A stretch of DNA of 64,000 nucleotides, taken from positions 4,526,001 to 4,590,000 of the forward strand of contig NC_089433.1 of NCBI RefSeq assembly GCF_026210795.1. Reading direction: 5' to 3'. The notes under the pieces are model-generated. The model searched no databases. It saw only the letters and a program-made list of their open reading frames with translations, and was not told the DNA's origin. Shown piece after piece: positions 1 to 64,000 of the stretch. The DNA is from Rhizophagus irregularis. Lineage: Eukaryota. The translations under genes and the position numbers were made by a program. Numbering within the stretch: the stretch's first letter is position 1; each line of letters opens with the position of its first letter.

Positions 1-2879
1 ATGAAGCTATTCCTGCATATTTTATTATTATTAAATATCCTGAATATTATAATTCCAATATTAGATAATTGAAAAAAATAAAAGATGCCAGTTATTCTAT
101 TCTCTGGTTGTAGACAGATTTGCCATTAATTAAAAAATATGAATTTTCAGTATTCCCAAAAAATATATTTACATTTTCTAATTATCTAATTAATTGAATA
201 TTTTTAAAAAAGATTACTATGTTTTTACATCCAAAATAAGATCAATTCTTTAAGGCCAGTTGCTTCAGCATGGCGTGCAAATCATTCAGTCCCAAATCTC
301 CAAAAATAGATTCTGATTGAGTAATGTTTTATAATCCAATATATTCTTCCACAAAAGTCTTACAGAAATTAAACACCACGTGTGAGAAACGAATAACATG
401 AATATAAGGAAGTTTTATTAAATTTTTAAAAATTTCATTAAGACAATCATCATTAAGTTGATCCGTTATGTTATTCAATACTTTAAAGTCAAAAGCCGAT
501 GAGGAGGAGGATGAGACTTTGAGTCTTAATTCAAAATCTTTTGAAAAATTTTTGGATATGTTCAAATGTTTTTACATTTTTAAATTGAAAGAAATAATAT
601 AAATAAGAAAATTTAAATAAATAAAAAAATCTCAATGTTGTAGGATGATTACAATTTAACTTGAATACATATCATTTTTATGGATGAAAACTCAGAATAA
701 CTTAGATTAAATACAGTATACTCTATTAAATATCAGTTTATCAGTTTTTCCATAATAACTTAAAAGTTGATTTAAATTTCAATATATTTTAGTTAGTTTA
801 TTGAATATTAAATCAATGACTTCATTAGGTGTATTCTTTAGTCTGTTAATCTTTATTTCAAGATTCTGGACTAATATCCTCTAAATAAAGGCACTGATGT
901 TGCAAGCATACATATGTACTTTTGATAGATTAATAAATTCATTGTGTAGATTAATCCATACAAAATGTTAAATTCATTGTATATATAAATATATATAAGT
1001 CCCTTTAATGCAATGATCTTCAATTTCATAATAAAATTAAAAGTAGTTCATTGTGTTTGATAGATTCGGACTGGGCCTATTTCAAAAATATAATAAGCAC
1101 AAATGACCATAATATAGAAATGTTCTGAGATAATATGTTTTATCTCCTTTTTTGCAATGTCTTTTTCCCAATAAGCTGTCCAAGAAAATATGAAAACTGG
1201 AATTTGCTGCAACTTTAAATAAGTTGATATATAAATGATCATAATGAATTCAGCTCTACAACATTGTACTCCCATTTTGGAATAATATGTGTTGAAGGTT
1301 CATAGTGAACTTGATGCTAAACTATTTGAAATAATTTGTGTTTCAATAGTGAGTAAGGGCCTACTAGAAAATATATGGGTGTATATTTCTTGTTCCATAA
1401 TGATGTATGTTTGATAATGGTGTATATATAATGATAAGTGTTATTATCCTCCTGATATTTAGCCAGTAAAGCTTCATGTAAATAGATGAAATTAGTGATT
1501 ATAAATCTTAATACAACGAAATCTTATCAAGCATCTCGATATTTGAAAGTATTTATTTTGAGTTTACTATTAATGGGTCTGTTCAGTATATTTATATTAC
1601 TAGGGTTTCATGATGATTTAAGATGTAGATTATCTTAATCTCCCCTAAGCCCTATGAAATTTTAGATGAACCTGTCGGAACTATATTATTAAAAGCCTGT
1701 CTAAGCTTTTCTAAGCCTACAAATATGCCAAAATTAGAAAAATTCAACCAAAACAAGTTATTTCAGAAAACTTTGCCACCGTTAGGATTATTAGAAAGAA
1801 ACCATTTTGTGGCGCAATAAGACAGGTTTGAAAATTCTGATGATAAATAACGAACCAATGATTAACTGTAATAATACAGTAGATGTCTCGTGCCAATTAC
1901 TGGTACAAGACCCATAAATAACTGTATATAAATCTGACAAAAAAAAAAATTCAACTATTAGCTGTACGTATTTTCAGGGCCGGAATTATGATAAATGTTG
2001 GTCAGTATCTAAATAAGGTAATAAATTTTCAATGTGAAAATCCAAATAGAAAAGATCTACGATATTACGCTTGCGGCCTCTTTATGTGCGTTTTTAAATA
2101 ATTTTTTTTTTAAAAAAAATGGGTTTATGAGACAATTATTTTAGTCGTCATATTCTTTTTTGATATTATCATAAGTACTATGGGCCCTTTATGATAAAAT
2201 AAATCTTAATTCTTTTAGTAATATATTAATTTTCTGGACAACCTTTATGTAAATTTTATGAGAATATCATTATGAGAGAATATTTCGCAATTGTCACATA
2301 TATATTTTTACAAATAAACTATTCCCTAATTGACTTGTTATTTATTACATGAATTTATTGTTATTAAGTACATTTAATTTTAAAAACCAATTAGCGTTTA
2401 TGAAAATGAAGTATATTAAATTCAAACTCCTTGTTGTACTTCTAGAAACCATCAGAATACAATATTATATCAGAATATTATAAATCAAAAAATTTAATCT
2501 TCATAACCTATATTAAAAATTTTGTAATTAATAATTTTTGCAAGGGAATTTGTTTCGATATTACGTGGAAATTGATCTACATAATATACTTGTATATGTA
2601 AATCGATTTTCGAATTGTGTAGTCGAATTAAAAAAAAAAAAAATAGATTTTCTATATCTCTATTACTAATAATTTTTATCTCTTCAATTTGTAATTCGTA
2701 CAAGATAAGGTACAAATCGATCATCCAACTTGCCCCTGAATGTTTATCGCAGATCATCACGGAAATTTGATATTTTTTCATGTGATATTAACAAATTTTT
2801 TTTTTTTTTTTTTTTTACAAAATTTTTTTCATATATATATAAAATACGAACAAATTATTGATTTTTTCTCTACGGTACA

Positions 2880-4406
2880 ATGGATCTCATTTTATCCGTA
2901 CTTAGTTGTGCTTTAATCCTAGGTAAAGTATAAAATATTGGAAAGAAATTCACTATTTACATTATATTTAACTTAGGTTTTAACTTTATTTTCTATTCGC
3001 GTATATATAGCATTTAAAATTCCGCTAGTCATTCTTGCATATTTTACGTTTTACTTCTTTAAAAAAGGACATAAATCACCAAATTTATTTCAACGTATAT
3101 CAGCGACCATCTTCAAAACTTTTCAATTATATTTACCCCTATGGCTGATAAGAAAATTATATAACTCATGTGGAACATTGAAAATAATCTCTCATGAACA
3201 AAAAAAGCATTGGGTAAAGAAATTGGATGCAAGTAATGAAAAAAACGGATGGGAAGGATATTTAATTGCTGATGATGTTGAACATTCAGAAATAGGAAAG
3301 GATGTTGATATGATTATTTTATACGCTCATGGTAAGTAGAAAGGAAAGTTTTGGTTAAAACTATTTGATTTGTTGCTACACTTTTGTTTCAATATAATAG
3401 GTGGAGGATACGTTTGCGGTAACGCTTTAATATTCTTATCTACGTTCATCGATTGGATTAAAGCATGGAAATTAAGTTATGGTGCTAGAACACAAATCTT
3501 GTCTCTAGAATACAGTAAGCTAATTAAATATTTTAAATATAGTTGTTTTATTAGCGTACGGTTATAATGAATATTTTAAAATTTAATTTTATAGGATTAG
3601 CTCCTGAGTATTCATTCCCAGCTTCTAGAGAAAATTTGGTGGCGTGCTATCAATGGCTTGTTAATGAAAAGAAAATTAGCCCATCTAAAATTACTTTTGG
3701 TACGTGATTTTATAATTTATTCAAAACTGATATTATATTTAAAACATTTAAAACGATTATATTCAAAAGTAAAATTTTTTTAGCTGGTGATAGTGCGGGT
3801 GGAAATTTGGTTGTAACTAGTGCTATACATCTTGTCAATCAATTACACGTAGTTCCTCCAGCCGCTCTTCTTTTAATATCTCCTTGCGTAAACGTGAGTG
3901 AATTATCTAAATTATTATTTTTCTTATTCCAATTCAATATTTTATTAAAAATTTATTTAATAACTTTACGTGATCTGTTTTAATTATAAGTACAAAAGAT
4001 CTAATACAACACTTTTCGATTTTTTCAGGGATTAACAAGTGCCCAATCGTTTATCAGCAATGATTCATTTGATTGCATAAATATTACTTGGTTCCACCAT
4101 TGTCTAGAATTGTATCTAGGCGACTCAAATCTTCCTCCAACTTGTCCAATGATTTCTCCTATATTCGAAAATAAACTTTCAGGCTTACCGAAAGTATGGG
4201 CTTGTGTAGGAAGTTATGAAGTCTTTTTAGACGACGTTAAATTATTTATTGAAAAACTATTGTCAAATAACGTAAAAGCAGAATTGACAATAGAAGATGC
4301 CAATATTCATGCTTACGCTGTGGAAAAACTATTAAGTAGAAATGGTGCTTATGATAATACCATCAAACGCATTGGAGAGTTTTTGTATGGTGAAAATATT
4401 AATTAA
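2880..4406 (+). CDS. Alpha/beta hydrolase, hormone-sensitive-lipase family (Abhydrolase_3), 6 exons
   Basis: ATG 2880; exons ~2880-2922, 3011-3331, 3401-3514, 3595-3699, 3784-3893, 4029-4406 with GT-AG introns. Motifs YAHGGGY (split by an intron), GDSAGGN, EVFLDD and HAY; hydrophobic N-terminus. Paralogue at 30927-32367. Confidence 0.88.
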
Positions 4407-5580
4407 GTAATTTCAAGTCTTAAAAAATTTGCAACGTTGCAATGTGAAAAAGTAAATTAAGTATGTTTCATATGAATGATATCTTAAATTAAAAAAAAAA
4501 ATATTTTTTTTACCATGTTCTCGAAAATATTCTTTAATAGTTGAATTTTTTTTTATATTTCTTAATGACTTGATTTTGTTTATAAAGAATAAAAAACTTT
4601 CCTTATCATCATTTCTTTCAATATGTTTTAAAAAAAACATTAAATTAGAAAGTGATTTTAAAATATCATTGAAATTATTTCACGTGCTGTCCTATGTCGG
4701 ACGTAAATACCGAAATGAAATTCGAATGAGGGAAATCAATTTACATAATTTGTGACGGGACTGGTTAAGGTATCTCAAAAATCGGAAAATCAACTATGTC
4801 AAATTATCTAATAAGGTCCCGGCAGAGATGTGAAATGTCGTGTCATGTTCTCCAGACTTAAGAATTTTATTAACTTTTTAGTAATAAGTTCGATATGATA
4901 TCTCACTTACAATTAAATATATGAATAAAAACAAATTGGTACAATTTGCATCCAAAAAAATTTTAATTTTAATCGACTAAAGGTTCTTGGTTAGTCGGTT
5001 TTTAGCCAACCTGTTAAAGTTTATTTTTGGTCGGTTCCGATCTTAAGTGAATTATTTATATTAAATCTTAATTGTATATAGTATATGTGAAAAATGATAA
5101 TAATACCATTTTACTTCCGGTTCGATTTACTAAATCAATTAAAACCAATTTTTAATTTATACGTGATTAGGTTTATCAGTTTACAATTTAGTGGTAAAGT
5201 AACGTTTTAAATTTTGGGCATAATAAGTTCATGAAATCATATGTAAAAGCCGTGATTTATATCAATAAGAAGAAAAGAATAAGATAGAAATAATAATTAT
5301 GCACATAGCGATAGCCTTATTTTGTCAAAACAAGTTTATTAAAGATAAATAATACACTTTTTTTTTAAGAAAAAAAATGGGTTTATATAATTCCAAAAAT
5401 ATATAAAAATATATAAACATATTTATATATTGATGGCTTATTTTGTCAACAATCAAATCAGAACAAGTTTATTATACATTTTAATAAAAAAAAATAGGTT
5501 TATAATTCCAAAAAATATAAAAAATATATAAAAGTATATAAATAATTCACAAAATCTTAGGATTCTAAACAAGCTTTTCT

Positions 5581-6123
5581 TTTCTTTTTTTTGTCCTTTA
5601 TTAGTATTGAGATAATTACAAACGTAACTAATCCCAATATAGATGTTAATATATAATAAATACATCATATCAATAAAGTATCTATCTAATACATAATTAT
5701 TGGCTATACCAAAAATAAAACCTAATTACAGTACAAAAGACTACTCTATTGAATACATTTACTCTTTATCACCATCAGTATCACTAAATTCCCTAGCACC
5801 CTGAGATTGCGCACTACGTTTTTTATTAGCGTTCAAAGTATCATTACCTGTTTCACCTTCTTTACCTTTGCCTTTAAATCCTTCTGTATTACCACTAATT
5901 TCCTTAATTCTATCACTAAATTCCTTATTCAATTTATCAAACTCTTTAACCGGATCCTTATTGTAAGTCGTTGAACCCATTCGACTATCCTTCCAATCAA
6001 AATACCAATTAGCGTTGTTAATTGAAGTCGTATGAGTTCTTCACGTTCTAGGCGATCCATCGCTACATATAATTTGATCCTGTGATTTCAATTGTAAATC
6101 TGTTCCTACTAAATCATCTTGCA
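5581..6123 (-). mobile_element. 5'-truncated non-LTR (LINE-like) retroelement fragment
   Basis: 14-bp direct repeat AAACAAGCTTTTCT at 5567-5580 and 6124-6137 (TSD); A-rich tail on the minus strand at ~5581-5595. Peptide (FDKLNKEFSDRI) and UTR (TGTATTAGATAGATACTTTATT) similarity to the copy at 26160-26900. Confidence 0.7.
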
Positions 6124-9100
6124 AAACAAGCTTTTCTATTTTTTAAAAAAAATTTCAAAATTAATACTATATATAATAATTAAGTATTAATGTGATAACA
6201 TCAGATATACTAAAAAAAGTAACTCACCATTATTTTGTATTTCAGTTTTTATCTCTGCAACTTTACACAATGAATTTTGGACTGTAGAATTTATGTCTGG
6301 TAAAGGTGACCTATTATTAAATTAATCACTATCATATTAGCTACATTAATATCTAACTTAATTATTCCTATTTATAATTCAAATTAATACCATTGAGCGT
6401 AATTAATATCAAGTTCAATTTCTCTTGAACTATACTCTAAGAAATATAAGAAATAAGAAATATATAACAATAAGTTTCAATTGAATTCTTAAATTATGTT
6501 TTGTACAATTTAACACATACCTTGTTTTATTGGAAACATTTCATTTAATGGTCTACTAGTATAAATCGCATTTGGGCATTGAATATTATTCACTGAATTC
6601 TGAGTAGTAGAATTTAATTCTGATAAAGATGACCTAAATATAAATATTTTTAAATTATTAATTGCATTAATGTCTGTTTTAATTATTTTGTAATTACATA
6701 TTAATACCGTTTAACATTGTTAATATCAAACTCAAGATCTTTTGAAATATACTCTAAAATATAGAAAATGTAGGATAAATTTTGTATATTATTAATGCTT
6801 AAAAATAATTATAACGTTAAGTATTATAAATAAGATAAAAAAATTAATACCTTGTTTCTTATTAAAAGTTGATGATGATAAACTAATAGATAATGACTCT
6901 GAGTCAGAGATTAAAGGATTTAATAATCTGCTAGTATAAATAGCTCCAGGATGAGAGTTTACGGCAAATCTAGGATCAAGTTTGTTTATCTTTATTAATC
7001 CCAATCGTATTTTTTCAGCTTGATTAAATTCATCATCTTCCATATTTACAGCTTGATTAATATGTGAATGTAAAATATTTTTTATTGCACATCTCCATAA
7101 AGCAATGGTTTTACGAATTTCTTCTATACGAGGTCTTTTTAAAGGATCAGAATCCCAACATTTTTTCATTAAATTACTAAAACATTTAGGAGTATCATCT
7201 GTGATTTCAGGTCGTTTTCCATCAATAATTTTATAAATAAGATCAATGTCATGGTCAAAATCAGCAAAAGGTTTACAACCTATCGTTAATTCCCACATAA
7301 TTATACCAAAACTATAAATATCTGATTCTTTTGAAAATTTGTTACCATCAAATATTTCTGGAGCGATATAAGGTATTACTCCATATATTTCATTATTTGA
7401 TGAAGTAACATTTGCAGGCTGTGATAATCCTAAATCTCCAATGTGCCATTTTTCATCAACTAATAATATATTTCCACTATGTAAATCTCTATGTATAAAA
7501 TTCTCTTTATGAATGCAATCAACTCTAAAAATAAAGTAAACAACTTTGATAGTTAGCCAACCTAATATTAATTGACGAGCACAAATTAAATAAATATAAT
7601 AATCACCCCCTTGAAATTTCCAGTAAAATAGTTAATTTATCTTTCCATGTAATATTTTTAAAATTGTTTTGTAAATAATTATGCAAATCTCCTCCATCTG
7701 CATATTGCATTATTATCATATGATCTTTTGTATTAGGATCTTGTGTAATACCATAATATTTAATAATATGTTCAAATCTATTATGATATTGAATAAATGA
7801 TTTTAACTAACATAAATTATAAGGTAGTTATTGGTTAATTTATTAAATAATAGAAATAAAAGATTAACTTTTTATATATTTACCTCATTAATAAAATATT
7901 TACTGATATTCTGTGATTTCAAAAATTTTTTTACAGCAACAATTTTTCCATTAGGTGATGAATTTATTTTCCAAACTGCTTTATAAATTATACCAAATCC
8001 TCCCTCTGCAATTCTTTTAAAATCTTTAGTTTTGGAATATTCAATCACTTTTATATTTTTCCGACTCGTCTCAATTCTATTTTTAATAAAATCATATATT
8101 TTTAATGGGTCATTGTCTTTATAAGTATTATTCATAAATTTAGAAATTTCATCATTAGTATCAATAGTAGAATTAAGAATTTCATCTATATTATGATTTC
8201 CATTGATACTAATAGGTTTCACTTTTTTGCATTTTATACATTGAGATTGGTTTGTAAATCCAAAAATAATATTTGTTGTTAAACAATATCTACATCCATT
8301 ATAAATTATAAAGCAATGTGAACACCATTTTTGACTGTCAGATTTATATTTTAACTTCTGCCTACAAACTATACAATCACTAAAAGTATCCCACCAAGGT
8401 AAATAAAGTATTGGAATATTTTTTTTGGTTAAGGTTGATTCTGTATATCCAGAAGAAACTGAATAGCAATCCAAACACATGAAAGAAATTTGGTGATTAA
8501 TTAATTTTCCACACTTACAACTTTCACTTTGAATTACCTTACTTTGTTCATTTATATCAAATGAATGATGTGTAATAATCTGTTTAAAGTATGAAATTTC
8601 AGAACAAATAATGCACCATTCTTGTATATTTTTTGTACAAACCCCCAAATTTCTCAGTTTATCATGTTCAGTACATTGAGTATTACTTGTGAATATATGT
8701 ACATCTACCGTATTTTGAGTTGTAAACTTTGCAAACTTAATGTACCAATGTAAGCAATATTTGCAATATTTTTGTTTAAACAGAAGTGTTAATGAATATT
8801 CATTTCTACATTGATGACATATATTCTCATTATTATTAAAAGGAATGAATATGATTGGAATAGAAAAATTTTCTTTACTTTCTAAATTTGAATGGGAAAT
8901 ATATTTTAGGTCAATATAATTAAGCTTACTTATAAATCCATATAATTTTAATAAGTTAGAATTTTTATCATTAACATATTTAACAATCCGATCGTGATTA
9001 ACAGCATTCATTTTTGTAGAAACAATAAAATTTTCCATAATATTTTTAGTATCAATAGTTATAAATGATCTTCTTTTACATTTTTTACATTTAGATTGAT

Positions 9101-10649
9101 TTGTAAATCCAAAAACAATATTCGTTGTTAAGCAATATCTACATCCAATATAAATTGTAAAACAATTTGAACACCATTTTTGACAATCATCTGATGCCTC
9201 AGAGGGTATATCATTTAAGATATGTTTACAAACAATACACTGCTCAATATTATACCACAATGATAAATAAAGAATTAAAATAACTTTTTCAGTTAAAGTA
9301 GATTCTATCCATTCAAAAGAGATTAAATAACATTTTGAACACAAACTAAACTCAGTATTGATTGATAAATTTTGCCGACCACATAGTGTACAATCCTTTA
9401 CATATTTAATTATTTCATTTTGTCTTTCATAATAATAATTCATATCAAATGAATATTTTGTAACTATTTGCTTAAAATATAAAATCTCAGAACAGTTCAT
9501 ACACCATTCTTGAATATTTTGTGTATATGATTCAATATTTTTTGATTCATGTTTAATACAATGAGAATTACTAGAATTATTTATATGCACATCTAAACAT
9601 ACATTTTTGTCACTTAAGTCCTTGTGATACCAATACAAACAATATTTGCAATATTTTTGTTCAAATAAGATTGTTAAAGAATAATTAAGTCCACAATAGT
9701 TACACCTATCCATATTATTACTAAAGGAAATAAATCGAATTTGTCCATTTTCTTTAATAGGATAAGAACGATTATCCGGATTTTGGTATTGTTTGGATAA
9801 TTTGATATTAGACATATACCTATATACTGTATTCACCAAATCTGATTCTTGTTTAATATTATTCATCCGATTAACAAGATTATTCATTTTAATAATATCA
9901 AAATTGTCTAAATTATACTCAATGCATGTAACGTTGATATTAATAACTCTTTTACATTTTCTACATTTAGATTGTTTTGTAATTCCAAAAATAATATTTG
10001 TTGTCAAACAATATCTACACCCTGTGTAAATTACATAACAATGTGAACACCATTTTTGACAGTCAGATTTATATTCTAAATTCATTTTACAAGCCAAAGT
10101 ACAAATACTTGAATTATCCCACCAAGGTAAATAAACAATTGGAATAAGTTTTTTGTCCAAAGTTGATTCTATCCATTCAGAAGAAGTAAAATAGCAATTT
10201 GGACATAAATCAAATAAATTATTGTAATCTTTCTTATATTCACATAATTTACATTTAGTTTCTTTAACTATATTCCATTTATTTTTATTCATTTCATTAT
10301 TTTCAAGAAAATTAAAGTGATCAAATAATATTATGTCTTTTGTAATTATTTGCTTAAAACATAAAATATTAGAATAACCATTGCACCATTCTTGAATAGT
10401 TTGTGTATCTTGAACTTTATTTCTTATGACATCCAAATATATATTGTTGTCAGTCAGTTTCTTAGCATAATCAAATAAGCAATTTTCACAAAATCTTTGA
10501 CAAAATAGTGTCTGAGAATAAAAACTTTTACAGTAAGCACAAACAAACGTATCGTTATCGAAAGGAATGAACAAAATTGGCACAGGACTGGATTTTAATC
10601 TTGGTGTACGATTGAAAGAGTTTTTATCGTTAGTACTTATAAGTTCCAT
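6041..10649 (-). CDS. Tyrosine-kinase-like protein kinase with a triplicated Cys-rich N-terminal region
   Basis: Exon 1 10649-7884 ends in AEGGFG...VAVKK. Exons 7806-7607 and 7524-6851 carry HRDLHSGNIL, GDLG, PYIAPE and DIYSFG. Small 3' exons lie at ~6754-6708, 6633-6521, 6436-6391, 6311-6227; the last exon runs from 6135 to TGA at 6043-6041. Confidence 0.85.
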
Positions 10650-11314
10650 GATATAGTTTATTTTATTGAATAATGAAGGAAGAAAATTTTGAAAAATTAA
10701 AAATTATGAAGATATTTATAATAGAATTTCGGAAAAATATCTCCGTAAAGAATTCCTCCTCAGAATTCCATGATGTATCAGGTATTTAAATAAGGAAATG
10801 ATCTGCAGTAAGTAAGAATTTTTTTTTGCCGATTATTTTTGAATACTGTGAATACTGTAAATAATTTTTATTTCTGACAATTTAATTTAAATTATTGCAA
10901 GAGATTATCATAATCATGTGTTAATCATATTACGCTCATTAATTTTATTATGATATTAAGTGAATTATTTACATTTCATAGTTAAATTTCTCGAAATGCA
11001 TTATAAATCAAAAATCCAGGATGTCGATCATCCGGACTGAAGATAGTTTTTGAACGTAGCTTAATGCCGTAATATACCTAGTAAATTTATTAATTATGAG
11101 GCGTAGTATTATATTTAGAATTAGTGTATAAATTTTAGTATTTAAAATTGTATGACGTTACAAATGCGTCCTACGGATTTGTTTATAGGTGAAGATCAAT
11201 GATCGACATATTGAATAAGATCCAAAAAATAACGTATAACTTGAAATTATTGAACGGGAACTATTGAGATATGAAAAGATACAAAAAGGGATTAAATTTG
11301 ACTTGATAAAATTT

Positions 11315-11450
11315 CGGGTTACGAATTTTCAAATTACGAAATTTAGAAATTACAAAATTTAAGTTACAAATTTTGAGATTATAAACTGAGATTATAAACT
11401 GAGGTTATAAGCTGAGGTTATGAATTTAGGTTATGAATTTTGGAAAATTG
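11315..11450. repeat. Short degenerate tandem repeats (TTACGAAATTTT / GAGATTATAAACT-like, ~12-14 bp)
   Basis: Directly visible repeated units. Confidence 0.6.
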
Positions 11451-13844
11451 TTTGAATATTTACTTTAAGGATACGAATTTGGAGATTTAATTGAATATTG
11501 GGATATTATTTTATTTATTAGTATTGTTAAACCAAGCATATATTGTATTTATTTATATTATTTTATATTATTAATAAAGTATTACTTTGTTAAGTCCTAA
11601 GGTGGCAAATTTATTGTTGTACGGGCCTTAATAGTAAATTGATAAAGCACCGGACGATCATCGTAATAAAAAATTTGTCTTCATCAAAAAATTTGTCCCA
11701 TGAGAAGAAAAAACGAAAAAAAAATATTTATAAAATATTGAACTCAATTTATAAAAATGCCTACATACATTTAGAAGTACTGTGTAATCATATCAAATAT
11801 ATTCGTCACTATCCGTATTGTAGAAAATAGGAAATAGGTTGCGGGAATATTTGTCAATAGAAAACATCAATTCTTCAGTACTACTTAACTTAAAAATCTA
11901 TCTTACGACAATCACACTCCAATGTTTATATTAAGACCACATAATAATCTATTGGTAATAATTTATATTCGCAACTCTTTAAATCTGATTAATTAACTTT
12001 TTTTAACAAATAAAATATTAGTAAGTTTAATTAGAAACATTTTTTTTTTTTTTATGAAAAATAATCATTTTAATTGGTTACTTAAACGACTATGATACGC
12101 TCTACTTTTTTCTTGCTAATGACGTAACAAATTACTGTACGTGTAATAACAATTTACTCCATATTTTATGGAACAACAAAAAGTAAAAGTTTTGTTCCAA
12201 TTAAAATTGTTGTATTATAATTTCTATAATTTCTTTCAATAATACCATTTACATTAAACTTTAAACTTTTATTCATTCAATCCATCTTTGATCACCGAAA
12301 TTATCATGCATCACGTTGAATGATTATCCTTTCTATTTTATTAAATTGAAAGACACTGATATGCCAGATTGTGCCGTTAGAGAATGAAGCATGGCAACGA
12401 AACAATTTCATATCATGCAATTAATAATTATTTACTATTAATGGGTAAGTATTATAGTATTCATTTTATCACTAGTACATGAAAATGGATTATTTTAATA
12501 CGAAAGGAAATTTTGTGTAACTCTACAGGCACGTAAAGTATTAACGGGTAAGTTCGATGGTTGTTGTCATAATTAACTTCATTATTTAGCTGATATTATT
12601 AACAACGAGCTTTAAATTGTAAATTCGAATATAAGAATTTTCACCAATATTTAATGAAAAAAAAAAAGATAATAATAATAATAATAAAATTGTTTAATCT
12701 AATTAATAGTCTATTCAATGTATCTCAACTTCTACTTAACTCACCGACTGGAGAAATTGGGTCTTAATTATTTTTCATTCATTAGCCAAAATTGTAAATA
12801 TAACATGATCTAGTCAATTTAAAAATCATTCATAATTATTAAAAAGTACCATAATAAACTTTTCTACCCTAATTTTTTTATATGAGACTGTGTCCAACCC
12901 ATTGTCCCACATACTTTACGACATTACTCCAAAATTTAGGAAGAACTTCTTCTATTAACCGATATGATTAACGTAGCGAAAATATACATGCGTTATATCA
13001 TATCTTTATATTCTATACCAGTATACTAGCACCTTATAAATTTGTTTCATCAAATAACTCCTTTCTCTTTTTTTCTTGATTAATAACTACAAAAATAATT
13101 TAAAATTATTTATAATATATGAGAAATTATAAACATTAAATAAATAATGTAAATTACCTAAATGGTACTTGAAATCTTAAAACATTTTTATTTTAATAAT
13201 TTTTATAGAAAATTGTATTTCTTTCATTCCAATATCTATTACACAGATTACACAGATTTAAGATAGCTAAATTTATTTTCCTTGAAAAATTATAAATTCA
13301 AATAAAAGATTTTTTTACATTACACAACTTTCCAGTAAATTCACTCTGCAAGCGTAGTTGACGTTGTCTTCTATTTTTCTCTAATAAATTGTTTCTACAT
13401 CAGTTGAGTATTTGATAATAGCATTGCGTAATCAAATACAAGTTTACATTTTTAGAGTTTGAGCAAACAGTCTATTATTTAGCTGAGTAAAAGTTCTAAA
13501 TAGGTTTGGTGAACTTTGGTTGTTGTGTGTAAACCTCAAAACATGGTTTAAAATATCAAACAAATATTTTAATTTACCATTAATACTGTTAGACTTAATT
13601 ATTATTTTTTTTTTCAAAAAAAAAAAAAAAATTGCCACTTCTTGGCAAAATTTAGAAATTCGCTCCTTGATCAAGATGCAATAAAAGTGGATAAAGCAAA
13701 ATTTTAACTCTGTGTATCTATTTGTATAAATACTATTTTTCAATAATTTTAATAAATTTAACAAAAAATAAAACATACTTTTAAAAATAAGCCCACTCAC
13801 TGTATCCAAAAGTACACTAGTTAATTTTTTTTTTTATTTTGATA

Positions 13845-14823
13845 CTAGCAGTTTCCTGTTGCTTCGCACCGGGAGTAGTAGTATTACTATATAATATTAA
13901 ATTTTTAGTCACAATTAGAAGCTCACTTTGATTAATAATTAGATTATGAGAGTAATAAAATATAAATTAATTTTAATAAAACAATATGCAGGTAAATATT
14001 GTTATGTATCCATATAATTAAAAACAATCTCATCAAAAAAAATATTTTTATGTGAATTTATTAGTCAGGAAATAATATTGAAAAATTAATCTCAATAAAC
14101 AAAAAAAGTTCTCATTACAAAATTATTAATATTGTTATGTATCTATATAATTAAAAACAAACTAACTAAAAAAAAATTGTTGATATTAAAAAAAAAATTT
14201 TTACACGAATTTATTAGTCAGAACTCAGAAGCAATATCATTGACAAAAAAATCTCATCAACATCAAAAAATTTGTAGGACATAGTTCTAATTTGATTATA
14301 GTTTGATCCGATCTAAACTAAAAAAGAATAGTAATATTCTTTTGGGTTAAAAAAAATTCCAAAAATTTTGATAAATTCCGATTAAAAAAAATCCAATAAA
14401 AATATAATAAAAAAAAGAATAAGAAAAAATTTTGGTTAAAGTTAGTAACCGAAGGGATAAAAAAATTAATAAAAAAGACTAAAAAGGTAGTTTCAGTTTT
14501 TTACGGTAAAATCCGAAAATAAAAAAAAATTATTATTGTCTATCTAATAGAAAGGGTTAGTTGTGGTAACTAAGAGAGTGGTAATAACCGCAATTAAAAT
14601 ACTTTTTTTTTGTTAGTATTAATTTATTAGAATAAAAAAAATTCCAGTTAAAATTTTAATTAACCGGAAATGTATCAGTTTGAAGATTTTCTTAATTATG
14701 ATGATTTAATAAATACGAAATAGATCGGGCGCAAGAATATCACACTTTCAATGTTACACAATACAAATTATTTATATGGGTAATCTAAATATGATAAAAT
14801 TTTTTTAATTTAACTATTATAGA
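13845..14823 (-). mobile_element. Putative non-autonomous Helitron
   Basis: Minus-strand 3' end is an imperfect GC hairpin CCCGGTGCGAAGCAACAGG followed by CTAG|T at 13848-13845. Candidate 5' end A|TCTATAATAG at 14823. Internal direct repeat at ~14000-14100 and ~14130-14260. Confidence 0.5.
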
Positions 14824-15209
14824 TTAAGTATATGCCGATCATTTTCAAGTTGGTTTTAATGAAAAATAAAAGTGATATTTAAAACTATCTTTGCTGTTCT
14901 TTGTCATTCTAAGTAAATTTGCAAAGTAGCTAAACATAGTCTTAATGACTTTTAAAAATTTATATATTTATTATGTAATAAGAAAATTTTCTCTATTTTG
15001 TGATTTTTGTTACGTAACAATGATTGACATGCAAAATTTGTTTTGTCATACATGCAATATTTGTGATCAACATTTTGTATACAATGCATTTTGAATAAAT
15101 ATTATTACCATATTTATCTTTACTAATAGGGCGTTTAATATAAATAATAAAAAAAAAGAAAAAAAGTTATTTCTTTATCTTCCCCAATTAAGAAGAATTT
15201 GATATAGTA

Positions 15210-18200
15210 ATGGATCAATGTATCGACAAAGGTAATTATATAGCAGAATATATAATATAAAATTAGAAGTTAATAGGTTATCTTATAATTAAATAAAATT
15301 AATAATAACAGATAATGAAATTAATTATTATTTTTATTATATTCTTATGTAACTAAATAATTTATTTAATGATTAATAATACCATAGATTGTAAGTTATC
15401 AGTTACTTAAATTTTTAGTTTTTTTACTTTATTTATATTCAAATAACTAAATACTTTGTTTAAATAATTTTTTAATACTACAGCTAGTAAGTTACAATAC
15501 TTAATAATATTGTATTTAATATTACATTTATTTATTAATATTTTAATATAACTTAACTAATTATATTTTTAATTTAAATAAATAGATTGTAAGTGATATT
15601 TTAATTTATAGTAAATAGTATTTTTCTATTATATTTATATCTAACTAATTAATAATTGATAATACTACAGGGTGTAAGCTATATGATATCTATATTTCTA
15701 TATTATATAGTAATTTAAGCTAACTCAATTCTTTATTTAAAAATTATTTTGCAATTTCTTTTAGTGGGTAAGTTATTTATTTAATTCTATTATTACTTAT
15801 TGCTATAATAAACTAACTAAATTCTTTATTTAATAGATGGTAAGTTATAAATTAATTAACTAATTCTATTATTACTTATGGACATATATTTACATATAAT
15901 TTAAACTAACTAAATTAAAAATTATTTAAATAATATAGGATGTAAGTTATTTATTCTATTATTTATTGTTATAAGATTTGCATATAATTTAAACCAACTA
16001 AATTCTTTATTTAAAAATTATTTAAATAATATAGGGAGTAAGTTATTTATTTAATTCTATTATTACTTATTGTTATAATATTTACATATAATTTAAACTA
16101 ACTAAATTCTTTATTTAAAAATTATTTTAATAATATAGGTAGTAAGTTATTTATTTAATACTATTATTACTTATTGTTATAATATCTACATATAATTTAA
16201 ACTAACTAAATTCTTTATTTAAAAAATTATTTTATAGAAGGTAAATTAATTATTTAATTCTATTATTACTTATTGTTATACTAATATTTACATATATTTA
16301 AACTAACTAAATTCCTTATTTAAAAAATTTCTTTTAGCTAGTAAGTTATAAGTTATTTATTCAATTCTACTATTACTTATTGTTGTAATATTTAAATATA
16401 ATTCATATTAACTAAATTCTTTATTCAAAAAAATTATTTTGTAATTTCTTTTAGTGGGTAAGTTGTTACTTATTATTATAATATTTACATATAATTTAAA
16501 CTAACTAAATTTTTTATTTAATAGATCGTAAGTTATAAGTTATTTATTTAATTCCATTATTACATATTGTTATAATATTTACATATAATTTTAACTAAAT
16601 TCTTTATTTATAGCTCGTAAGTTATAAGTCATTTATTTATTTCCATTATTACTTATTTTTATAATATTTACGCATAATTTAAACTAACTAAATTCTTTAT
16701 TTAATAGATCGTAAGTTATAAGCCATTTATTTAATTCTATTATTACTTACTATTTTTATAATATTTACATATAATTTAAACTAATTAAATTCTTTATTTG
16801 GAAAATTATTTTGTGATTCTATTAGTTAGTAAGTTATAAGTTATTTGTTTAATTCTATTATTACTAATTGTTATAATATTTATATATAATTTAAATTAAC
16901 TAAATTCTTTATTTAAAAAATTATTTTGTAATTTCCTTTAGTGGGTAAGTTATTTATGTAATTCTATTATTACTTAATTGTTATAATACTTACATGTAAT
17001 TTAAACTAACTAAATTCTTTATTTACAAAATTATTTAAATAATATAGAGTGTAAGTTATTTACTTAATTCTATTATTACTTATTGTTGTAATAATTACAT
17101 ATAATTTAAACTAACTAAATTTTTATTTAATAGCCCGTAAGTTATAAGTTATTTGTTTAATTCTATTACTACTTGTTTTTATAATATTTATATATAATTT
17201 AGCTAATTAAATTCTTTATTTAAAAATTATTTTGTGATTTTTTTTAGTTAGTAAGTTATAAGTTATTTACTTAATTCTATTATTATTTATTATAATATTT
17301 ACATATAATTTAAACTAACTAAATAAAAATTATTTAAATAATACAGGGTGTAAGTTATTTATTTGATTCTATTATTACTTATGGTTATAATATTTACATA
17401 TATAATTTAAACTAACTAAATTATTTAATAGATCGTAAGTTATAAGTTATTTACTTAATTCTATCATTACTTATTGTTATAATATTTACTTATAATTTAA
17501 ACTGACTAAATTCTTTATTTAAAAAATTAACTAAATAATATAGGGTGTAAGTTGTTTATTTAATTATATTATTACTTATAATTACATATAATTGTAACTA
17601 ACTAAATTCTTTATTTAAAAAATTATTTAAATAATATAGGGTGTAAGTTATTTATTTAATTCTATCATTACTTATTTTTATAATATTTTAAACTAACTAA
17701 ATTTCTTATTTAATAGGTCGTAAGTTATAAGTTATTTTTAATTCCATTATTACTTATCGTTGTAATATTTATATAAAATTTAAACTGGCTAAATTTTTTA
17801 TTTTAATAGATAGTAAGTTATAAGTTGTTTATTTAATTCTATTATTGTTATAATATTTACATATAATTTAAACTAATTAAATTCTTTATTGAAAAAATTA
17901 CTATTTATATAGAGTGTAAGTTATTTACTAAATTCTATTATTATTTATTGTTGTAATATTTATATAATTAAACTAACTAAATTCTTTATTATTTTGTAAC
18001 TTTTTTTTAGTGGGTAAGTTATTTATTTAATTCTATTATTACTTATTGTCATAATATTTACATATAATTTAAACTAACTAAATTCTTTATTTAATTTGTA
18101 ATTTCTTTTAGCTGGTAAGTTATTTATTTAATCTATTATTATTACTTATTGTTATAATATTTACATATAATTTAAACTGACTAAATTTTTTGTTTAAAAA

Positions 18201-20640
18201 ATTATTTTGTAATTTCTTTTAGTTGGTAAGCTGTTTATCTAATTTTATTATTACTTATTGTTATAAATATTTACATATAATTTAAATTTAACTAAATTCT
18301 TTATTTAATAGATGGTAAGTTATTTACTTAATTATATTATTACTCATTGTTATATTATTTACGAATAATTTAAACTAACTAAATTCTTTATTTAAAAAAT
18401 TATCTAAATAATATAGAGAGTAAGTTATTTATTTAATTCTATTATTGTCATAGTAATATTTACATATAATTTAAACTTAATTAAATTCTTATTTAAAAAA
18501 TTACTTAAATAATATAGAAAGTAAGTTATTTATTTAGCTCTATTATTACTTATTGTTATAATATTTATATATAGTTTAAACTAACTAAATTCTTTATTTA
18601 AATAATATAGAAAGTAAGTTACTTATTTAATTCTATTATTACTTATTGTTATAATATTTACATATAATTTAAACTAATAAATTTCTTTAAAATTATTTAA
18701 ATAATATAGAGAGTAAGTTATTTATTTAATTCTATTATTACATATTGTTATAATATTTACATTTTAAATTAACTAAATTCTTTATTTAATAGATCGTAAG
18801 TTATAGGTTATTTATTTTATTCTATTATTACTTACAATATTTATATAATTTAACTAAATTTTTTATTTAAAAAATATAGCTCGTAAGTTATTTGTTTAAT
18901 TCTATTATTACTTATTGTTATAATATTTACATAATATCTAAACTAACTAAATTCTTTATTTAACAAATTATTTAAATAATGTAGCTCGTAAGTTATTTAT
19001 TTAATTCTATTATTACTTATTGTTATAATGTTTACATATAATTTTAGACTAACTAAATTCTTTATTTAAATAATATATATAGCTCGTAAGTTATTTATTT
19101 AATTCTATTATTACTCATTGTTATAATAATTACATATAATTTAAACTAACTAAATTCTTTATTTAAAAAAATTATTTAAATAACATAGCTTGTAAGTTAT
19201 TTGTTATTTCTATTGTTATATATTTTATATAATATTTATTTGTTAACTATTCTTTTATTTAAAAATTTCTATTACTTTAGTTGGTAAGTTGTGAAATATA
19301 ACTTATTATTATAAATATTTATACAAAAACTAAGATATATATTATCTTAAATTCCTATTTAAATTTTAGAGTAAGTGTTAATTTTAATCTTAAATATTAG
19401 TTTAAATTTTATTATAAACTTTAATATAATTTTAATTATTTAAATTTATAGATTTGGAAAAAGTGGAAATGAAATCATAGATGAAATTATTCTTGAAAAA
19501 AAGTTAAGATGGATTCCTTATAATAAATTTAATAATATTGAATTTCTTGATGAAGGAGGATTTGGTATTATATACAAAGCTATTTGGTTAAATAATAATG
19601 GAAATAAAGAAGTAATTCTTAAATGTCACAAGAATTTAAATGATAATTTAGTTGAATTTTTAAATGAAGTATGATGTTATGTTATTTTTTTAATTTAAAT
19701 TATAATTTATTTATATTAATATGTTTATTATTTTCTATAGTGGAAATATCATGGAAGCTGTTTAGATTCAAATGATATTATTCATTTTTATGGATTTACA
19801 AAAAATCCAGATACTTTGGAATATTTGGTAGTAATGGATTATGCAAACAAAGGTAATTTAAGAAGTAACTTAACAAGAATAATTGAAAGTGGTTGGGATC
19901 AAAAAGTTTTTATGCTGTATGGAATTATTTATGGACTTGGCTTTATACATGAACAAAATCTCATTCATTGTGATTTTCATGATGGCAATATTCTAAATCA
20001 TAATGAGGATAAAATTTATATTAGTGATTTGGGATTATGTCAACCCATAAAATCATCTTTAGAAGAGTCTAAAATTTGTGGCGTTATACCATTTATGGCA
20101 CCTGAAGTTTTAAGAGGCAAACCTTATACTCCAGCTAGCGATATATACAGTTTTTCTATGATTATGTGGGAATTTACATCTGGAGTACCACCATTTAATG
20201 ATAGAGCACATGATATTCAACTTAGTTTAAGTATTTGTAGAGGTGAACGTCCTGAAATTATTGAAAATACTCCACAATGCTATGTAGATTTGATGAAAAA
20301 ATGTTGGGATGGTGATCCATTAAAAAGGCCATCTTCTGGGAAAATTTTAGAAACTATTGAAAAATGGGTTTTATATCCTAAAGACAAGAAAATTGAAGAT
20401 ATTAACGAAGAATTAAAATGCAATATTATGGAATTTATAAATGCACCAATTGGGCATAATAATCTTGCTACTGAATCTCACTCACAAGCTTGCCATACAA
20501 GTCGCTTACTTAATTTTACTAGTAAACAATTGAATGAAATTCTTGAAAGTAAAAATTCACAAACTTATTATGCAACCCATTCTTCTACTGGTATAACTGA
20601 AGATTTGGATGATTGTATAATTGAAGATACAAGTAATTAG
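15210..20640 (+). CDS. Tyrosine-kinase-like kinase A with N-terminus encoded by 41 three-nt micro-exons plus one 1-nt exon
   Basis: Exon 1 15210-15231 (MDQCIDK+G); micro-exons 15388 to 19283; 1-nt exon 19370; exon 19452-19668 (FGKSGN..WIPY..EGGFG..VILK); exon 19741-20640 (HCDFHDGNIL, DLG, PFMAPE, DIYSFS). The kinase part is certain; the micro-exon part is inferred from splice signals and frame consistency. Confidence 0.85.
15232..19451 (+). repeat. Tandem array of ~70-120-bp homologous introns (array A)
   Basis: Unit consensus GTAAGTTATTTATTTAATTCTATTATTACTTATTGTTATAATATTTACATATAATTTAAACTAACTAAATTCTTTATTTAAAAAATTATTT...TAG, followed by a variable triplet. Confidence 0.95.
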
Positions 20641-22507
20641 GTATGTAAAGTGTATATAATATAGCTAGTGTAATATAAAATAAATTAATTACAAATTAAT
20701 TAATTTTATTTATTTATTATTTAGATATTAAAAAAATGAAAATTAACTAATTATTTGTGTTTTAAAAAAGATATAGTTTTTTTGTAATATTTGATATCAT
20801 GCATTTAACAAAAATTGTTCTTCACTTTATTCTTTTTAGGTTTATTTAAACACTAAGGCTAGAGTAGTAAAATATTTAAAAGATTCTTAGTTTGTAATTT
20901 AAATAATTCCTTTTTTTTTTTATATTTTATCCAAATATTAAATACATGTATTCTCTCTTTGAATTATTTAAACACTAGGACTAGAGTAGTAAATATTTTA
21001 CAAATTTCTTAGTTTGTAATTTAAATAAATCTTTTTTTTTCTACAAATTGTCAAATAACAAGTATATAAACCCATTTATACATAAATTAAAAATGAATAA
21101 TGTAAAATTTTTTATACTTATTTCAATAGCTGATTGTATTTAATTATATTGTTGACTTATTTTTAATATTATTCAAATATTTTGGTCAATATAGGAATTA
21201 CACCAAGGATGTCTACTGGATTATATAATGCATTAGTTATTTTTTTATTTTTTTTGATAAATCAAAGTCTGCTTGCTAACTTTATCCAATTTTGATGTAC
21301 AAGTACATTTATGTATGCTAAAATAAATATATATTTTATTTATTGCTTAATGTAATCGAATTAAAAAAATCAATATACAGTAAACTATTATGTTATTAAA
21401 TCTCAATAAATAATTTCCTCATTATGCAAACATTTTACAGCATTTACAAATTGAAGTGCTAATTTATATTTATCATTCCATTTGAGTTTATTAAAATTCT
21501 CTTTTAAATAGAATGTAATGATTCACAACAAGCATATTCCATAACCAAATAAATATTTGTTTTCCATTTTGAATTGGATAATATTTACATGGCAATTAAC
21601 TTCTCATTGCATTTTTAACTATATTTGTATGATATTAGCAGTATACACATATAAATATTACAAACCATTTTTAATATTTTACCTTATTAACAATTTTGTT
21701 AATTGTTAAGTAAATTAAATAGAAATATTAAAGCTATAACAATATAAGAATTTTTACAATTTGTACAAATACATTTTAAACTAAAAGACTCAGTGAAATT
21801 GAATTGGATTAATTTGGGATGATGGTTATGGTTATTATCTATTGCTTTTAAGATGTTAGTTTTAATATTATTACTATACTTATTATAATAAATTAATCGA
21901 AATAACTTCACTAAAACACCATTGGTGCTCAACGACATAGTAGTATGTGTTTTCACAAAAACTATGGTCTAAATAAAGAAGTTGCTTTAATTAAAATTGC
22001 TTAACACCCTCAAAGATGGCCGAAAAAAAGATTTAATTAGTACTATTCTTATTTTTTATGCTACAAATATTGCAAAATAAAAAAATTAGGAAAATATAAG
22101 CAAAGTATATGCTTGCAGCTAAGGTTGAATCTCAACTGTTTTTTAAATAGTTGCAAAATTACAACTATATATAAGACTTAGAGTTGTGGTTGTGAATTAT
22201 GAGTTGTAATTAGTAAGGCCTAGTTGCGACCACATTGCAGCATTAAGTACTATAATGTGAAATATAATTATTACATTAATTTTAACCAGTTTATTAATAA
22301 TATATAATAAAAAGTTAAGGTAACAAATAAAAAATGCATAAATCATTTTTAAGCATAAATAGTTTAAAATAATACTTAATATTGTTAGCATGAATATCTT
22401 TATTATAGTATACAATCAATAATGGACTGTAACAATGGTGAGTATTTAAAATTTTATCAAAAAGTAAATAAAGTGTAAGATGGCCATCTAACTTTTATAT
22501 ATAGTAT

Positions 22508-23431
22508 TGTTACTGAAATATATCGGCAAGTAAAGGTCGATGGTTGGTTAAAATAAGTCGTATAAACACCAGGTTATCAACGGGATTCTTACTCAATACT
22601 ACTTATCAGGTATTATTCGTTAAAAATCGTCAAGATAAATACCTACAAAATACGATAATGATAACACACGTCGAGTAATAAATGAATAATATATCAAAAC
22701 ACACAGAAACAACAATTAACGATACGATGTATAACGGTTTTTATTAATAACATTATGAAGTGATAGGATTAAGGGTTTTACAACAAAGCGATAATAAATG
22801 ATAAAAGTGATAGGAAAAGGATTTTTACTATAGCTGATAAAATACAATCTTCGGTAATGACTACTTTTATCAACGAGTTGGTGAAAGGTATTTATATCTA
22901 TTCTCCATCTCTTTTTCCAACACCATCTATTATCATATCAAAATCTAATCTACCAATAGGTTATAAACACATAACGGAATATGTTTCATGGTAATATGGC
23001 TAATTACTATAATAGTGATAAAAATAACCATTATAAGCCCTCCTTTTGATAAGTTACGAATGACAAATTCTATCAGTTGATTATTATTAATCAAATTATC
23101 CTTCATTAACTCTTATTATAGATCTTATACATCAATATACATCAATAATCTTTAAAAAATACAATTATAGACAATAAATAAAATAATATAATATAATAAT
23201 AATATAAACAATATTGTAATATATGATTATACATATGTAAAACTAATAATAAAAATAATAATAAAATTGATAAAATAAAGAATATTATCTATATGGCTAA
23301 TTTAATGTACACAACCTGCGGTCATAAATCATTATGTAATGATAGAAATCGACATGGACACAAATTATATCGGATCGTCATATAAACATCGAATAACGTC
23401 GAACATCGGATGTGCATTTTATCGCGTAACA
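22508..23431. mobile_element. Probable solo LTR
   Basis: Termini TGTTAC...GTAACA, flanked by 4-bp direct repeat GTAT (22504-22507, 23432-23435); 924 bp with no ORF. Confidence 0.6.
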
Positions 23432-23566
23432 GTATATATAATAATTTTTAACTTACACTTTTGTATAAAGGGTTAAAATTTAATGATTATAAAATGATAA
23501 AACTATAATGCTCATTACTTTCTTTACTCACTGGTTCCTCTGGTTCTTTTATTTTAGGTTTGATTT

Positions 23567-24115
23567 CACTACAACTTTACGAAAAAAGAATGTCTGGAAT
23601 TTGTCACCAGAACTGTTTGGAAATTGTCCAGTATACCTACAAAATGTCTGGAAAATGTCCGGAATTATGAAAAAATATGGTGTCCAGAATTTTTTGAAGT
23701 CCAGAATTTGTTCAGATATGAAAAATTCAGGACAATTTCAGATAGACAAAACTGGACAAATTCTGGACAACTTGACAAATTCTGGTAGTTAGATGAGAAA
23801 AAATTCCAGGCAATAAAAAATCAAAAAATGTAAAAAGCAAAAAACTGGTATTTAAAACCTGTGTGTATACTAAGTAAACTTAAAGAGCAAGCAAAAATAC
23901 TATCTATGATGTTAATTTGAACTACTATAAACAGTTACCAGTTACTCAGTTAGGTATTTGTATAAAGGAATATATTATTGATATCATGACTTGCCGATCA
24001 TTTCAGAGAAAATTTTTTTTCCAGACAAATTCCAAATCTGGACAAATTTCGGACAAAAATCAATGTCTGGAAAATGTTCCAAATCTTGCGCATTTTCGTA
24101 TGTTTTCAGGTAGTG
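23567..24115. mobile_element. CACTA-like non-autonomous element
   Basis: Begins CACTAC..TACGAAAA and ends TTTTCGTA..GTAGTG; many TCCAGA/TCTGGA subterminal repeats. No matching TSD seen. Confidence 0.45.
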
Positions 24116-25010
24116 GTCCGATCATATTTTTGAAGAGTCATCTGGATTCAATCCGAATCTTTACAGCCAATCCGGATGATAATCCAGATCAATGGATTTA
24201 TCCTTTATTTAGGATCCATCCGGATTAATCCCATCCGATTTTAAGGATCCATCCTTTATTTCGGATCTATTCGGATTTATCCTAATCCGAAATTTAATGG
24301 ATGATCCGTATAAATGAATTTATTAATTAATTACTCCTATTATTTATAAAGTTTTCAAGTTTTCAACAAATAAATAATAAAATTGTTAATATATATAATA
24401 TAATTGAATTCATTGAATTAAAGAAATAGTAAAATATTTTATTAGACTAACAAGAAAAAATACATTATGAAACTTAATGAAAAATTTATTCTAATAAAAT
24501 TTCCTGAGTTTCACCATCCCATTCTTTTGCAAAAACTTCCATTGAACGAATATTTCTTTTTAAAAATAATATTTGTCCTACCAAATTTGTATCCAAATGC
24601 GTTCTTTTTACTGTAATTAGATTACTAGCATGCGAGAATAGTCTTTCACTTGACACGGAAGTCGCAGGAATTCCAAGATATTTGCGGGAAATTTGTGATA
24701 ATTTTGGAAAATTTTTGCACGAATTCGCCACCAATCTAGTGGATTTTCCTCCTCCAATGCAACCGGCATTGCTAAATAATTACTGACTTCATCAGTGGCT
24801 GCAAGTGATTTATCTTTTTTACTTTTAGTTTGACGGCGTTGACGGTATCCTTTCTGTGAGCGCAATGATGATTCTGCATCCGAAGAAGGCATAGTTATAT
24901 TTGATGGCTCTACTGCAGGTGAGTGCGGTGTTGAGTTATTGGATTCCATTTCATTAAACTCATCACGAAGCTTTCGAATTATTTTTTCCTTTTCATCATC
25001 TACGATTTCT
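24116..25010 (-). pseudogene. hAT transposase C-terminal (dimerisation domain) remnant with subterminal ATCCG repeats
   Basis: Frameshifted ORFs 24617-24949 (ENPLDWWR) and 24486-24734 (FPKLSQISRKYLGIPATSVSSERLFSHA); ATCCGG/ATCCGA repeats at 24116-24310. Confidence 0.85.
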
Positions 25011-26159
25011 TCCTTAACTGATTGGACTGATCAATTCCATCATACCATGTCCCAAAACAGGGCAAAGTCTTCTCATTCTCTGACTAAACGTCAATCTAGA
25101 GACATTCTTAAATCTGAAATGAATAGATTAGTCGCAGCTCACCCTAATATTTTAATTGTTGACAACCAATATCATTGTAATTCTCGTATAGTTTGCAATG
25201 TTAGGGGTAATTTAGTCCCCTTTGATCCTTATACATCAGATGACATGAAAAGTCTTGAAATGTGTTCTTTAAAACGTGATGTAAACATCAATTTGAATCT
25301 TTCTTTGCATCATAACATATCGAAATGGTCCGTCTAGATCTTTCCTTTGCTTATGATTCCAAGCAGGTGGGTCTGTCTAATAGTTCTAATACTAATTAAT
25401 TTTCTTTTTTTACAGTATAGAATTTATTACTTTTTCTTTTTGTTTTTTTTTGGAATCCTTTTATACATAGATTTATCTATTTCTGATACTTGTTTTTTTT
25501 TACAAGATAGTTTTTTTTACAATTAGAATAGTGTGAATCACTCCACTTATGACAGTATTTACAGGTGGCGACCTTGTGTCGAAAGAAAAATACGGATCGA
25601 GAAATCTTTTTTTTTTGGTTGTTGGGGTGGATGCCCTATTCCTTTGTTGGTCGTAGCTTAGGAAAAGACTAGGTTCTTTATATAATTAGAAGTTTGGGTC
25701 CGTTAGGTAATGGATGATAGTAAGAAGTAGGATAAAACCCTTTAGAGGGTATATGTTCTGTTTAATTGTCTGTCCAACTTCACATAAAATAAATAAATAA
25801 ATAAATAAATGATAGAATAAGAGAAATAGGTTGCGTGGAGAATATGCGAAGTTATAAATATAAGACGGTCAAGGCTAAACTTTGCTTCACAATAATCTAT
25901 GAAGAAATTTATAAGCGAGGGCCAATATAACAATTAAAAAGAACGGTCGTCAATATTTTTTCCGAATGTTTGATTCTAAGTTAACGTTCAGGCGTAAATA
26001 AAAAATTTTGTTGGCAAGAATGCGCAAATTTCTACAGGAAATGAGATAACAGATGGTGAAATTGTGAAAGAACATAACAAAAAATACGGAGCCTTTTTCG
26101 GAAAAGTTATTAGGATCACAAATTAAAATATATCTTAATATACTAACAACAAAAATGAT

Positions 26160-26900
26160 ATGATGAACATGATAACAAATCATAAGTTAGAAAAAGGATT
26201 ACAATTGAAAAGTCAAGATGAACTTATAGGAAAAGACGGTAATTTCAGGTCTCAGAGGATCCACAAGACGAAGCTGAACAACAAGGTATCAGACAAGTCA
26301 AAGGACGAACAAACTCACGATACAAGGAATAGTCTACTAGATCTAAAGGAACTTGGAAATGACAAGGTTACAAATTTTAATAAATTGAACGAGGTTTTTA
26401 GCGATAGAATAAATAAAATTAATGATAATCAAAGGTAACAACGGGTAAGGTATTAAAAAAAAAGAAAGATGGAGAGATTATAAATGAAAATAAAAACGTG
26501 TTGCGTCTGATCGATTGTGAGAGTGATAGTAGTGAATAAAAATTTTAATATGGTAGATTTAGATTTGTATTATTTATTTCATGGGGAGTTGGAAATAATA
26601 GGGTTTTTTTCCCGAAGGGAAAAAAGCCCTATTGTTTTCCTTCCCAGGAAATAAATGGGTAATCCCCTGGAGCGTGTCACTCATTAAATATTAACTATTT
26701 CAACTATTTTAAACTAAAATTAGTAATTTTCCGGCTATATATATGAGACCGGGAAATAACTAAATAGCTTAGGTCTTTTATAATATAGAATATAGATTCA
26801 AATTTGTATTAGATAGATACTTTATTAACACAATGCATGATTTTGGGGTTGATTACTTTTGTAATTTTCTCTAAAACTAAATAAAGAAAAAAATAAATAA
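26160..26900 (+). mobile_element. Second, degraded copy of the retroelement family seen at 5581-6123
   Basis: LQLKSQD and FNKLNEVFSDRI peptide similarity, shared TGTATTAGATAGATACTTTATT at ~26805, A-rich end at ~26880-26900. May extend further left. Confidence 0.6.
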
Positions 26901-26971
26901 TTACTTTTGTTTACTGTCTCAATCGTAAAAAACCATTGTCAATTTGCGAAATCTTTTTGTTTTGCCCTCAT

Positions 26972-28722
26972 CCCTATAAAAAATGACCCTCCAGAATATT
27001 TCCGGTATAACTCCATGGGTTCCGTAAATATTCAGTGAATTTTTTCGGAATAATAACCGGTTGAATAACAATCCGGATTCTCTCAGTAATTTCAGCAATA
27101 TAAATACGGAATTATCAGATTTCTAAAAATAACTGATAATTTGCTGATAATTAACTATGATAAAAAATGGAAAAAATATGAATATATCTAAATAAAAAAG
27201 CAAATAAAAAATTCACTAGGGATAACAGTCAGTGACGCCTTGGATCTGTAATCCTAGTTTTTTATTATGTAATACAACGCCGTAACGAACTATAATTTAT
27301 AAATAAAGTTTTATTTAAAAAAAATATATTATTAAGAAAATTAATACAATAGTAGTATTAAATATTGGCTTTATTATTAAATATTAAACTATTTATACTT
27401 TCAAATTAATAAGACGCGTATATACTTTTCAAAAGTTTATAAATATATAAACTTTGTTTATTTATTATAAATACAACTCAAACTTTTATCTAATTAAACA
27501 TTCAACTCTTAAAAGAAATTTTTAAAATATTTATTGTCAAAGAAAAGAAAAGATGTCACAAAGTACTAATCACACTATTGATATTTGTGAACTTAGTTAT
27601 GAACAGCGCAAACAACTCTTTGCTTAAGAATTAATAATTTTATGTAATTATTATTACAGAATGATTTACTCGTGGTGAGTGTATAAATTCATATTTTTAG
27701 TGAAGGTATAAAAATGAGTATAAAAATAAATAATCTTCATTATTTTATTACGGTTCAAAGACACAAACCTTACATTACCAGTTTCTGAATCTAACTTTAT
27801 ATTTCGTGAATGGCTTGCTTTGTATTGTAATAATACAGGTTTGTGCTCTATTATATAACTTTTTGTATTTTTTTAAAACAACTTTTACTTAATTTTATTA
27901 TTGTTGACCAAGCCAAAAAAAGAAAATCGCTGGTGCAAAAGAATATGGCCTTCCACTACCACAGCAAAAAAAAAAAAAATTATCAAACCACCTAATAATA
28001 AGAAGTGTAACATGAGTGATTCTACTGGCAGCTTGCAAGCTTCTGGAAGTACTTCAAGTATTATTTTTATAATTATTCCATAGTAATTAATATTAACATT
28101 TTAAATAATATAAACACTATTATTTTTTATTTTCAAAAGCAACAACTTCTATCTCCAAAGCTAATGCGCTAGATACTGAGGCTCTACCATCTTCCACTCC
28201 AGGCGAAGTTAATACTTCTGAAACTAAGGCCAATTCTCTCCATATTACACCTGTTATGGATAAAATTGCAGAAACTTCTAGTAAGGCAGTAATTTCATTT
28301 TTTTCAAATAAATATAATTATATTTATTATGCTTTCCAATTTTATAGGTAAAAAAGAAAAAGAAATCTTCCTCACAAATCCAAGTAAAACTACAAAATCT
28401 TCATGAATAACAAGGTCTGTTGGCAAGAAAACTAATTAGTAACATAAAGGAGAAATCCTAGAATTGTATCTTGGAAATTTATCCGAAATTTATCCATTTT
28501 ACGCAATAAATTATTCTATGAATTAAGTTTTTTATTAGTTTATTATCAGTGTTATTAATTAAATCTATTCAATAAATTTTCAGTTTTTTTACAGGTAATT
28601 TCAGTAAAATTTCCATATAAATGCCGCAAATATGAGACCTTTACTGAATAAACACGGAATTGTCTATTTAATAATATAAACGGAATAAAAACGGAATCAA
28701 ACGGATCAAAATTTTTATAGGG
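26972..28722. mobile_element. Non-autonomous TIR DNA transposon with 3-bp TSD (CMC/EnSpm-like)
   Basis: TIR CCCTATAAAAA...TTTTTATAGGG; TSD CAT at 26969-26971 and 28723-28725; TTCCG/CGGAA subterminal repeats; decayed spliced ORF inside. Confidence 0.75.
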
Positions 28723-28989
28723 CATATATGATTTATAAAATAGTCCAATTCTTTCTTCTATTCAGTTGCAGTCAATATAATTTTTTTTTAAAAAAACCGT
28801 AACGCGTTTATTATTTATGAACAAGTCAAAAGATATAGTTACATAAAGCTATAAACACCTAGAAAAAAGCAGACAAGACCTACTTTCCTCTATAACTGAG
28901 TCCAATCTAGTCTAAAAAACTATGACAAATCTAAAAATTAATAATTGTTAATTTTAAAATCTATCTATTGTGTATGTTGCAGTCAATTT

Positions 28990-29960
28990 AACATTTTGGT
29001 GCTTCTGGTTTATTTATTTCAGGTCTAATTCCCCTACAGATTTCAAATGCTAATATTTCATCATGTGCAAATTTGTCAAAAGGTTATCTTCCAGTTACTA
29101 AAAAATACATCTCTGCTAAATCCATATCTGAATTACAAAATATATAACTACCATAATATAAAAACTAATAGTTGCCAATATATTTCCTGTATGAAAATCA
29201 CGATGAACCTTGATGAATATTTATTTTTAAGACCAATAATAATAATGTTTAATAATGCATCAAGATTATATGACCAATCAAGTTTATTATAATGCTTATT
29301 TATCCAATAACATACTATATTTCCACCTCTTGCACAATCAAGAACATAATATAATCTATCCTTCCATATTGCTGAATAAATTGTAGCAAACCCACCTTCA
29401 TCTATTTTTTTAATATTTTTAAATTGGTTATAATGTAAAATATTATATCATTCGGTTCATTAAGTTTTTAATTGCATTTCTTAAATTATCAATTTTTCAT
29501 TTCCAATTGTCCATTTTGTAAAATTTAGTTTTAAATTGTTTACCTGAACATTCTAACACCATTTATATATTACACGAACAGATTTCACCACACTTTTTAC
29601 AATATGATGAAAAATAATGATATAAGAATTTGTATCTGGATCTTGAGATGTTTCATATATCGATACTAAATTTTGCTAAATATTTATTAACCTATAAAAT
29701 AAAAAAAAAACAACCTTTTTATTTGAATTTCTTGTCCATTTTTTATTATAACCAAATAAATAATGGACTATTTTCCATCTTGCTAAATATATCGTAACAA
29801 AATCATCGCTTATTTTTTGAATATCCTTTATTTTTATATTTATCGAAAATATAATTATGACAAACTACACATATTTCAAAAATATCCACAAATTCGCATT
29901 CAACAACAGATGATGCGAAATAACTTCCTGATGAAGAAAAAACTTTTTTAGATAAAAAAA
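28990..29960 (-). pseudogene. Decayed tyrosine-kinase-like kinase pseudogene
   Basis: Minus-strand fragments FTKWTIGNEK, KKIDEGGFATIYSAIWKD and YETSQDPDTNSYII, interrupted by stops and frameshifts. Confidence 0.7.
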
Positions 29961-30926
29961 TTTTTCGTTCAGAAATAAACATTATTAACTCTTTTTAATA
30001 ATATTGTTGTAAAAAATCATATTTCTCTCAACTAGTTGGAAAAAATCCAAGAAGAAATTGGCGACTTCCAAAAACATTATGAAGAAACTTCAAAAACGTC
30101 ATGATGTGACTGTGCGGGCACTTAACAAATAAGCCACTTTAATAACCTTAAATATAAGACTATACAACCTGAACTGTATATACAACTTCTTTCCGCTTAT
30201 GTCAACTTCGTAATAAAATGTCTATACGTCCATACACGAATATTTTTAATCGCAAACAGTGTCATTGGTTTTTTAAACGAAAGTAAAGAAAAGCGGATCG
30301 AACAACTCTTCTAACACAGAGCCATCTATGGAGGAGCAGTTACAACAAACATTTTTGCATTCCTCTTTCTACTACTATAAGAAAACGGAACTTAGTTGGA
30401 CGCTAATGAAAAATGCTTAGAAAAATAAATTTTATCCAATAGTATGTAATTAGATTCATCCTATTAGTAGAAGTCTGAGCTAAAACGCTAAGATGGGCCT
30501 TTTTTTCGAATGTCTTCAAAGATTTGTTCTAGAAAATAAATAGATAGACACCTGCCTAAGAGATTTTTGAAATTAATATTTTAATAAATTAATATTTTAA
30601 TAACTGTCGAGTACTGGTTACTGCATTAGCGACTCCTAATGAAATGGAAATTTTATTATTTAAACCGAAAATTAACTTTTTCGATTATTAAATTATTTAT
30701 GATTAACGTGGTAAAGGATTATTAAAATCTCGCATGTTCATTTATAATTTTTAACAAATATTTCTGTTAAAATAAAGAAATATTGAATTTTTATTAAGAA
30801 AACATCTAAATTAAGACATGATAAGTTTTTGTGTAAAAGCAAATTTTTTTTTTTTAAAAAATAAATAAACAAAAAATAATTGTAACTATAAATATTATCT
30901 AGAGTCCGTCTCTTTTAACTCTTTTA

Positions 30927-32367
30927 TCAAATTTTTTCACCATATAAAAACTTTCCAATGCGTTTGACGGTGTTATCATAAGCACCACCCCTACTTAATG
31001 CCCTAGTTGCCGCATAACCATGCATATTAGCATCATCTACCACGAATTCTGTTTTTATATTATTTTGTTGTAATTTTCCAATAAATGCTGTAACATCATC
31101 CAAAAAAATGTCAAAACTTCCAACGCAAGCAAATACTTTCGGTAAACCCAAAAGTTGACTTTCAAATAATGGAGAAATCATTGGACAAGATGGAAGAAGA
31201 TTTGAGTCGCCAATATATAAATTTGTGCTATTGTTGAACCAGGTAACATCTGTGATGTCATTCGAAGCATTGTCGATGAATGATCGAGTATTTCCTAGTC
31301 CCTGAAAACCCCAAAAAGAATTATAAAATGAATAATTAGCAAGAATACTACGTATAAAAACTATAAAATCATAAATTACTTACGGATACTGTAGGAGAAA
31401 GTAAAATAAGAGCAGCAGGAGGATCGGTATATGCTTGATTTATAAGATGTATTGCGCTAATTATAGCCAAATTTCCGCCTGAACTATCACCAGCTAAAAA
31501 AAAAAAAATATTTTTGAATAAAATTAATTTAGATTAAAATATTAATTTAAATAAATTATCAAAATATGTACCAAAAGCAATTTTGGATGGGCTAATTTTC
31601 TTTTCATTAATAAGCCATTGATAACACTCCAACATATTATCTCTAGCAGCTGGGAATGGATGCTCAGGCGCCAATACTATAAAATTAAAATTTCGATATT
31701 CGTTATAGATTATACATTCAAAAACATAATACGTTAATATTTAATTAACTTACGATAATCTAGTGATAAGATTTGTGTTCTAACGCCATAACTCAATTTC
31801 CATGCTTTAATCCAATCGATGTATGTATCTAAGAGAAATAAAGCGTCACCGAAAACGAAGCCACCACCTATTTCGTTCAAAACAAATTAATATTATTGAA
31901 AAATTTTTTACTTTTTTCGATTCTTTACTTACCATGAGCGTATAAAATAATCATATCAGCATCCTTTCCAATTTCTGCACGATCAACACCATCAGCAATT
32001 AAATATCCTTCCCATCCATCTTCTTCGTTACTCGTATTCAATTTCTTTACCCAATGATTTTGTCTTCCACGAGTGAATTTTTCAGATCCACTAAATAATT
32101 TTCTTAATAGCCATAGTGGTAAGTATAACTCAAAGGTTTTAAGGATGGTCGCTGTTATACGTTGATATAAGGATGGTGTCAAACATTCTTTATCAAAGAA
32201 TAAAGACGTGAAATATGCAAGAATTGCTAGTGGAATCTTAAATGCTAAAATAATACATATATAGAGTTGATTTAATTAATATCTCAGGAATAAATAATTT
32301 CTTATCGACATTTTTATACTTTACCCAAGACTAAGGTACACAAAAGTACAGATAAAATGAAATCCAT
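30927..32367 (-). CDS. Alpha/beta hydrolase, HSL family (paralogue of 2880-4406)
   Basis: ATG 32367 (MDFILSVLLCTLVL); same intron positions as the paralogue; HGGGF, GDSSGGN, DIFLDD, MHGY; stop at 30927. Confidence 0.88.
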
Positions 32368-34858
32368 TTTTGATATTGATAAAAATAAATGAAATTAATC
32401 GGTGTTTATATTAAATGTTTTTAAAAAATTATGCTGCGCATCACATGAAAAATTTAATTCAAAAATGTGAAATCCGCATGCGAAAAATTTGTTTGAAAGT
32501 GATCTGCATAGGCACTTTTCCCATATTAATTAGCGTCAAAATTTTTTCTTGTGACTTCATCGTGACTTTTTCTTTTTTTTTTTAAGTAAATTTATTTTAT
32601 TCGTTAAAATCATGGTAATAGAATGGGGAAATTGTATTTTAACGCACCCTGCACAAAATGCATCTCGACTACTGTTGACAGCAGGAGTTTAGGTTAAGTT
32701 AGGTTAGCATTTTGTACGTCATATCCTTTCTATGTCCCTATTTTTAGTATCACTAATAATAAAAATCTCCGTTAAATAACATCCCTGCATTTTACGTGGA
32801 ATGCATCGAAGATAAAAACCCTTAAAAAATATTTTTATTTATTGCAATTAATACAATTAATTCAATCAACCCAATTTAGGACGATTATCCTCCACTTTTG
32901 AAGTTGAATTATTATTAATACCCCACTTTATTATAGTCGAAGACATACAAAATACAGTAATAAATCATGTTGATAGTGACTTTGAAGGAGAAAATAATCA
33001 CCCCTTAAATTTTATATTCTCGTAACGTCAAATTCTTTAAAATTATTGAAATAATATGAAATATGTAATTTTTTTCGTAAAACTTTTATAAATCACGAGA
33101 TATTTCAATTTATGTATAGAATCACGTGAAAGTTGAGTTAAAAATTTATTTCGTCGGGAGTTAGTTAAGCGTTGGGACTGGTTGAAAAATAAAAATGTTT
33201 AAACGATTGCATTGCATAAATATTGTTCATTCCTTGTTGAGAAAAACTCGGGAAAATTTGGTAATAACTTAATCGTGTTCTGTCGTTACTCGTTAGTTTT
33301 CACCTTATTCTGAGCTTTAACGAGTTTTACCGAATGTACTGTACCTATCCCGTATTTGATGCAAAATTTGAGTCGGGTCATTAACCCGGGTAAACTCAGC
33401 CCGTACGAATTACAATAAGACAACATTTTTCTATTATTTCTATTATAGATGTAAAGCCCATTTAAAATTTAGACAAATAACAAGTGCGTACATGAAGCAT
33501 TATTGTTCCGAACATGCGCAAAAAACCCGAGAAAAAAAATTATTTTTATGCAATCAATTTCAATGATTAATACCGCAAAAAATTTGTATAATATTCTTTG
33601 TTTTAATCTTTATTTCGAGACAAAAATCTAAATGTATTAAACATATGCTTGTACATAAAATGATCGCCGCTATGAATGGCTGCGCCATAATTAATTAATG
33701 AACGGACGTTAATTTTTTTTGCAAAATAAAAAACAAACTTTATATACAGGTGAAGATCATGCGATGATAAATAAATTATTAGAAAAGAATTTTACGATAT
33801 AATATTGGAATGGATACACTATTGATCAATTTTTTGATATTAAAGAAATAAGAAAAGATGATTTAGGTGATTTATCACAATTTTACAGAAATACGGTAAA
33901 CTGGTTCGTTATATTATAATAAAAGGAATTAATGAGAAATTCTTACTTTATTTTGTATAACTCAAAAATCTATAAGTTCACTGTTGAAATATACTTTATT
34001 AAAACAAATATATTATTCCTAAATTATGAATTTAAAGTAAATATCACAAAAGATTATTTGTTTGTAGTTCTTCACGCTGTGAAAAATCTGTATGATTTGC
34101 ATAATTCGCAAAATATTTTAATCCGTTTAACGGAAAATGTTTCACTTATCAAAATGACGCAACTGATCTACATCATTTGAGATTAGTGCTGGTCAACGTG
34201 ATAATTCTGGCCTATATTATATTAAAATTAAAATGATGCCAACTAAAATGAAGTAAATCCCGCTTTAAATGGCAGGTCATTTCCGAGCACTTATTCAATA
34301 AAAGTAATATTCTTAAAAAAGTCATCTTAGTTGCATACAGAGCTATTTAAGCTAAGATGGTTCGTTCATACACGCGTATAGAAAAATTATCAACCGACAG
34401 TGCACAAATGGGATCTTTTAGGATGACGGATGGTGTATAGATTAATAATATTAGATAGTCGTCCCGTAATTTAGTTACTTACAAATTGTAACATATAAAC
34501 TTTCTAAGAACAACGTTTTTTTTCCGCAACACATGTTAAAATTAAAAGTGGAAATTTTGGTGATTGGATAAAAAATTATTAATAACTTTAATTTAATTAG
34601 TCGTACAAAATAGAATTATTATTAAATTATTAATAGAGTCCTTAAGGAAAATTCATCAAGAACGGATGGTTTACCTTGATTTACATACAGTCATACAGGA
34701 AATAAATTAAAATTATAATATGTAGTCCTTGAACTCTTGAAGTAATAAGAGATGACGATAAACAAGCAGCTGATACATAATTTATGATTATTACGTATTT
34801 AATAATAATTGACCTTTTCTAATACTCACATGATGAATCCTAAATATCACTACAAATA

Positions 34859-35137
34859 CAGTCAAACCTCTATATACCGATACAGCTTTTTTTAGAAAAA
34901 AATATCGGTATATCAAAATATCGGTACTTGTAATTCGTTAGCAAATTATAATGCGGGCCAAAATCTAGGTATATGTTGTTATACTTTACTATAAATGGAC
35001 AAAGGAATTGTATCGATATATGTTATATTGTGAAATTATGTTATAATGAGGTTTTTTTATTAGTTGCGAAACGGGAAAAAGGAAATTCATCGGTATATGT
35101 CAATTATCGGTATATAAACTATCGGTATATCGAGGTT
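34859..35137. mobile_element. Tc1/mariner-pogo-type MITE, right end truncated
   Basis: TA|CAGTCAAACCTCTATATACCGATA on the left; TATCGGTATATCGAGGTT on the right; repeated TATCGGTATA. Confidence 0.6.
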
Positions 35138-36125
35138 ATTATGTTGATTTAAATAAAAAATGTTGTGATTCATGATTCAAGTCCAGATAATAGACCAAAT
35201 GTTATTTGACTATTGATCTTCGAAAGGAACATTATGAAATTAAAAAAAATATTCCAGAGAAGCGGAAAAATATAGAAATTTACATTACATTTTGTAAGAA
35301 ACAGAAACTTATTTATACGCCTTGACCGCTTAATACAATTTACGATTTTATGCTAAATAAAAGTTCTTTTACGCATAATATTACTTGTATGAATTTTTAA
35401 TTGCAATTTAATATAATAATAATAAACATTTATTCTTGATACATGTATTAATTGTATTATTGTAGTTTCTACTATTACAAATAGAAATTAATTTATAATA
35501 ATTACCTAACGCCTTCTCTTGATTCATTGTGCGCAATGGTCTTTTATTTTCTTGTGAAACCTTAATAAAACAATATATTTACAAGATCATATATAATTAA
35601 ACTCTTAGATTTATTATAATATAGTAGTTGAAACAATAAGAAATGTAAATTCAAGTGGATCGCGATCAACCTTTGGATATGAAAATTCCCCTATGTTACA
35701 TTAGAAATAACATATAGGACTGATCATCAAGGATTTAAGTTTCAATTCAATAATATAAATTCATATTTGTAAGTAGGTTATTATGATTCCGGATAAATTT
35801 CCTAGAACTTTACCGAATAAAGTCTTATTTAACACGATTCATTATTACTCAAAGCCATTATATAATCGTTAAGAGAACCCTCTTTCCATATTTAGTCAAT
35901 TAGTATGACTATCAAAAGTAAAAACTCCGGAATTTAACCGAAAACTAATTAATCTATGGAAAATTCTCGGATCTATCGGGTAAATTTTGATTGTTCCAAT
36001 GGGAACATTTCAGGGGCTTTTCGACACAAAAATAAATATAAATAAATAAGAAAAAAAAAATTTTTTTTTTCAATATTGAAGATTCAAAGAAATCGTTACA
36101 TTTCACTAAATATACATTTTTTAAT

Positions 36126-38299
36126 ATGAAGTATCATTCGTTGACTAAACGATTATTCTCGAAGAAATTTTTACACTTCATTATTCTTTGCAATTTATTT
36201 TTCAATGTGGTCATCGGTGCAGATCCTATTCCATCAGCTGCGCCTCCAATAAGTGGTTGGATTCCAAGAGAAATGAATCTTGATCGTACTGAAATTCCGA
36301 AAAATATATTGGTGGTGGTTCCAGTTGGAGGTAAATTATTGTTTTTAATCACGAAATTTAAATTCATTATTTCTAAAATTACGTTAAATTTAATTATAGG
36401 ATTGAGTCATCTTCGACACATTTTAACAATTTCAAATATCTTGGCCGATCGTGGATACAATGTAAGTAAAACTTTGGAAATTCCGAAAGATACTTTTAAT
36501 TTTTTATTAAAAAAAAAACTTTCTCTATTCTTTTTCTCATCTTCGCAAATAGGTTACGTTAACGACGAAAGGAACATTTAAACTATCACAACAATATCCA
36601 AAAATTAATTTTATTTCACTCGGAGAAGTAACCGATTTCTTAAATAATCCAGAATTCGTAGATTTAGTTCAAGGAAAATTTAACATAGGAAAGCTTCAAA
36701 ACATATTTAAAAAACGGTTCGATTCTTATAATAGTACATTTTTACAACTTAAGGTAATTTCTGAGATAGTTAAACCGGATTTATTTTTCTGTGATACTTT
36801 AAATAACGAACCGTGTTTTGACATGGCTTGGGTAAAAAATAAACCTTTCGTTGGAATTGCAACTAGTGTCTTAGGTAAGTTAAATTTTTTTTTTATTCCT
36901 TTTTATTTTAATAAAAAGTATAAGATACATGTAAGAATTTCATATATTTTAGGATTGTCACGTGTCCCTTATAAATCAGATCCTTTATTTGAATGTAAAG
37001 TTAGCATGGAAAATGAATCATTTTGGGAAAGATTTAGATGTGAAATTATTTCACCACTTAAGTTCATATGGACATTAAGAAATTCTTTTGGCGAATTTAA
37101 TGAAGTAAGAGCTAGTTATGGTTTACCAACATTAAAAAATCCATTTGATCGATGGCAATCTTCTTTATTCTTACTCGATAATTTCTTTGGTTTTGAGGTT
37201 AGAAATTGAAAGATTATTTTGTTATAATTGTTTTTTTTTATCGATTAATTATTTAATAATTACAATTATATTTTTATTTTGATTAGATGCCAATTCCTTT
37301 ATCTCCGATAATTCAGGTAAATTTTACATTGGTCGAGACTCAGCTTTTATTCTCATATCCTCAAAAAATTTTGTTGCTTTGTATATATATATATATATAT
37401 ATTAGGAAATTGGACCGGTTTTACCAGATTATTATCCTCCATTAACGCCGGATATCGAGAAATTCCTTACGTTGCACAAACGTACAATGTTTGTAGCACT
37501 AGGATCATTCTTATTCTTAACACCTGAAAATAATGCAAAATTATTACAATCTATCATTGAAGCCACTGAAAATGGAATTGTTGACGGAGTTATTTGGGCA
37601 AATATTGTAAAGAATCGAGAATCATTTCCTCCCAGTATAACTCTTTCAAATGGTAGAATTATTTCCACTTCCGATATATTTGAAAACAAGAATCCAAATA
37701 TTCACATGGCATCATTTGCACCTCAATTTGCCATATTAAATCATACTAATACAAAACTTTTCCTAAGTCATTCTGGGGCAGGAAGTGCTCACGAATCATT
37801 ATATACAGGAACACCTATACTCGCATTACCAATTACTTTTGATCAACCTGGTAATGCCGAAAAATTGGAATTGGCTGGTGTAGCTTTAACATTAGATAAG
37901 CTTAATCTAGACGTGAATGATATATTAGATAAAATTAAACGAATTCAAAATGATGAACAAATACAAAGTAGTTTAAGAAGGATTAAAACTTTAGCCATTA
38001 TTAATAGTAATAGAAAATATAGGGCTGCAGATTTAATCGAATTCACCTTACATTCTTCAGCATTGAACCAAAAGAATATAAATGATGATAATAAATTTGA
38101 TGATAAATTGATATTTAAAGATCTTATTACTCCAGATACTAGGATGGGTTTCATTAAGGGAAAATATTTGGATGTTTACGCTACCGCTTTAGTAATTTTC
38201 GTTAGTATTTTATATGGAATTCTTCGAGGTCTTTATATAATTGGAAAATTAATTTACGTGAAATTATTTAAAAATGAAGATAAAGAAAAGAAAGAATAA
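36126..38299 (+). CDS. UDP-glycosyltransferase (GT1/UDPGT family), membrane anchored
   Basis: Exons 36126-36330, 36400-36461, 36553-36874, 36953-37197, 37287-37316, 37406-38299. GGLSH N-terminal motif; signature FAPQFAILNH..FLSHSGAGSAHESLYTGTPILALPITFDQ; C-terminal TM helix and KEKKE tail. Confidence 0.92.
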
Positions 38300-39101
38300 T
38301 GAGAACAAATTTAAATTTTTTTCTAACATTTTTAATATCAATATTTCATGTACCTTTGATCTATTTTACATTTTTTATTAAATAATTTTTAGCTTCAGTT
38401 CATCAATTAGTATTTTTTAAATATGATTTCGGTATACACAACGTCCTTAGAATGTTTTTCATATTGTCACGTGGACGTTAATTTGTCGGTGACGTAACTC
38501 AAACTTCATTTAAAAAGGAATAGGGCGTTGTATTAATCACGTGACATCGTGACGCTGTGATGAAAATTATTTTGACTTCCTATACTTTGTCCGGAAGGAG
38601 TGAAGGACAATATATGTCTACGCACTATTAAAAAAAAATCGATCACATGAATTTCTCTGTCCGCCACGTGATAGTCACCCAATGAAATCGCAAATTTTAG
38701 TTTTTCGCTTCGGACTTACAACGGTTCCCGTTTCCTAGTTCTGTATTCTGTATAAACGAATAACATAAAATTTCTTATAAAAAAAGCGTTGTAAGTTTAT
38801 AAAATTTCGCTTTAAGTAGAAATGCAATTTTCCTTCTTGCAATATACCAAGTAAACTTCTCACACCTTGGAATTAGACATATATAAATACAAATACTGGA
38901 ATAAATAAAATATTCAATATATATTATATAAAATTTATACAAATTCTTTATAAAAATACAAATAATGAAAGAATAAAATAATAATAATAATAATTTGTTT
39001 CGATTGTTATATATTATACAAATCTTACATATTTTTTTAGTATTATGTTAAAATAAAATATAAATACATAGTTTAAAATTTTGTTATAATGATTACCTAC
39101 A

Positions 39102-41159
39102 TTAATTAGTATAGTTCTTATTCCATTGAGCTGTTTTATCATTATCTCGGAAATCTAAAATCATTATAATTATTTAATTATTTTAATTTCAATTATAACA
39201 ATAATTATGAAATTTACTTACCATTATTTGAATTTACTTTTAAATTTCCAATTACACTGGATAATTTTTTAGTATTATCATCAAAATCTATTAAAAGATG
39301 ATAAATCGGGATTTAATTTTATTTTAATTTCAATTGTAATAATAATTATAAAATTTACTTACCATTATTTGAATTTATTTTTAAGTTTTCAATTACACTG
39401 GGTAATTTTTTAGTATTATCATCAAAATCTATTAAAAGATGATAAATCGAGATTTTAATTCAAAGTGTTCAAAGTTAATTTTACAATCATGTTAAATTAT
39501 ATTACACTTACCATTAGGAATACTAAAGAAATAATTACTATGGAATTCTTATAAAAAAAACATATCTTAGAGATATTTATATAATAATATACATTTAAAA
39601 ATTAGTTAAATTTATAGTAATACCTTTTTGTCCTGTTTATTTATTTAAAAAAGAAAAAGATAATTATTAATTGAAATTTTTTAAAATAATAATATAGTCA
39701 TTACATAAACATACCTTCACTTGAATTCGGGAATTGATAAATATTACTGGTATTACCTCGGCTTGTAGGGATATTTAATTGCAATTGCGAACTATATGAT
39801 TCTTGGTTGCGTTTCAAAGCTTCATCTAGATAATATGATGCACTTATCTTTCTTATCTTTATCCAAAGATCATTTATATTAGGTCTTTTTTTCGGATCAA
39901 CATTCCAACATTGCTCCATCAAATTTTTATATTCTATAGGAATATGTGATATTATTTTTGGTCTCATTCCATTTATTATACTCATTGCAAGATAATAATC
40001 ATGCTTATAATTACTATACGGAGATTGCCCAAATGCAATTTCCCACATTAGCATCGCAATACTATAAATATCAGATGTATAATTATATTCTTTTTTAATT
40101 ATAACTTCGGGTGCTATATATGGTAAATTTCCATAGATGGATCTTAATGGCTCATTTACTGGACCACAAAATCCAAAATCACATATAAACCATAAATCTA
40201 AGTATTTTGAATATAATATGTTTCCAGAATGTAAATCTCTATGGATTTTATTTTCTCTGTGAATACTATCCAGAGCATTTATTATATCAACGGTAATTTT
40301 AATTCTTTCTTTCCAAGTAAGATTATCATGGTTTTTTATTAAATATGTTCTTAAATCCAAATCCATTTGATGCATTACAAGGAAATAGTTTTGAGTTCGT
40401 GGATCTTGCGTTAGACCATGACATCGAACAATTTCAATCCATTTATTACTCATAGTTAAATGTGATTTTGCCTTTTAATTTAAAAATATTTCAAAAAAAA
40501 AAAAGATTTTATTAGAATAAATTAAATAAATTATATTTAATAATTTTTGTAATTTATAAATTACATACCTCATCAAACCAAGTTCTATTTGCACTTATAA
40601 TATTTTCTAACTTTTTAAGGATCACTTTATGCGTACCTATCCTTTTTAATTGATTTTCTTTAATATCCCATTCGTTATATTGTCCATCTATCCATTCAGC
40701 TAAATAAATTTCGGAGAATCCACCTTTAGTTAAATATTCAATTTTTTGTAAATTATTGTACGGGATCCATTCAACTATCATACTTGGATGAAACGTTTCA
40801 GATTGACATTTCTTTATTAAATCATCAATATCATCATTCCCTGATGTCCAATCTAAAGAGTTTATTTCCAAATAGTTTCGAACGCAATGTTCACAATATA
40901 AAGTTGCTAAACATTCTTGTTCGCAATTTTCGCACGTCCTTTTTTCTCCTTCACCATAAAGAATTTTATTATAATCATAATCTTCATTTAATAATTGCTC
41001 CACTTCTAATCTTTCATTTTTCGTAAGATATTTATTGGTATTAATGGTTTGTATTCTGAATTCATGTCGTTTGGTAATGTTATCGTGGAAATTATAATCA
41101 GTTAACGCGCATACTTTGTTAAATGCATTTATAGCATTAACATTATAAATATAGCCCAT
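39102..41159 (-). CDS. Tyrosine-kinase-like protein kinase with small duplicated 3' exons
   Basis: Exon 1 41159-~40569 (CxxC pairs, WTSGN, KGGFSEIY, VILK); exon 2 ~40472-39715 (HRDLHSGNIL, DFG, PYIAPE); 9-nt exon 39632-39624; exon 39547-39512; two near-identical exons ~39427-39362 and ~39287-39222; last exon ends in TAA at 39104-39102. Confidence 0.85.
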
Positions 41160-41674
41160 AACTAATTTGTTGAATTACTTATTTTCGTAACTCAAAAAAA
41201 AAGCGAAAAGCAAGAAAAAGGATTTCCGTTTTATTTACGTTTATTTATACTTAATTTCATCGGATTTAAAACTCCGTCATTCAAATGGATTATTAACATA
41301 TAATTTTAATACAGTAGTATTTTAAAATATAATTATTTGATAATCTTAATCTCATGAGTCATGGTCGATAAAAGGAAAATCTCATAATGTACTACTGTGA
41401 ATTAAAATTAAAAGATAGAAAGAGTATATTTTTATTTTTGTGTCATTCATGGAAATATTCTTTATTTGTTTAAAAATGAATGCGAACGTTTAAAGTAGTT
41501 AGATTCATGTTGATCAAAACAAACAACTTTTGCTTTTAGTATGATCTACAACACGTTTTTCATATGCGTTTGTAACGAGAGTTACGTACTGATAGGGGTA
41601 TTGTTTATTTTTCGTGTCCATTGTTACAAAATGTTACAATAATAGTATTCACAGTTTTTCGAAAACAATAGGTA

Positions 41675-41800
41675 TTCAAAGGGATTATATACGAATGTTT
41701 TTCAAAGGGTTATACACGAATGTTTTTCAAAGGATTATATACGAATGTTTTTCAAAGGGTTATACACGAATGTTTTTCAAAGGATTATATACGAATGTTT
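41675..41800. repeat. 25-bp minisatellite, 5 units alternating two variants
   Basis: TTCAAAGGGTTATACACGAATGTTT alternates with TTCAAAGGATTATATACGAATGTTT. Confidence 0.9.
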
Positions 41801-42755
41801 TTAAATTATAACGAAAATAAAAAAAAAAAATATGACGTGGATTAAATTATGGTCTCATTCTTTATAATCCTTATAAATGTCATTCATTACAATTACTGTT
41901 ACACAGTATTTACGAAAAGAGCAAAGGACGTTGTAAAATTTAGGTAATGCATTCGAAAATCAATTTAATGCAAAAATTATTAATAATACTTTCATTACAG
42001 TGAATTTTAACATTACAATAAAACCTTTTTAAAAACTATTGATGCTTCTTTCAATATTTCAATTTCATCTATGATAGATAATGCAACATACATCCTATAA
42101 CTATAAATATTTGTATCCGCCGTATTCTTGCATCGAATTCTATTTTTTTGTTAAACCATGCATATTTTGCATATTTTCTTATTGAACGCAGCAGCATAAA
42201 TGATATTTATCAAAACGGATTAATTAAATGTATTTGTTGTCTATTACAGTTTACTTTGGACTTATCTGATTTCATTGTTGAATTAAAGTGTAGTACGAAT
42301 TTTTTTGATCTCAACATTATTCATTTTAAACTTACTTTTTATGTAAGTTGATAATGTCCGGAAAATTATTTGTTGTACAATGTAGTTATGGGCTTGAAAT
42401 GTGTAATAAGTAGAAAAAATATAAAATGGAGATTTTTGAAGAATAAATAAAACCATTTCACAATGACTAACATAAATGAAATTACCAATATGAATGAAAG
42501 ATTAAATTCGAGATTCAAAAAGTTCAGTTTCAGTGGAATTTGCTCATTTATTTTCTTTAAAATTCTTGCAAGTGTACGTTTCAATTATACTTTATTAAAC
42601 ATATAAAGAAATTTTTTTGTGAGAAAAATAATCGACGTTAAATATGCAAATAATTCGGCAATAATTAACAATTAATATAAAAATGTTATGATAGTTACGT
42701 TAATTACCTATGTGTTTTTTACTTTTTTTCCAATTCTTCTCAAATTTCTTTAAAC

Positions 42756-43097
42756 TTAATCTTTTTCTTTTTGGAAACTTTGTTGTATTCCAAAAATCTC
42801 TTGTAAAAGAGGCGCCAGTTCATGAGATGAACATACTTTGTGCTTATTTGATAATTCTACACTAAGAAGTTCGGAAACAGAAAGTCCCGAGGCGGTTGGA
42901 AAATCAAGGAGATAATTAATATCTTTTCCGCTAAAATATTCATTTGAGAAGAAAAATTTAGCCATGGGATCCTTTTCCAAACGAAATCTGGCATCTTCCG
43001 AATCGCTAAAAGTTAAAAGGTCATTGACAAAGATTTTGATTCTGTAAAATAATTCGTCATCTGAATGCAACTTTTGCAGTTCAATTTTATGGTTCAT
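42756..43097 (-). CDS. Hypothetical protein (113 aa)
   Basis: ATG-initiated ORF with raised GC and protein-like composition; no recognisable domain; 3' end uncertain. Confidence 0.5.
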   Translation of the reverse strand: MNHKIELQKLHSDDELFYRIKIFVNDLLTFSDSEDARFRLEKDPMAKFFFSNEYFSGKDINYLLDFPTASGLSVSELLSVELSNKHKVCSSHELAPLLQEIFGIQQSFQKEKD

Positions 43098-44151
43098 TGT
43101 ATTTTTTTCACGCGTAAAGTATAATAATAATAACCTTTTTTTCTGACGCTTCCGATAATAAGCGTGTTATAGTTTTAGTTTATTTAATTATTAATTCAAG
43201 AAATTGATCTAATTTAGATTAATATATTTTTTTTTGATTTTTCGATGATACCTGAATTATCATAAATTTTAAATTATATCATATACTGTACATGACATGT
43301 GATTTGTAATTTTAATTTTATAATAAATCTGGCAAAAATTACATGAACAAAGAATTTAGTAATTCCGGCCGAAATTATTTCGGTCAGAGCTAAGATGAGT
43401 AATTTTGGTCAAGATTTATTGATGACCGAAATTAAGTTTAACTAATAATGGAATGTTCATAATAAAGTAAAAGTTATTAAATCAAATTTCTTTTAAATTC
43501 ACAGATCTAACCATATTTTTATTATTTATTTTAATTTAATAATTATATAAATCTAATATATCGTCAAAAATGATTATGATCAATATTAATTAATTAAAAT
43601 AATAATAAATAATAATAAATTAAAATTAAAAAATATATATATATATAAATTCCAAATAGAAAAATCGACATAAAAAAAAAAATTTTTTAGACTTACTAAA
43701 TAAAATTTAGTGGAGTAAAATCTGAAACTAAATTACAATCTCGTACGCGTGGTAATTATTTTATGCACATATATTTCCGGTTGTCAATGTCAAAAAAGAA
43801 AAGATCCACATAATTATTTGAAATTCTTTTACGTAATTATGATAATCAACTTTGATTGGTAAATCATTAATAATTAAATTTTATAAATGTACGAATTAAT
43901 GTGAATTTTTAATGATGGCGTAATTGATAGCGTAATTTAATGGTAAATTTACAGATAAACTATTTATTATTAATTTATGTACAAAGTATACAAATTACAA
44001 AAGTTAATAAAGATAATTAGCTATAATTGTTGATTATAAAGCGATCTAAATTTTCGGAATTGTTTTTCAGAAAAATTTAGATTTACATATACATCCATTT
44101 ATTATCTACAAATATTTATCTCTTTCACGTGTCTGACCGCATTTCATACCT

Positions 44152-45828
44152 TCAATCTCTACTCGTATTACGCTGTTTTCTGAATTTTTGGGGTACACCA
44201 ACACAATCTCCAAAAAAATCTACTAATTTCCTAAACCCATCTTCACTTATACCTTCTGCGCCTCTAATCTTTAAAATACTTAAACTTTTAATTGGGTACA
44301 TATAAAACATTTCCAGATGCTCATCGGTCATACATGTACAAAATTGAAAGGATAGTCTCTGTAATTGTGTTGTCCTCGTCACCCTCATATCTTTTCTTGT
44401 GTCTTTAGATAAAATTGCTGTCGTACTTGAAGTATCGCCAAGATTTTGTAAAAATGATCCGAAAACTTCAACGCTAAACTTCCAATTCATATTAATATTG
44501 AATTTAATTAATGATGGTGGAATCGCTCGTCCTATCTCTGCTAATAAATTTTCAACATTAATAGTTTGCATATCCCTAATTGAAGAATAAAAGGATCGAG
44601 ATTGATACTTTGGATCATAAAGACTTATACGTTTCAAATTTCTACATGAACGTAATAAAGACGGTAGATATACTATTTGACTTTCATTTACACACGCCAA
44701 AAATTGCCTTATATTTGGACACATCTCAATAAATGGTTCTAACATGGAGTTCGAGGAGGGATTAGAAGTGACTTGTAAATTATTTGCAAAAGAGTTTGGT
44801 AAAGGAATTTCCGCGAACACTTTTCCCATTAAAACAACAGTTTGTAAAGAATACCCTGCCAAAGAAATTAATTTTCTATATAATTCAAAAGGAAGTCTAC
44901 TAGAACTAAAAGTGATGGCCTTCAATTGATGAAATTGTTGTAATTTTTCCGTTATTTTAGAACAATTTCCATAATTCTTACAATTAACAATCTTGAGAAC
45001 TTTTAAATTCTTACAAATTAATAAATGTTTTAGTGGAAAATTTTCGTGAAAATTAATTGATAAGAATTTGATTACGGTCAACGTATCAGATTGAGTTGTT
45101 AAAGATTCAAAAATTTCATTCTTAAATATTGTGTTGTACCTTCCATCTGATAAAAGGATTTTCTTTAATTGTCTTTGTGATCTTATTAAGCGAGCCAAAC
45201 CATCCATTGAATCATCATTAACATTATTAACATTAGGGTGTTGAGGTTCGAGGCAACGAAAAGATATGTAACGAATATCTTTTGCCACACTTGCACAAGA
45301 ATCAATTAAACCTTTCGTATATTCCCCAAAAAAATTACAATTACGCAATTTTGAAAAACTACGTCTCGCTCCAGGAAATAAAAAAATATTATCGCTAAAA
45401 AGCATACTCTTTTTGAAATCAATTCGATCAAATTTTGGAGAATTGGCAATAAAATGTTGAATTAAAAGTTTGAATATGAACAAACGAAAAGAGGATATAG
45501 AAATTGCCCAATAATGAAAAGCCAATAAAATCTTTTCACAATCAAAAACTCGTAAGAATGTAGCGTAATTAAAAGTTGAAATTTCGTTCTGTATGGGGAC
45601 CAATTCTCCAGGAATTTCTTCTGTTTTAAGACGTGAAACGTAGGTGTTTATCAGCATTTTGCAACGATTAGATTTTAAATCTCTACCAAACGGATTCCGC
45701 CACAGTATTGGAATAGTAATTTCGCACCAGTTTCGATTTACCAAAAGACAGGAGTATAAAGAATTTGTATCATTACGGAGATATTCTAGAATTTCCCTAA
45801 TACATTCAACCGGTAAATATGATGCCAT
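44152..45828 (-). CDS. F-box / RNI-like leucine-rich-repeat protein
   Basis: 558-aa ORF starting MASYLPVECIREILEYL..LYSCLLVNRNWCEITIPILW (F-box), followed by LxxLxL repeats. Confidence 0.9.
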   Translation of the reverse strand: MASYLPVECIREILEYLRNDTNSLYSCLLVNRNWCEITIPILWRNPFGRDLKSNRCKMLINTYVSRLKTEEIPGELVPIQNEISTFNYATFLRVFDCEKILLAFHYWAISISSFRLFIFKLLIQHFIANSPKFDRIDFKKSMLFSDNIFLFPGARRSFSKLRNCNFFGEYTKGLIDSCASVAKDIRYISFRCLEPQHPNVNNVNDDSMDGLARLIRSQRQLKKILLSDGRYNTIFKNEIFESLTTQSDTLTVIKFLSINFHENFPLKHLLICKNLKVLKIVNCKNYGNCSKITEKLQQFHQLKAITFSSSRLPFELYRKLISLAGYSLQTVVLMGKVFAEIPLPNSFANNLQVTSNPSSNSMLEPFIEMCPNIRQFLACVNESQIVYLPSLLRSCRNLKRISLYDPKYQSRSFYSSIRDMQTINVENLLAEIGRAIPPSLIKFNINMNWKFSVEVFGSFLQNLGDTSSTTAILSKDTRKDMRVTRTTQLQRLSFQFCTCMTDEHLEMFYMYPIKSLSILKIRGAEGISEDGFRKLVDFFGDCVGVPQKFRKQRNTSRD

Positions 45829-47105
45829 ATTAAAATCTATAAGATTGAATTAAAATAAAAGGTTAAAATGCTTAATTAATTTCTCATTTTTCAAAAATTG
45901 AATTATAATAATTTTAATATTACCTGGGTGTACTGAGAAAATAATTTTGTCTGAAAAAAAATTATAAAAATTCGTTAAAAAATTACTTAACCTATTTAAT
46001 TATAACTTATACTGATCCGATAAGTCTATTATATTATATACGGTTACATCATCATACAATTTTTTATACATCATGATATACAATAAATATAACCAAACAA
46101 TTCTTTTGATTTGATATAAATAAATTTTCCAAATAAATAATTTTGACCCGAAATCATAATAAAAATAATATAAATACTAACCTTATTAAGATGAAATAAA
46201 TAACTTCAAAACTTATTTATTTTAAATAATTAATTCATCTGAGAAAATCATAAGATACGTCGTTTCCTGTATGGCGCAGCGAAGTTTTAAGCTAGCTGTT
46301 CTAGCTATAAAAGAACTAATTAAAACATGAAACATACAAATATAGTACGCCTTTTTTTATAATTTAAATTTTTCCGAAAAAAAAAAAAGAAAGAAATGAA
46401 TCAATAAAAAAAATTTTTTTTTTTTTTAAGGAAAAAAGAATTATTTTTCTTTATAAAATATGAATGTATGCAAAATAAATAACAATCAGGTATATAAGGT
46501 ATTACTAAGCATTTTCATTATTTAGCCGAATAAAGTCTGCGCCACGAAGATCATTAATACTGCAGTACCACCCATTTTCTTACACGATTGAGATTATAAA
46601 ATCCGGAAATTATTCGTTCCGCAAGTCATAAACGTAGTACAAAATGGAGAATGATTTGTGTTACGAAGAACGAAGTAATGTCTTTTTGGTTGAACAAGGT
46701 TTTTTATTGACCTGCACATAAAAAGCTAATTTCTTTCCCTCTACCTGGTTTGAAGTCTTCCATATTTTATCCACGTACATATTTTAAACTTCAAATTTTT
46801 TTTTTTTCATGATTGCGAAAAGTTTAATTTGAGCATTTTGAAGTGTTACGAAGGATAATCGATTTACTTTGTGGCTAAAATGTACTACGCTGCATGAATA
46901 CAAAATTGGCATATAAATAAGACGATACATTTCCGGATTACGTTTTCTTAAAAAAAAAAACTTTCATTTTTTTATCTTTATCATTTACCTTCTTTTTTTT
47001 TTTATAAAAAAAATTACTATCCTTAACTATCTTTTTTTTTAGAATTTAGAAATCAAAATAAAGATTAAATAAAGAATATATACAATATATATAAGAATAT
47101 ATAAC

Positions 47106-48713
47106 ATGCCAGAAATATACGACACAGTAAAATCATTTAAACAACTATCTTGCGATTTCCTAAAAATATTAGATCAAGAAGAAACGTTTGATGTCATTAT
47201 TTACGTTGGCGATGAATCTAGTTGTGAAACATTTAAAGCTCATTCAATCATTTTAAAAACTCGCTCAGAGTATTTTAGAGCCGCATTATCGGCTGCATGG
47301 AGTAAAAAGAAAGAGGATGGTTTTTACGTAATTGATTTGCGTGGAATGAACATACCGCAAGCTATATTTGGTCATGTGCTCTTGTATGTATGGAATGATT
47401 TATTTTTTTATTTTGTTGCTTTTTTTTTTATTTTTTTGATCTTTTCCTTTCGAAAAGTGTTCTTTTTTTTAATAAAAGAGAAATAAGATATTTAAATTCT
47501 AAATAATTCAAAATTTAATATTAATTAATTTTTTATTATTATTTTTTATAGTTACGTATATGGAGCATATTTAAATTTAGAAAAAGTAGGGGTTTCAGAG
47601 AAATTACAATTATTAAAAGCAGCAGACGTATTAATGATGGATTCTTTTGTAGATTATATGGAAGCCGATTTAATACGAAATGAAAATACTTGGATCAACG
47701 AAAAAAGTAGCGAGGTGCTTTATGTAGCTTTACAAATTTCAAGATGTAAAGAGTTAGTTTCATTGTGCAATAATGCAATACTTCGACACCCAAAAGCTTT
47801 TGTAAGCTCCAAGGAATTTTTATTTCTCCCACATGATTATATGGTTGGCTTATTAGAACGAGACATATTTGGATTGGAGGAAATTGATATATTTGCAGCA
47901 GTGATAATGTGGGGAATAAATAATACTCCTGGAATTTCGTTGGTAGATGATTTTTCAACTTGGACATCAGACCATATAGCAACATTACAATCAAATGTGA
48001 TTCAATTACTTTCTTTAATAAGATTTTTCCAAATGGAACCCGATGATTTTATTAAAAAGGTTGGACCTTTAACTAAAGTATTCATGCCAGAATTATATGA
48101 TCAAGTTATTGAATATCATTCGAACACACAATTTCAATTTATTTACGATATTTTACCTTTAAGATTAAACAGCACAATTATAAAAGAGAAAGAGGAACCT
48201 GCGTTAATATCATATTGGATTCTTCATCCTGATACTGCGGATGATACACCAGAAAAAAATCCTTACACGACATTCGATAAAGTCCCTTTTGATTTTCACT
48301 TGATATTTAGATGCGGTGGTGCAGAATTGGGTGAACAAAAATGGCGCGAACAATGTTATAATCAAGGACCAACTGTTACGATAATAAGAACAAAAAATCA
48401 AAATGAAGATGAAGCTGTATTTGGTGGATATAAAAGTATAAGTTGGTCAACAGAAAATCAAGAAATGCGAATCGGTGGTGATGGATTTATATTTGGTTAC
48501 CTCTGGCAACAAAGAAAGTTATTGCTGCCCTGGATGTTAAGAGTTAATAATCATTTAGATGTTGACATGTTTTTAGGAGATGGTATTGAAGTCTTTATTG
48601 ATTTTAGGCATGGTCAGAAATTATTGGCTCATGCTAATGGATTTCAAGATTTGGAAGAGACAATTGAAGAATTAGAGGTATTTAGGGTTGTTCAGAAAAA
48701 ATTTGATGAATGA
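47106..48713 (+). CDS. BTB/POZ-BACK-TLDc domain protein
   Basis: Exon 1 47106-47383 (DVIIYVG..FKAHSIILKTRSEYFRAAL); intron 47384-47551; exon 2 with EEIDIFAAVIMWG, LIRFFQM, CYNQGPTVTII, VFGGY, EELEVFRV. Confidence 0.9.
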
Positions 48714-51700
48714 CCAGATGTGAACGAATTGATAGGTTATACTTGTTGGAGTTTAGAATAGAATGAAAAGTGTTTATTATGAATATGTTTTGAGAGTCGC
48801 GTTGACCGCAGATATCAAGAACATTATTGATATATATATATATATATACACATTTTTTTTTTATTTTGTTTTTCATTAACAAACAAGTAATTAACATAAC
48901 AAATACGGGTTTTGGTTAAATTAATTTTTAGGATTTATAAATTTGGGTTTAAATAATTACAGTGTTGGCTATGATATTTGGTAATATATTTTTTTTTTAT
49001 CTTTATTTATTCTTGGTATGGACAATATGTGAATTCTAGAAAAAAGATAGTATTTTTCGATACAACATTAATAAGTTAATATGGTATCGATTTTTTTTTT
49101 TATCCAATTTAACTAATACTAAGAACAAATTCCCAATTTCGATCATTTTTAACAACATTCCTTATTTCATTTTTTTTTCTACCACATTATTATATATTTT
49201 TTTTTACGTAGTGGGAACCTAAATATAACCATATATTTCTCCTTCTTTGTTAATTTTTGCAAATAAAAAAAAATCGAATGTAAATTATCCTTTTTTTTAA
49301 ACAAAAAGAAAAAAAACTTCATAAATAAAAGAAAAACACATTTGCAAAGTTTACATTTGTCATTAACTTATTAGCCTTGTTAGATTGTTTGTGCTTGTGA
49401 ATTTGAAACTTTTTTTTTTTTTAAAAAAAAAAAATTTACGTGGTTACGTTACGAAAATAACTTTTCGCGATTACCTTGATCATCAATTGCAGCTGTGATC
49501 GTTAATTTACGTTGCTAACATAAATGCGATCTTGAAAAAAGAAAGGGTAAGTAATACAAACATACAAATATGTGAATAAAATTATCGTTTTAAATCACGC
49601 TTGAAGGGAACGCATAGTAGTAAAGTAGGGGGAATCGGTATTTAAGCCCAAAGATTTAGTTGATATTATAAACAAATACATACAGTGCATCCCTTGTCGC
49701 CACCATTTCTCGAAGTCAATTTTCTGAATGCTCGTTTCCCGAACTGAAACATTTTCCGAAATTCTAATTTCTCGAATGTCTTGAATCCCAATTTTCTAAA
49801 GTTCAATTTCCCGAATCCCAATTTCCCATGTACTAAACTCCTGATTTATCACATAATATATGTGATTTATACAATAACGAGGATTAAGGAAATTATTGCG
49901 TCAAGAATTTTATTGTTAAATTTTTAAATTTATGAACTCACTTTGTATGTACTAGCAATAATTACTACGCAGTAGATCAGATGAATTTTCTTTTTATGGC
50001 TCTCACGCAAAGAAGTTTACGTATATAATAAAATTTTGTAATCAAATACTTCACGAAATGATATATTCGGGAAAATGACAATCGGGAAATCAAACTATAA
50101 TCCAGTACATCATCAATTACATTAATTGAAGCTCCATTATCTAACAATCTCTCTAATAATTTATTCCGCTCCAGTTGCCCCTTTACCTACTGTATATTGA
50201 ATACTCAACCAATCGGGGTAGAGGAGGACAGACAGTATTAAATTATCTGTAAAAAAAAAATTTTTTTTTTTTTACGAGAATTTTCGAGATTATGGCGTAA
50301 ACATGCGTAATTAATGTAGTATAGTATTTAGTAATCACGATATGTTTCATTAAAGGTTAAAACTTAAAATATATCAACAATATGACACATTCCTATATTG
50401 TCGAAATTGTCAAAATCAATATTTTAACACTAGCGATTTTTTTTTCTTACAGAATTTTCTTTTCTCATATTCTAAATTCTAAACTTTCGCTCTTTTCTCC
50501 CTGTTATACATACATTATCTTATAATTTTTATATACAAATTTTACGACACAGCGCTAAAAATATCTATGAGCTAAAGAAATGACTACTATATTAAAAAGA
50601 AAATATCTTTATTTATAACATTACTTCAAATTCATTACTTTCTTATTCTTTAACACATTATCTATCAACAAGTTTTATGAACAAATGTAATATGATTCCA
50701 TAATAGATTCTTCAATTCCATTAAAAGACACTTGTGTACATTCATTTCCAAAAAAAAAGAAATACTATTATTTATAATATATCATAAAATTATATCTAAT
50801 CATATTACTACCTTTTTAACATATCAGTTTCATACAATCAATACACATTAATTATTTTTTTAAGAAACTTTAATATCTTGTTACTTACACCTTTATTATA
50901 TCAAGTCATTTTTCAATTTATATACAGCATATATGTGTATATATTTTCAACGAACCCACTTACAATATGTTCAATGAATATTTTATTTAGCTTCTAAAGA
51001 AACAAAAATATTTTTTTTTTAAAAAAATTATTTTAGCATTTCTAGACTGTTTAAGACGTGGAGGAATCCCGGAAAGATATTTATTCTTTATTATTAATAT
51101 TTTATTAATTCTAATATTAGATTGTATATAACAAGTACAGTATAATCCATTTTTAGCTGTTTAATAGTCAAATTAGGATTTCACGAATTATCACGAATTT
51201 TAAATGAAAATAACCAACCATTTCTTCAAATCTGAAAATCTATTAATATTTTAGTTAAATCATAAAGTAACAAATTATGAATATTTTCTCAAAAATTCCA
51301 ATTTCCAAAAAGCTTATTACCAAAAACACCTGCTGTAAAAAAATCACCTGCCACGATCAGGCAAGCCGAGTTAGACAGACATTGGGGTCTTCACAAAATT
51401 CGTGATTGAGATTATGATTGAGATTAGAGGTTAATCTGGTTTCACAAAAAACGTGATTGAGATTAAGCTTAATCTCAAGCTGATCGTGATTGAAATTTTA
51501 TATGAAATTTCAATCTTACTCATCAAGTAAGATTAGAATAAGATTAGCATTAACTTCATTAACCTGGCAAATTTTCTTGAATTTTTTTTTTTCAATTTAA
51601 AAAATGTATGCATATTTTTTATTTAAATACTTTTTGAACGCGAAACTATCGCAAAACGCGAACTTTTTTTTGTCATTTTTCTTAAACCATTTTCTTTTAA

Positions 51701-51735
51701 ACACTAAAAGTTTGTGATCTTTTTAATAAAAAAAA

Positions 51736-52982
51736 ATGGAATCTACCCATGAAAATAAAAAAGATAAAAATACTGAGAAACCTATTAAAGCTTCAAGAGT
51801 CAGATGGACTGAACCTGCTATTAAAGCTTTATTGTCTTTTCTTCTTGAACATAAAGAAAAGCTTGAAGATTTAAAGTATAAACGTGGTGCTACATCTAAT
51901 CCAGAGAGTGTTCAATTGTGGAAAAATGCTGAAGCTTTTTTTTGACTTTTGAATTTGAACAATCTTATAGTGTTGTTCAAATTGCTAACAAGTGGAAGAA
52001 TTTAGTAGATAATTATAAGGTTTTTATTTAAAATTAAATTTTCTTTACTTATTATTTAAATTTATTAATAAATTTTTTTTTATTTAAGTCTCAACTTGCA
52101 GCTTCAAAAAAAAGTGGCGGACCTCCCATTGTTATTCAATATAAAGAAGAGATTGAGGCAATTTTGAATAAGGATAGGCCTACATTAAATCCAAAATCTT
52201 GTATTGATTCTTCCGTACCCTTACCAAGAATAGAAAATTTTGATCTTGTGCAAGAAGATTTTGAAGACAATAACAAGACAGAAATTACATATGAATTCCC
52301 TAAAATTGGTAGAAAATGAACAAATAAACGTGAAAATAAAGAAGTTGATGTTAATGTAGATAATCAAAGCAGAAAAAAATCCAAAAATCATGGAGCTATT
52401 TTGGAAAATACTATTCAAAAGTGGATGGAGCAACAAGAAATTAGGCAAATAGAATTTGACAAAAGAAGAGAAGAAAAAGAAAAAAGAGATCAAAGGGAAA
52501 GGTCAGAATTGCTTACAATGAAACATCAATCAGATATGATGTTATTTGGTTTATTAAATAATATTACAGAAAGTTTGAGTTCTTCTCAAGGAAATTCAAA
52601 TAATCAATCAGAAAAAAATTTACAAGGTATTTATTATTAATTCCAATGGTAATATTAAGTTTATTTATATGTCATGTTCAAATTCAAATGTTTGTATTGC
52701 ATTCAAATCTTGATTTTTGCGTCACATTTAAATTTTGATTTTTGCGTCACGTACAAATTCAAATTTTTATTTTACGATCAAAATCTGATTTTTTATATTA
52801 AATTCAATTCTAATTTTAATTTAATTAATTTAATTTTAATTCAATTTATAGATGATTTACCTCAATTTTCTTCAAATTTCATGTACTTGCAAAGAAATTT
52901 ACAAACATCTTTACCATCTTTTGCACAATTGGATGATTCTGAATATAAAAGTGATAGAAATGATAGCTCACGCACCCAATAA
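51736..52982 (+). pseudogene. Harbinger Myb/SANT-like DNA-binding gene, disrupted
   Basis: RVRWTEPAIKALL...W...QIANKWKNLVDNYK; frameshift in the T run at 51936-51943 and in-frame TGA at 52317-52319; introns ~52020-52089 and ~52627-52850. Confidence 0.75.
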
Positions 52983-53069
52983 TAAATAATGTAATTCTTT
53001 TAAATGTTTTATGAAATAAATTGGAAAATATATGTTTGTAACAATTTTTTTAATTCATTGATTTATTAC

Positions 53070-54326
53070 TTAATTATTATTTGTATTTAAATATCTCCTC
53101 TGATGATTATTCCATAATAAATCACATATTGCATTTCTTATAGCATTACCTTCTGATGTTTCATTAACATTTGTTTCACTATTTACATCAGTTCCTGTAT
53201 CATGATATTGTTCTTCTGGTGGTAAAAAATCGCGTCTTTCTTCACAAATATTATGGAGTATACAACAAGTAGTTATCATATGTGGTATTATTTCAAATGA
53301 AACTTCTAAACTATGAAGAAGACATCTCCATCTACCCTTTAATAAACCAAAAGCTTGTTCTACTTTGATTCTTGTTTGTGAATGTTTACAATTGAAATAT
53401 GTTTGTTTTTGAATTAATCCTCTACCTATATCTTTATAAGGAACTATTAACCAACTAAGATTCGGATATCCTCCATCACCTAATATGTATTTATTATTAA
53501 AAGTTGTTACTAAATTATTAAACTTATTATATAGATTAGAATTTACTAAAATTCTACTATCATGTGTAGAACCTGGCCAACCAACACATATATCTAAAAA
53601 ACTTGTTTTATGGTCAACTACTGCTTGTAAAACAATTGAATAAAATCCTTTTCTATTAAAATAATCTACAGGAAATAGATGAGGTGCTTTAATTGGTATA
53701 TGACTACCATCAATAGCTCCAATAACATTAGGAATTCTTCCAGTACCTTTGAATCCATTTGTAATTTCATTAATTTCTGATTCTGTATTTGGAAAAACAA
53801 TTTTTTCCGCTAGAAATTTTGTAACTATTACATTAATAAAATCTCTTAATGCATAACTAAAAGTTGATTCTCCCATTCCAAACCTATTACCTATAGACCT
53901 AAAACATTCTCCAGTAGCAAGAAACCATAATGATGCACCAACCTTTTGTTCCCATGCAAGTCCAACTATACCAGGTCCTGTAATTTCTCTTCTTAAATGT
54001 GGTATTATTTCACAGCATAACCATTCGAATGTAGACCTGGTTAACCTAAAATGTCTTTTAAATTCAAAATCTTGCATATTTAAACATATTTCATTAAACC
54101 AATACTGAGATATTGATCTATTTAATCTTCTTAAATTGATGCACTCATTAATTTCTATTCTATTAAGTTGTAAATATAGCAAGTTTAAAGGTAAAATGTT
54201 AAAATTTTCTTCCTCTTCTTCTTGTTCAGTTTGATAAGTAGCAATTAAATTTTCTTCAAATTCATTATATTTAATAAGTATAATAATTATTAATATACAA
54301 ATTGAAATTTGGAATTCCCTGTTCAT
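53070..54326 (-). CDS. Harbinger (HARBI1-like, DDE_Tnp_4) transposase
   Basis: Open 418-aa ORF with FKRHFRL, GAIDGSHI, YFNRKGFYS, GWPGSTHDS, LGDGGYP, VEQAFGLLKGRWR, CCILHNIC. Confidence 0.95.
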   Translation of the reverse strand: MNREFQISICILIIIILIKYNEFEENLIATYQTEQEEEEENFNILPLNLLYLQLNRIEINECINLRRLNRSISQYWFNEICLNMQDFEFKRHFRLTRSTFEWLCCEIIPHLRREITGPGIVGLAWEQKVGASLWFLATGECFRSIGNRFGMGESTFSYALRDFINVIVTKFLAEKIVFPNTESEINEITNGFKGTGRIPNVIGAIDGSHIPIKAPHLFPVDYFNRKGFYSIVLQAVVDHKTSFLDICVGWPGSTHDSRILVNSNLYNKFNNLVTTFNNKYILGDGGYPNLSWLIVPYKDIGRGLIQKQTYFNCKHSQTRIKVEQAFGLLKGRWRCLLHSLEVSFEIIPHMITTCCILHNICEERRDFLPPEEQYHDTGTDVNSETNVNETSEGNAIRNAICDLLWNNHQRRYLNTNNN

Positions 54327-54550
54327 TACTGAGAAAATAATATGTAATTATAAAAATTTATGTAAAATTTTAAAAGAAAGTACGAAAAAAAAAATTTTTA
54401 AAGCATAACGGTAAATCATTAATCTAATGTAACACAAAAATTTGTGAATCAAGATTGAAACGTTAATCTCAATTTCAAGCTGATCTCAATCCCAATCTCA
54501 ATCCCAATCTCAATCACAGGTTTTGTGAAGACCCCCATTGTGCGGTAATA

Positions 54551-57500
54551 AATCAAGCATGGCTAGACAAAATGTCACCCTGTGTCTGACATTTTACCTG
54601 TTTATGCTTGATTTTCATCTGTCCCGTGCTTGATATTTATCTGTACGTGCTTGATATTTTATCTGTACGTGCTTGATGTTTTATCTGTATGTGCTTGATA
54701 TTTTATCTGTCACGTGCTTGTTGTTTTATCTGTACATGATGCTTGATGTTTTTATCTGTTCGTGCTTGGCATTTTTATCTGTCCGTGCTTGAGGTTTTAT
54801 CTATCTGTACTTTTGTCCAATTGTATTTGATTTTAATTTTATCTTGTCAAAAATTAGTTTCTTTGTCAGCATAGGGGTGATATTTTGTCAATCACATGTT
54901 TTTTAAGTTTAGCATAGTTTTTACACGAAGAATTTTTTTTTATTTTATTGGCTTTTTTTTATAAAACAATTTTTGTAGAGAATTTTTATTTTTAATATAG
55001 GCAAAGGTTTTTTTTGATAAAATTCTTTTGGAATTTTTTTTTAATAAAAAGACTTTTTTTTGATAAAAAATTTTGTTAGAGAATTTTTTATTGATAGGGA
55101 AATTTCTGAGTTTTTCTTCGATGGATAATTTCGTTAAAAAATTTAAATTTCATTGGAGATTTTTTTTTTAATAAGATTTTTTTTTTTGATAGAGAATTCA
55201 TTGAGAATTGAGAACTTTTTTTTTTTGTAGAATTTTTATAATAGGAAAGATTTTTTTTGATAAAATAATTTTGTCAGAAACTTTTTTAGCAAATGAGATT
55301 TTTTTTTGATAGAGAATTTCGTTAAGAATTTTTTTTTTAATAGGAGGGAGTTTTCCTTGATAAAGAATTTCTTTTGGGAATTTTTTTTAATAGGTGAAAG
55401 TTATTTTTTATGGAGAATTTTATTAGAGAATTTTTTTTAATAGGGGGATTGTTTTTGATAGAGAATTTTATTAAAGAATTTTAATTAATAGGAAGATAAA
55501 TAATTTCGCTGAGAATTTTTTTTTTAATGGGTAAAATTTTTTTTTTTTTGATAGATCATTTCATTAGTAAATTTTTTTAACAGAGAAGATTTTTTTTTGA
55601 TTAAGAATTTCATTAGAGAATTTCTGGTTGAAAAGTTTTTTTATTTTTTTGATGGAGAATTTTGTTAGAAGTCTCAATAGAAAATTTATTGAAAATAGTT
55701 TTTTTTAATAAGGGTATCGAGAATTTTGGCTTGATATTTTTTTTTTTAATAAAGAATTTCATTAGATAGAGAGCTTTTTTTTAAAAAAATTGATTGAAAA
55801 TTTATTAAATTTTACAATTTTAATAAATTTTTTTTTTTTTTAATGGATATTATAAAATAAATGGTTTGCTGGTAGTTAAAGCTCTGCATGAGCTGGCTCG
55901 AGCTGAGCCAAGGCATAGCTCACGCTCAGCTCGAAAATTAAGAGAGCAGAGTCCGCAATGAACTGAACCACGGCAAATATTGGCTCAAGCTTTTTGAGCC
56001 AAGCCGAACCATAATAAATCCTGGCTCAAGCTGAGCTGGACTTGAGCGGGCTCGAGCTGGCTTGAGCTTTACCTAAAAAAAAAGAGAGAAATGGCGTTAA
56101 TGATGTTTTATAACACCATTACACAGCCACACACTCACCAAACAACACCTACCGCATATTCCATAGCCGGAGAGATGAAAAGGAGTGATGGGAGACGAAA
56201 AGGAGCGATGGGAGATGAAAAAAATTTTCTTACAAAATTTTTTATCAAAAAAAATCTTTTTATTATTGCCGTTTTCAAAATTACTGACAAATTCCGATTT
56301 GCGAGGTTTGATATATGATTTTTTGTATAACAAAAGTGAATCACATTTTTACGCGAATTTTTAATATTTTCATGTCAAATTTTTTTGTGAATCATCAAAT
56401 TCAAGATAAAATGTGTACCAACGCAAAATTTTAGCATATATTTAATATAAAAATTTTGGACTTTTACTATGCAGATATCATTTATTATAGTTATTTATAT
56501 ATAAAAATAAAGTGAATCACATTTCTGCATGAATTTTTAATATTTTCATGTCAATTTTTTTTTGTGAATCATCAAATTCAAGTCAAAATGTGTATCAACG
56601 CAAAATTTCAGCATATATTTCATATAAAAATTTTGGACTTTTACTATGTTAATATTATTTATTGCAATTATTTACATATAAAAATAGTGACATAGAAAAG
56701 TCCAAATTTTAAATGAAATATATATTGAAATTTTGCCTTGATATACACAATGTCTTGAATTTGATGATTCACAAAAAAATTTTAATATAAATATATTAAA
56801 AATTGATGTAGAAATGTGATTCACTTTATTTTTATATATAAATGACTGTAATAAATGATATCTGCATAATAAAAGTCCAAAATTTTTATAAGAAATATAT
56901 ACTGAAATTTTGTGTTGATACACATTTTGACTTGAATTTGATGATTCACAAAAAAAATTTGACATGAAAATATTAAAAATTCATGCAGAAATGTGATTCA
57001 TTTTATTTTTATATATAAATAACTACAATAAATGATATCTACATAATAAAAGTCCAAAATTTTTATAAGAAATGTATACTGAAATTTTGCGTTGATACAC
57101 ATTTTGACTTGAATTTGATGATTCACAAAAAAAATTTGACATGAAAATATTAAAAATTCAGAAATGTGATTCACTTTATTTTTATATATAAATGACTATA
57201 ATAAATGATATCTGCATAGTAAAAGTCCAAAATTTTTATATTAAATATATGCAAAATTTTGCGTTGATACACATTTTATCTTGAATTTGATGATTCACAA
57301 AAAAAATTTGACATGAAAATATTAAAAATTCGCGTAAAAATGTGATTCACTTTTGTTATACGAAAAATCATATATCAAACCTCGCAAATCGGAATTTGTC
57401 AGTAATTTCGAAAACGGCAATAAAAAAAATTTCAAAAGAAATTCTATCCTATCAAACAAAGCCTTTGCCTATATTAAAAATAAAAATTCTCTACAAATTT

Positions 57501-57928
57501 GTTTATTAAAAAAAGCCAATAATAAAAAAAATTATTCGTGTAAAATTTAAAAAAAAAAAAAATTTTTAAAACTACGCTAAACTTAAAAACATGTGATCGA
57601 CAAAATATCAACCCTGTACTGACAAAGAAACTAATTTTTGACAAAGATAAAATTATCGAGTATAGTTGGATTAAATCAAACACAGTTGGACAAAAACATC
57701 AAGCACAGACGGACAAAAATATCAAGCACAGATGGATAAAAACATCAAGCACGTACAGATAAAATATCAAGCACATACAGATAAAACATCAAGCACGTAC
57801 AGATAAAATATCAAGCACGTACAGATAAATATCAAGCACGGACAAATGAATATCAAGCATGAACAGGTAAAATGTCAGGCACGGTGTAACATTTTGTCAA
57901 TCCATGCTTGATTCGGCTTGCCATACTG
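54551..57928. mobile_element. Large foldback (long inverted repeat) element with internal tandem subrepeats
   Basis: 54551-55040 is the reverse complement of ~57430-57912, including ~21-bp TGCTTGATATTTTATCTGTAC repeats. 56260-56690 mirrors ~56690-57425 (~177-bp units). Right end CGGCTTGCCATACTG|TA; the matching GGCAAGCCGA lies at 51359, left of the Harbinger. Confidence 0.8.
55877..56071. mobile_element. Small MITE-like insert with GAGC/GCTC repeats
   Basis: TAAAGCTC...GAGCTTTA ends; GC-rich relative to flanks; no clear TSD. Confidence 0.4.
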
Positions 57929-58138
57929 TAACACCTGCTGTACCTGCTGTACCTGCCGTAAAATGTGGCATACTTTGTCAAGTATGGCTCGAAAATCGAA
58001 ATAGTGATCACATAATAAATTTTGCATAAATATTATTACCATATTTACTCATACTAATAGGGCGTTTAATAAAAAAAAGAAAAAAATAGATTTTTTTTTT
58101 TTATTCAGTTAGGGAATATTTTGATATAATAAATAGTA

Positions 58139-61100
58139 ATGGGTCAATGTATTGGTAAAGGTAAAAATCGTATATATAGTATGAACATTTGATACAATAA
58201 GAATTTTAAAATTTTTAACAAATTGACAATATAATAAAACTAGTTTCTGGTAGTGTTAATAAAAAAAATGGCTCTGAAGAATCTGAAGGAAGTACCGAGG
58301 AATATGAAGGTATATTAAACAAGCTGAAATATTAAAATACTTATCTATAAATAAACCTATATATAATATATAACTAACTAAATTATATAAAATCATATTA
58401 AATAATTTAGCTCGTAAGTTAATAGGTTGTTTTATAATTAAATAATAACGGAATTACTTATTATTTTTACTATATTCTATGTAACTAAATATACTATAGT
58501 TTGTAAGTTATCAGTTATTTAAATTTTTAGTTTTTTACTTTATTTATATTTACATAATATTCAAATAACTAATAAATTCTTTGTTTTAAATAACTAATTA
58601 ATTATATTACAGCTGGTAAGTTATAATATTATATTTAATATTATATTTATTTATTAATATTTTACTATAATTTAACTAATTATACTCCTAATTTAAATAA
58701 ATAGATTGTAAGTAATATATTCAATTTATAGTAAATACCTTTCTATTATATTTATATCAACTAATTAAGAATTAATAATAATTCAGGGTGTAAGTTATAT
58801 GATGTCTATATTTCTATTATTTATATAATTTAAGCTAAATTCTTTATTTAAAAAATTATTTGTAATTTCTTTTAGTTGGTAAGTTATTTATTTAATTCTA
58901 TTTTACTTATTGTTATAATATTTACATATAATATAAACTAACAAAATCCTTTATTTAAAAAATTATTTTAATAATATAGGGAGTGAGTTATTTATTTAAT
59001 TCTATTATTACTACTTCTTTACAGAAACTTCAAGAATGGCTTAATGCGCAGTAACTGCATATATGTAATTTCTTTACAATTGCATAATGTGGTCACTATG
59101 TATTTATAACGCAGTTACCACGCATTAAGCCATCGCTACGATCTTGAAGTTTCTGTAAAGTTATTGTTATAATATTTACATATATTTAAACTAACTAAAT
59201 TCTTATTTAAAAAATTATTTAAATAATATAGAGAGTGAGTTATTTATTTAATTCTATTATTACTTATTATAATAATATTTACATATAATTTAAACTAACT
59301 AAATTCTTTATTTAAAAAATTATTATATAGATGGTAAGTTATTTATTTAATTCTATTATTAATCATTGTAATAATATTTACATATAATTTAAATTAACTA
59401 AATTTTTTATTTAAAAAAATTATTTAAATAACATAGCTCGTAAGTTATTTATTTAATTCTATTATTACTTATCATTATATAATTTAAGCTAAACTAACTA
59501 AATTCTTTATAAATTATTTTGTAATTCTTTTAGATTGTAAGTTATAATTTATTTATTTAATTCTATTATTACTTATTGTTATAATATTTATATATAATTT
59601 GAACTAACTAAATTTTTATTTAAAAAATTATTTAAATAATATAGGGAGTAAGCTATTTATTTAATTATACTATTCTTATTGTTATAATATTTACATATAA
59701 TCAAACTAAACCAACTAAATTCTTTATTAAAAAATTATTTTGTAATTTCTTTTAGATTGTAAGTCATAATTATTTATTTAATTCTATTATTACCTATCAT
59801 AATAATATTTACATATAATTTAAATAAATTCTTTATTTAAAAATTATTTTTGTAATTTCTTATACTAGTTGGTAAGTTATTTATTTAATTCTGTTATTAT
59901 TTATTGTTAAAATATTTACATATAATTTAAACTAACTAAATTCTTTATTTAAAAAATTATTTTATAGATGGTAAGTTATTTATTTAATTCTATTATTACT
60001 TATTATTATAATATTTACATATTATATAAACTACTAACTAAATTCTATATTTAAAAAATTATTTAAATAATATAGGGTGTAAGTTATTATTTATTTAATT
60101 TTATTATTACTTATTGTTATAATATTTACATATAATTTAAACTATCTAAATTCTTTATTTAAAAAATTATTTAAATAATTTAGGGTGTAAGTTATTTATT
60201 TAATTCTATTATTACTTATTGTTATACTAAATTCTTTATTTAAAACTTATTTTGTAACTTTTTTTAGTTAGTAAGCTATTTGATTAATTCTATTATTATT
60301 TGTTGTTATAATATTTGCATATAATTTAAACTAACTAAATACTTTATTTAAAAAATTATTTTATAGATGGTAAGTTCATATTTAATATCTATTATTATTA
60401 TTTGTTATAATATTTACGTATTATTTAACTAACTAACTAAATTTATTATTTAATAGATCGTAGGTTATAAGTTATTATTTAATTCTATTATTACATATTA
60501 TTATAATATTTACATATAATTTAAATTAACTAAATTCTTTGTTTAATAGATCGTAAGTTATAACTTATAAGTTATTTATTTAGTTCTATTATTACTCATT
60601 GTAATAATATTTGCATATAATTTAAACTAACAATTCTTTATTTAAATTATATAAATATATAGGGTGTAAGTTATTTATTTAATTCTATTATTACTTATTG
60701 TTATACTAAATTCTTTATTTAAAACTTATTTTGTAACTTTTTTTAGTTAGTAAGCTATTTGATTAATTCTATTATTATTTGTTGTTATAATATTTGCATA
60801 TAATTTAAACTAACTAAATACTTTATTTAAAAAATTATTTTATAGATGGTAAGTTCATATTTAATATCTATTATTATTATTTGTTATAATATTTACGTAT
60901 TATTTAACTAACTAACTAAATTTATTATTTAATAGATCGTAAGTTATAAGTTATTATTTAATTCTATTATTACATATTATTATAATATTTACATATAATT
61001 TAAATTAACTAAATTCTTTGTTTAATAGATCGTAAGTTATAACTTATAAGTTATTTATTTAGTTCTATTATTACTCATTGTAATAATATTTGCATATAAT

Positions 61101-63999
61101 TTAAACTAACAATTCTTTATTTAAATTATATAAATATATAGGGTGTAAGTTATTTATTTAATTCTATTATTACATATTGTTATAATATTTACATACATTT
61201 TAAACTATCTTAATTCTTTATTTAAAAAATTATTTTGTAATTTCTTTTAGTTGGTAAGCTATTTATTTAATTCTATCATTGCTTATTGTTATAATATTTA
61301 CATATAATTTAAACTAACTAAATTCTTCACTTGAAAAATTATTTAAATAATATAGGGTGTAAGTTATTTATTTAATTCTATTATTACTTTATATTGTTAT
61401 AATATTTACATTTGTTTAAACTAACTAAATTCTTTATTTAATAGATCGTAAGTTATAAATTATTTATTGCTTACATTATTACTTATTGTTATTATTATAA
61501 TATTTACATATAATTTAAATTAACTAAATTCTTTATTAAAAAATCATTTAAATAATATAGAGAGTAAGTTATTTATTTAAATCTATTATAGTATTATTAC
61601 TTATTATTATAATATTTACATATAATTTAAACTAACAAATCCTTTATTTAAAAAATTATTTTAATAATATAGGGAGTGAGTTATTTATTTAATTCTATTA
61701 TTACTACTTATGATATTTACATATATTTAAACTAACTAAATTCTTATTTAAAAAATTATTTAAATAATATAGAGAGTGAGTTATTTATTTAATTTTATTA
61801 TTACTTATTATAATAATATTTACATATAATTTAAACTAACTAAATTCTTTATTTAAAAAATTATTATATAGATGGTAAGTTATTTATTTAATTCTATTAT
61901 TAATCATTGTAATAATATTTACATTTAATTTAAATTAACTAAATTCTTTATTTAAAAAAATTATTTAAATAACATAGCTCGTAAGTTATTTATTTAATTC
62001 TATTATTACTTAGTATCATTATAATATTTACATATAATTTAAGCTAAACTAACTAAATTCTTTATTTAAAAAATTATTTTGTAATTTCCTTTAGATTGTA
62101 AGTTATAATTTACTATTTATTTAATTCTATTATTACTTATTATAATAATATTTACATATAATTTAAACTAACTAAATTCTTTATTTAAAAAAATTATTTT
62201 ATAGATGGTAAGTTATTTATTTAATTCTATTATTACTTATTGTTATAATATTTACATTTAATTGAAACTAACTATTTAATTTCCTTTAGATGGTAAGTTA
62301 TTTATTTAATTCTATTATTACTTATTGTGATAATATTTACATATAATTTAAACTAACTAAATTTTTATTTAAAAATTATTTAATAATATAGCTTGTAAGT
62401 TATTTGTAATTTTATTGTTATATATTTTATATTTATTTGTTAACTGTATTCTTTCATTTAAAATTTCTATTACTTTAGTTGGTAAGTTGTGAAATATAGC
62501 TTATTATTATTATATATATTTGTACAAGAACTAAGACATATATTATCTTAAATTCCAATTTAAATTTTAGAGTGAGTGTTAATTTTAATCTTAAATTTTG
62601 TGTCAATTTTATTATGAACTTTAATTATTTAAATTTATAGATTTGGAAAAAGTGGAAATACAATTATAGATAAATTTATCCTTGAAAAAAGATTAAAATG
62701 GATTCCTTATAATAAATTTAAAAATGTTGAATATCTTAATGAAGGAGGATTTGGTACTATATACAAAGCTATTTGGTTAAAAAATAATGAAGATAATAAA
62801 GAAGTAATTCTTAAATGTCATAATAATTTAAATGAAAATTTAAATGAATTTTTAAATGAAGTATGATAGTATATTATTTATTTTTTTCAATTTGAATTAT
62901 AATTTACTTATATTAATATATTATTATTTTTTATAGTGGAAATATCATGAAAGATGTTTAGATTCAATTGAAATTATTTATTTTTATGGATTTACAAAAG
63001 ATCCAGATACTTTAAAATATATGGTAGTAATAGATTATGCAAACAAAGGTAATTTAAGAGGAAACTTAACAAGAATAATCAAAAATAATTGGGATCAAAA
63101 ATTATATATGTTGTGTGAAATTATTTCTGGACTTAATAGTATACATGAACAAAATCTTATTCATTGTGATTTTCATGATGGTAATATTTTAAATCATAAT
63201 GAGGATAAAATTTATGTTAGTGATTTAGGATTATGTCAGCCTGTAAAATCATTTTTGAAAGAGTATAATATTTATGGTGTTGTACCATTTATGGCACCTG
63301 AAGTTTTAAGAGGCAAATCTTATACTCCAGCTAGTGATATATATAGTTTTTCTATGATTATGTGGGAATTTACATCTGGTACGCCACCATTTAACAATAG
63401 AGCACACGATATTCAACTTAGTTTAAGTATTTGTAAAGGTGAACGTCCTGAAATTATTGAAAATACTCCACAATGTTATGTAGATTTAATGAAAAAATGT
63501 TGGGATGAAGATCCATTAAACAGGCCATCTTCTAAGGAAGTTTTAAAAACTATTATAAAATGGATTGGTCTTCCTTCTAACAAGAAAATTAAAGATATTG
63601 ATAAAGAATTAAAATGTAATATTATGGAATTTATAAATGCACCAATTGGGCATAACATTCTTACTACTGAATCTCATCCACAGGCTTGTTATACAAGTCG
63701 CATACTTGATTTTACTAGTAAAAAATTGAATGAAATTCTTGAAAGTGAAGATTTGAATAGTTGTATAATTAAAGATTTGAAGTCATTAGGTATGTAATAT
63801 AGTATATATAAAAATTAATCTTGCAAATCATTTTTGTGAAATTAATTTATTATTTAATATTAAAACAGATAAAAATACTAGTAAAAAATTGAATGAAATT
63901 CTTGAAAGTGAAGATTCACAAACTTATTATGCAAGCCATTCTTCTACTGGCATAACTGAAGAGTTGGATGATTGTATAATCAAAGATACAAGTAATTAG
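58139..63999 (+). CDS. Tyrosine-kinase-like kinase B with N-terminus encoded by 40 three-nt micro-exons plus one 1-nt exon
   Basis: Exon 1 58139-58160 (MGQCIGK+G); exon 2 58244-58309 (66 nt); micro-exons 58411 to 62481; 1-nt exon 62571; exons 62641-62860, 62937-63789, 63869-63999 (TAG). Close paralogue of kinase A. Confidence 0.85.
58310..62640 (+). repeat. Tandem array of homologous introns (array B)
   Basis: Same unit consensus as array A; every unit is GT(A/G)AG...CTAAC/T...AG followed by a triplet. Confidence 0.95.
59017..59160. mobile_element. 144-bp MITE inside an array-B intron
   Basis: Perfect 19-bp TIR CTTTACAGAAACTTCAAGA, continued by ATGGCTTAATGCG..TAACTGC; TT on both flanks; absent from the duplicated unit at ~61676-61772. 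Confidence 0.85.
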
Positions 64000-64000
64000 G

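What the first reader, a model, noticed from the sequence alone, without database searches (positions are those of the whole stretch)
15210..19451. Array A: an apparent satellite that is 41 consecutive 3-nt exons encoding a kinase N-terminus one codon at a time
Seen: each ~100-bp unit has a donor (GTAAGT), a fungal-type branch point (ACTAAC/CTAAT) and a YAG acceptor, and exactly 3 nt lie between each AG and the next GT. Triplets from 15388: ATT CTA ATT GGT TGG ATG GAT GGA GTA AAG CTA TGG ATC CTC ATC TTA TGG AGT CCC TTA GGT ATC GGT GGT GTC ATA AGT TGG CTG TTG ATG AGA AAA AAA AGA ATC CTC CTC CTC CTT TTG (last at 19281). Exon 1 ends in phase 1 (AAA G|gt). Joining gives MDQCIDK-DSNWLDGWSKAMDPHLMESLRYRWCHKLAVDEKKKNPPPPF-E-FGKSGNEIIDE..., stop-free and in frame with the kinase. 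Unit length drifts from ~70 to 120 bp while the splice signals and the 3-nt gap stay fixed, which a neutral satellite should not do. Inference: every exon preserves frame and every codon straddles a junction, so skipping one exon deletes a residue and recodes its neighbour. That allows very large combinatorial diversity. Schistosoma micro-exon genes and Dscam are conceptual analogues, but I know of no described array of single-codon exons; novelty is unverified.
Basis: partly seen in the sequence, partly recalled or inferred. Interest (0 to 1): 0.97.

Follow-up and report, generated by a model that had tools for sequence, protein, structure and literature searches.

The report
Mycorrhizal kinase with single-codon exon array
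A stretch that looks like a DNA satellite in the root-symbiotic fungus Rhizophagus irregularis is 41 repeated introns separated by 3-base pieces that are likely spliced into a kinase's front end, which would let the fungus vary a possible sensing segment one amino acid at a time, much as reported for truffle immune-receptor genes.

Summary
Observation confirmed. All 41 units read AG-NNN-GT, with introns of 67-115 nt, and a second array of 40 units precedes a paralogous kinase at 58.4-62.5 kb. The organism is Rhizophagus irregularis. RNA contigs support splicing indirectly. Two of 4 runs join exon 1 to the kinase exon, and in one record the gap works out to 124 letters, exactly 41x3 plus a 1-nt exon at 19370. 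I did not see those 124 letters. A paralog contig shows three triplets and the 1-nt exon joined to the kinase exon behind a retained intron. Triplets differ at 0.66 per site against 0.12 for introns. Block duplications and linkage of triplets to their acceptor tract point to DNA-level shuffling of codon cassettes. The claim of no precedent is wrong: truffle NACHT-ankyrin genes have alternatively spliced codon-sized exons. The public gene model already of the triplets, likely in the wrong frame. Verdict: real, likely an independent origin on a kinase, new variant of a known kind.

The parts
15210..15231 (+). coding part of exon 1 (22 nt, ends in phase 1); the 5' UTR reaches at least 15194
   Evidence: RNA joint 15231->19452 with GT..AG ends in runs X5 and X9
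15388..19283 (+). array A: 41 3-nt exons separated by 40 related introns of 67-115 nt
   Evidence: 124-letter gap in X9 record 21
19370..19370 (+). 1-nt exon that sets the kinase frame
   Evidence: frame test; site kept in array B (62571) and in L001; paralog contig in X4 table 5c
19452..19668 (+). kinase N-lobe exon (217 nt)
   Evidence: laid with 0 differences in X4 record 8 and X9 record 21; like the SGN region of the sister kinase at 40554-41174, E 1e-10
19741..20640 (+). kinase domain exon to the stop codon
   Evidence: Pfam PF00069 and PF07714 above cut-off; intron 19669-19740 spliced in 4 of 4 runs; 100% identical to P0001 of R. irregularis
58139..58160 (+). paralog B exon 1, starting Met-Gly-Gln-Cys (myristoylation-like; motif recalled, not tested)
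   Evidence: alignment to exon 1 of A
58244..58309 (+). paralog B 66-nt acidic exon, phase 1 to phase 1, absent from A
   Evidence: similar acidic repeats in paralog models P0038, P0113, P0148, P0190
58411..62481 (+). array B: 40 3-nt exons, with block duplications 60184-60665/60663-61144 (481 of 482 identical) and 59232-59536/61773-62097 (301 of 325)
62571..62571 (+). paralog B 1-nt exon
62641..63797 (+). paralog B kinase exons (62641-62860 and 62937-63797)

Best explanation
This is a Rhizophagus irregularis protein-kinase gene whose front end is likely spliced together from 41 three-base exons and one single-base exon, and the repeated introns likely act as recombination handles that duplicate, delete and swap codon-sized cassettes in frame, varying a possible sensing segment next to the kinase. 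Shown by sequence: the exon-intron anatomy, a second array on a paralog, fast-diverging triplets, block duplications, and triplets inherited together with their upstream acceptor tract. Supported indirectly by RNA: inclusion of all 42 tiny exons. Inferred: each ~90-nt intron is recognised on its own and removed stepwise, so the exon grows as neighbours join and no isolated 3-nt exon has to be defined. Also inferred: the ~41-residue segment is a variable partner-binding or regulatory part, because it sits where a sister kinase has a cysteine-rich module. Alternative skipping may add variety but was not seen.
For:: joint 15231->19452 (GT..AG, 'between: not known') in X5 (depth 76, side 44) and X9 (depth 12, side 38), two studies. 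X9 record 21 places 19452 at record position 163 with 0 differences, so 163-1-38 = 124 = 41x3+1; a 5-nt last exon would give 128. X9 record 22, a paralog, gives 136 = 3n+1 under the same assumption. X4 table 5c shows an array-type intron, an acceptor, three triplets and one base joined directly to 19452. In X4 record 8 (0 differences) the 28 letters before 19452 lie neither on the intron nor, in the rows shown, on exon 1; triplet pairwise difference 0.66 per site against 0.12 in introns; GC 40% against 13%; 103 distinct gap intervals in 78 aligned introns, while all 81 units keep the 3-nt gap; triplet similarity tracks the upstream 14 nt (r 0.30, p 0.0005; also after dropping 10 duplicated units) but not the downstream 14 nt (r 0.04, p 0.12); triplet position 1 resembles codon position 2 and position 2 is C-poor and T-rich like codon position 3, as phase 1 predicts; the sister kinase shares the SGN region; its upstream cysteine motifs are read.
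Against: The 124 letters were not read, and the arithmetic assumes the exon-1 piece starts at record position 1, which the table does not show. The joint appears in only 2 of 4 runs. The X4 contig is from a paralog and could reflect a genomic copy with fused last exons. RNA runs carry depth over the array introns (up to 246 in one bin, table 2), so unspliced or retained forms, from this gene or its paralogs, are present. Among the N-termini I read none carries the phase-1 peptide; those with source names are genome annotations or metagenome gene calls, so this says little. The middle base is A in only 5% of triplets against 36% at kinase third positions, which a wobble reading does not explain. 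The 482-nt duplication could be an assembly artefact. No test of function was made.
Confidence: 0.72

Rival explanations
1. The exons are real, and their main purpose is combinatorial alternative splicing that makes many kinase isoforms from one gene, as reported for truffle nank genes.
For: All exons are symmetric; 40 of 41 single skips avoid a stop. Precedent in Tuber. Partly spliced forms exist.
Against: The only measurable own-locus record fits full inclusion and runs as one contig through the region. Donors are near-uniform strong GTAAGT sites. Contigs drop rare variants, so this is weak.
Confidence: 0.3
2. The exons are spliced, but the segment is a tolerated flexible linker: a tandem intron-plus-triplet unit expanded by unequal crossing-over and is held only by frame and splice-site selection.
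For: Unit number and peptide differ freely between A and B. No function was tested. The kinase family is highly expanded, 2,533 genes (PMC10234402 passage).
Against: Triplets diverge about five times more than the introns around them and are three times richer in GC, more than drift of a homogenised unit would give. Forty extra introns per transcript are a cost.
Confidence: 0.3
3. The triplets are read in phase 0, as the public gene models do, giving a hydrophobic, membrane-anchor-like N-terminus joined through a 5-nt exon at 19370-19374 or directly to 19741.
For: P0173 (POG71966.1) uses 37 of 41 triplets in phase 0 and P0002 uses 19 of 40. Phase 0 is stop-free in both arrays and hydrophobic, with a basic patch in A.
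Against: The RNA gap is 124, not 128, and the X4 contig shows one base, not five, before 19452. Exon 1 ends in phase 1, and RNA contigs include exon 19452-19668, which P0173 omits. A middle base of 94% T or G makes any phase-0 reading hydrophobic.
Confidence: 0.07
4. The array is a satellite, or a chain of recursive splice sites, inside one long intron, and the triplets do not reach the mRNA.
For: TRF calls it a ~100-bp tandem repeat. The letters between the joined exons were not read.
Against: Joining exon 1 straight to 19452 is out of frame. The joint is flagged as having letters between, unlike the clean 72-nt intron, and the gap equals the exon sum. No unit of 81 has lost its sites or changed its gap.
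Confidence: 0.05

Closest known systems
[quoted passage not shown] 2012, PMID 22289772; paper not held, seen only as cited in PMC9815663 and PMC4986451)
   Same: Dozens of 3-bp exons in an expanded signalling gene family of a mycorrhizal fungus.
   Different: There: NLR proteins, a C-terminal recognition domain, diversification by alternative splicing, an ascomycete. Here: a kinase, an N-terminal segment, a 1-nt frame-setting exon, a glomeromycete, and evidence for DNA-level shuffling through repeated introns. Exon phase and intron similarity in Tuber could not be compared.
Micro-exon genes (MEGs) of Schistosoma and tapeworms (passages of PMC7653826, PMC4015677)
   Same: Runs of symmetric micro-exons; meets the operational rule used in PMC7653826.
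   Different: MEGs are mostly small secreted proteins with micro-exons making up to 75% of the coding sequence and with known skipping. Here the exons are all 3 nt, about 10% of the coding sequence, and sit on a kinase.
Fungal NLR repeat arrays reshuffled by unequal crossing-over (passage of PMC9815663)
   Same: High internal similarity of repeats drives in-frame reshuffling.
   Different: There the coding repeat supplies the homology. Here the intron would supply it, so the unit moved is one codon's worth of sequence.
1-nt microexons of plant APC11 and VPS55 (passages of PMC8831610)
   Same: A conserved 1-nt exon with a GTRAGT donor that annotation misses.
   Different: Single exons, not the end of an array.

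Membership tests
Tuber nank codon-sized microexon genes | dozens of 3-bp exons | tested here: met
   41 and 40 units; inclusion supported indirectly
Tuber nank codon-sized microexon genes | NACHT-ankyrin NLR protein | tested here: not met
   Pfam finds kinase families only in the 299-aa exon and nothing in the 76-aa exon
Tuber nank codon-sized microexon genes | alternative splicing of the mini-exons | tested here: inconclusive
   one record fits full inclusion; contigs drop rare forms
Flatworm micro-exon genes | at least 7 exons, at least half under 70 nt and divisible by 3, runs of at least 4 (PMC7653826) | tested here: met
   41 of 45 coding exons, one run of 41
Flatworm micro-exon genes | micro-exons form most of the coding sequence of a small secreted protein | tested here: not met
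   123 of 1263 coding bases; kinase domain
Flatworm micro-exon genes | N-terminal signal peptide | not tested
   no predictor was run; exon 1 encodes 7 residues with no hydrophobic run
Protein kinase (PF00069/PF07714), expanded Glomeromycotina family | kinase domain above Pfam cut-off | tested here: met
   118 and 116 bits; 961 relatives at E<=1e-50, with Rhizophagus the only genus named among the best 120
Protein kinase (PF00069/PF07714), expanded Glomeromycotina family | catalytic activity | not testable with these tools
   Gly-rich loop, Lys, His-x-Asp and Asp-Leu-Gly motifs seen by eye
Neutral satellite DNA | substitutions and indels spread evenly along the unit | tested here: not met
   triplets 0.66 against introns 0.12 per site; 103 gap intervals in introns, none changing the 3-nt gap
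Recursive splicing (zero-length exons) | AG directly followed by GT, nothing retained | tested here: not met
   gap is 3 nt in 81 of 81 units; 124 letters lie between the joined exons

The most novel reading that the evidence does not exclude
Rhizophagus carries a family-wide codon-cassette system. Arrays of near-identical introns let single codons be duplicated, deleted and exchanged within and between kinase paralogs, and exon skipping multiplies the forms further. This builds a hypervariable non-self-sensing segment on membrane-tethered kinases, convergent with truffle NLRs, and gives these largely clonal, multinucleate fungi a recognition repertoire.
Probability: 0.25. Interest if true: 0.9.

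Novelty: new variant of a known kind. Interest (0 to 1): 0.72.

Why it matters
It would be a second, likely independent fungal case of codon-sized exon arrays, in another phylum and on another protein class, which suggests a recurring way to diversify signalling proteins. It gives a concrete hypothesis for why arbuscular mycorrhizal fungi keep thousands of kinases and how they vary them. It offers a natural model for how a spliceosome handles 41 consecutive 3-nt exons and a 1-nt exon. Practically, public gene models of these kinases appear to have wrong N-termini, and part of the unclassified repeat content of the genome may be coding exon arrays.

Tried and rejected
No whole genome is held for this window, so arrays could not be counted genome-wide. 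No listed run is on record as RNA; the four runs laid are treated as RNA because each joins across the 72-nt GT..AG intron. I laid 4 of 24 listed runs. The letters between exon 1 and exon 19452 remain unread. Three protein searches and the representative search turned up no transcript-derived protein with the phase-1 segment among the N-termini I read (139, 25, 25). The metagenome scan gave 2 loci, neither reaching an array; L001 keeps the 1-nt exon site. Three look-ups of earlier findings were blank. The stop-free frame was rejected as strong evidence. Column invariance in the intron alignment was uninformative because ragged ends misaligned the splice sites. No structure or complex was predicted.
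Full report
Observation. In 15200-19500, 40 of 41 GTAAG donors have an AG exactly 3 nt upstream, one has it 1 nt upstream, and one more triplet uses a GTAAAT donor. Window-wide the spacing k=3 occurs 77 times on the + strand, against 0-2 for each other spacing from 0 to 9, and 0 times on the - strand. Only 2 such sites on the + strand and 1 on the - strand lie outside the two arrays. Introns are 67-115 nt in array A, so every interval holds exactly one unit. A second array of 40 units lies before a paralogous kinase at 58411-62481.

Organism and gene. The kinase exon is 100% identical to an R. irregularis protein (P0001) and passes Pfam PF00069 and PF07714. The predicted gene has 45 coding exons: 22 nt, 41 x 3 nt, 1 nt (19370), 217 nt and 900 nt, giving 420 residues. 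Without the 1-nt exon the kinase exon is out of frame. Paralog B has the same layout plus a 66-nt acidic exon and is also open through to its kinase.

RNA evidence (4 of 24 listed runs, from 4 studies, assembled contigs only). All four runs join across the ordinary 72-nt intron, so they hold spliced RNA. Two (X5, X9) join 15231 to 19452 with GT..AG ends and the flag 'between: not known'. In X9 record 21 the exon at 19452 starts at record position 163 with no differences, and the exon-1 side is 38 letters. If that piece starts the record, 124 letters lie between, which equals 41x3+1. A paralogous record gives 136, again 3n+1, on the same assumption. In X4 a paralog contig shows an array-type intron, an acceptor, three triplets and one base joined to 19452: the last four introns are gone while the upstream one is kept. 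Limits: I did not see the 124 letters; the joint is absent from the shown rows of X2 and X4; the X4 contig could come from a genomic copy with fused exons; intronic depth is considerable; contigs cannot show rare isoforms.

Sequence evidence for exons. Over 81 units, triplets differ at 0.66 per site and introns at 0.12; GC is 40% against 13%. An alignment of 78 introns (one of 79 dropped for an insertion) has 103 distinct gap intervals, yet no unit changes its 3-nt gap. Base composition fits phase 1: triplet position 1 resembles codon position 2, and position 2 is C-poor and T-rich like codon position 3. Against this, A is depleted at the middle base (5%), which is unexplained. Stop avoidance is weak: 0 observed against 2.0 and 0.9 expected, with shuffle fractions of 0.09 and 0.34.

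How it varies. The edge introns of A and B pair as orthologs (A1-A4 with B2-B5, A40 with B39), while the middle units do not. Array B has a 482-nt five-unit duplication (481 identical) and a three-unit one (301 of 325), which repeat peptide blocks in frame. Triplet identity tracks the 14 nt upstream of the acceptor (r 0.30, p 0.0005, 67 core units; unchanged with 57 after dropping duplicated blocks) but not the 14 nt after the donor (r 0.04, p 0.12). I infer that exchanges fall in the homogenised intron body and move acceptor-plus-triplet cassettes. Because every unit adds 3 nt, any gain, loss or swap keeps the frame. Skipping at RNA level would work the same way (20 of 41 single skips recode a neighbour, 20 delete cleanly, 1 stops) but was not observed.

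Family spread. The GenBank/RefSeq model of this locus (P0173, POG71966.1) already uses 37 of the 41 triplets as exons, in phase 0 and omitting exon 19452; the model of locus B uses 19 of 40. Of 129 proteins examined, 11 have an N-terminal 14-residue window at least 12/14 made of I, L, M, G, R, W or K, against 4 for the much longer kinase bodies; two of the 11 are from R. diaphanus. This suggests, without DNA in hand, that arrays occur on many paralogs and in at least two species.

Function (inferred). Paralogs start Met-Gly-Gln-Cys/Tyr, a myristoylation-like start (motif recalled, not tested); A has Asp at position 2. The exon after the array is homologous to the SGN region of the sister kinase at 40554-41174 (E 1e-10), where the upstream part is cysteine-rich. 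The variable segment therefore sits in a slot used by another module in relatives. A sensing or partner-binding role is my best guess, helped by the truffle precedent, but a tolerated linker is nearly as likely.

Comparison. Passages in PMC9815663 and PMC4986451 state that T. melanosporum NACHT-ankyrin genes have dozens of 3-bp, codon-sized exons that are alternatively spliced (Iotti et al. 2012). The original paper is not held, so I saw only these citations. This gene works like that system in exon size but is not a member: it is a kinase, not an NLR. It meets the structural rule for flatworm micro-exon genes (passages of PMC7653826) but not their secreted, mostly micro-exon make-up (passages of PMC4015677). 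1-nt exons are known in plants (passages of PMC8831610).

Is it in print for Rhizophagus? Search listings showed no such paper. Term searches within PMC10234402, PMC8647823, PMC12155092 and PMC5658179 returned no passage on it; I saw matched passages only. Supplements were not read, and most subscription journals, including the paper behind the 2018 annotation, are not in the library, so a mention elsewhere is possible.

Verdict. New variant of a known kind; interest 0.72.

Noticed in passing
window 59003-59174: A hairpin insert with 33-nt terminal inverted repeats (85% complementary) and inner 23-nt arms sits inside an array B intron, making it 249 nt; the exons on both sides are intact. It looks like a small non-autonomous transposon.
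   Followed up: partly
window 15388-19283 and 58411-62481: The middle base of the triplets is T 63%, G 31%, A 5%, C 1%. The lack of A is unexplained; it may avoid a second AG acceptor or reflect ancestry.
   Followed up: no
window 7872-10703 (-): A 943-aa ORF with repeated cysteine-pair modules and no Pfam hit ends in a kinase N-lobe, with the kinase body at 6792-7631.
   Followed up: no
window 63720-64000: The 3' end of kinase B appears to have a duplicated short tail segment separated by an intron; many paralog models show similar repeated tails.
   Followed up: no
window 58980, 59232, 61673, 61773, 60457: Array B has four GTGAGT donors and one GTAGGT donor; the GTGAGT pairs lie at the edge of the duplicated block.
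   Followed up: no
window 56333-57354: A 177-bp tandem repeat lies about 0.8 kb upstream of locus B; a transposase-like ORF lies at 53070-54347 (-) and an hAT-like fragment near 24486-25030 (labels recalled, not tested).
   Followed up: no
window 16238: This triplet ends in AG, forming a tandem acceptor directly before a weaker GTAAAT donor: a candidate for natural skipping.
   Followed up: no

Follow-up and report, generated by a model that had tools for sequence, protein, structure and literature searches.

Arrays of three-base exons before two non-RD kinase domains of Rhizophagus irregularis and a possible role in recognition

Two tyrosine-kinase-like genes of Rhizophagus irregularis, here called A and B, raise the question of why a kinase should be preceded by dozens of exons of three bases each, and of how the encoded peptide comes to differ between paralogues. 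Both genes lie in the window, that is, the whole stretch of 64,000 nucleotides analysed here. On balance, we favour a reading in which exon-centred cassettes, all of them spliced into the mRNA in gene A, are shuffled in DNA, and the resulting peptide of each paralogue would set recognition.

Architecture of the two genes

Gene A is made up as follows.

15085..15209, + strand: shared upstream/5' UTR region (alignment with gene B; spliced contig from 15177 on)
15210..15231, + strand: exon 1, ATG, 22 nt, ending in phase 1, Asp as residue 2 (GT..AG joint from 15231 in 3 of 4 runs)
15263..15277, + strand: dead first unit (in the alignment it lacks the exon and donor GT that B unit 1 has)
15388..19283, + strand: array of 41 three-base exons with homologous introns of 67-115 nt, fused first intron excepted (sequence; 124-letter insert in spliced contigs)
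19370..19370, + strand: one-base exon that restores the frame into the kinase (required for 124 = 41x3+1)
19452..19668, + strand: kinase exon 1, with pre-kinase helix, G-loop and catalytic Lys (sequence, spliced contigs; fold of paralogue P0099)
19741..20640, + strand: kinase exon 2, PF07714/PF00069, HCD non-RD loop, stop (Pfam; joint 19668-19741 in 3 of 4 runs)

Gene B has the following parts.

58139..58160, + strand: exon 1, beginning Met-Gly-Gln-Cys (sequence)
58244..58309, + strand: predicted exon 2, 66 nt, acidic linker (sequence; annotated paralogues with similar acidic stretches)
58411..62481, + strand: array of 40 three-base exons, splicing predicted (sequence)
58879..59536, + strand: units 7-11, a block copy of units 32-36 at 61564-62097 (97-100% of aligned columns, five exons alike)
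59017..59160, no strand: MITE-like palindromic insert in intron 8 (missing from the block copy of that region)
60187..61144, + strand: tandem five-unit duplication, 479 nt x2 (478/479 identical)
62571..62571, + strand: one-base exon (sequence)
62641..62860, + strand: kinase exon 1 (sequence)
62937..63797, + strand: kinase exon 2, PF07714/PF00069, HCD non-RD loop (Pfam, sequence)

The Met-Gly-Gln-Cys start of gene B is a predicted lipid-anchor motif; gene A has no myristoylation motif, since its residue 2 is Asp. The sequence-only reading had counted 41 three-base exons in A and 40 in B, and both counts stand (15388-19283 and 58411-62481), with one 1-base exon after each array. All micro-exons are in phase 1 and are separated by homologous introns of about 100 nt, with GT..AG ends in 83/83 and the donor GTAAGT in 69/81. 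Neither core holds a dead unit, and intron lengths across the two arrays run from 67 to 115 nt, A's fused first intron and B's MITE intron being left out of this range. A long unit motif has 22 matches in the window and none in 100 shuffles; two positions, 1347 and 1460, match a pattern by chance. The micro-exons supply about 10% of the protein, the remainder being kinase. The absence of stops from the arrays is too weak to serve as proof of coding, as 6.5% (A) and 22% (B) of shuffles are also free of them.

In the public models of A and B the arrays are either missing or out of frame. Model P0121 carries 37 of the 41 A triplets in order and P0002 carries 19 of the 40 B triplets, both in another frame, as if each exon were a codon. 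This phase-0 reading is ruled out by the phase-1 end of exon 1 and, for A, by RNA that joins to kinase exon 1, which both models drop. It follows that the single codon proposed earlier as the unit of shuffling must be amended: shuffling stands, but in phase 1 a cassette holds parts of two neighbouring codons rather than a whole one. Array traces occur in 12 other Rhizophagus gene models, apparently misframed. The near-equal exon counts are confirmed for A and B but do not extend to a general rule, since the annotated strings of other gene models (of presumed array origin) reach at least 47, 48 and 64 units, which rules out a fixed length of about 40. Elsewhere, metagenome contigs gave one locus with the array motif (L001, truncated at the array end) and viral contigs gave none. 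Among the proteins retrieved by search, none derived from a transcript carries the peptide in its correct frame.

RNA evidence for gene A

In three of the four runs a joint 15231->19452 with GT..AG ends encloses exactly 124 letters (41x3+1), at contig depths of 82 (X2), 79 (X5) and 12 (X7); no bridging contig was present in the other run. The insert is known by its length, on which its match to 41 triplets and one base rests, and because 124 letters lie between exon 1 and the kinase exon the dominant A mRNA keeps all 42 micro-exons. In run X2 the joint sits in a single contig of 849 nt, unbroken across the array, from which the kinase intron has also been removed. It must be noted that the run type ("RNA?") is an automatic guess; the joints nonetheless fall at GT..AG ends, and the three runs come from different studies. 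Contig depth is low but present in introns across parts of the A array. Run X5 also holds an extra joint, 15231->19455, at depth 9. Runs X15-X20, in which the share of words was small, do not enter these results.

Splicing of the A micro-exons into the main mRNA is thus supported by insert length. The occurrence of the predicted length in spliced contigs rules out satellite DNA or an assembly artefact for A, a reading also countered by the separate public model with 37/41 of its triplets in order. The result is an extreme gene structure, with 42 consecutive exons of at most three bases all in the main mRNA, in a model AM fungus. The splicing diversity that the sequence-only reading had thought possible is not borne out so far: every exon is present in the sole bridging form whose length is known, and the contigs of the four runs, which are prone to drop rare forms, show none with a skip.

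Variation and shuffling of the cassettes

The earlier description of A and B as alike in the kinase, upstream and at the array edges, and unrelated in the centre, was upheld. In the kinase, 281 of 356 aligned residues are identical (79%), and the DNA agrees in 197/217 and 761/858 aligned columns; over exon 1 and the 200 nt that precede the ATG, agreement is 165/196 columns. The best cross-gene matches at the 5' edge pair A2 with B3 (0.77), A3 with B4 (0.83), A4 with B5 (0.84) and A5 with B6 (0.87), and those at the 3' edge pair A41 with B40 (0.88) and A42 with B41 (0.90); only A40 departs, its match to B10 (0.95) being a little above that to B39 (0.92). Unit numbers are shifted by one because a 5-nt deletion cost A the unit that stands first in B, and because A lacks the 66-nt exon 2. 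In the cores, colinear unit pairs are as alike as any pair (identity 0.742 versus 0.736), and the core peptides align with a score of 24, no better than shuffles (p=0.077).

Both copies of five-unit blocks in B postdate the A/B split: they are 478/479 and 97-100% identical, whereas A and B differ at 5/56 four-fold sites and their introns are 6-7% diverged. The 479-nt tandem copy could alternatively be an assembly error. Mantel tests on the 56 units of the core that remain once edges and younger copies are set aside link the acceptor side to its own exon (r=0.21, p<0.001) and, over that exon, to the donor side (r=0.24, p<0.001). No such link spans the middle of the intron (r=0.03, p=0.25), and exon to next exon gives r=0.007. 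Linkage is therefore centred on the exon. A tree of units intermixes those of A and B (18 label changes against a shuffled mean of 17.5) and rejects a B-only clade (p-AU 1e-16, with few columns). Concerted evolution within each gene is not seen, identity being 0.75/0.73 within and 0.74 between the genes, in agreement with the tree. From these sequence comparisons it appears that peptide diversity arises by shuffling of cassettes in DNA. The block copies, the exon-centred linkage and the unit tree support the shuffling among homologous introns suggested before.

The exon letters are 3-4.7 times as variable as their flanks: over all pairs the three positions differ in 0.70/0.56/0.76 of comparisons versus 0.16 for flanks, and between nearest neighbours, in held-out columns, in 0.41-0.46 versus 0.13. 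Intron constraint or homogenisation could account for the lower flank variation. Exon base 3 is near uniform, at about 50% GC, within introns of 12.5% GC. The wobble base is G or T in 76/81 and A in 4/81, versus 34/85 for A at kinase four-fold sites, these counts not being independent since units share ancestry; splice-site preference could cause the bias. The resulting codon pool is NNK-like, reaching 20 amino acids with 3.7% stops.

These observations can be assembled into a scheme in which the cassette would be an intron half, three bases and another intron half, some 40 in a row. Short introns would be removed one by one to leave 42 micro-exons in frame, almost certainly in A, as judged by length, and very probably in B, where this is predicted. 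Five-unit blocks were copied within B after the A/B split, and exchanges very probably fall in the conserved intron middles; cassettes are likely to be duplicated, lost and swapped by unequal crossing-over or gene conversion. With exchanges so placed, every one would keep the frame and rewrite two neighbouring residues per cassette. Selection probably favours varied exon letters while preserving splice sites. Finally, and more tentatively, the peptide may be a variable segment that serves as bait or docking site for non-self proteins, whether these come from the plant, from a microbe or from a different isolate. It would lie directly ahead of the folded pre-kinase helix, in an intracellular kinase that is presumably lipid-anchored in some paralogues.

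Three other explanations need to be weighed against this scheme. It is unlikely that the array is a mere by-product, in which an intron plus three bases duplicates in a tolerant linker, selection does no more than purge stops and defective splice sites, and the peptide does nothing specific. The peptide does adjoin an acidic low-complexity linker, unit counts vary among paralogues, A lost one unit and exon 2, a MITE sits within one intron, and tandem repeats may recombine to no purpose. Against this reading stand the variation of exon letters, which goes far beyond that of their flanks, and a base 3 at about 50% GC in surroundings of 12.5% GC. Since ordinary introns of A and B diverge about like four-fold sites, strong intron constraint is not an obvious cause of that excess. 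Moreover, some 4 kb of sequence with 42 splicing steps has been kept to encode 41 residues, and this in at least two species and many paralogues.

We regard it as quite unlikely that the array is mainly an alternative-splicing device yielding many isoforms by skipping three-base exons, perhaps at limited stages. Such exons are symmetric and preserve the frame, and a single-exon skip creates a stop in only 1/79 cases (A 0/40, B 1/39); with about 3 expected at the 3.7% stop rate, this is a weak signal. The extra joint at 15231->19455 could be an isoform but may derive from a paralogue, while the only form of known length, found in 3/4 runs and unbroken in the X2 contig, has all 42 exons. Tuber nank genes offer a precedent for such a device (PMC4986451, PMC9815663 and PMC13449251). 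Very improbable is the view that the introns serve expression control (mRNA delay, export or decay), the peptide being secondary. Forty-two sequential splicing steps would presumably slow maturation, and low intronic contig depth is seen over parts of the array, but this view predicts neither the excess of exon over flank variation nor the use of all amino-acid classes.

A candidate recognition peptide among known systems

The kinase exons match PF07714 at 116 bits (cut-off 23.1), with G-loop, catalytic Lys, HxD, DxG and APE motifs present; Pfam found only kinase families on the long exons, and neither NACHT nor ankyrin. The catalytic loop is HCD (non-RD) in A, B and 171/186 motif-bearing relatives, and HRD in the two other kinases of the window. 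Paralogue P0099 has a predicted kinase fold (pTM 0.79), plant CTR1 being the nearest solved fold. Look-alike clusters in an Atlas search are mostly Mucoromycota kinases. A cluster look-up of 30 proteins gave one near-identical pair with annotated strings, P0142 and P0171, whose kinases share 273/275 residues and whose strings differ. The pair is suggestive of polymorphism such as arrays of the Podospora NWD type show among wild isolates, yet both strings may be subsets of one 33-unit array. In the scheme favoured here, each non-RD kinase paralogue would have its own 40-residue peptide, which may set what the kinase recognises. PMC8463890 links non-RD kinases to innate immunity and notes that EFR also has Cys before the catalytic Asp. 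The non-RD kinases, the excess exon variation and the Tuber precedent fit a putative recognition role. It is doubtful, but worth stating, that the arrays form a natural NNK-like peptide library before non-RD kinases, recombined among paralogues and alleles and possibly among the nuclei of one mycelium, so that the peptide is freely rewritten with its frame intact, and serving as a self/non-self or microbe-sensing code. The arrays are a defined, PCR-typable candidate for the role of the very large AM fungal kinase expansion, and array genotypes can be set against host or microbe responses and against compatibility in fusion, which bears on how isolates discriminate self from non-self.

A and B are members of the Glomeromycota TKL expansion (PF07714; PMC6123716, PMC3886924, PMC10234402, PMC4219462) but belong to a non-RD (HCD) subfamily with an N-terminus built from micro-exon cassettes; the excerpts of these four papers do not mention three-base exons, although their supplements may. 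The closest known case is the 3-bp mini-exons of the nank (NACHT-ANK) NLRs of Tuber melanosporum, for which extensive alternative splicing was reported (Iotti et al. 2012, cited in PMC4986451, PMC9815663, PMC10197012, PMC13449251). In both cases a mycorrhizal fungus has an expanded family of candidate sensors of non-self whose genes contain dozens of exons the size of a codon. However, nank is an ascomycete NLR with NACHT, ankyrin and C-terminal mini-exons, whereas the array described here is N-terminal in a Glomeromycota TKL kinase, and its dominant mRNA (in A) has all exons, with cassette copying indicated in DNA.

Schistosoma MEGs likewise string together very short exons, the smallest of 3 bp, and encode variable peptides, but their exons range from 3 to 81 bp and make up most of the CDS, with introns up to 5 kb and secreted products (PMC10526429); here uniform 3-nt exons alternate with homologous introns of about 100 nt and encode a kinase segment. 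Brown-algal NB-ARC-TPR/ROCO genes, also candidate immune receptors, carry one repeat per exon and exchange them among paralogues, although these exons are whole TPR or LRR repeats and not single codons (PMC13449251). The high-internal-conservation repeats of Podospora NWD/HET genes are near-identical units with a few hypervariable positions, and their gain, loss and shuffling are put down to unequal crossing-over and ectopic conversion, both presumed (PMC13449251); the core units here are about 74% identical, up to 100% in block copies, and intermixed between A and B. Unlike in Podospora, the recombining repeat is non-coding and the coding payload is three bases. Because the conserved repeat is intron, the protein does not have to carry any scaffold residues, and intron homology with a three-base payload would offer a route to evolve a free peptide by recombination.

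Gene structure and splicing

The two related tyrosine-kinase-like genes, A and B, each carry an array of three-base exons ahead of the kinase exons.

Features of genes A and B
15210-15231, gene A exon 1
15388 to 19283, gene A, 41 three-base exons
19370, gene A one-base exon
19452-19668 and 19741-20640, gene A kinase exons
58139-58160, gene B exon 1
58244-58309, gene B acidic exon, 66 nt
58411 to 62481, gene B, 40 three-base exons (predicted)
62571, gene B one-base exon
62641-62860 and 62937-63797, gene B kinase exons

All 83 introns of A and B have GT..AG borders, and 57 of the 83 contain a CTRAY branch motif; the window has 24% GC and no N. Since exon 1 ends in phase 1, a codon consists of the last base of one cassette (a three-base exon with its flanking intron halves) and the first two bases of the next. 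In A and B alike, this frame stays open and continues into the kinase, a weak signal alone, as 6.5% (A) and 22% (B) of shuffles gave stop-free arrays too.

The gene A micro-exons are spliced in full, the insert being identified by its length. Contigs of 4 of the 24 listed runs, taken as RNA by guess, were aligned to positions 15000-20900. In contigs of X2, X5 and X7, runs from different studies, a joint bordered by GT..AG connects 15231 and 19452 and holds 124 letters that match no contiguous part of the stretch. This length equals that of the full A micro-exon set (41x3+1 = 124), a match by length and not letter by letter. One 849-nt contig of X2 comprises exon 1, the insert and both kinase exons, the 72-nt intron being absent. 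No contig of the fourth run, X4, bridges the A array. One extra joint in X5 (depth 9) could reflect a paralogue or an isoform, and minor skipping of A exons is possible because rare forms are lost from contigs. At 20641-20724, an apparent intron starts directly after the A stop codon; the region (part masked) is missing from X2, X4 and X7 contigs.

The public protein models miss this array structure. P0121 (gene A) contains 37 of the 41 triplets as an exact subsequence and P0002 (gene B) 19 of the 40; both read the triplets as whole codons, join them to kinase exon 2 and omit the N-lobe. A duplicate of the kinase C-terminal tail, similar to the A tail, lies 3' of the B stop (63860-64000), and P0002 splices into this copy. 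Upstream of gene B are 177-nt tandem repeats in two blocks of opposite orientation (56333-57354), and 22-23-nt repeats occur at 54605-54802 and 57675-57883.

Divergence of the array cores

The sequence-only reading, that kinases and array edges are conserved between A and B while the central peptides are unrelated, is borne out. The kinases have 281 of 356 residues in common, 165 of 196 upstream columns align, and the edge introns are reciprocal best cross-gene matches (0.77-0.90). The core introns lack colinearity (0.742 on the diagonal vs 0.736 overall) and alignment of the core peptides does not exceed that of shuffles (p=0.077), with nearly equal three-base exon counts (41 vs 40). The first intron of A is a fusion of the first two of B, via a five-base deletion of exon and donor. 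Between the genes, divergence is 5 of 56 at four-fold sites and about 6-7% in the aligned columns of ordinary introns. B contains a five-unit tandem copy (478/479 nt identical) and a second, non-adjacent five-unit copy with the same exons (97-100% of aligned columns identical); being closer than the A/B divergence, both are younger than the A/B split, although the tandem copy could be an assembly error. B intron 8 holds a MITE-like element of 144 nt, bounded by terminal inverted repeats of 19 nt (59017-59160). The block copy of this intron (intron 33) is without it, shares a few extra site-adjoining bases and carries a small deletion, possibly left by excision.

Linkage was assessed in 56 core units, edge units and 10 younger copies being excluded. 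The acceptor side is informative about the exon it precedes (r=0.21, p<0.001) and about the donor side behind that exon (r=0.24, p<0.001). No such relation holds across the middle of the intron (r=0.03) or between one exon and the following one (r=0.007). Linkage through the exon and none across the intron middle suggest that the heritable unit is likely exon-centred, with exchanges within the conserved intron middle. The earlier proposal of shuffling by recombination among homologous introns is supported: beside the block copies and the exon-centred linkage, A and B units are mixed on a weakly resolved unit tree (18 label changes; shuffled mean 17.5), and a B clade is rejected (p-AU 1e-16). 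This pattern fits either a reshuffled common ancestral pool or exchange between the paralogues.

No dead units were found inside the A or B core. When all pairs are compared, the difference at the three exon positions is 0.70, 0.56 and 0.76, vs 0.16 in flanking columns; among nearest neighbours selected on other columns it is 0.41-0.46 vs 0.13. At exon base 3, which serves as the first base of a codon, the counts are G15 A15 C14 T12, within introns of 12.5% GC. In 76 of 81 cassettes, G or T occupies the wobble position; kinase four-fold sites are T40 A34 C8 G3. When the 81 cassettes are paired at random, all 20 amino acids occur (Arg, Tyr, Asp, Asn, His and Gly richest), with 4.7% Trp and 3.7% stops, or 7.4% stops with kinase-like wobble bases. 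The pool is similar to an NNK codon scheme. The exon variation and wobble bias look like signs of selection, but the units are related by descent, so that their counts are not independent, and a bias of this sort could also come from splice-site preferences.

Kinases, relatives and known systems

Both kinases pass PF07714 and PF00069, and an HCD (non-RD) catalytic loop is found in A, B and 171 of 186 motif-bearing relatives. The other two kinases of the window are of HRD type, with Cys-rich N-termini instead of an array.

Other genes in the window
2880-4406 (+) and 30927-32275 (-), alpha/beta hydrolases (Abhydrolase_3), paralogous pair
6792-10703 (-) and 39701-41174 (-), HRD-type TKL kinases; the former has a very long repeated Cys-rich exon, no Pfam match
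24617-25030 (-), transposase-like remnant, no Pfam hit, hAT-like by eye
36042-38299, UDP-glycosyltransferase
44152-45849, F-box protein
47073-48713, BTB/BACK protein
53070-54347 (-), DDE_Tnp_4 (PIF/Harbinger-like) transposase ORF

At 100% identity, the long kinase exon of A matches a protein recorded under Rhizophagus irregularis DAOM 197198; its closest relatives come from Rhizophagus. The 90% protein cluster of the A kinase (19741-20640) holds DAOM records only, and the best matches in other series of accessions show about 80% identity, so that the paralogue could be peculiar to the strain or evolve quickly. Of 233 proteins retrieved, 16 were picked out by a composition filter, two of them false hits dropped by eye. 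Besides A and B, 12 models remain (7 DAOM, 3 R. irregularis of other accession series, 2 R. diaphanus) whose strings are 10-64 letters long and for which the likeness of the proteins points to a micro-exon array origin. In a comparison for allelic variation, P0142 and P0171 have 273 of 275 kinase residues in common and annotated strings that differ in the middle, but the two strings fit one 33-unit array. A metagenome contig (L001) carries a divergent family kinase with the same one-base exon and an array end. At about 2120-2160 of this locus (reverse strand about 125-165), a unit has a duplicated acceptor region, a dead donor and a dead acceptor, defects that together could make a frame-keeping 36-nt exon.

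The structure model of paralogue P0099 (pTM 0.79; nearest solved fold, CTR1) has a confident helix at residues 7-15 directly before the N-lobe, and on this model the variable peptide would join immediately before such a helix. B, P0038, P0082 and P0131 start with Met-Gly-Gln, a beginning that fits a myristoylation motif; A and P0113 start with Met-Asp. The array peptide is proposed to be a variable segment, for docking or as bait, on an intracellular kinase that would act as a sensor.

Kinase expansion in R. irregularis is well known (PMC6123716, PMC3886924, PMC10234402, PMC4219462). Our literature search, which covered listings of open-access main articles, yielded no account of arrays of this kind in AM fungi. 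We regard A and B as carrying about 40 one-codon cassettes, diversified mainly at the DNA level and borne by a family of non-RD kinases in AM fungi. The nank NLRs of Tuber have codon-sized mini-exons as well, with alternative splicing as the mechanism reported (PMC4986451, PMC9815663, PMC10197012, PMC13449251). Schistosoma MEGs are unlike the A/B arrays: their exon range, the size of their introns and their product are all different (PMC10526429). The nearest DNA-level analogues are the NWD repeats of Podospora and the brown-algal receptors (PMC13449251).

Follow-up and report, generated by a model that had tools for sequence, protein, structure and literature searches.

A single-base exon that sets the reading frame at the end of a three-base exon array in a Rhizophagus irregularis kinase gene

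The stretch of DNA considered here, which we call the window, comprises 64,000 nucleotides of Rhizophagus irregularis (contig NC_089433.1, positions 4,526,001 to 4,590,000 of the forward strand). When it is scanned for sites in which an AG is separated by 1 to 6 nucleotides from a GT belonging to a strong donor, two dense runs appear, both on the + strand. The first is made of 41 three-base units and a single A, from 15388 to 19370; the second of 40 three-base units and a single A, from 58411 to 62571. Each run joins a very short first coding exon to exons for a kinase. The parts of the two genes are as follows, those of gene 2 being predictions made from its sequence.

Gene 1, first coding exon: 15210..15231, + strand; 22 nt, ending in phase 1; a transcript contig follows 15177-15231 free of mismatches and departs at the GT.
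Gene 1, array of 41 three-base exons: 15388..19283, + strand; introns of 67-115 nt that are tandem-repeat copies; 124 letters in runs X1, X3 and X5.
Gene 1, last three-base exon, TTG: 19281..19283, + strand; completes a Phe codon and supplies a Glu codon with its first base.
Gene 1, intron upstream of the one-base exon: 19284..19369, + strand; 86 nt, with 0.90 identity to its gene 2 counterpart and 0.64 to the core array introns.
Gene 1, one-base exon A: 19370..19370, + strand; middle base of the Glu codon, taking phase 1 into phase 2; the X1 contig shows two A's.
Gene 1, intron downstream of the one-base exon: 19371..19451, + strand; 81 nt, GT..AG.
Gene 1, first kinase exon: 19452..19668, + strand; Gly-rich loop and VILK lysine.
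Gene 1, second kinase exon through the stop: 19741..20640, + strand; Pkinase / PK_Tyr_Ser-Thr; joint 19668->19741 in three of four runs.
Gene 2, first coding exon: 58139..58160, + strand; 22 nt, phase 1, starting Met-Gly-x-Cys.
Gene 2, predicted symmetric exon of 66 nt: 58244..58309, + strand; acidic Ser/Glu stretch, missing from gene 1.
Gene 2, array of 40 predicted three-base exons: 58411..62481, + strand; internal block duplications.
Gene 2, predicted one-base exon A: 62571..62571, + strand; frame open only with the A.
Gene 2, kinase exons: 62641-62860, 62937-63789 and 63869-63999 (stop), + strand.

Translation of the kinase exons displays a Gly loop, the VILK lysine, an HCDFHDGN loop and an APE motif, features that are typical of kinases. 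The Met-Gly-x-Cys start of gene 2 presumably resembles a lipid-anchor motif; gene 1, unlike gene 2, starts Met-Asp. Among Pfam families, the kinase exons match only Pkinase and PK_Tyr_Ser-Thr, with ABC1 below threshold, and match neither NACHT nor ankyrin. In protein searches they find many R. irregularis proteins named 'kinase-like domain', and the second kinase exon of gene 1 is 100% identical to an annotated one (P0002, 303 aa), which begins at that very exon. Such a domain with many close Rhizophagus paralogs would place the genes, as far as sequence can tell, within the kinase-like (TKL) expansion of AM fungi; tyrosine-kinase-like genes are indeed described as expanded in R. irregularis (PMC4219462).

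Several other features were noted in and around the two genes. The first intron of gene 1 (15232-15387) is long, 156 nt, and contains an apparent collapsed unit at the place where gene 2 has its 66-nt exon and more three-base exons. At its other end, gene 2 has an additional last exon (63790-63999) duplicating a C-terminal stretch, and in gene 1 a donor immediately follows the stop codon. About 800 bp upstream of gene 2, at 56333-57354, a 177-bp repeat occurs as a tandem pair and an inverted tandem array. At 6792-10703 (-) and 39701-41174 (-) lie two more kinases from this broad family, whose N-terminal regions are Cys-rich and which have no micro-exon array. Candidate micro-exons of 6 nt and 5 nt with strong donors are found at 31759 and 31388 (- strand), between ORFs of one gene, presumably hydrolase-like.

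The single A stands in the context TTTTAG-A-GTAAGT at 19370 and TTTTAG-A-GTGAGT at 62571, each time with an AG acceptor on one flank and a GT donor on the other, and both sites are thus where the preliminary description of this DNA had put them. The motif TTAGAGTRAGT (TTAG-A-GTRAGT) has exactly two matches in the window, which are these two sites; 0.08 matches per window are expected by chance, and none of 100 shuffles reached two. The phases described earlier also held: in both genes exon 1 has 22 nt and ends in phase 1, every array exon has 3 nt, and the first kinase exon (starting at 19452 in gene 1 and 62641 in gene 2) requires phase 2. With the single A, the frame of gene 1 is open over 420 aa and 45 exons, of which the part outside the kinase exons is a leader of 50 aa, and the predicted frame of gene 2 is open over 470 aa and 46 exons. 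When the A is omitted, the frames stop after 57 aa (gene 1) and 78 aa (gene 2). It had been proposed that the A sets the frame by completing a Glu codon drawn from three exons; the frame is open only with the A, and the transcript contigs of gene 1 agree. Both intron bases adjoining the A at 19370 are G, and sliding of either neighbouring splice site cannot yield an A.

A bypass was also considered for gene 1. Entry through any other AG within 19284-19480 does not yield an open reading in the right frame, and within the kinase exons no Met occurs ahead of the Gly loop and the VILK lysine; alternative acceptors at 19289-19464 and an internal start were both rejected.

Evidence from transcripts bears on gene 1. 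Assembled contigs of 6 of the 24 listed runs were compared with it: five are RNA-like (X1, X2, X3, X5 and X13), a status that is presumed and supported by missing GT..AG introns, and one (X19) covers the introns. These are contigs, not reads, which drop rare variants and give no isoform ratios. In three of four runs, from three studies, exon 1 is joined to the kinase exon (15231->19452, GT..AG) with 124 letters between them, that is, 41x3+1. The runs are X1, X3 and X5 (contig depths 81.7, 78.6 and 12.4), and in each of them one contig spans the entire array unbroken. That of X1 has 0 mismatches over 55 + 217 + 438 nt and has also lost the 72-nt kinase intron. The 30 of its 124 letters displayed, those just ahead of 19452, equal the predicted last 30 array letters and differ from the A-less prediction; they spell the last ten micro-exons in genomic order, with two A's at the junction. 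Two A's ahead of TTTGG were what the preliminary description expected of a cDNA, and for gene 1 the X1 contig has them.

A second kind of contig joins 19370 to 19452 (GT..AG) with letters of the upstream intron still attached, in X5 (depth 4) and X13 (depth 13.7), which means that the donor just after the A, at 19371, is in use. In these short contigs, with 20-28 letters on one side, the downstream intron has been removed on its own, and removal of the upstream intron is seen only in the fully spliced form; they could instead come from a close paralog or a retained-intron isoform. X2 and X13 have no unbroken contig across the array, their contigs ending 28 and 2 letters ahead of the kinase exon, and paralogous transcript contigs in both runs also finish with TTG-A ahead of a kinase exon. 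For X19, with depth in 28 of 29 bins, no joint of the 15231->19452 type is listed. No skipped form, with one A, appears among the contigs of the five RNA-like runs, in which low-level skipping would be invisible. The single-base exon at 19370 of gene 1 is real, spliced and frame-setting.

The three-base exon arrays are nevertheless the larger finding, rather than the single A, and for gene 1 full inclusion of the array is seen in three runs. Their spacers are AT-rich tandem repeats of ~100 bp; the donors are of GTAAGT type, the acceptors are YAG, and a branch motif like CTAAC is often present. In gene 1, 43 introns spread 124 coding nt over 4.2 kb. The introns of its core are most similar to gene 2 introns at other positions (0.71-0.97). 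At the two ends, four introns at the start and three at the finish pair with their gene 2 counterparts and resemble the core less (0.62-0.69, shuffled controls giving about 0.5-0.6). The array of gene 2 contains block duplications of ~479 bp that repeat short peptide motifs. One of its introns, of 249 nt, carries an insertion of ~150 bp (~59016-59161) in which inverted repeats are nested, their arms measuring 33 and 23 nt; it is miniature-transposon-like and leaves the splice sites untouched. Asp, Asn, Tyr, Leu and Trp are frequent among the residues encoded by the arrays, which are placed between the first exon and the kinase and vary between paralogs; by analogy with the Tuber genes treated below, we would guess that this segment serves to recognise partners or non-self. 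Each of the 81 array exons in the two genes is symmetric. Skipping a single exon would create a stop in 1 of 41 cases in gene 1 and 2 of 40 in gene 2, and among ordered skip junctions 65 of 903 and 35 of 861, respectively, would do so.

It had been suggested that the TTG exon that precedes the single A may be conserved because its loss would place a T-ending unit next to the A and create a stop. Skipping it does give TAA in both genes, and that part of the claim stands. As the whole reason for TTG we rejected stop avoidance, which needs merely a last base other than T, while TTG with the A yields Phe-Glu in all five readable cases (the two genes, locus L003 described below, and the paralog contigs in X2 and X13). 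The Phe so formed aligns with a conserved Phe five residues ahead of the Ser in the F-x-x-W-T-S-G-N motif of the family. Constraint on the protein, together with an effect of the array edge, accounts for the TTG exon at least as well as stop avoidance.

Metagenome contigs searched with the first kinase exon provided 43 related loci, which are homologous and include some duplicates, so that counts among them are not independent. The one-base site is present in four of them (L001-L004), 74-95 nt upstream of the kinase-exon match. In these four, and in the window genes, the acceptor lies 10 nt ahead of the Ser codon of (K/T)SGN. Fourteen other loci have their acceptor 38 nt ahead of the Ser, in phase 1, and none of them has the one-base site; ten show at least two three-base exons upstream, with a maximum of 18 visible per locus. 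As 38 = 1 + 10 + 27, the short and long starts of the kinase exon differ by nine whole codons. Presence in 4/4 phase-2 loci and 0/14 phase-1 loci argues that the one-base exon is a frame adaptor. Two loci break the rule: in the available DNA, an array stands without a compensating exon in L010, whose acceptor is 46 nt ahead of the Ser and which carries an 8-nt duplication, and in L015 (36 nt), and we read both as putative decayed copies. In L026 and L027 the acceptor is at 29 nt and in phase 1, L006 offers just 40 nt of upstream sequence, and the other 20 loci are without an array.

Some individual loci deserve mention. L004 has the one-base exon with a disrupted unit at the place of TTG; an internal duplication there (~130-170) has changed the array unit adjoining the one-base exon, which can be read as three bases with a weak donor or as an exon of 36 nt, and the frame is kept in both readings. 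In L011 the three-base exons TAA (~715) and TAG (~2198) are tolerated, the array being read in phase 1. In L005 and L019 the first three bases of the phase-1 kinase exon run into a hexamer resembling a donor, as they would in an array unit that had been read through; this may hint at an origin of the array by tandem duplication of the exon start.

In a tree of 24 rows, the six genes with the one-base exon form one clade (100/100); 11 loci having no usable second kinase exon were left aside, and the root between the two array types is not fixed. The longer exon start retains F-x-x-W-T-S-G-N, which it shares with relatives that have no array, and this suggests that the short start and the one-base exon are derived. 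Reading phase, too, leaves a trace in the arrays, a sign of selection on frame. Across 20 loci and the two window genes (one duplicate locus omitted, the loci being related and not independent), the 185 array junctions contain no stop when read in phase 1. Shuffling exon order leads one to expect 7.5 +/- 2.2 stops, and none of 5000 shuffles came as low as zero; read in phase 2, the same junctions contain 32 stops.

The named proteins nearest to the phase-1 locus L008 belong to Funneliformis geosporum (67% over 55% of the query) and Rhizophagus (52-58%), so that the arrays likely reach beyond R. irregularis. Of 39 annotated homologs that have the kinase-start motif, 13 show Ser-Lys ahead of it and 5 show Leu-Glu. 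These pairs would be what a gene predictor reads from AG-A-GTAAGT, in which case the one-base site would be common among paralogs, including those of R. diaphanus. A 5-nt exon at 19370-19374 followed by a later GT, as some predictors seem to read, was rejected for gene 1, where it would make 128 letters, not 124. None of the N-termini printed for the protein-search matches shows the correctly spliced Phe-Glu junction.

How, then, should the single A be understood? We consider it probable that it is a spliceosomal one-base exon closing the chain of 41 exons and leading from phase 1 to phase 2, likely a constitutive frame adaptor and not a switch. For gene 1 this is backed by observation of its inclusion, of the order of the last ten exons, of the total length and of the use of the donor. 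The preliminary description had suggested that skipping could make the exon an on/off switch. In a fuller form of this idea, under some conditions the exon would be skipped, or the preceding intron retained, leaving a 57-aa product, likely nonsense-mediated decay, and the kinase off. Skipping would truncate both products, retention of the upstream intron gives a stop, and contigs from which only the downstream intron has gone occur in two of the five RNA-like runs, that of X13 with a depth of 13.7 against 22.5 for the kinase-exon contig; the Tuber arrays discussed below are also reported as alternatively spliced (PMC4986451). Yet no one-A junction is listed in the five runs, three of which (X1, X3 and X5) have the full array in an unbroken contig, and skipping as a switch thus found no counterpart in them. 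Moreover, the X13 contig breaks 2 letters ahead of the kinase exon, where spliced and retained forms would diverge, and not 1 letter ahead, as a skipped form would have it; and in relatives the presence of the exon follows the phase of the acceptor, which frame repair explains without regulation. Regulation of this kind is, in our view, improbable.

Splicing might alternatively generate diversity from the array, as in the nank genes of Tuber, with subsets of exons skipped in each mRNA and the one-base exon as an obligatory closing piece. The symmetry of all 81 array exons and the few stops that skips create would allow it. A contig of X2 breaks within the array end, and one of X3 connects a start resembling exon 1 with the kinase over no more than 97 letters, showing mismatches that make it look like a paralog. 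The same full 124-nt form as an unbroken contig in three studies would be unexpected if skipping isoforms were abundant, and we hold this alternative unlikely. It is scarcely conceivable that the extra A does not come from an exon at all but from non-templated insertion, an intronless copy or an assembly artefact, the repeat being a satellite. The presumed status of the runs speaks for such a view, against which stand a match with no other letters over all three aligned segments, the 124-nt length with 30 letters exact, the use of the donor at 19371, the lack of a listed joint of this kind in X19, where the introns are covered, flanking G's that leave no room for sliding, and a site that tracks the acceptor phase in relatives.

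One-base exons have precedents. That of Arabidopsis APC11 is constitutive, and its authors propose that introns are removed one after the other; their discussion recalls that for the 9-nt exon of potato invertase the downstream intron is reported to be removed first (PMC4674806). The CYP621A genes of Fusarium contain a one-base exon (PMC12940212), and 13 such exons are described in 13 genes of Coprinopsis cinerea (PMC12230235). The preliminary description overstated their rarity when it called them very rare. As far as these sources describe them, the present case is alike in that one base between AG and GT joins a phase-1 to a phase-2 boundary, is found in transcripts and was missed by annotation. 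It differs from APC11 and CYP621A, which are single cases per gene, in closing 41 consecutive three-base exons, and in having a sister subfamily which is without the one-base exon and differs in exactly the acceptor phase.

For the arrays, the closest parallel is in the nank (NACHT-ankyrin) NLR genes of Tuber melanosporum, with mini-exons the size of a codon, tens in number, that are extensively alternatively spliced (Iotti et al., 2012, as reported in PMC4986451, PMC13449251 and PMC3689799). Tens of codon-sized exons in tandem (41 and 40 here), an expanded gene family and a mycorrhizal host genome are common to both, to judge from these accounts. The phylum is another one, and here the array forms the N-terminus of a kinase whose exons have no NACHT or ankyrin match. 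In contrast to the alternative splicing reported for nank, the dominant contig of gene 1 carries all exons in three runs, contigs being apt to hide rare isoforms; and the passages on Tuber nank mention no closing one-base exon. The micro-exon genes (MEGs) of Schistosoma, with many exons of 3-81 bp (PMC10526429), likewise assemble coding sequence from many very short exons. As described there, they encode secreted proteins, their introns reach 5 kb and their exons are of mixed size; here the exons are of exactly 3 nt, the repeat introns of ~100 bp, and the product is a kinase, presumably not secreted. The one-base exon belongs with the single-nucleotide spliceosomal exons, and the array works like those of nank without belonging to that family.

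Both elements are thus known separately. In the open literature covered, neither a one-base exon nor an array of codon exons is described for kinases of AM fungi. The main text of the preprint on the long-read R. irregularis genome (10.1101/2022.10.19.511543) does not contain the word 'kinase', and its passages on exons do not speak of micro-exons. In the listed public models of R. irregularis kinase-like genes, unlike the structure found here, the N-terminus is missing or misread.

The frame adaptor that we prefer would work as follows. The two introns flanking the A would not be handled at once but sequentially, the downstream one first, and the partly spliced contigs fit this order. With the downstream intron out, the A would head a large exon of the ordinary kind by the time the upstream intron is cut. 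In evolution, the one-base exon would have become fixed, as a derived trait, in a single kinase subfamily, where the kinase exon would have lost a net 27 nt of its older start, going from 38 nt ahead of the Ser to 1+10. Insertion of an intron may have cut off the first base from the rest of the old exon, along with the 27-nt loss, a route requiring no out-of-frame intermediate; or a three-base exon may have shrunk while the acceptor shifted. At the DNA level, the core of the array would gain, lose or shuffle codons singly with each ~100-bp repeat, so that the N-terminal segment could vary freely as the end units, including the one-base exon, stay fixed.

A broader reading can be offered tentatively, as a possibility against which the chances stand. 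Membrane-anchored kinases of AM fungi would carry a recognition segment encoded one codon per intron repeat, unequal recombination would make of it a germline generator of self/non-self diversity, and splicing would proceed processively from the kinase end, seeded by the one-base exon. Were this true, recombination would add, remove or reorder single amino acids without ever shifting the frame, and the one-base exon would be both a frame lock and the start of an ordered splicing cascade over 43 introns.

The main interest lies in the whole array and in matched subfamilies with and without the one-base exon. Gene 1 offers a natural, transcript-supported substrate of 43 consecutive introns around 3-nt and 1-nt exons, which makes it possible to test how the spliceosome handles exons too small to define, and in which order neighbouring introns are removed. 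The sister subfamily, which has no such exon, serves as nature's own control on why the exon exists and by what route one arises. Among the expanded kinases of R. irregularis, one subfamily appears to be mis-annotated, its variable N-terminus missing or misread in the listed models. Finally, as far as the accounts of Tuber go, codon-exon arrays in two unrelated mycorrhizal fungi, in NLRs of Tuber and kinases of Glomeraceae, point to a recurring route for the diversification of signalling proteins.
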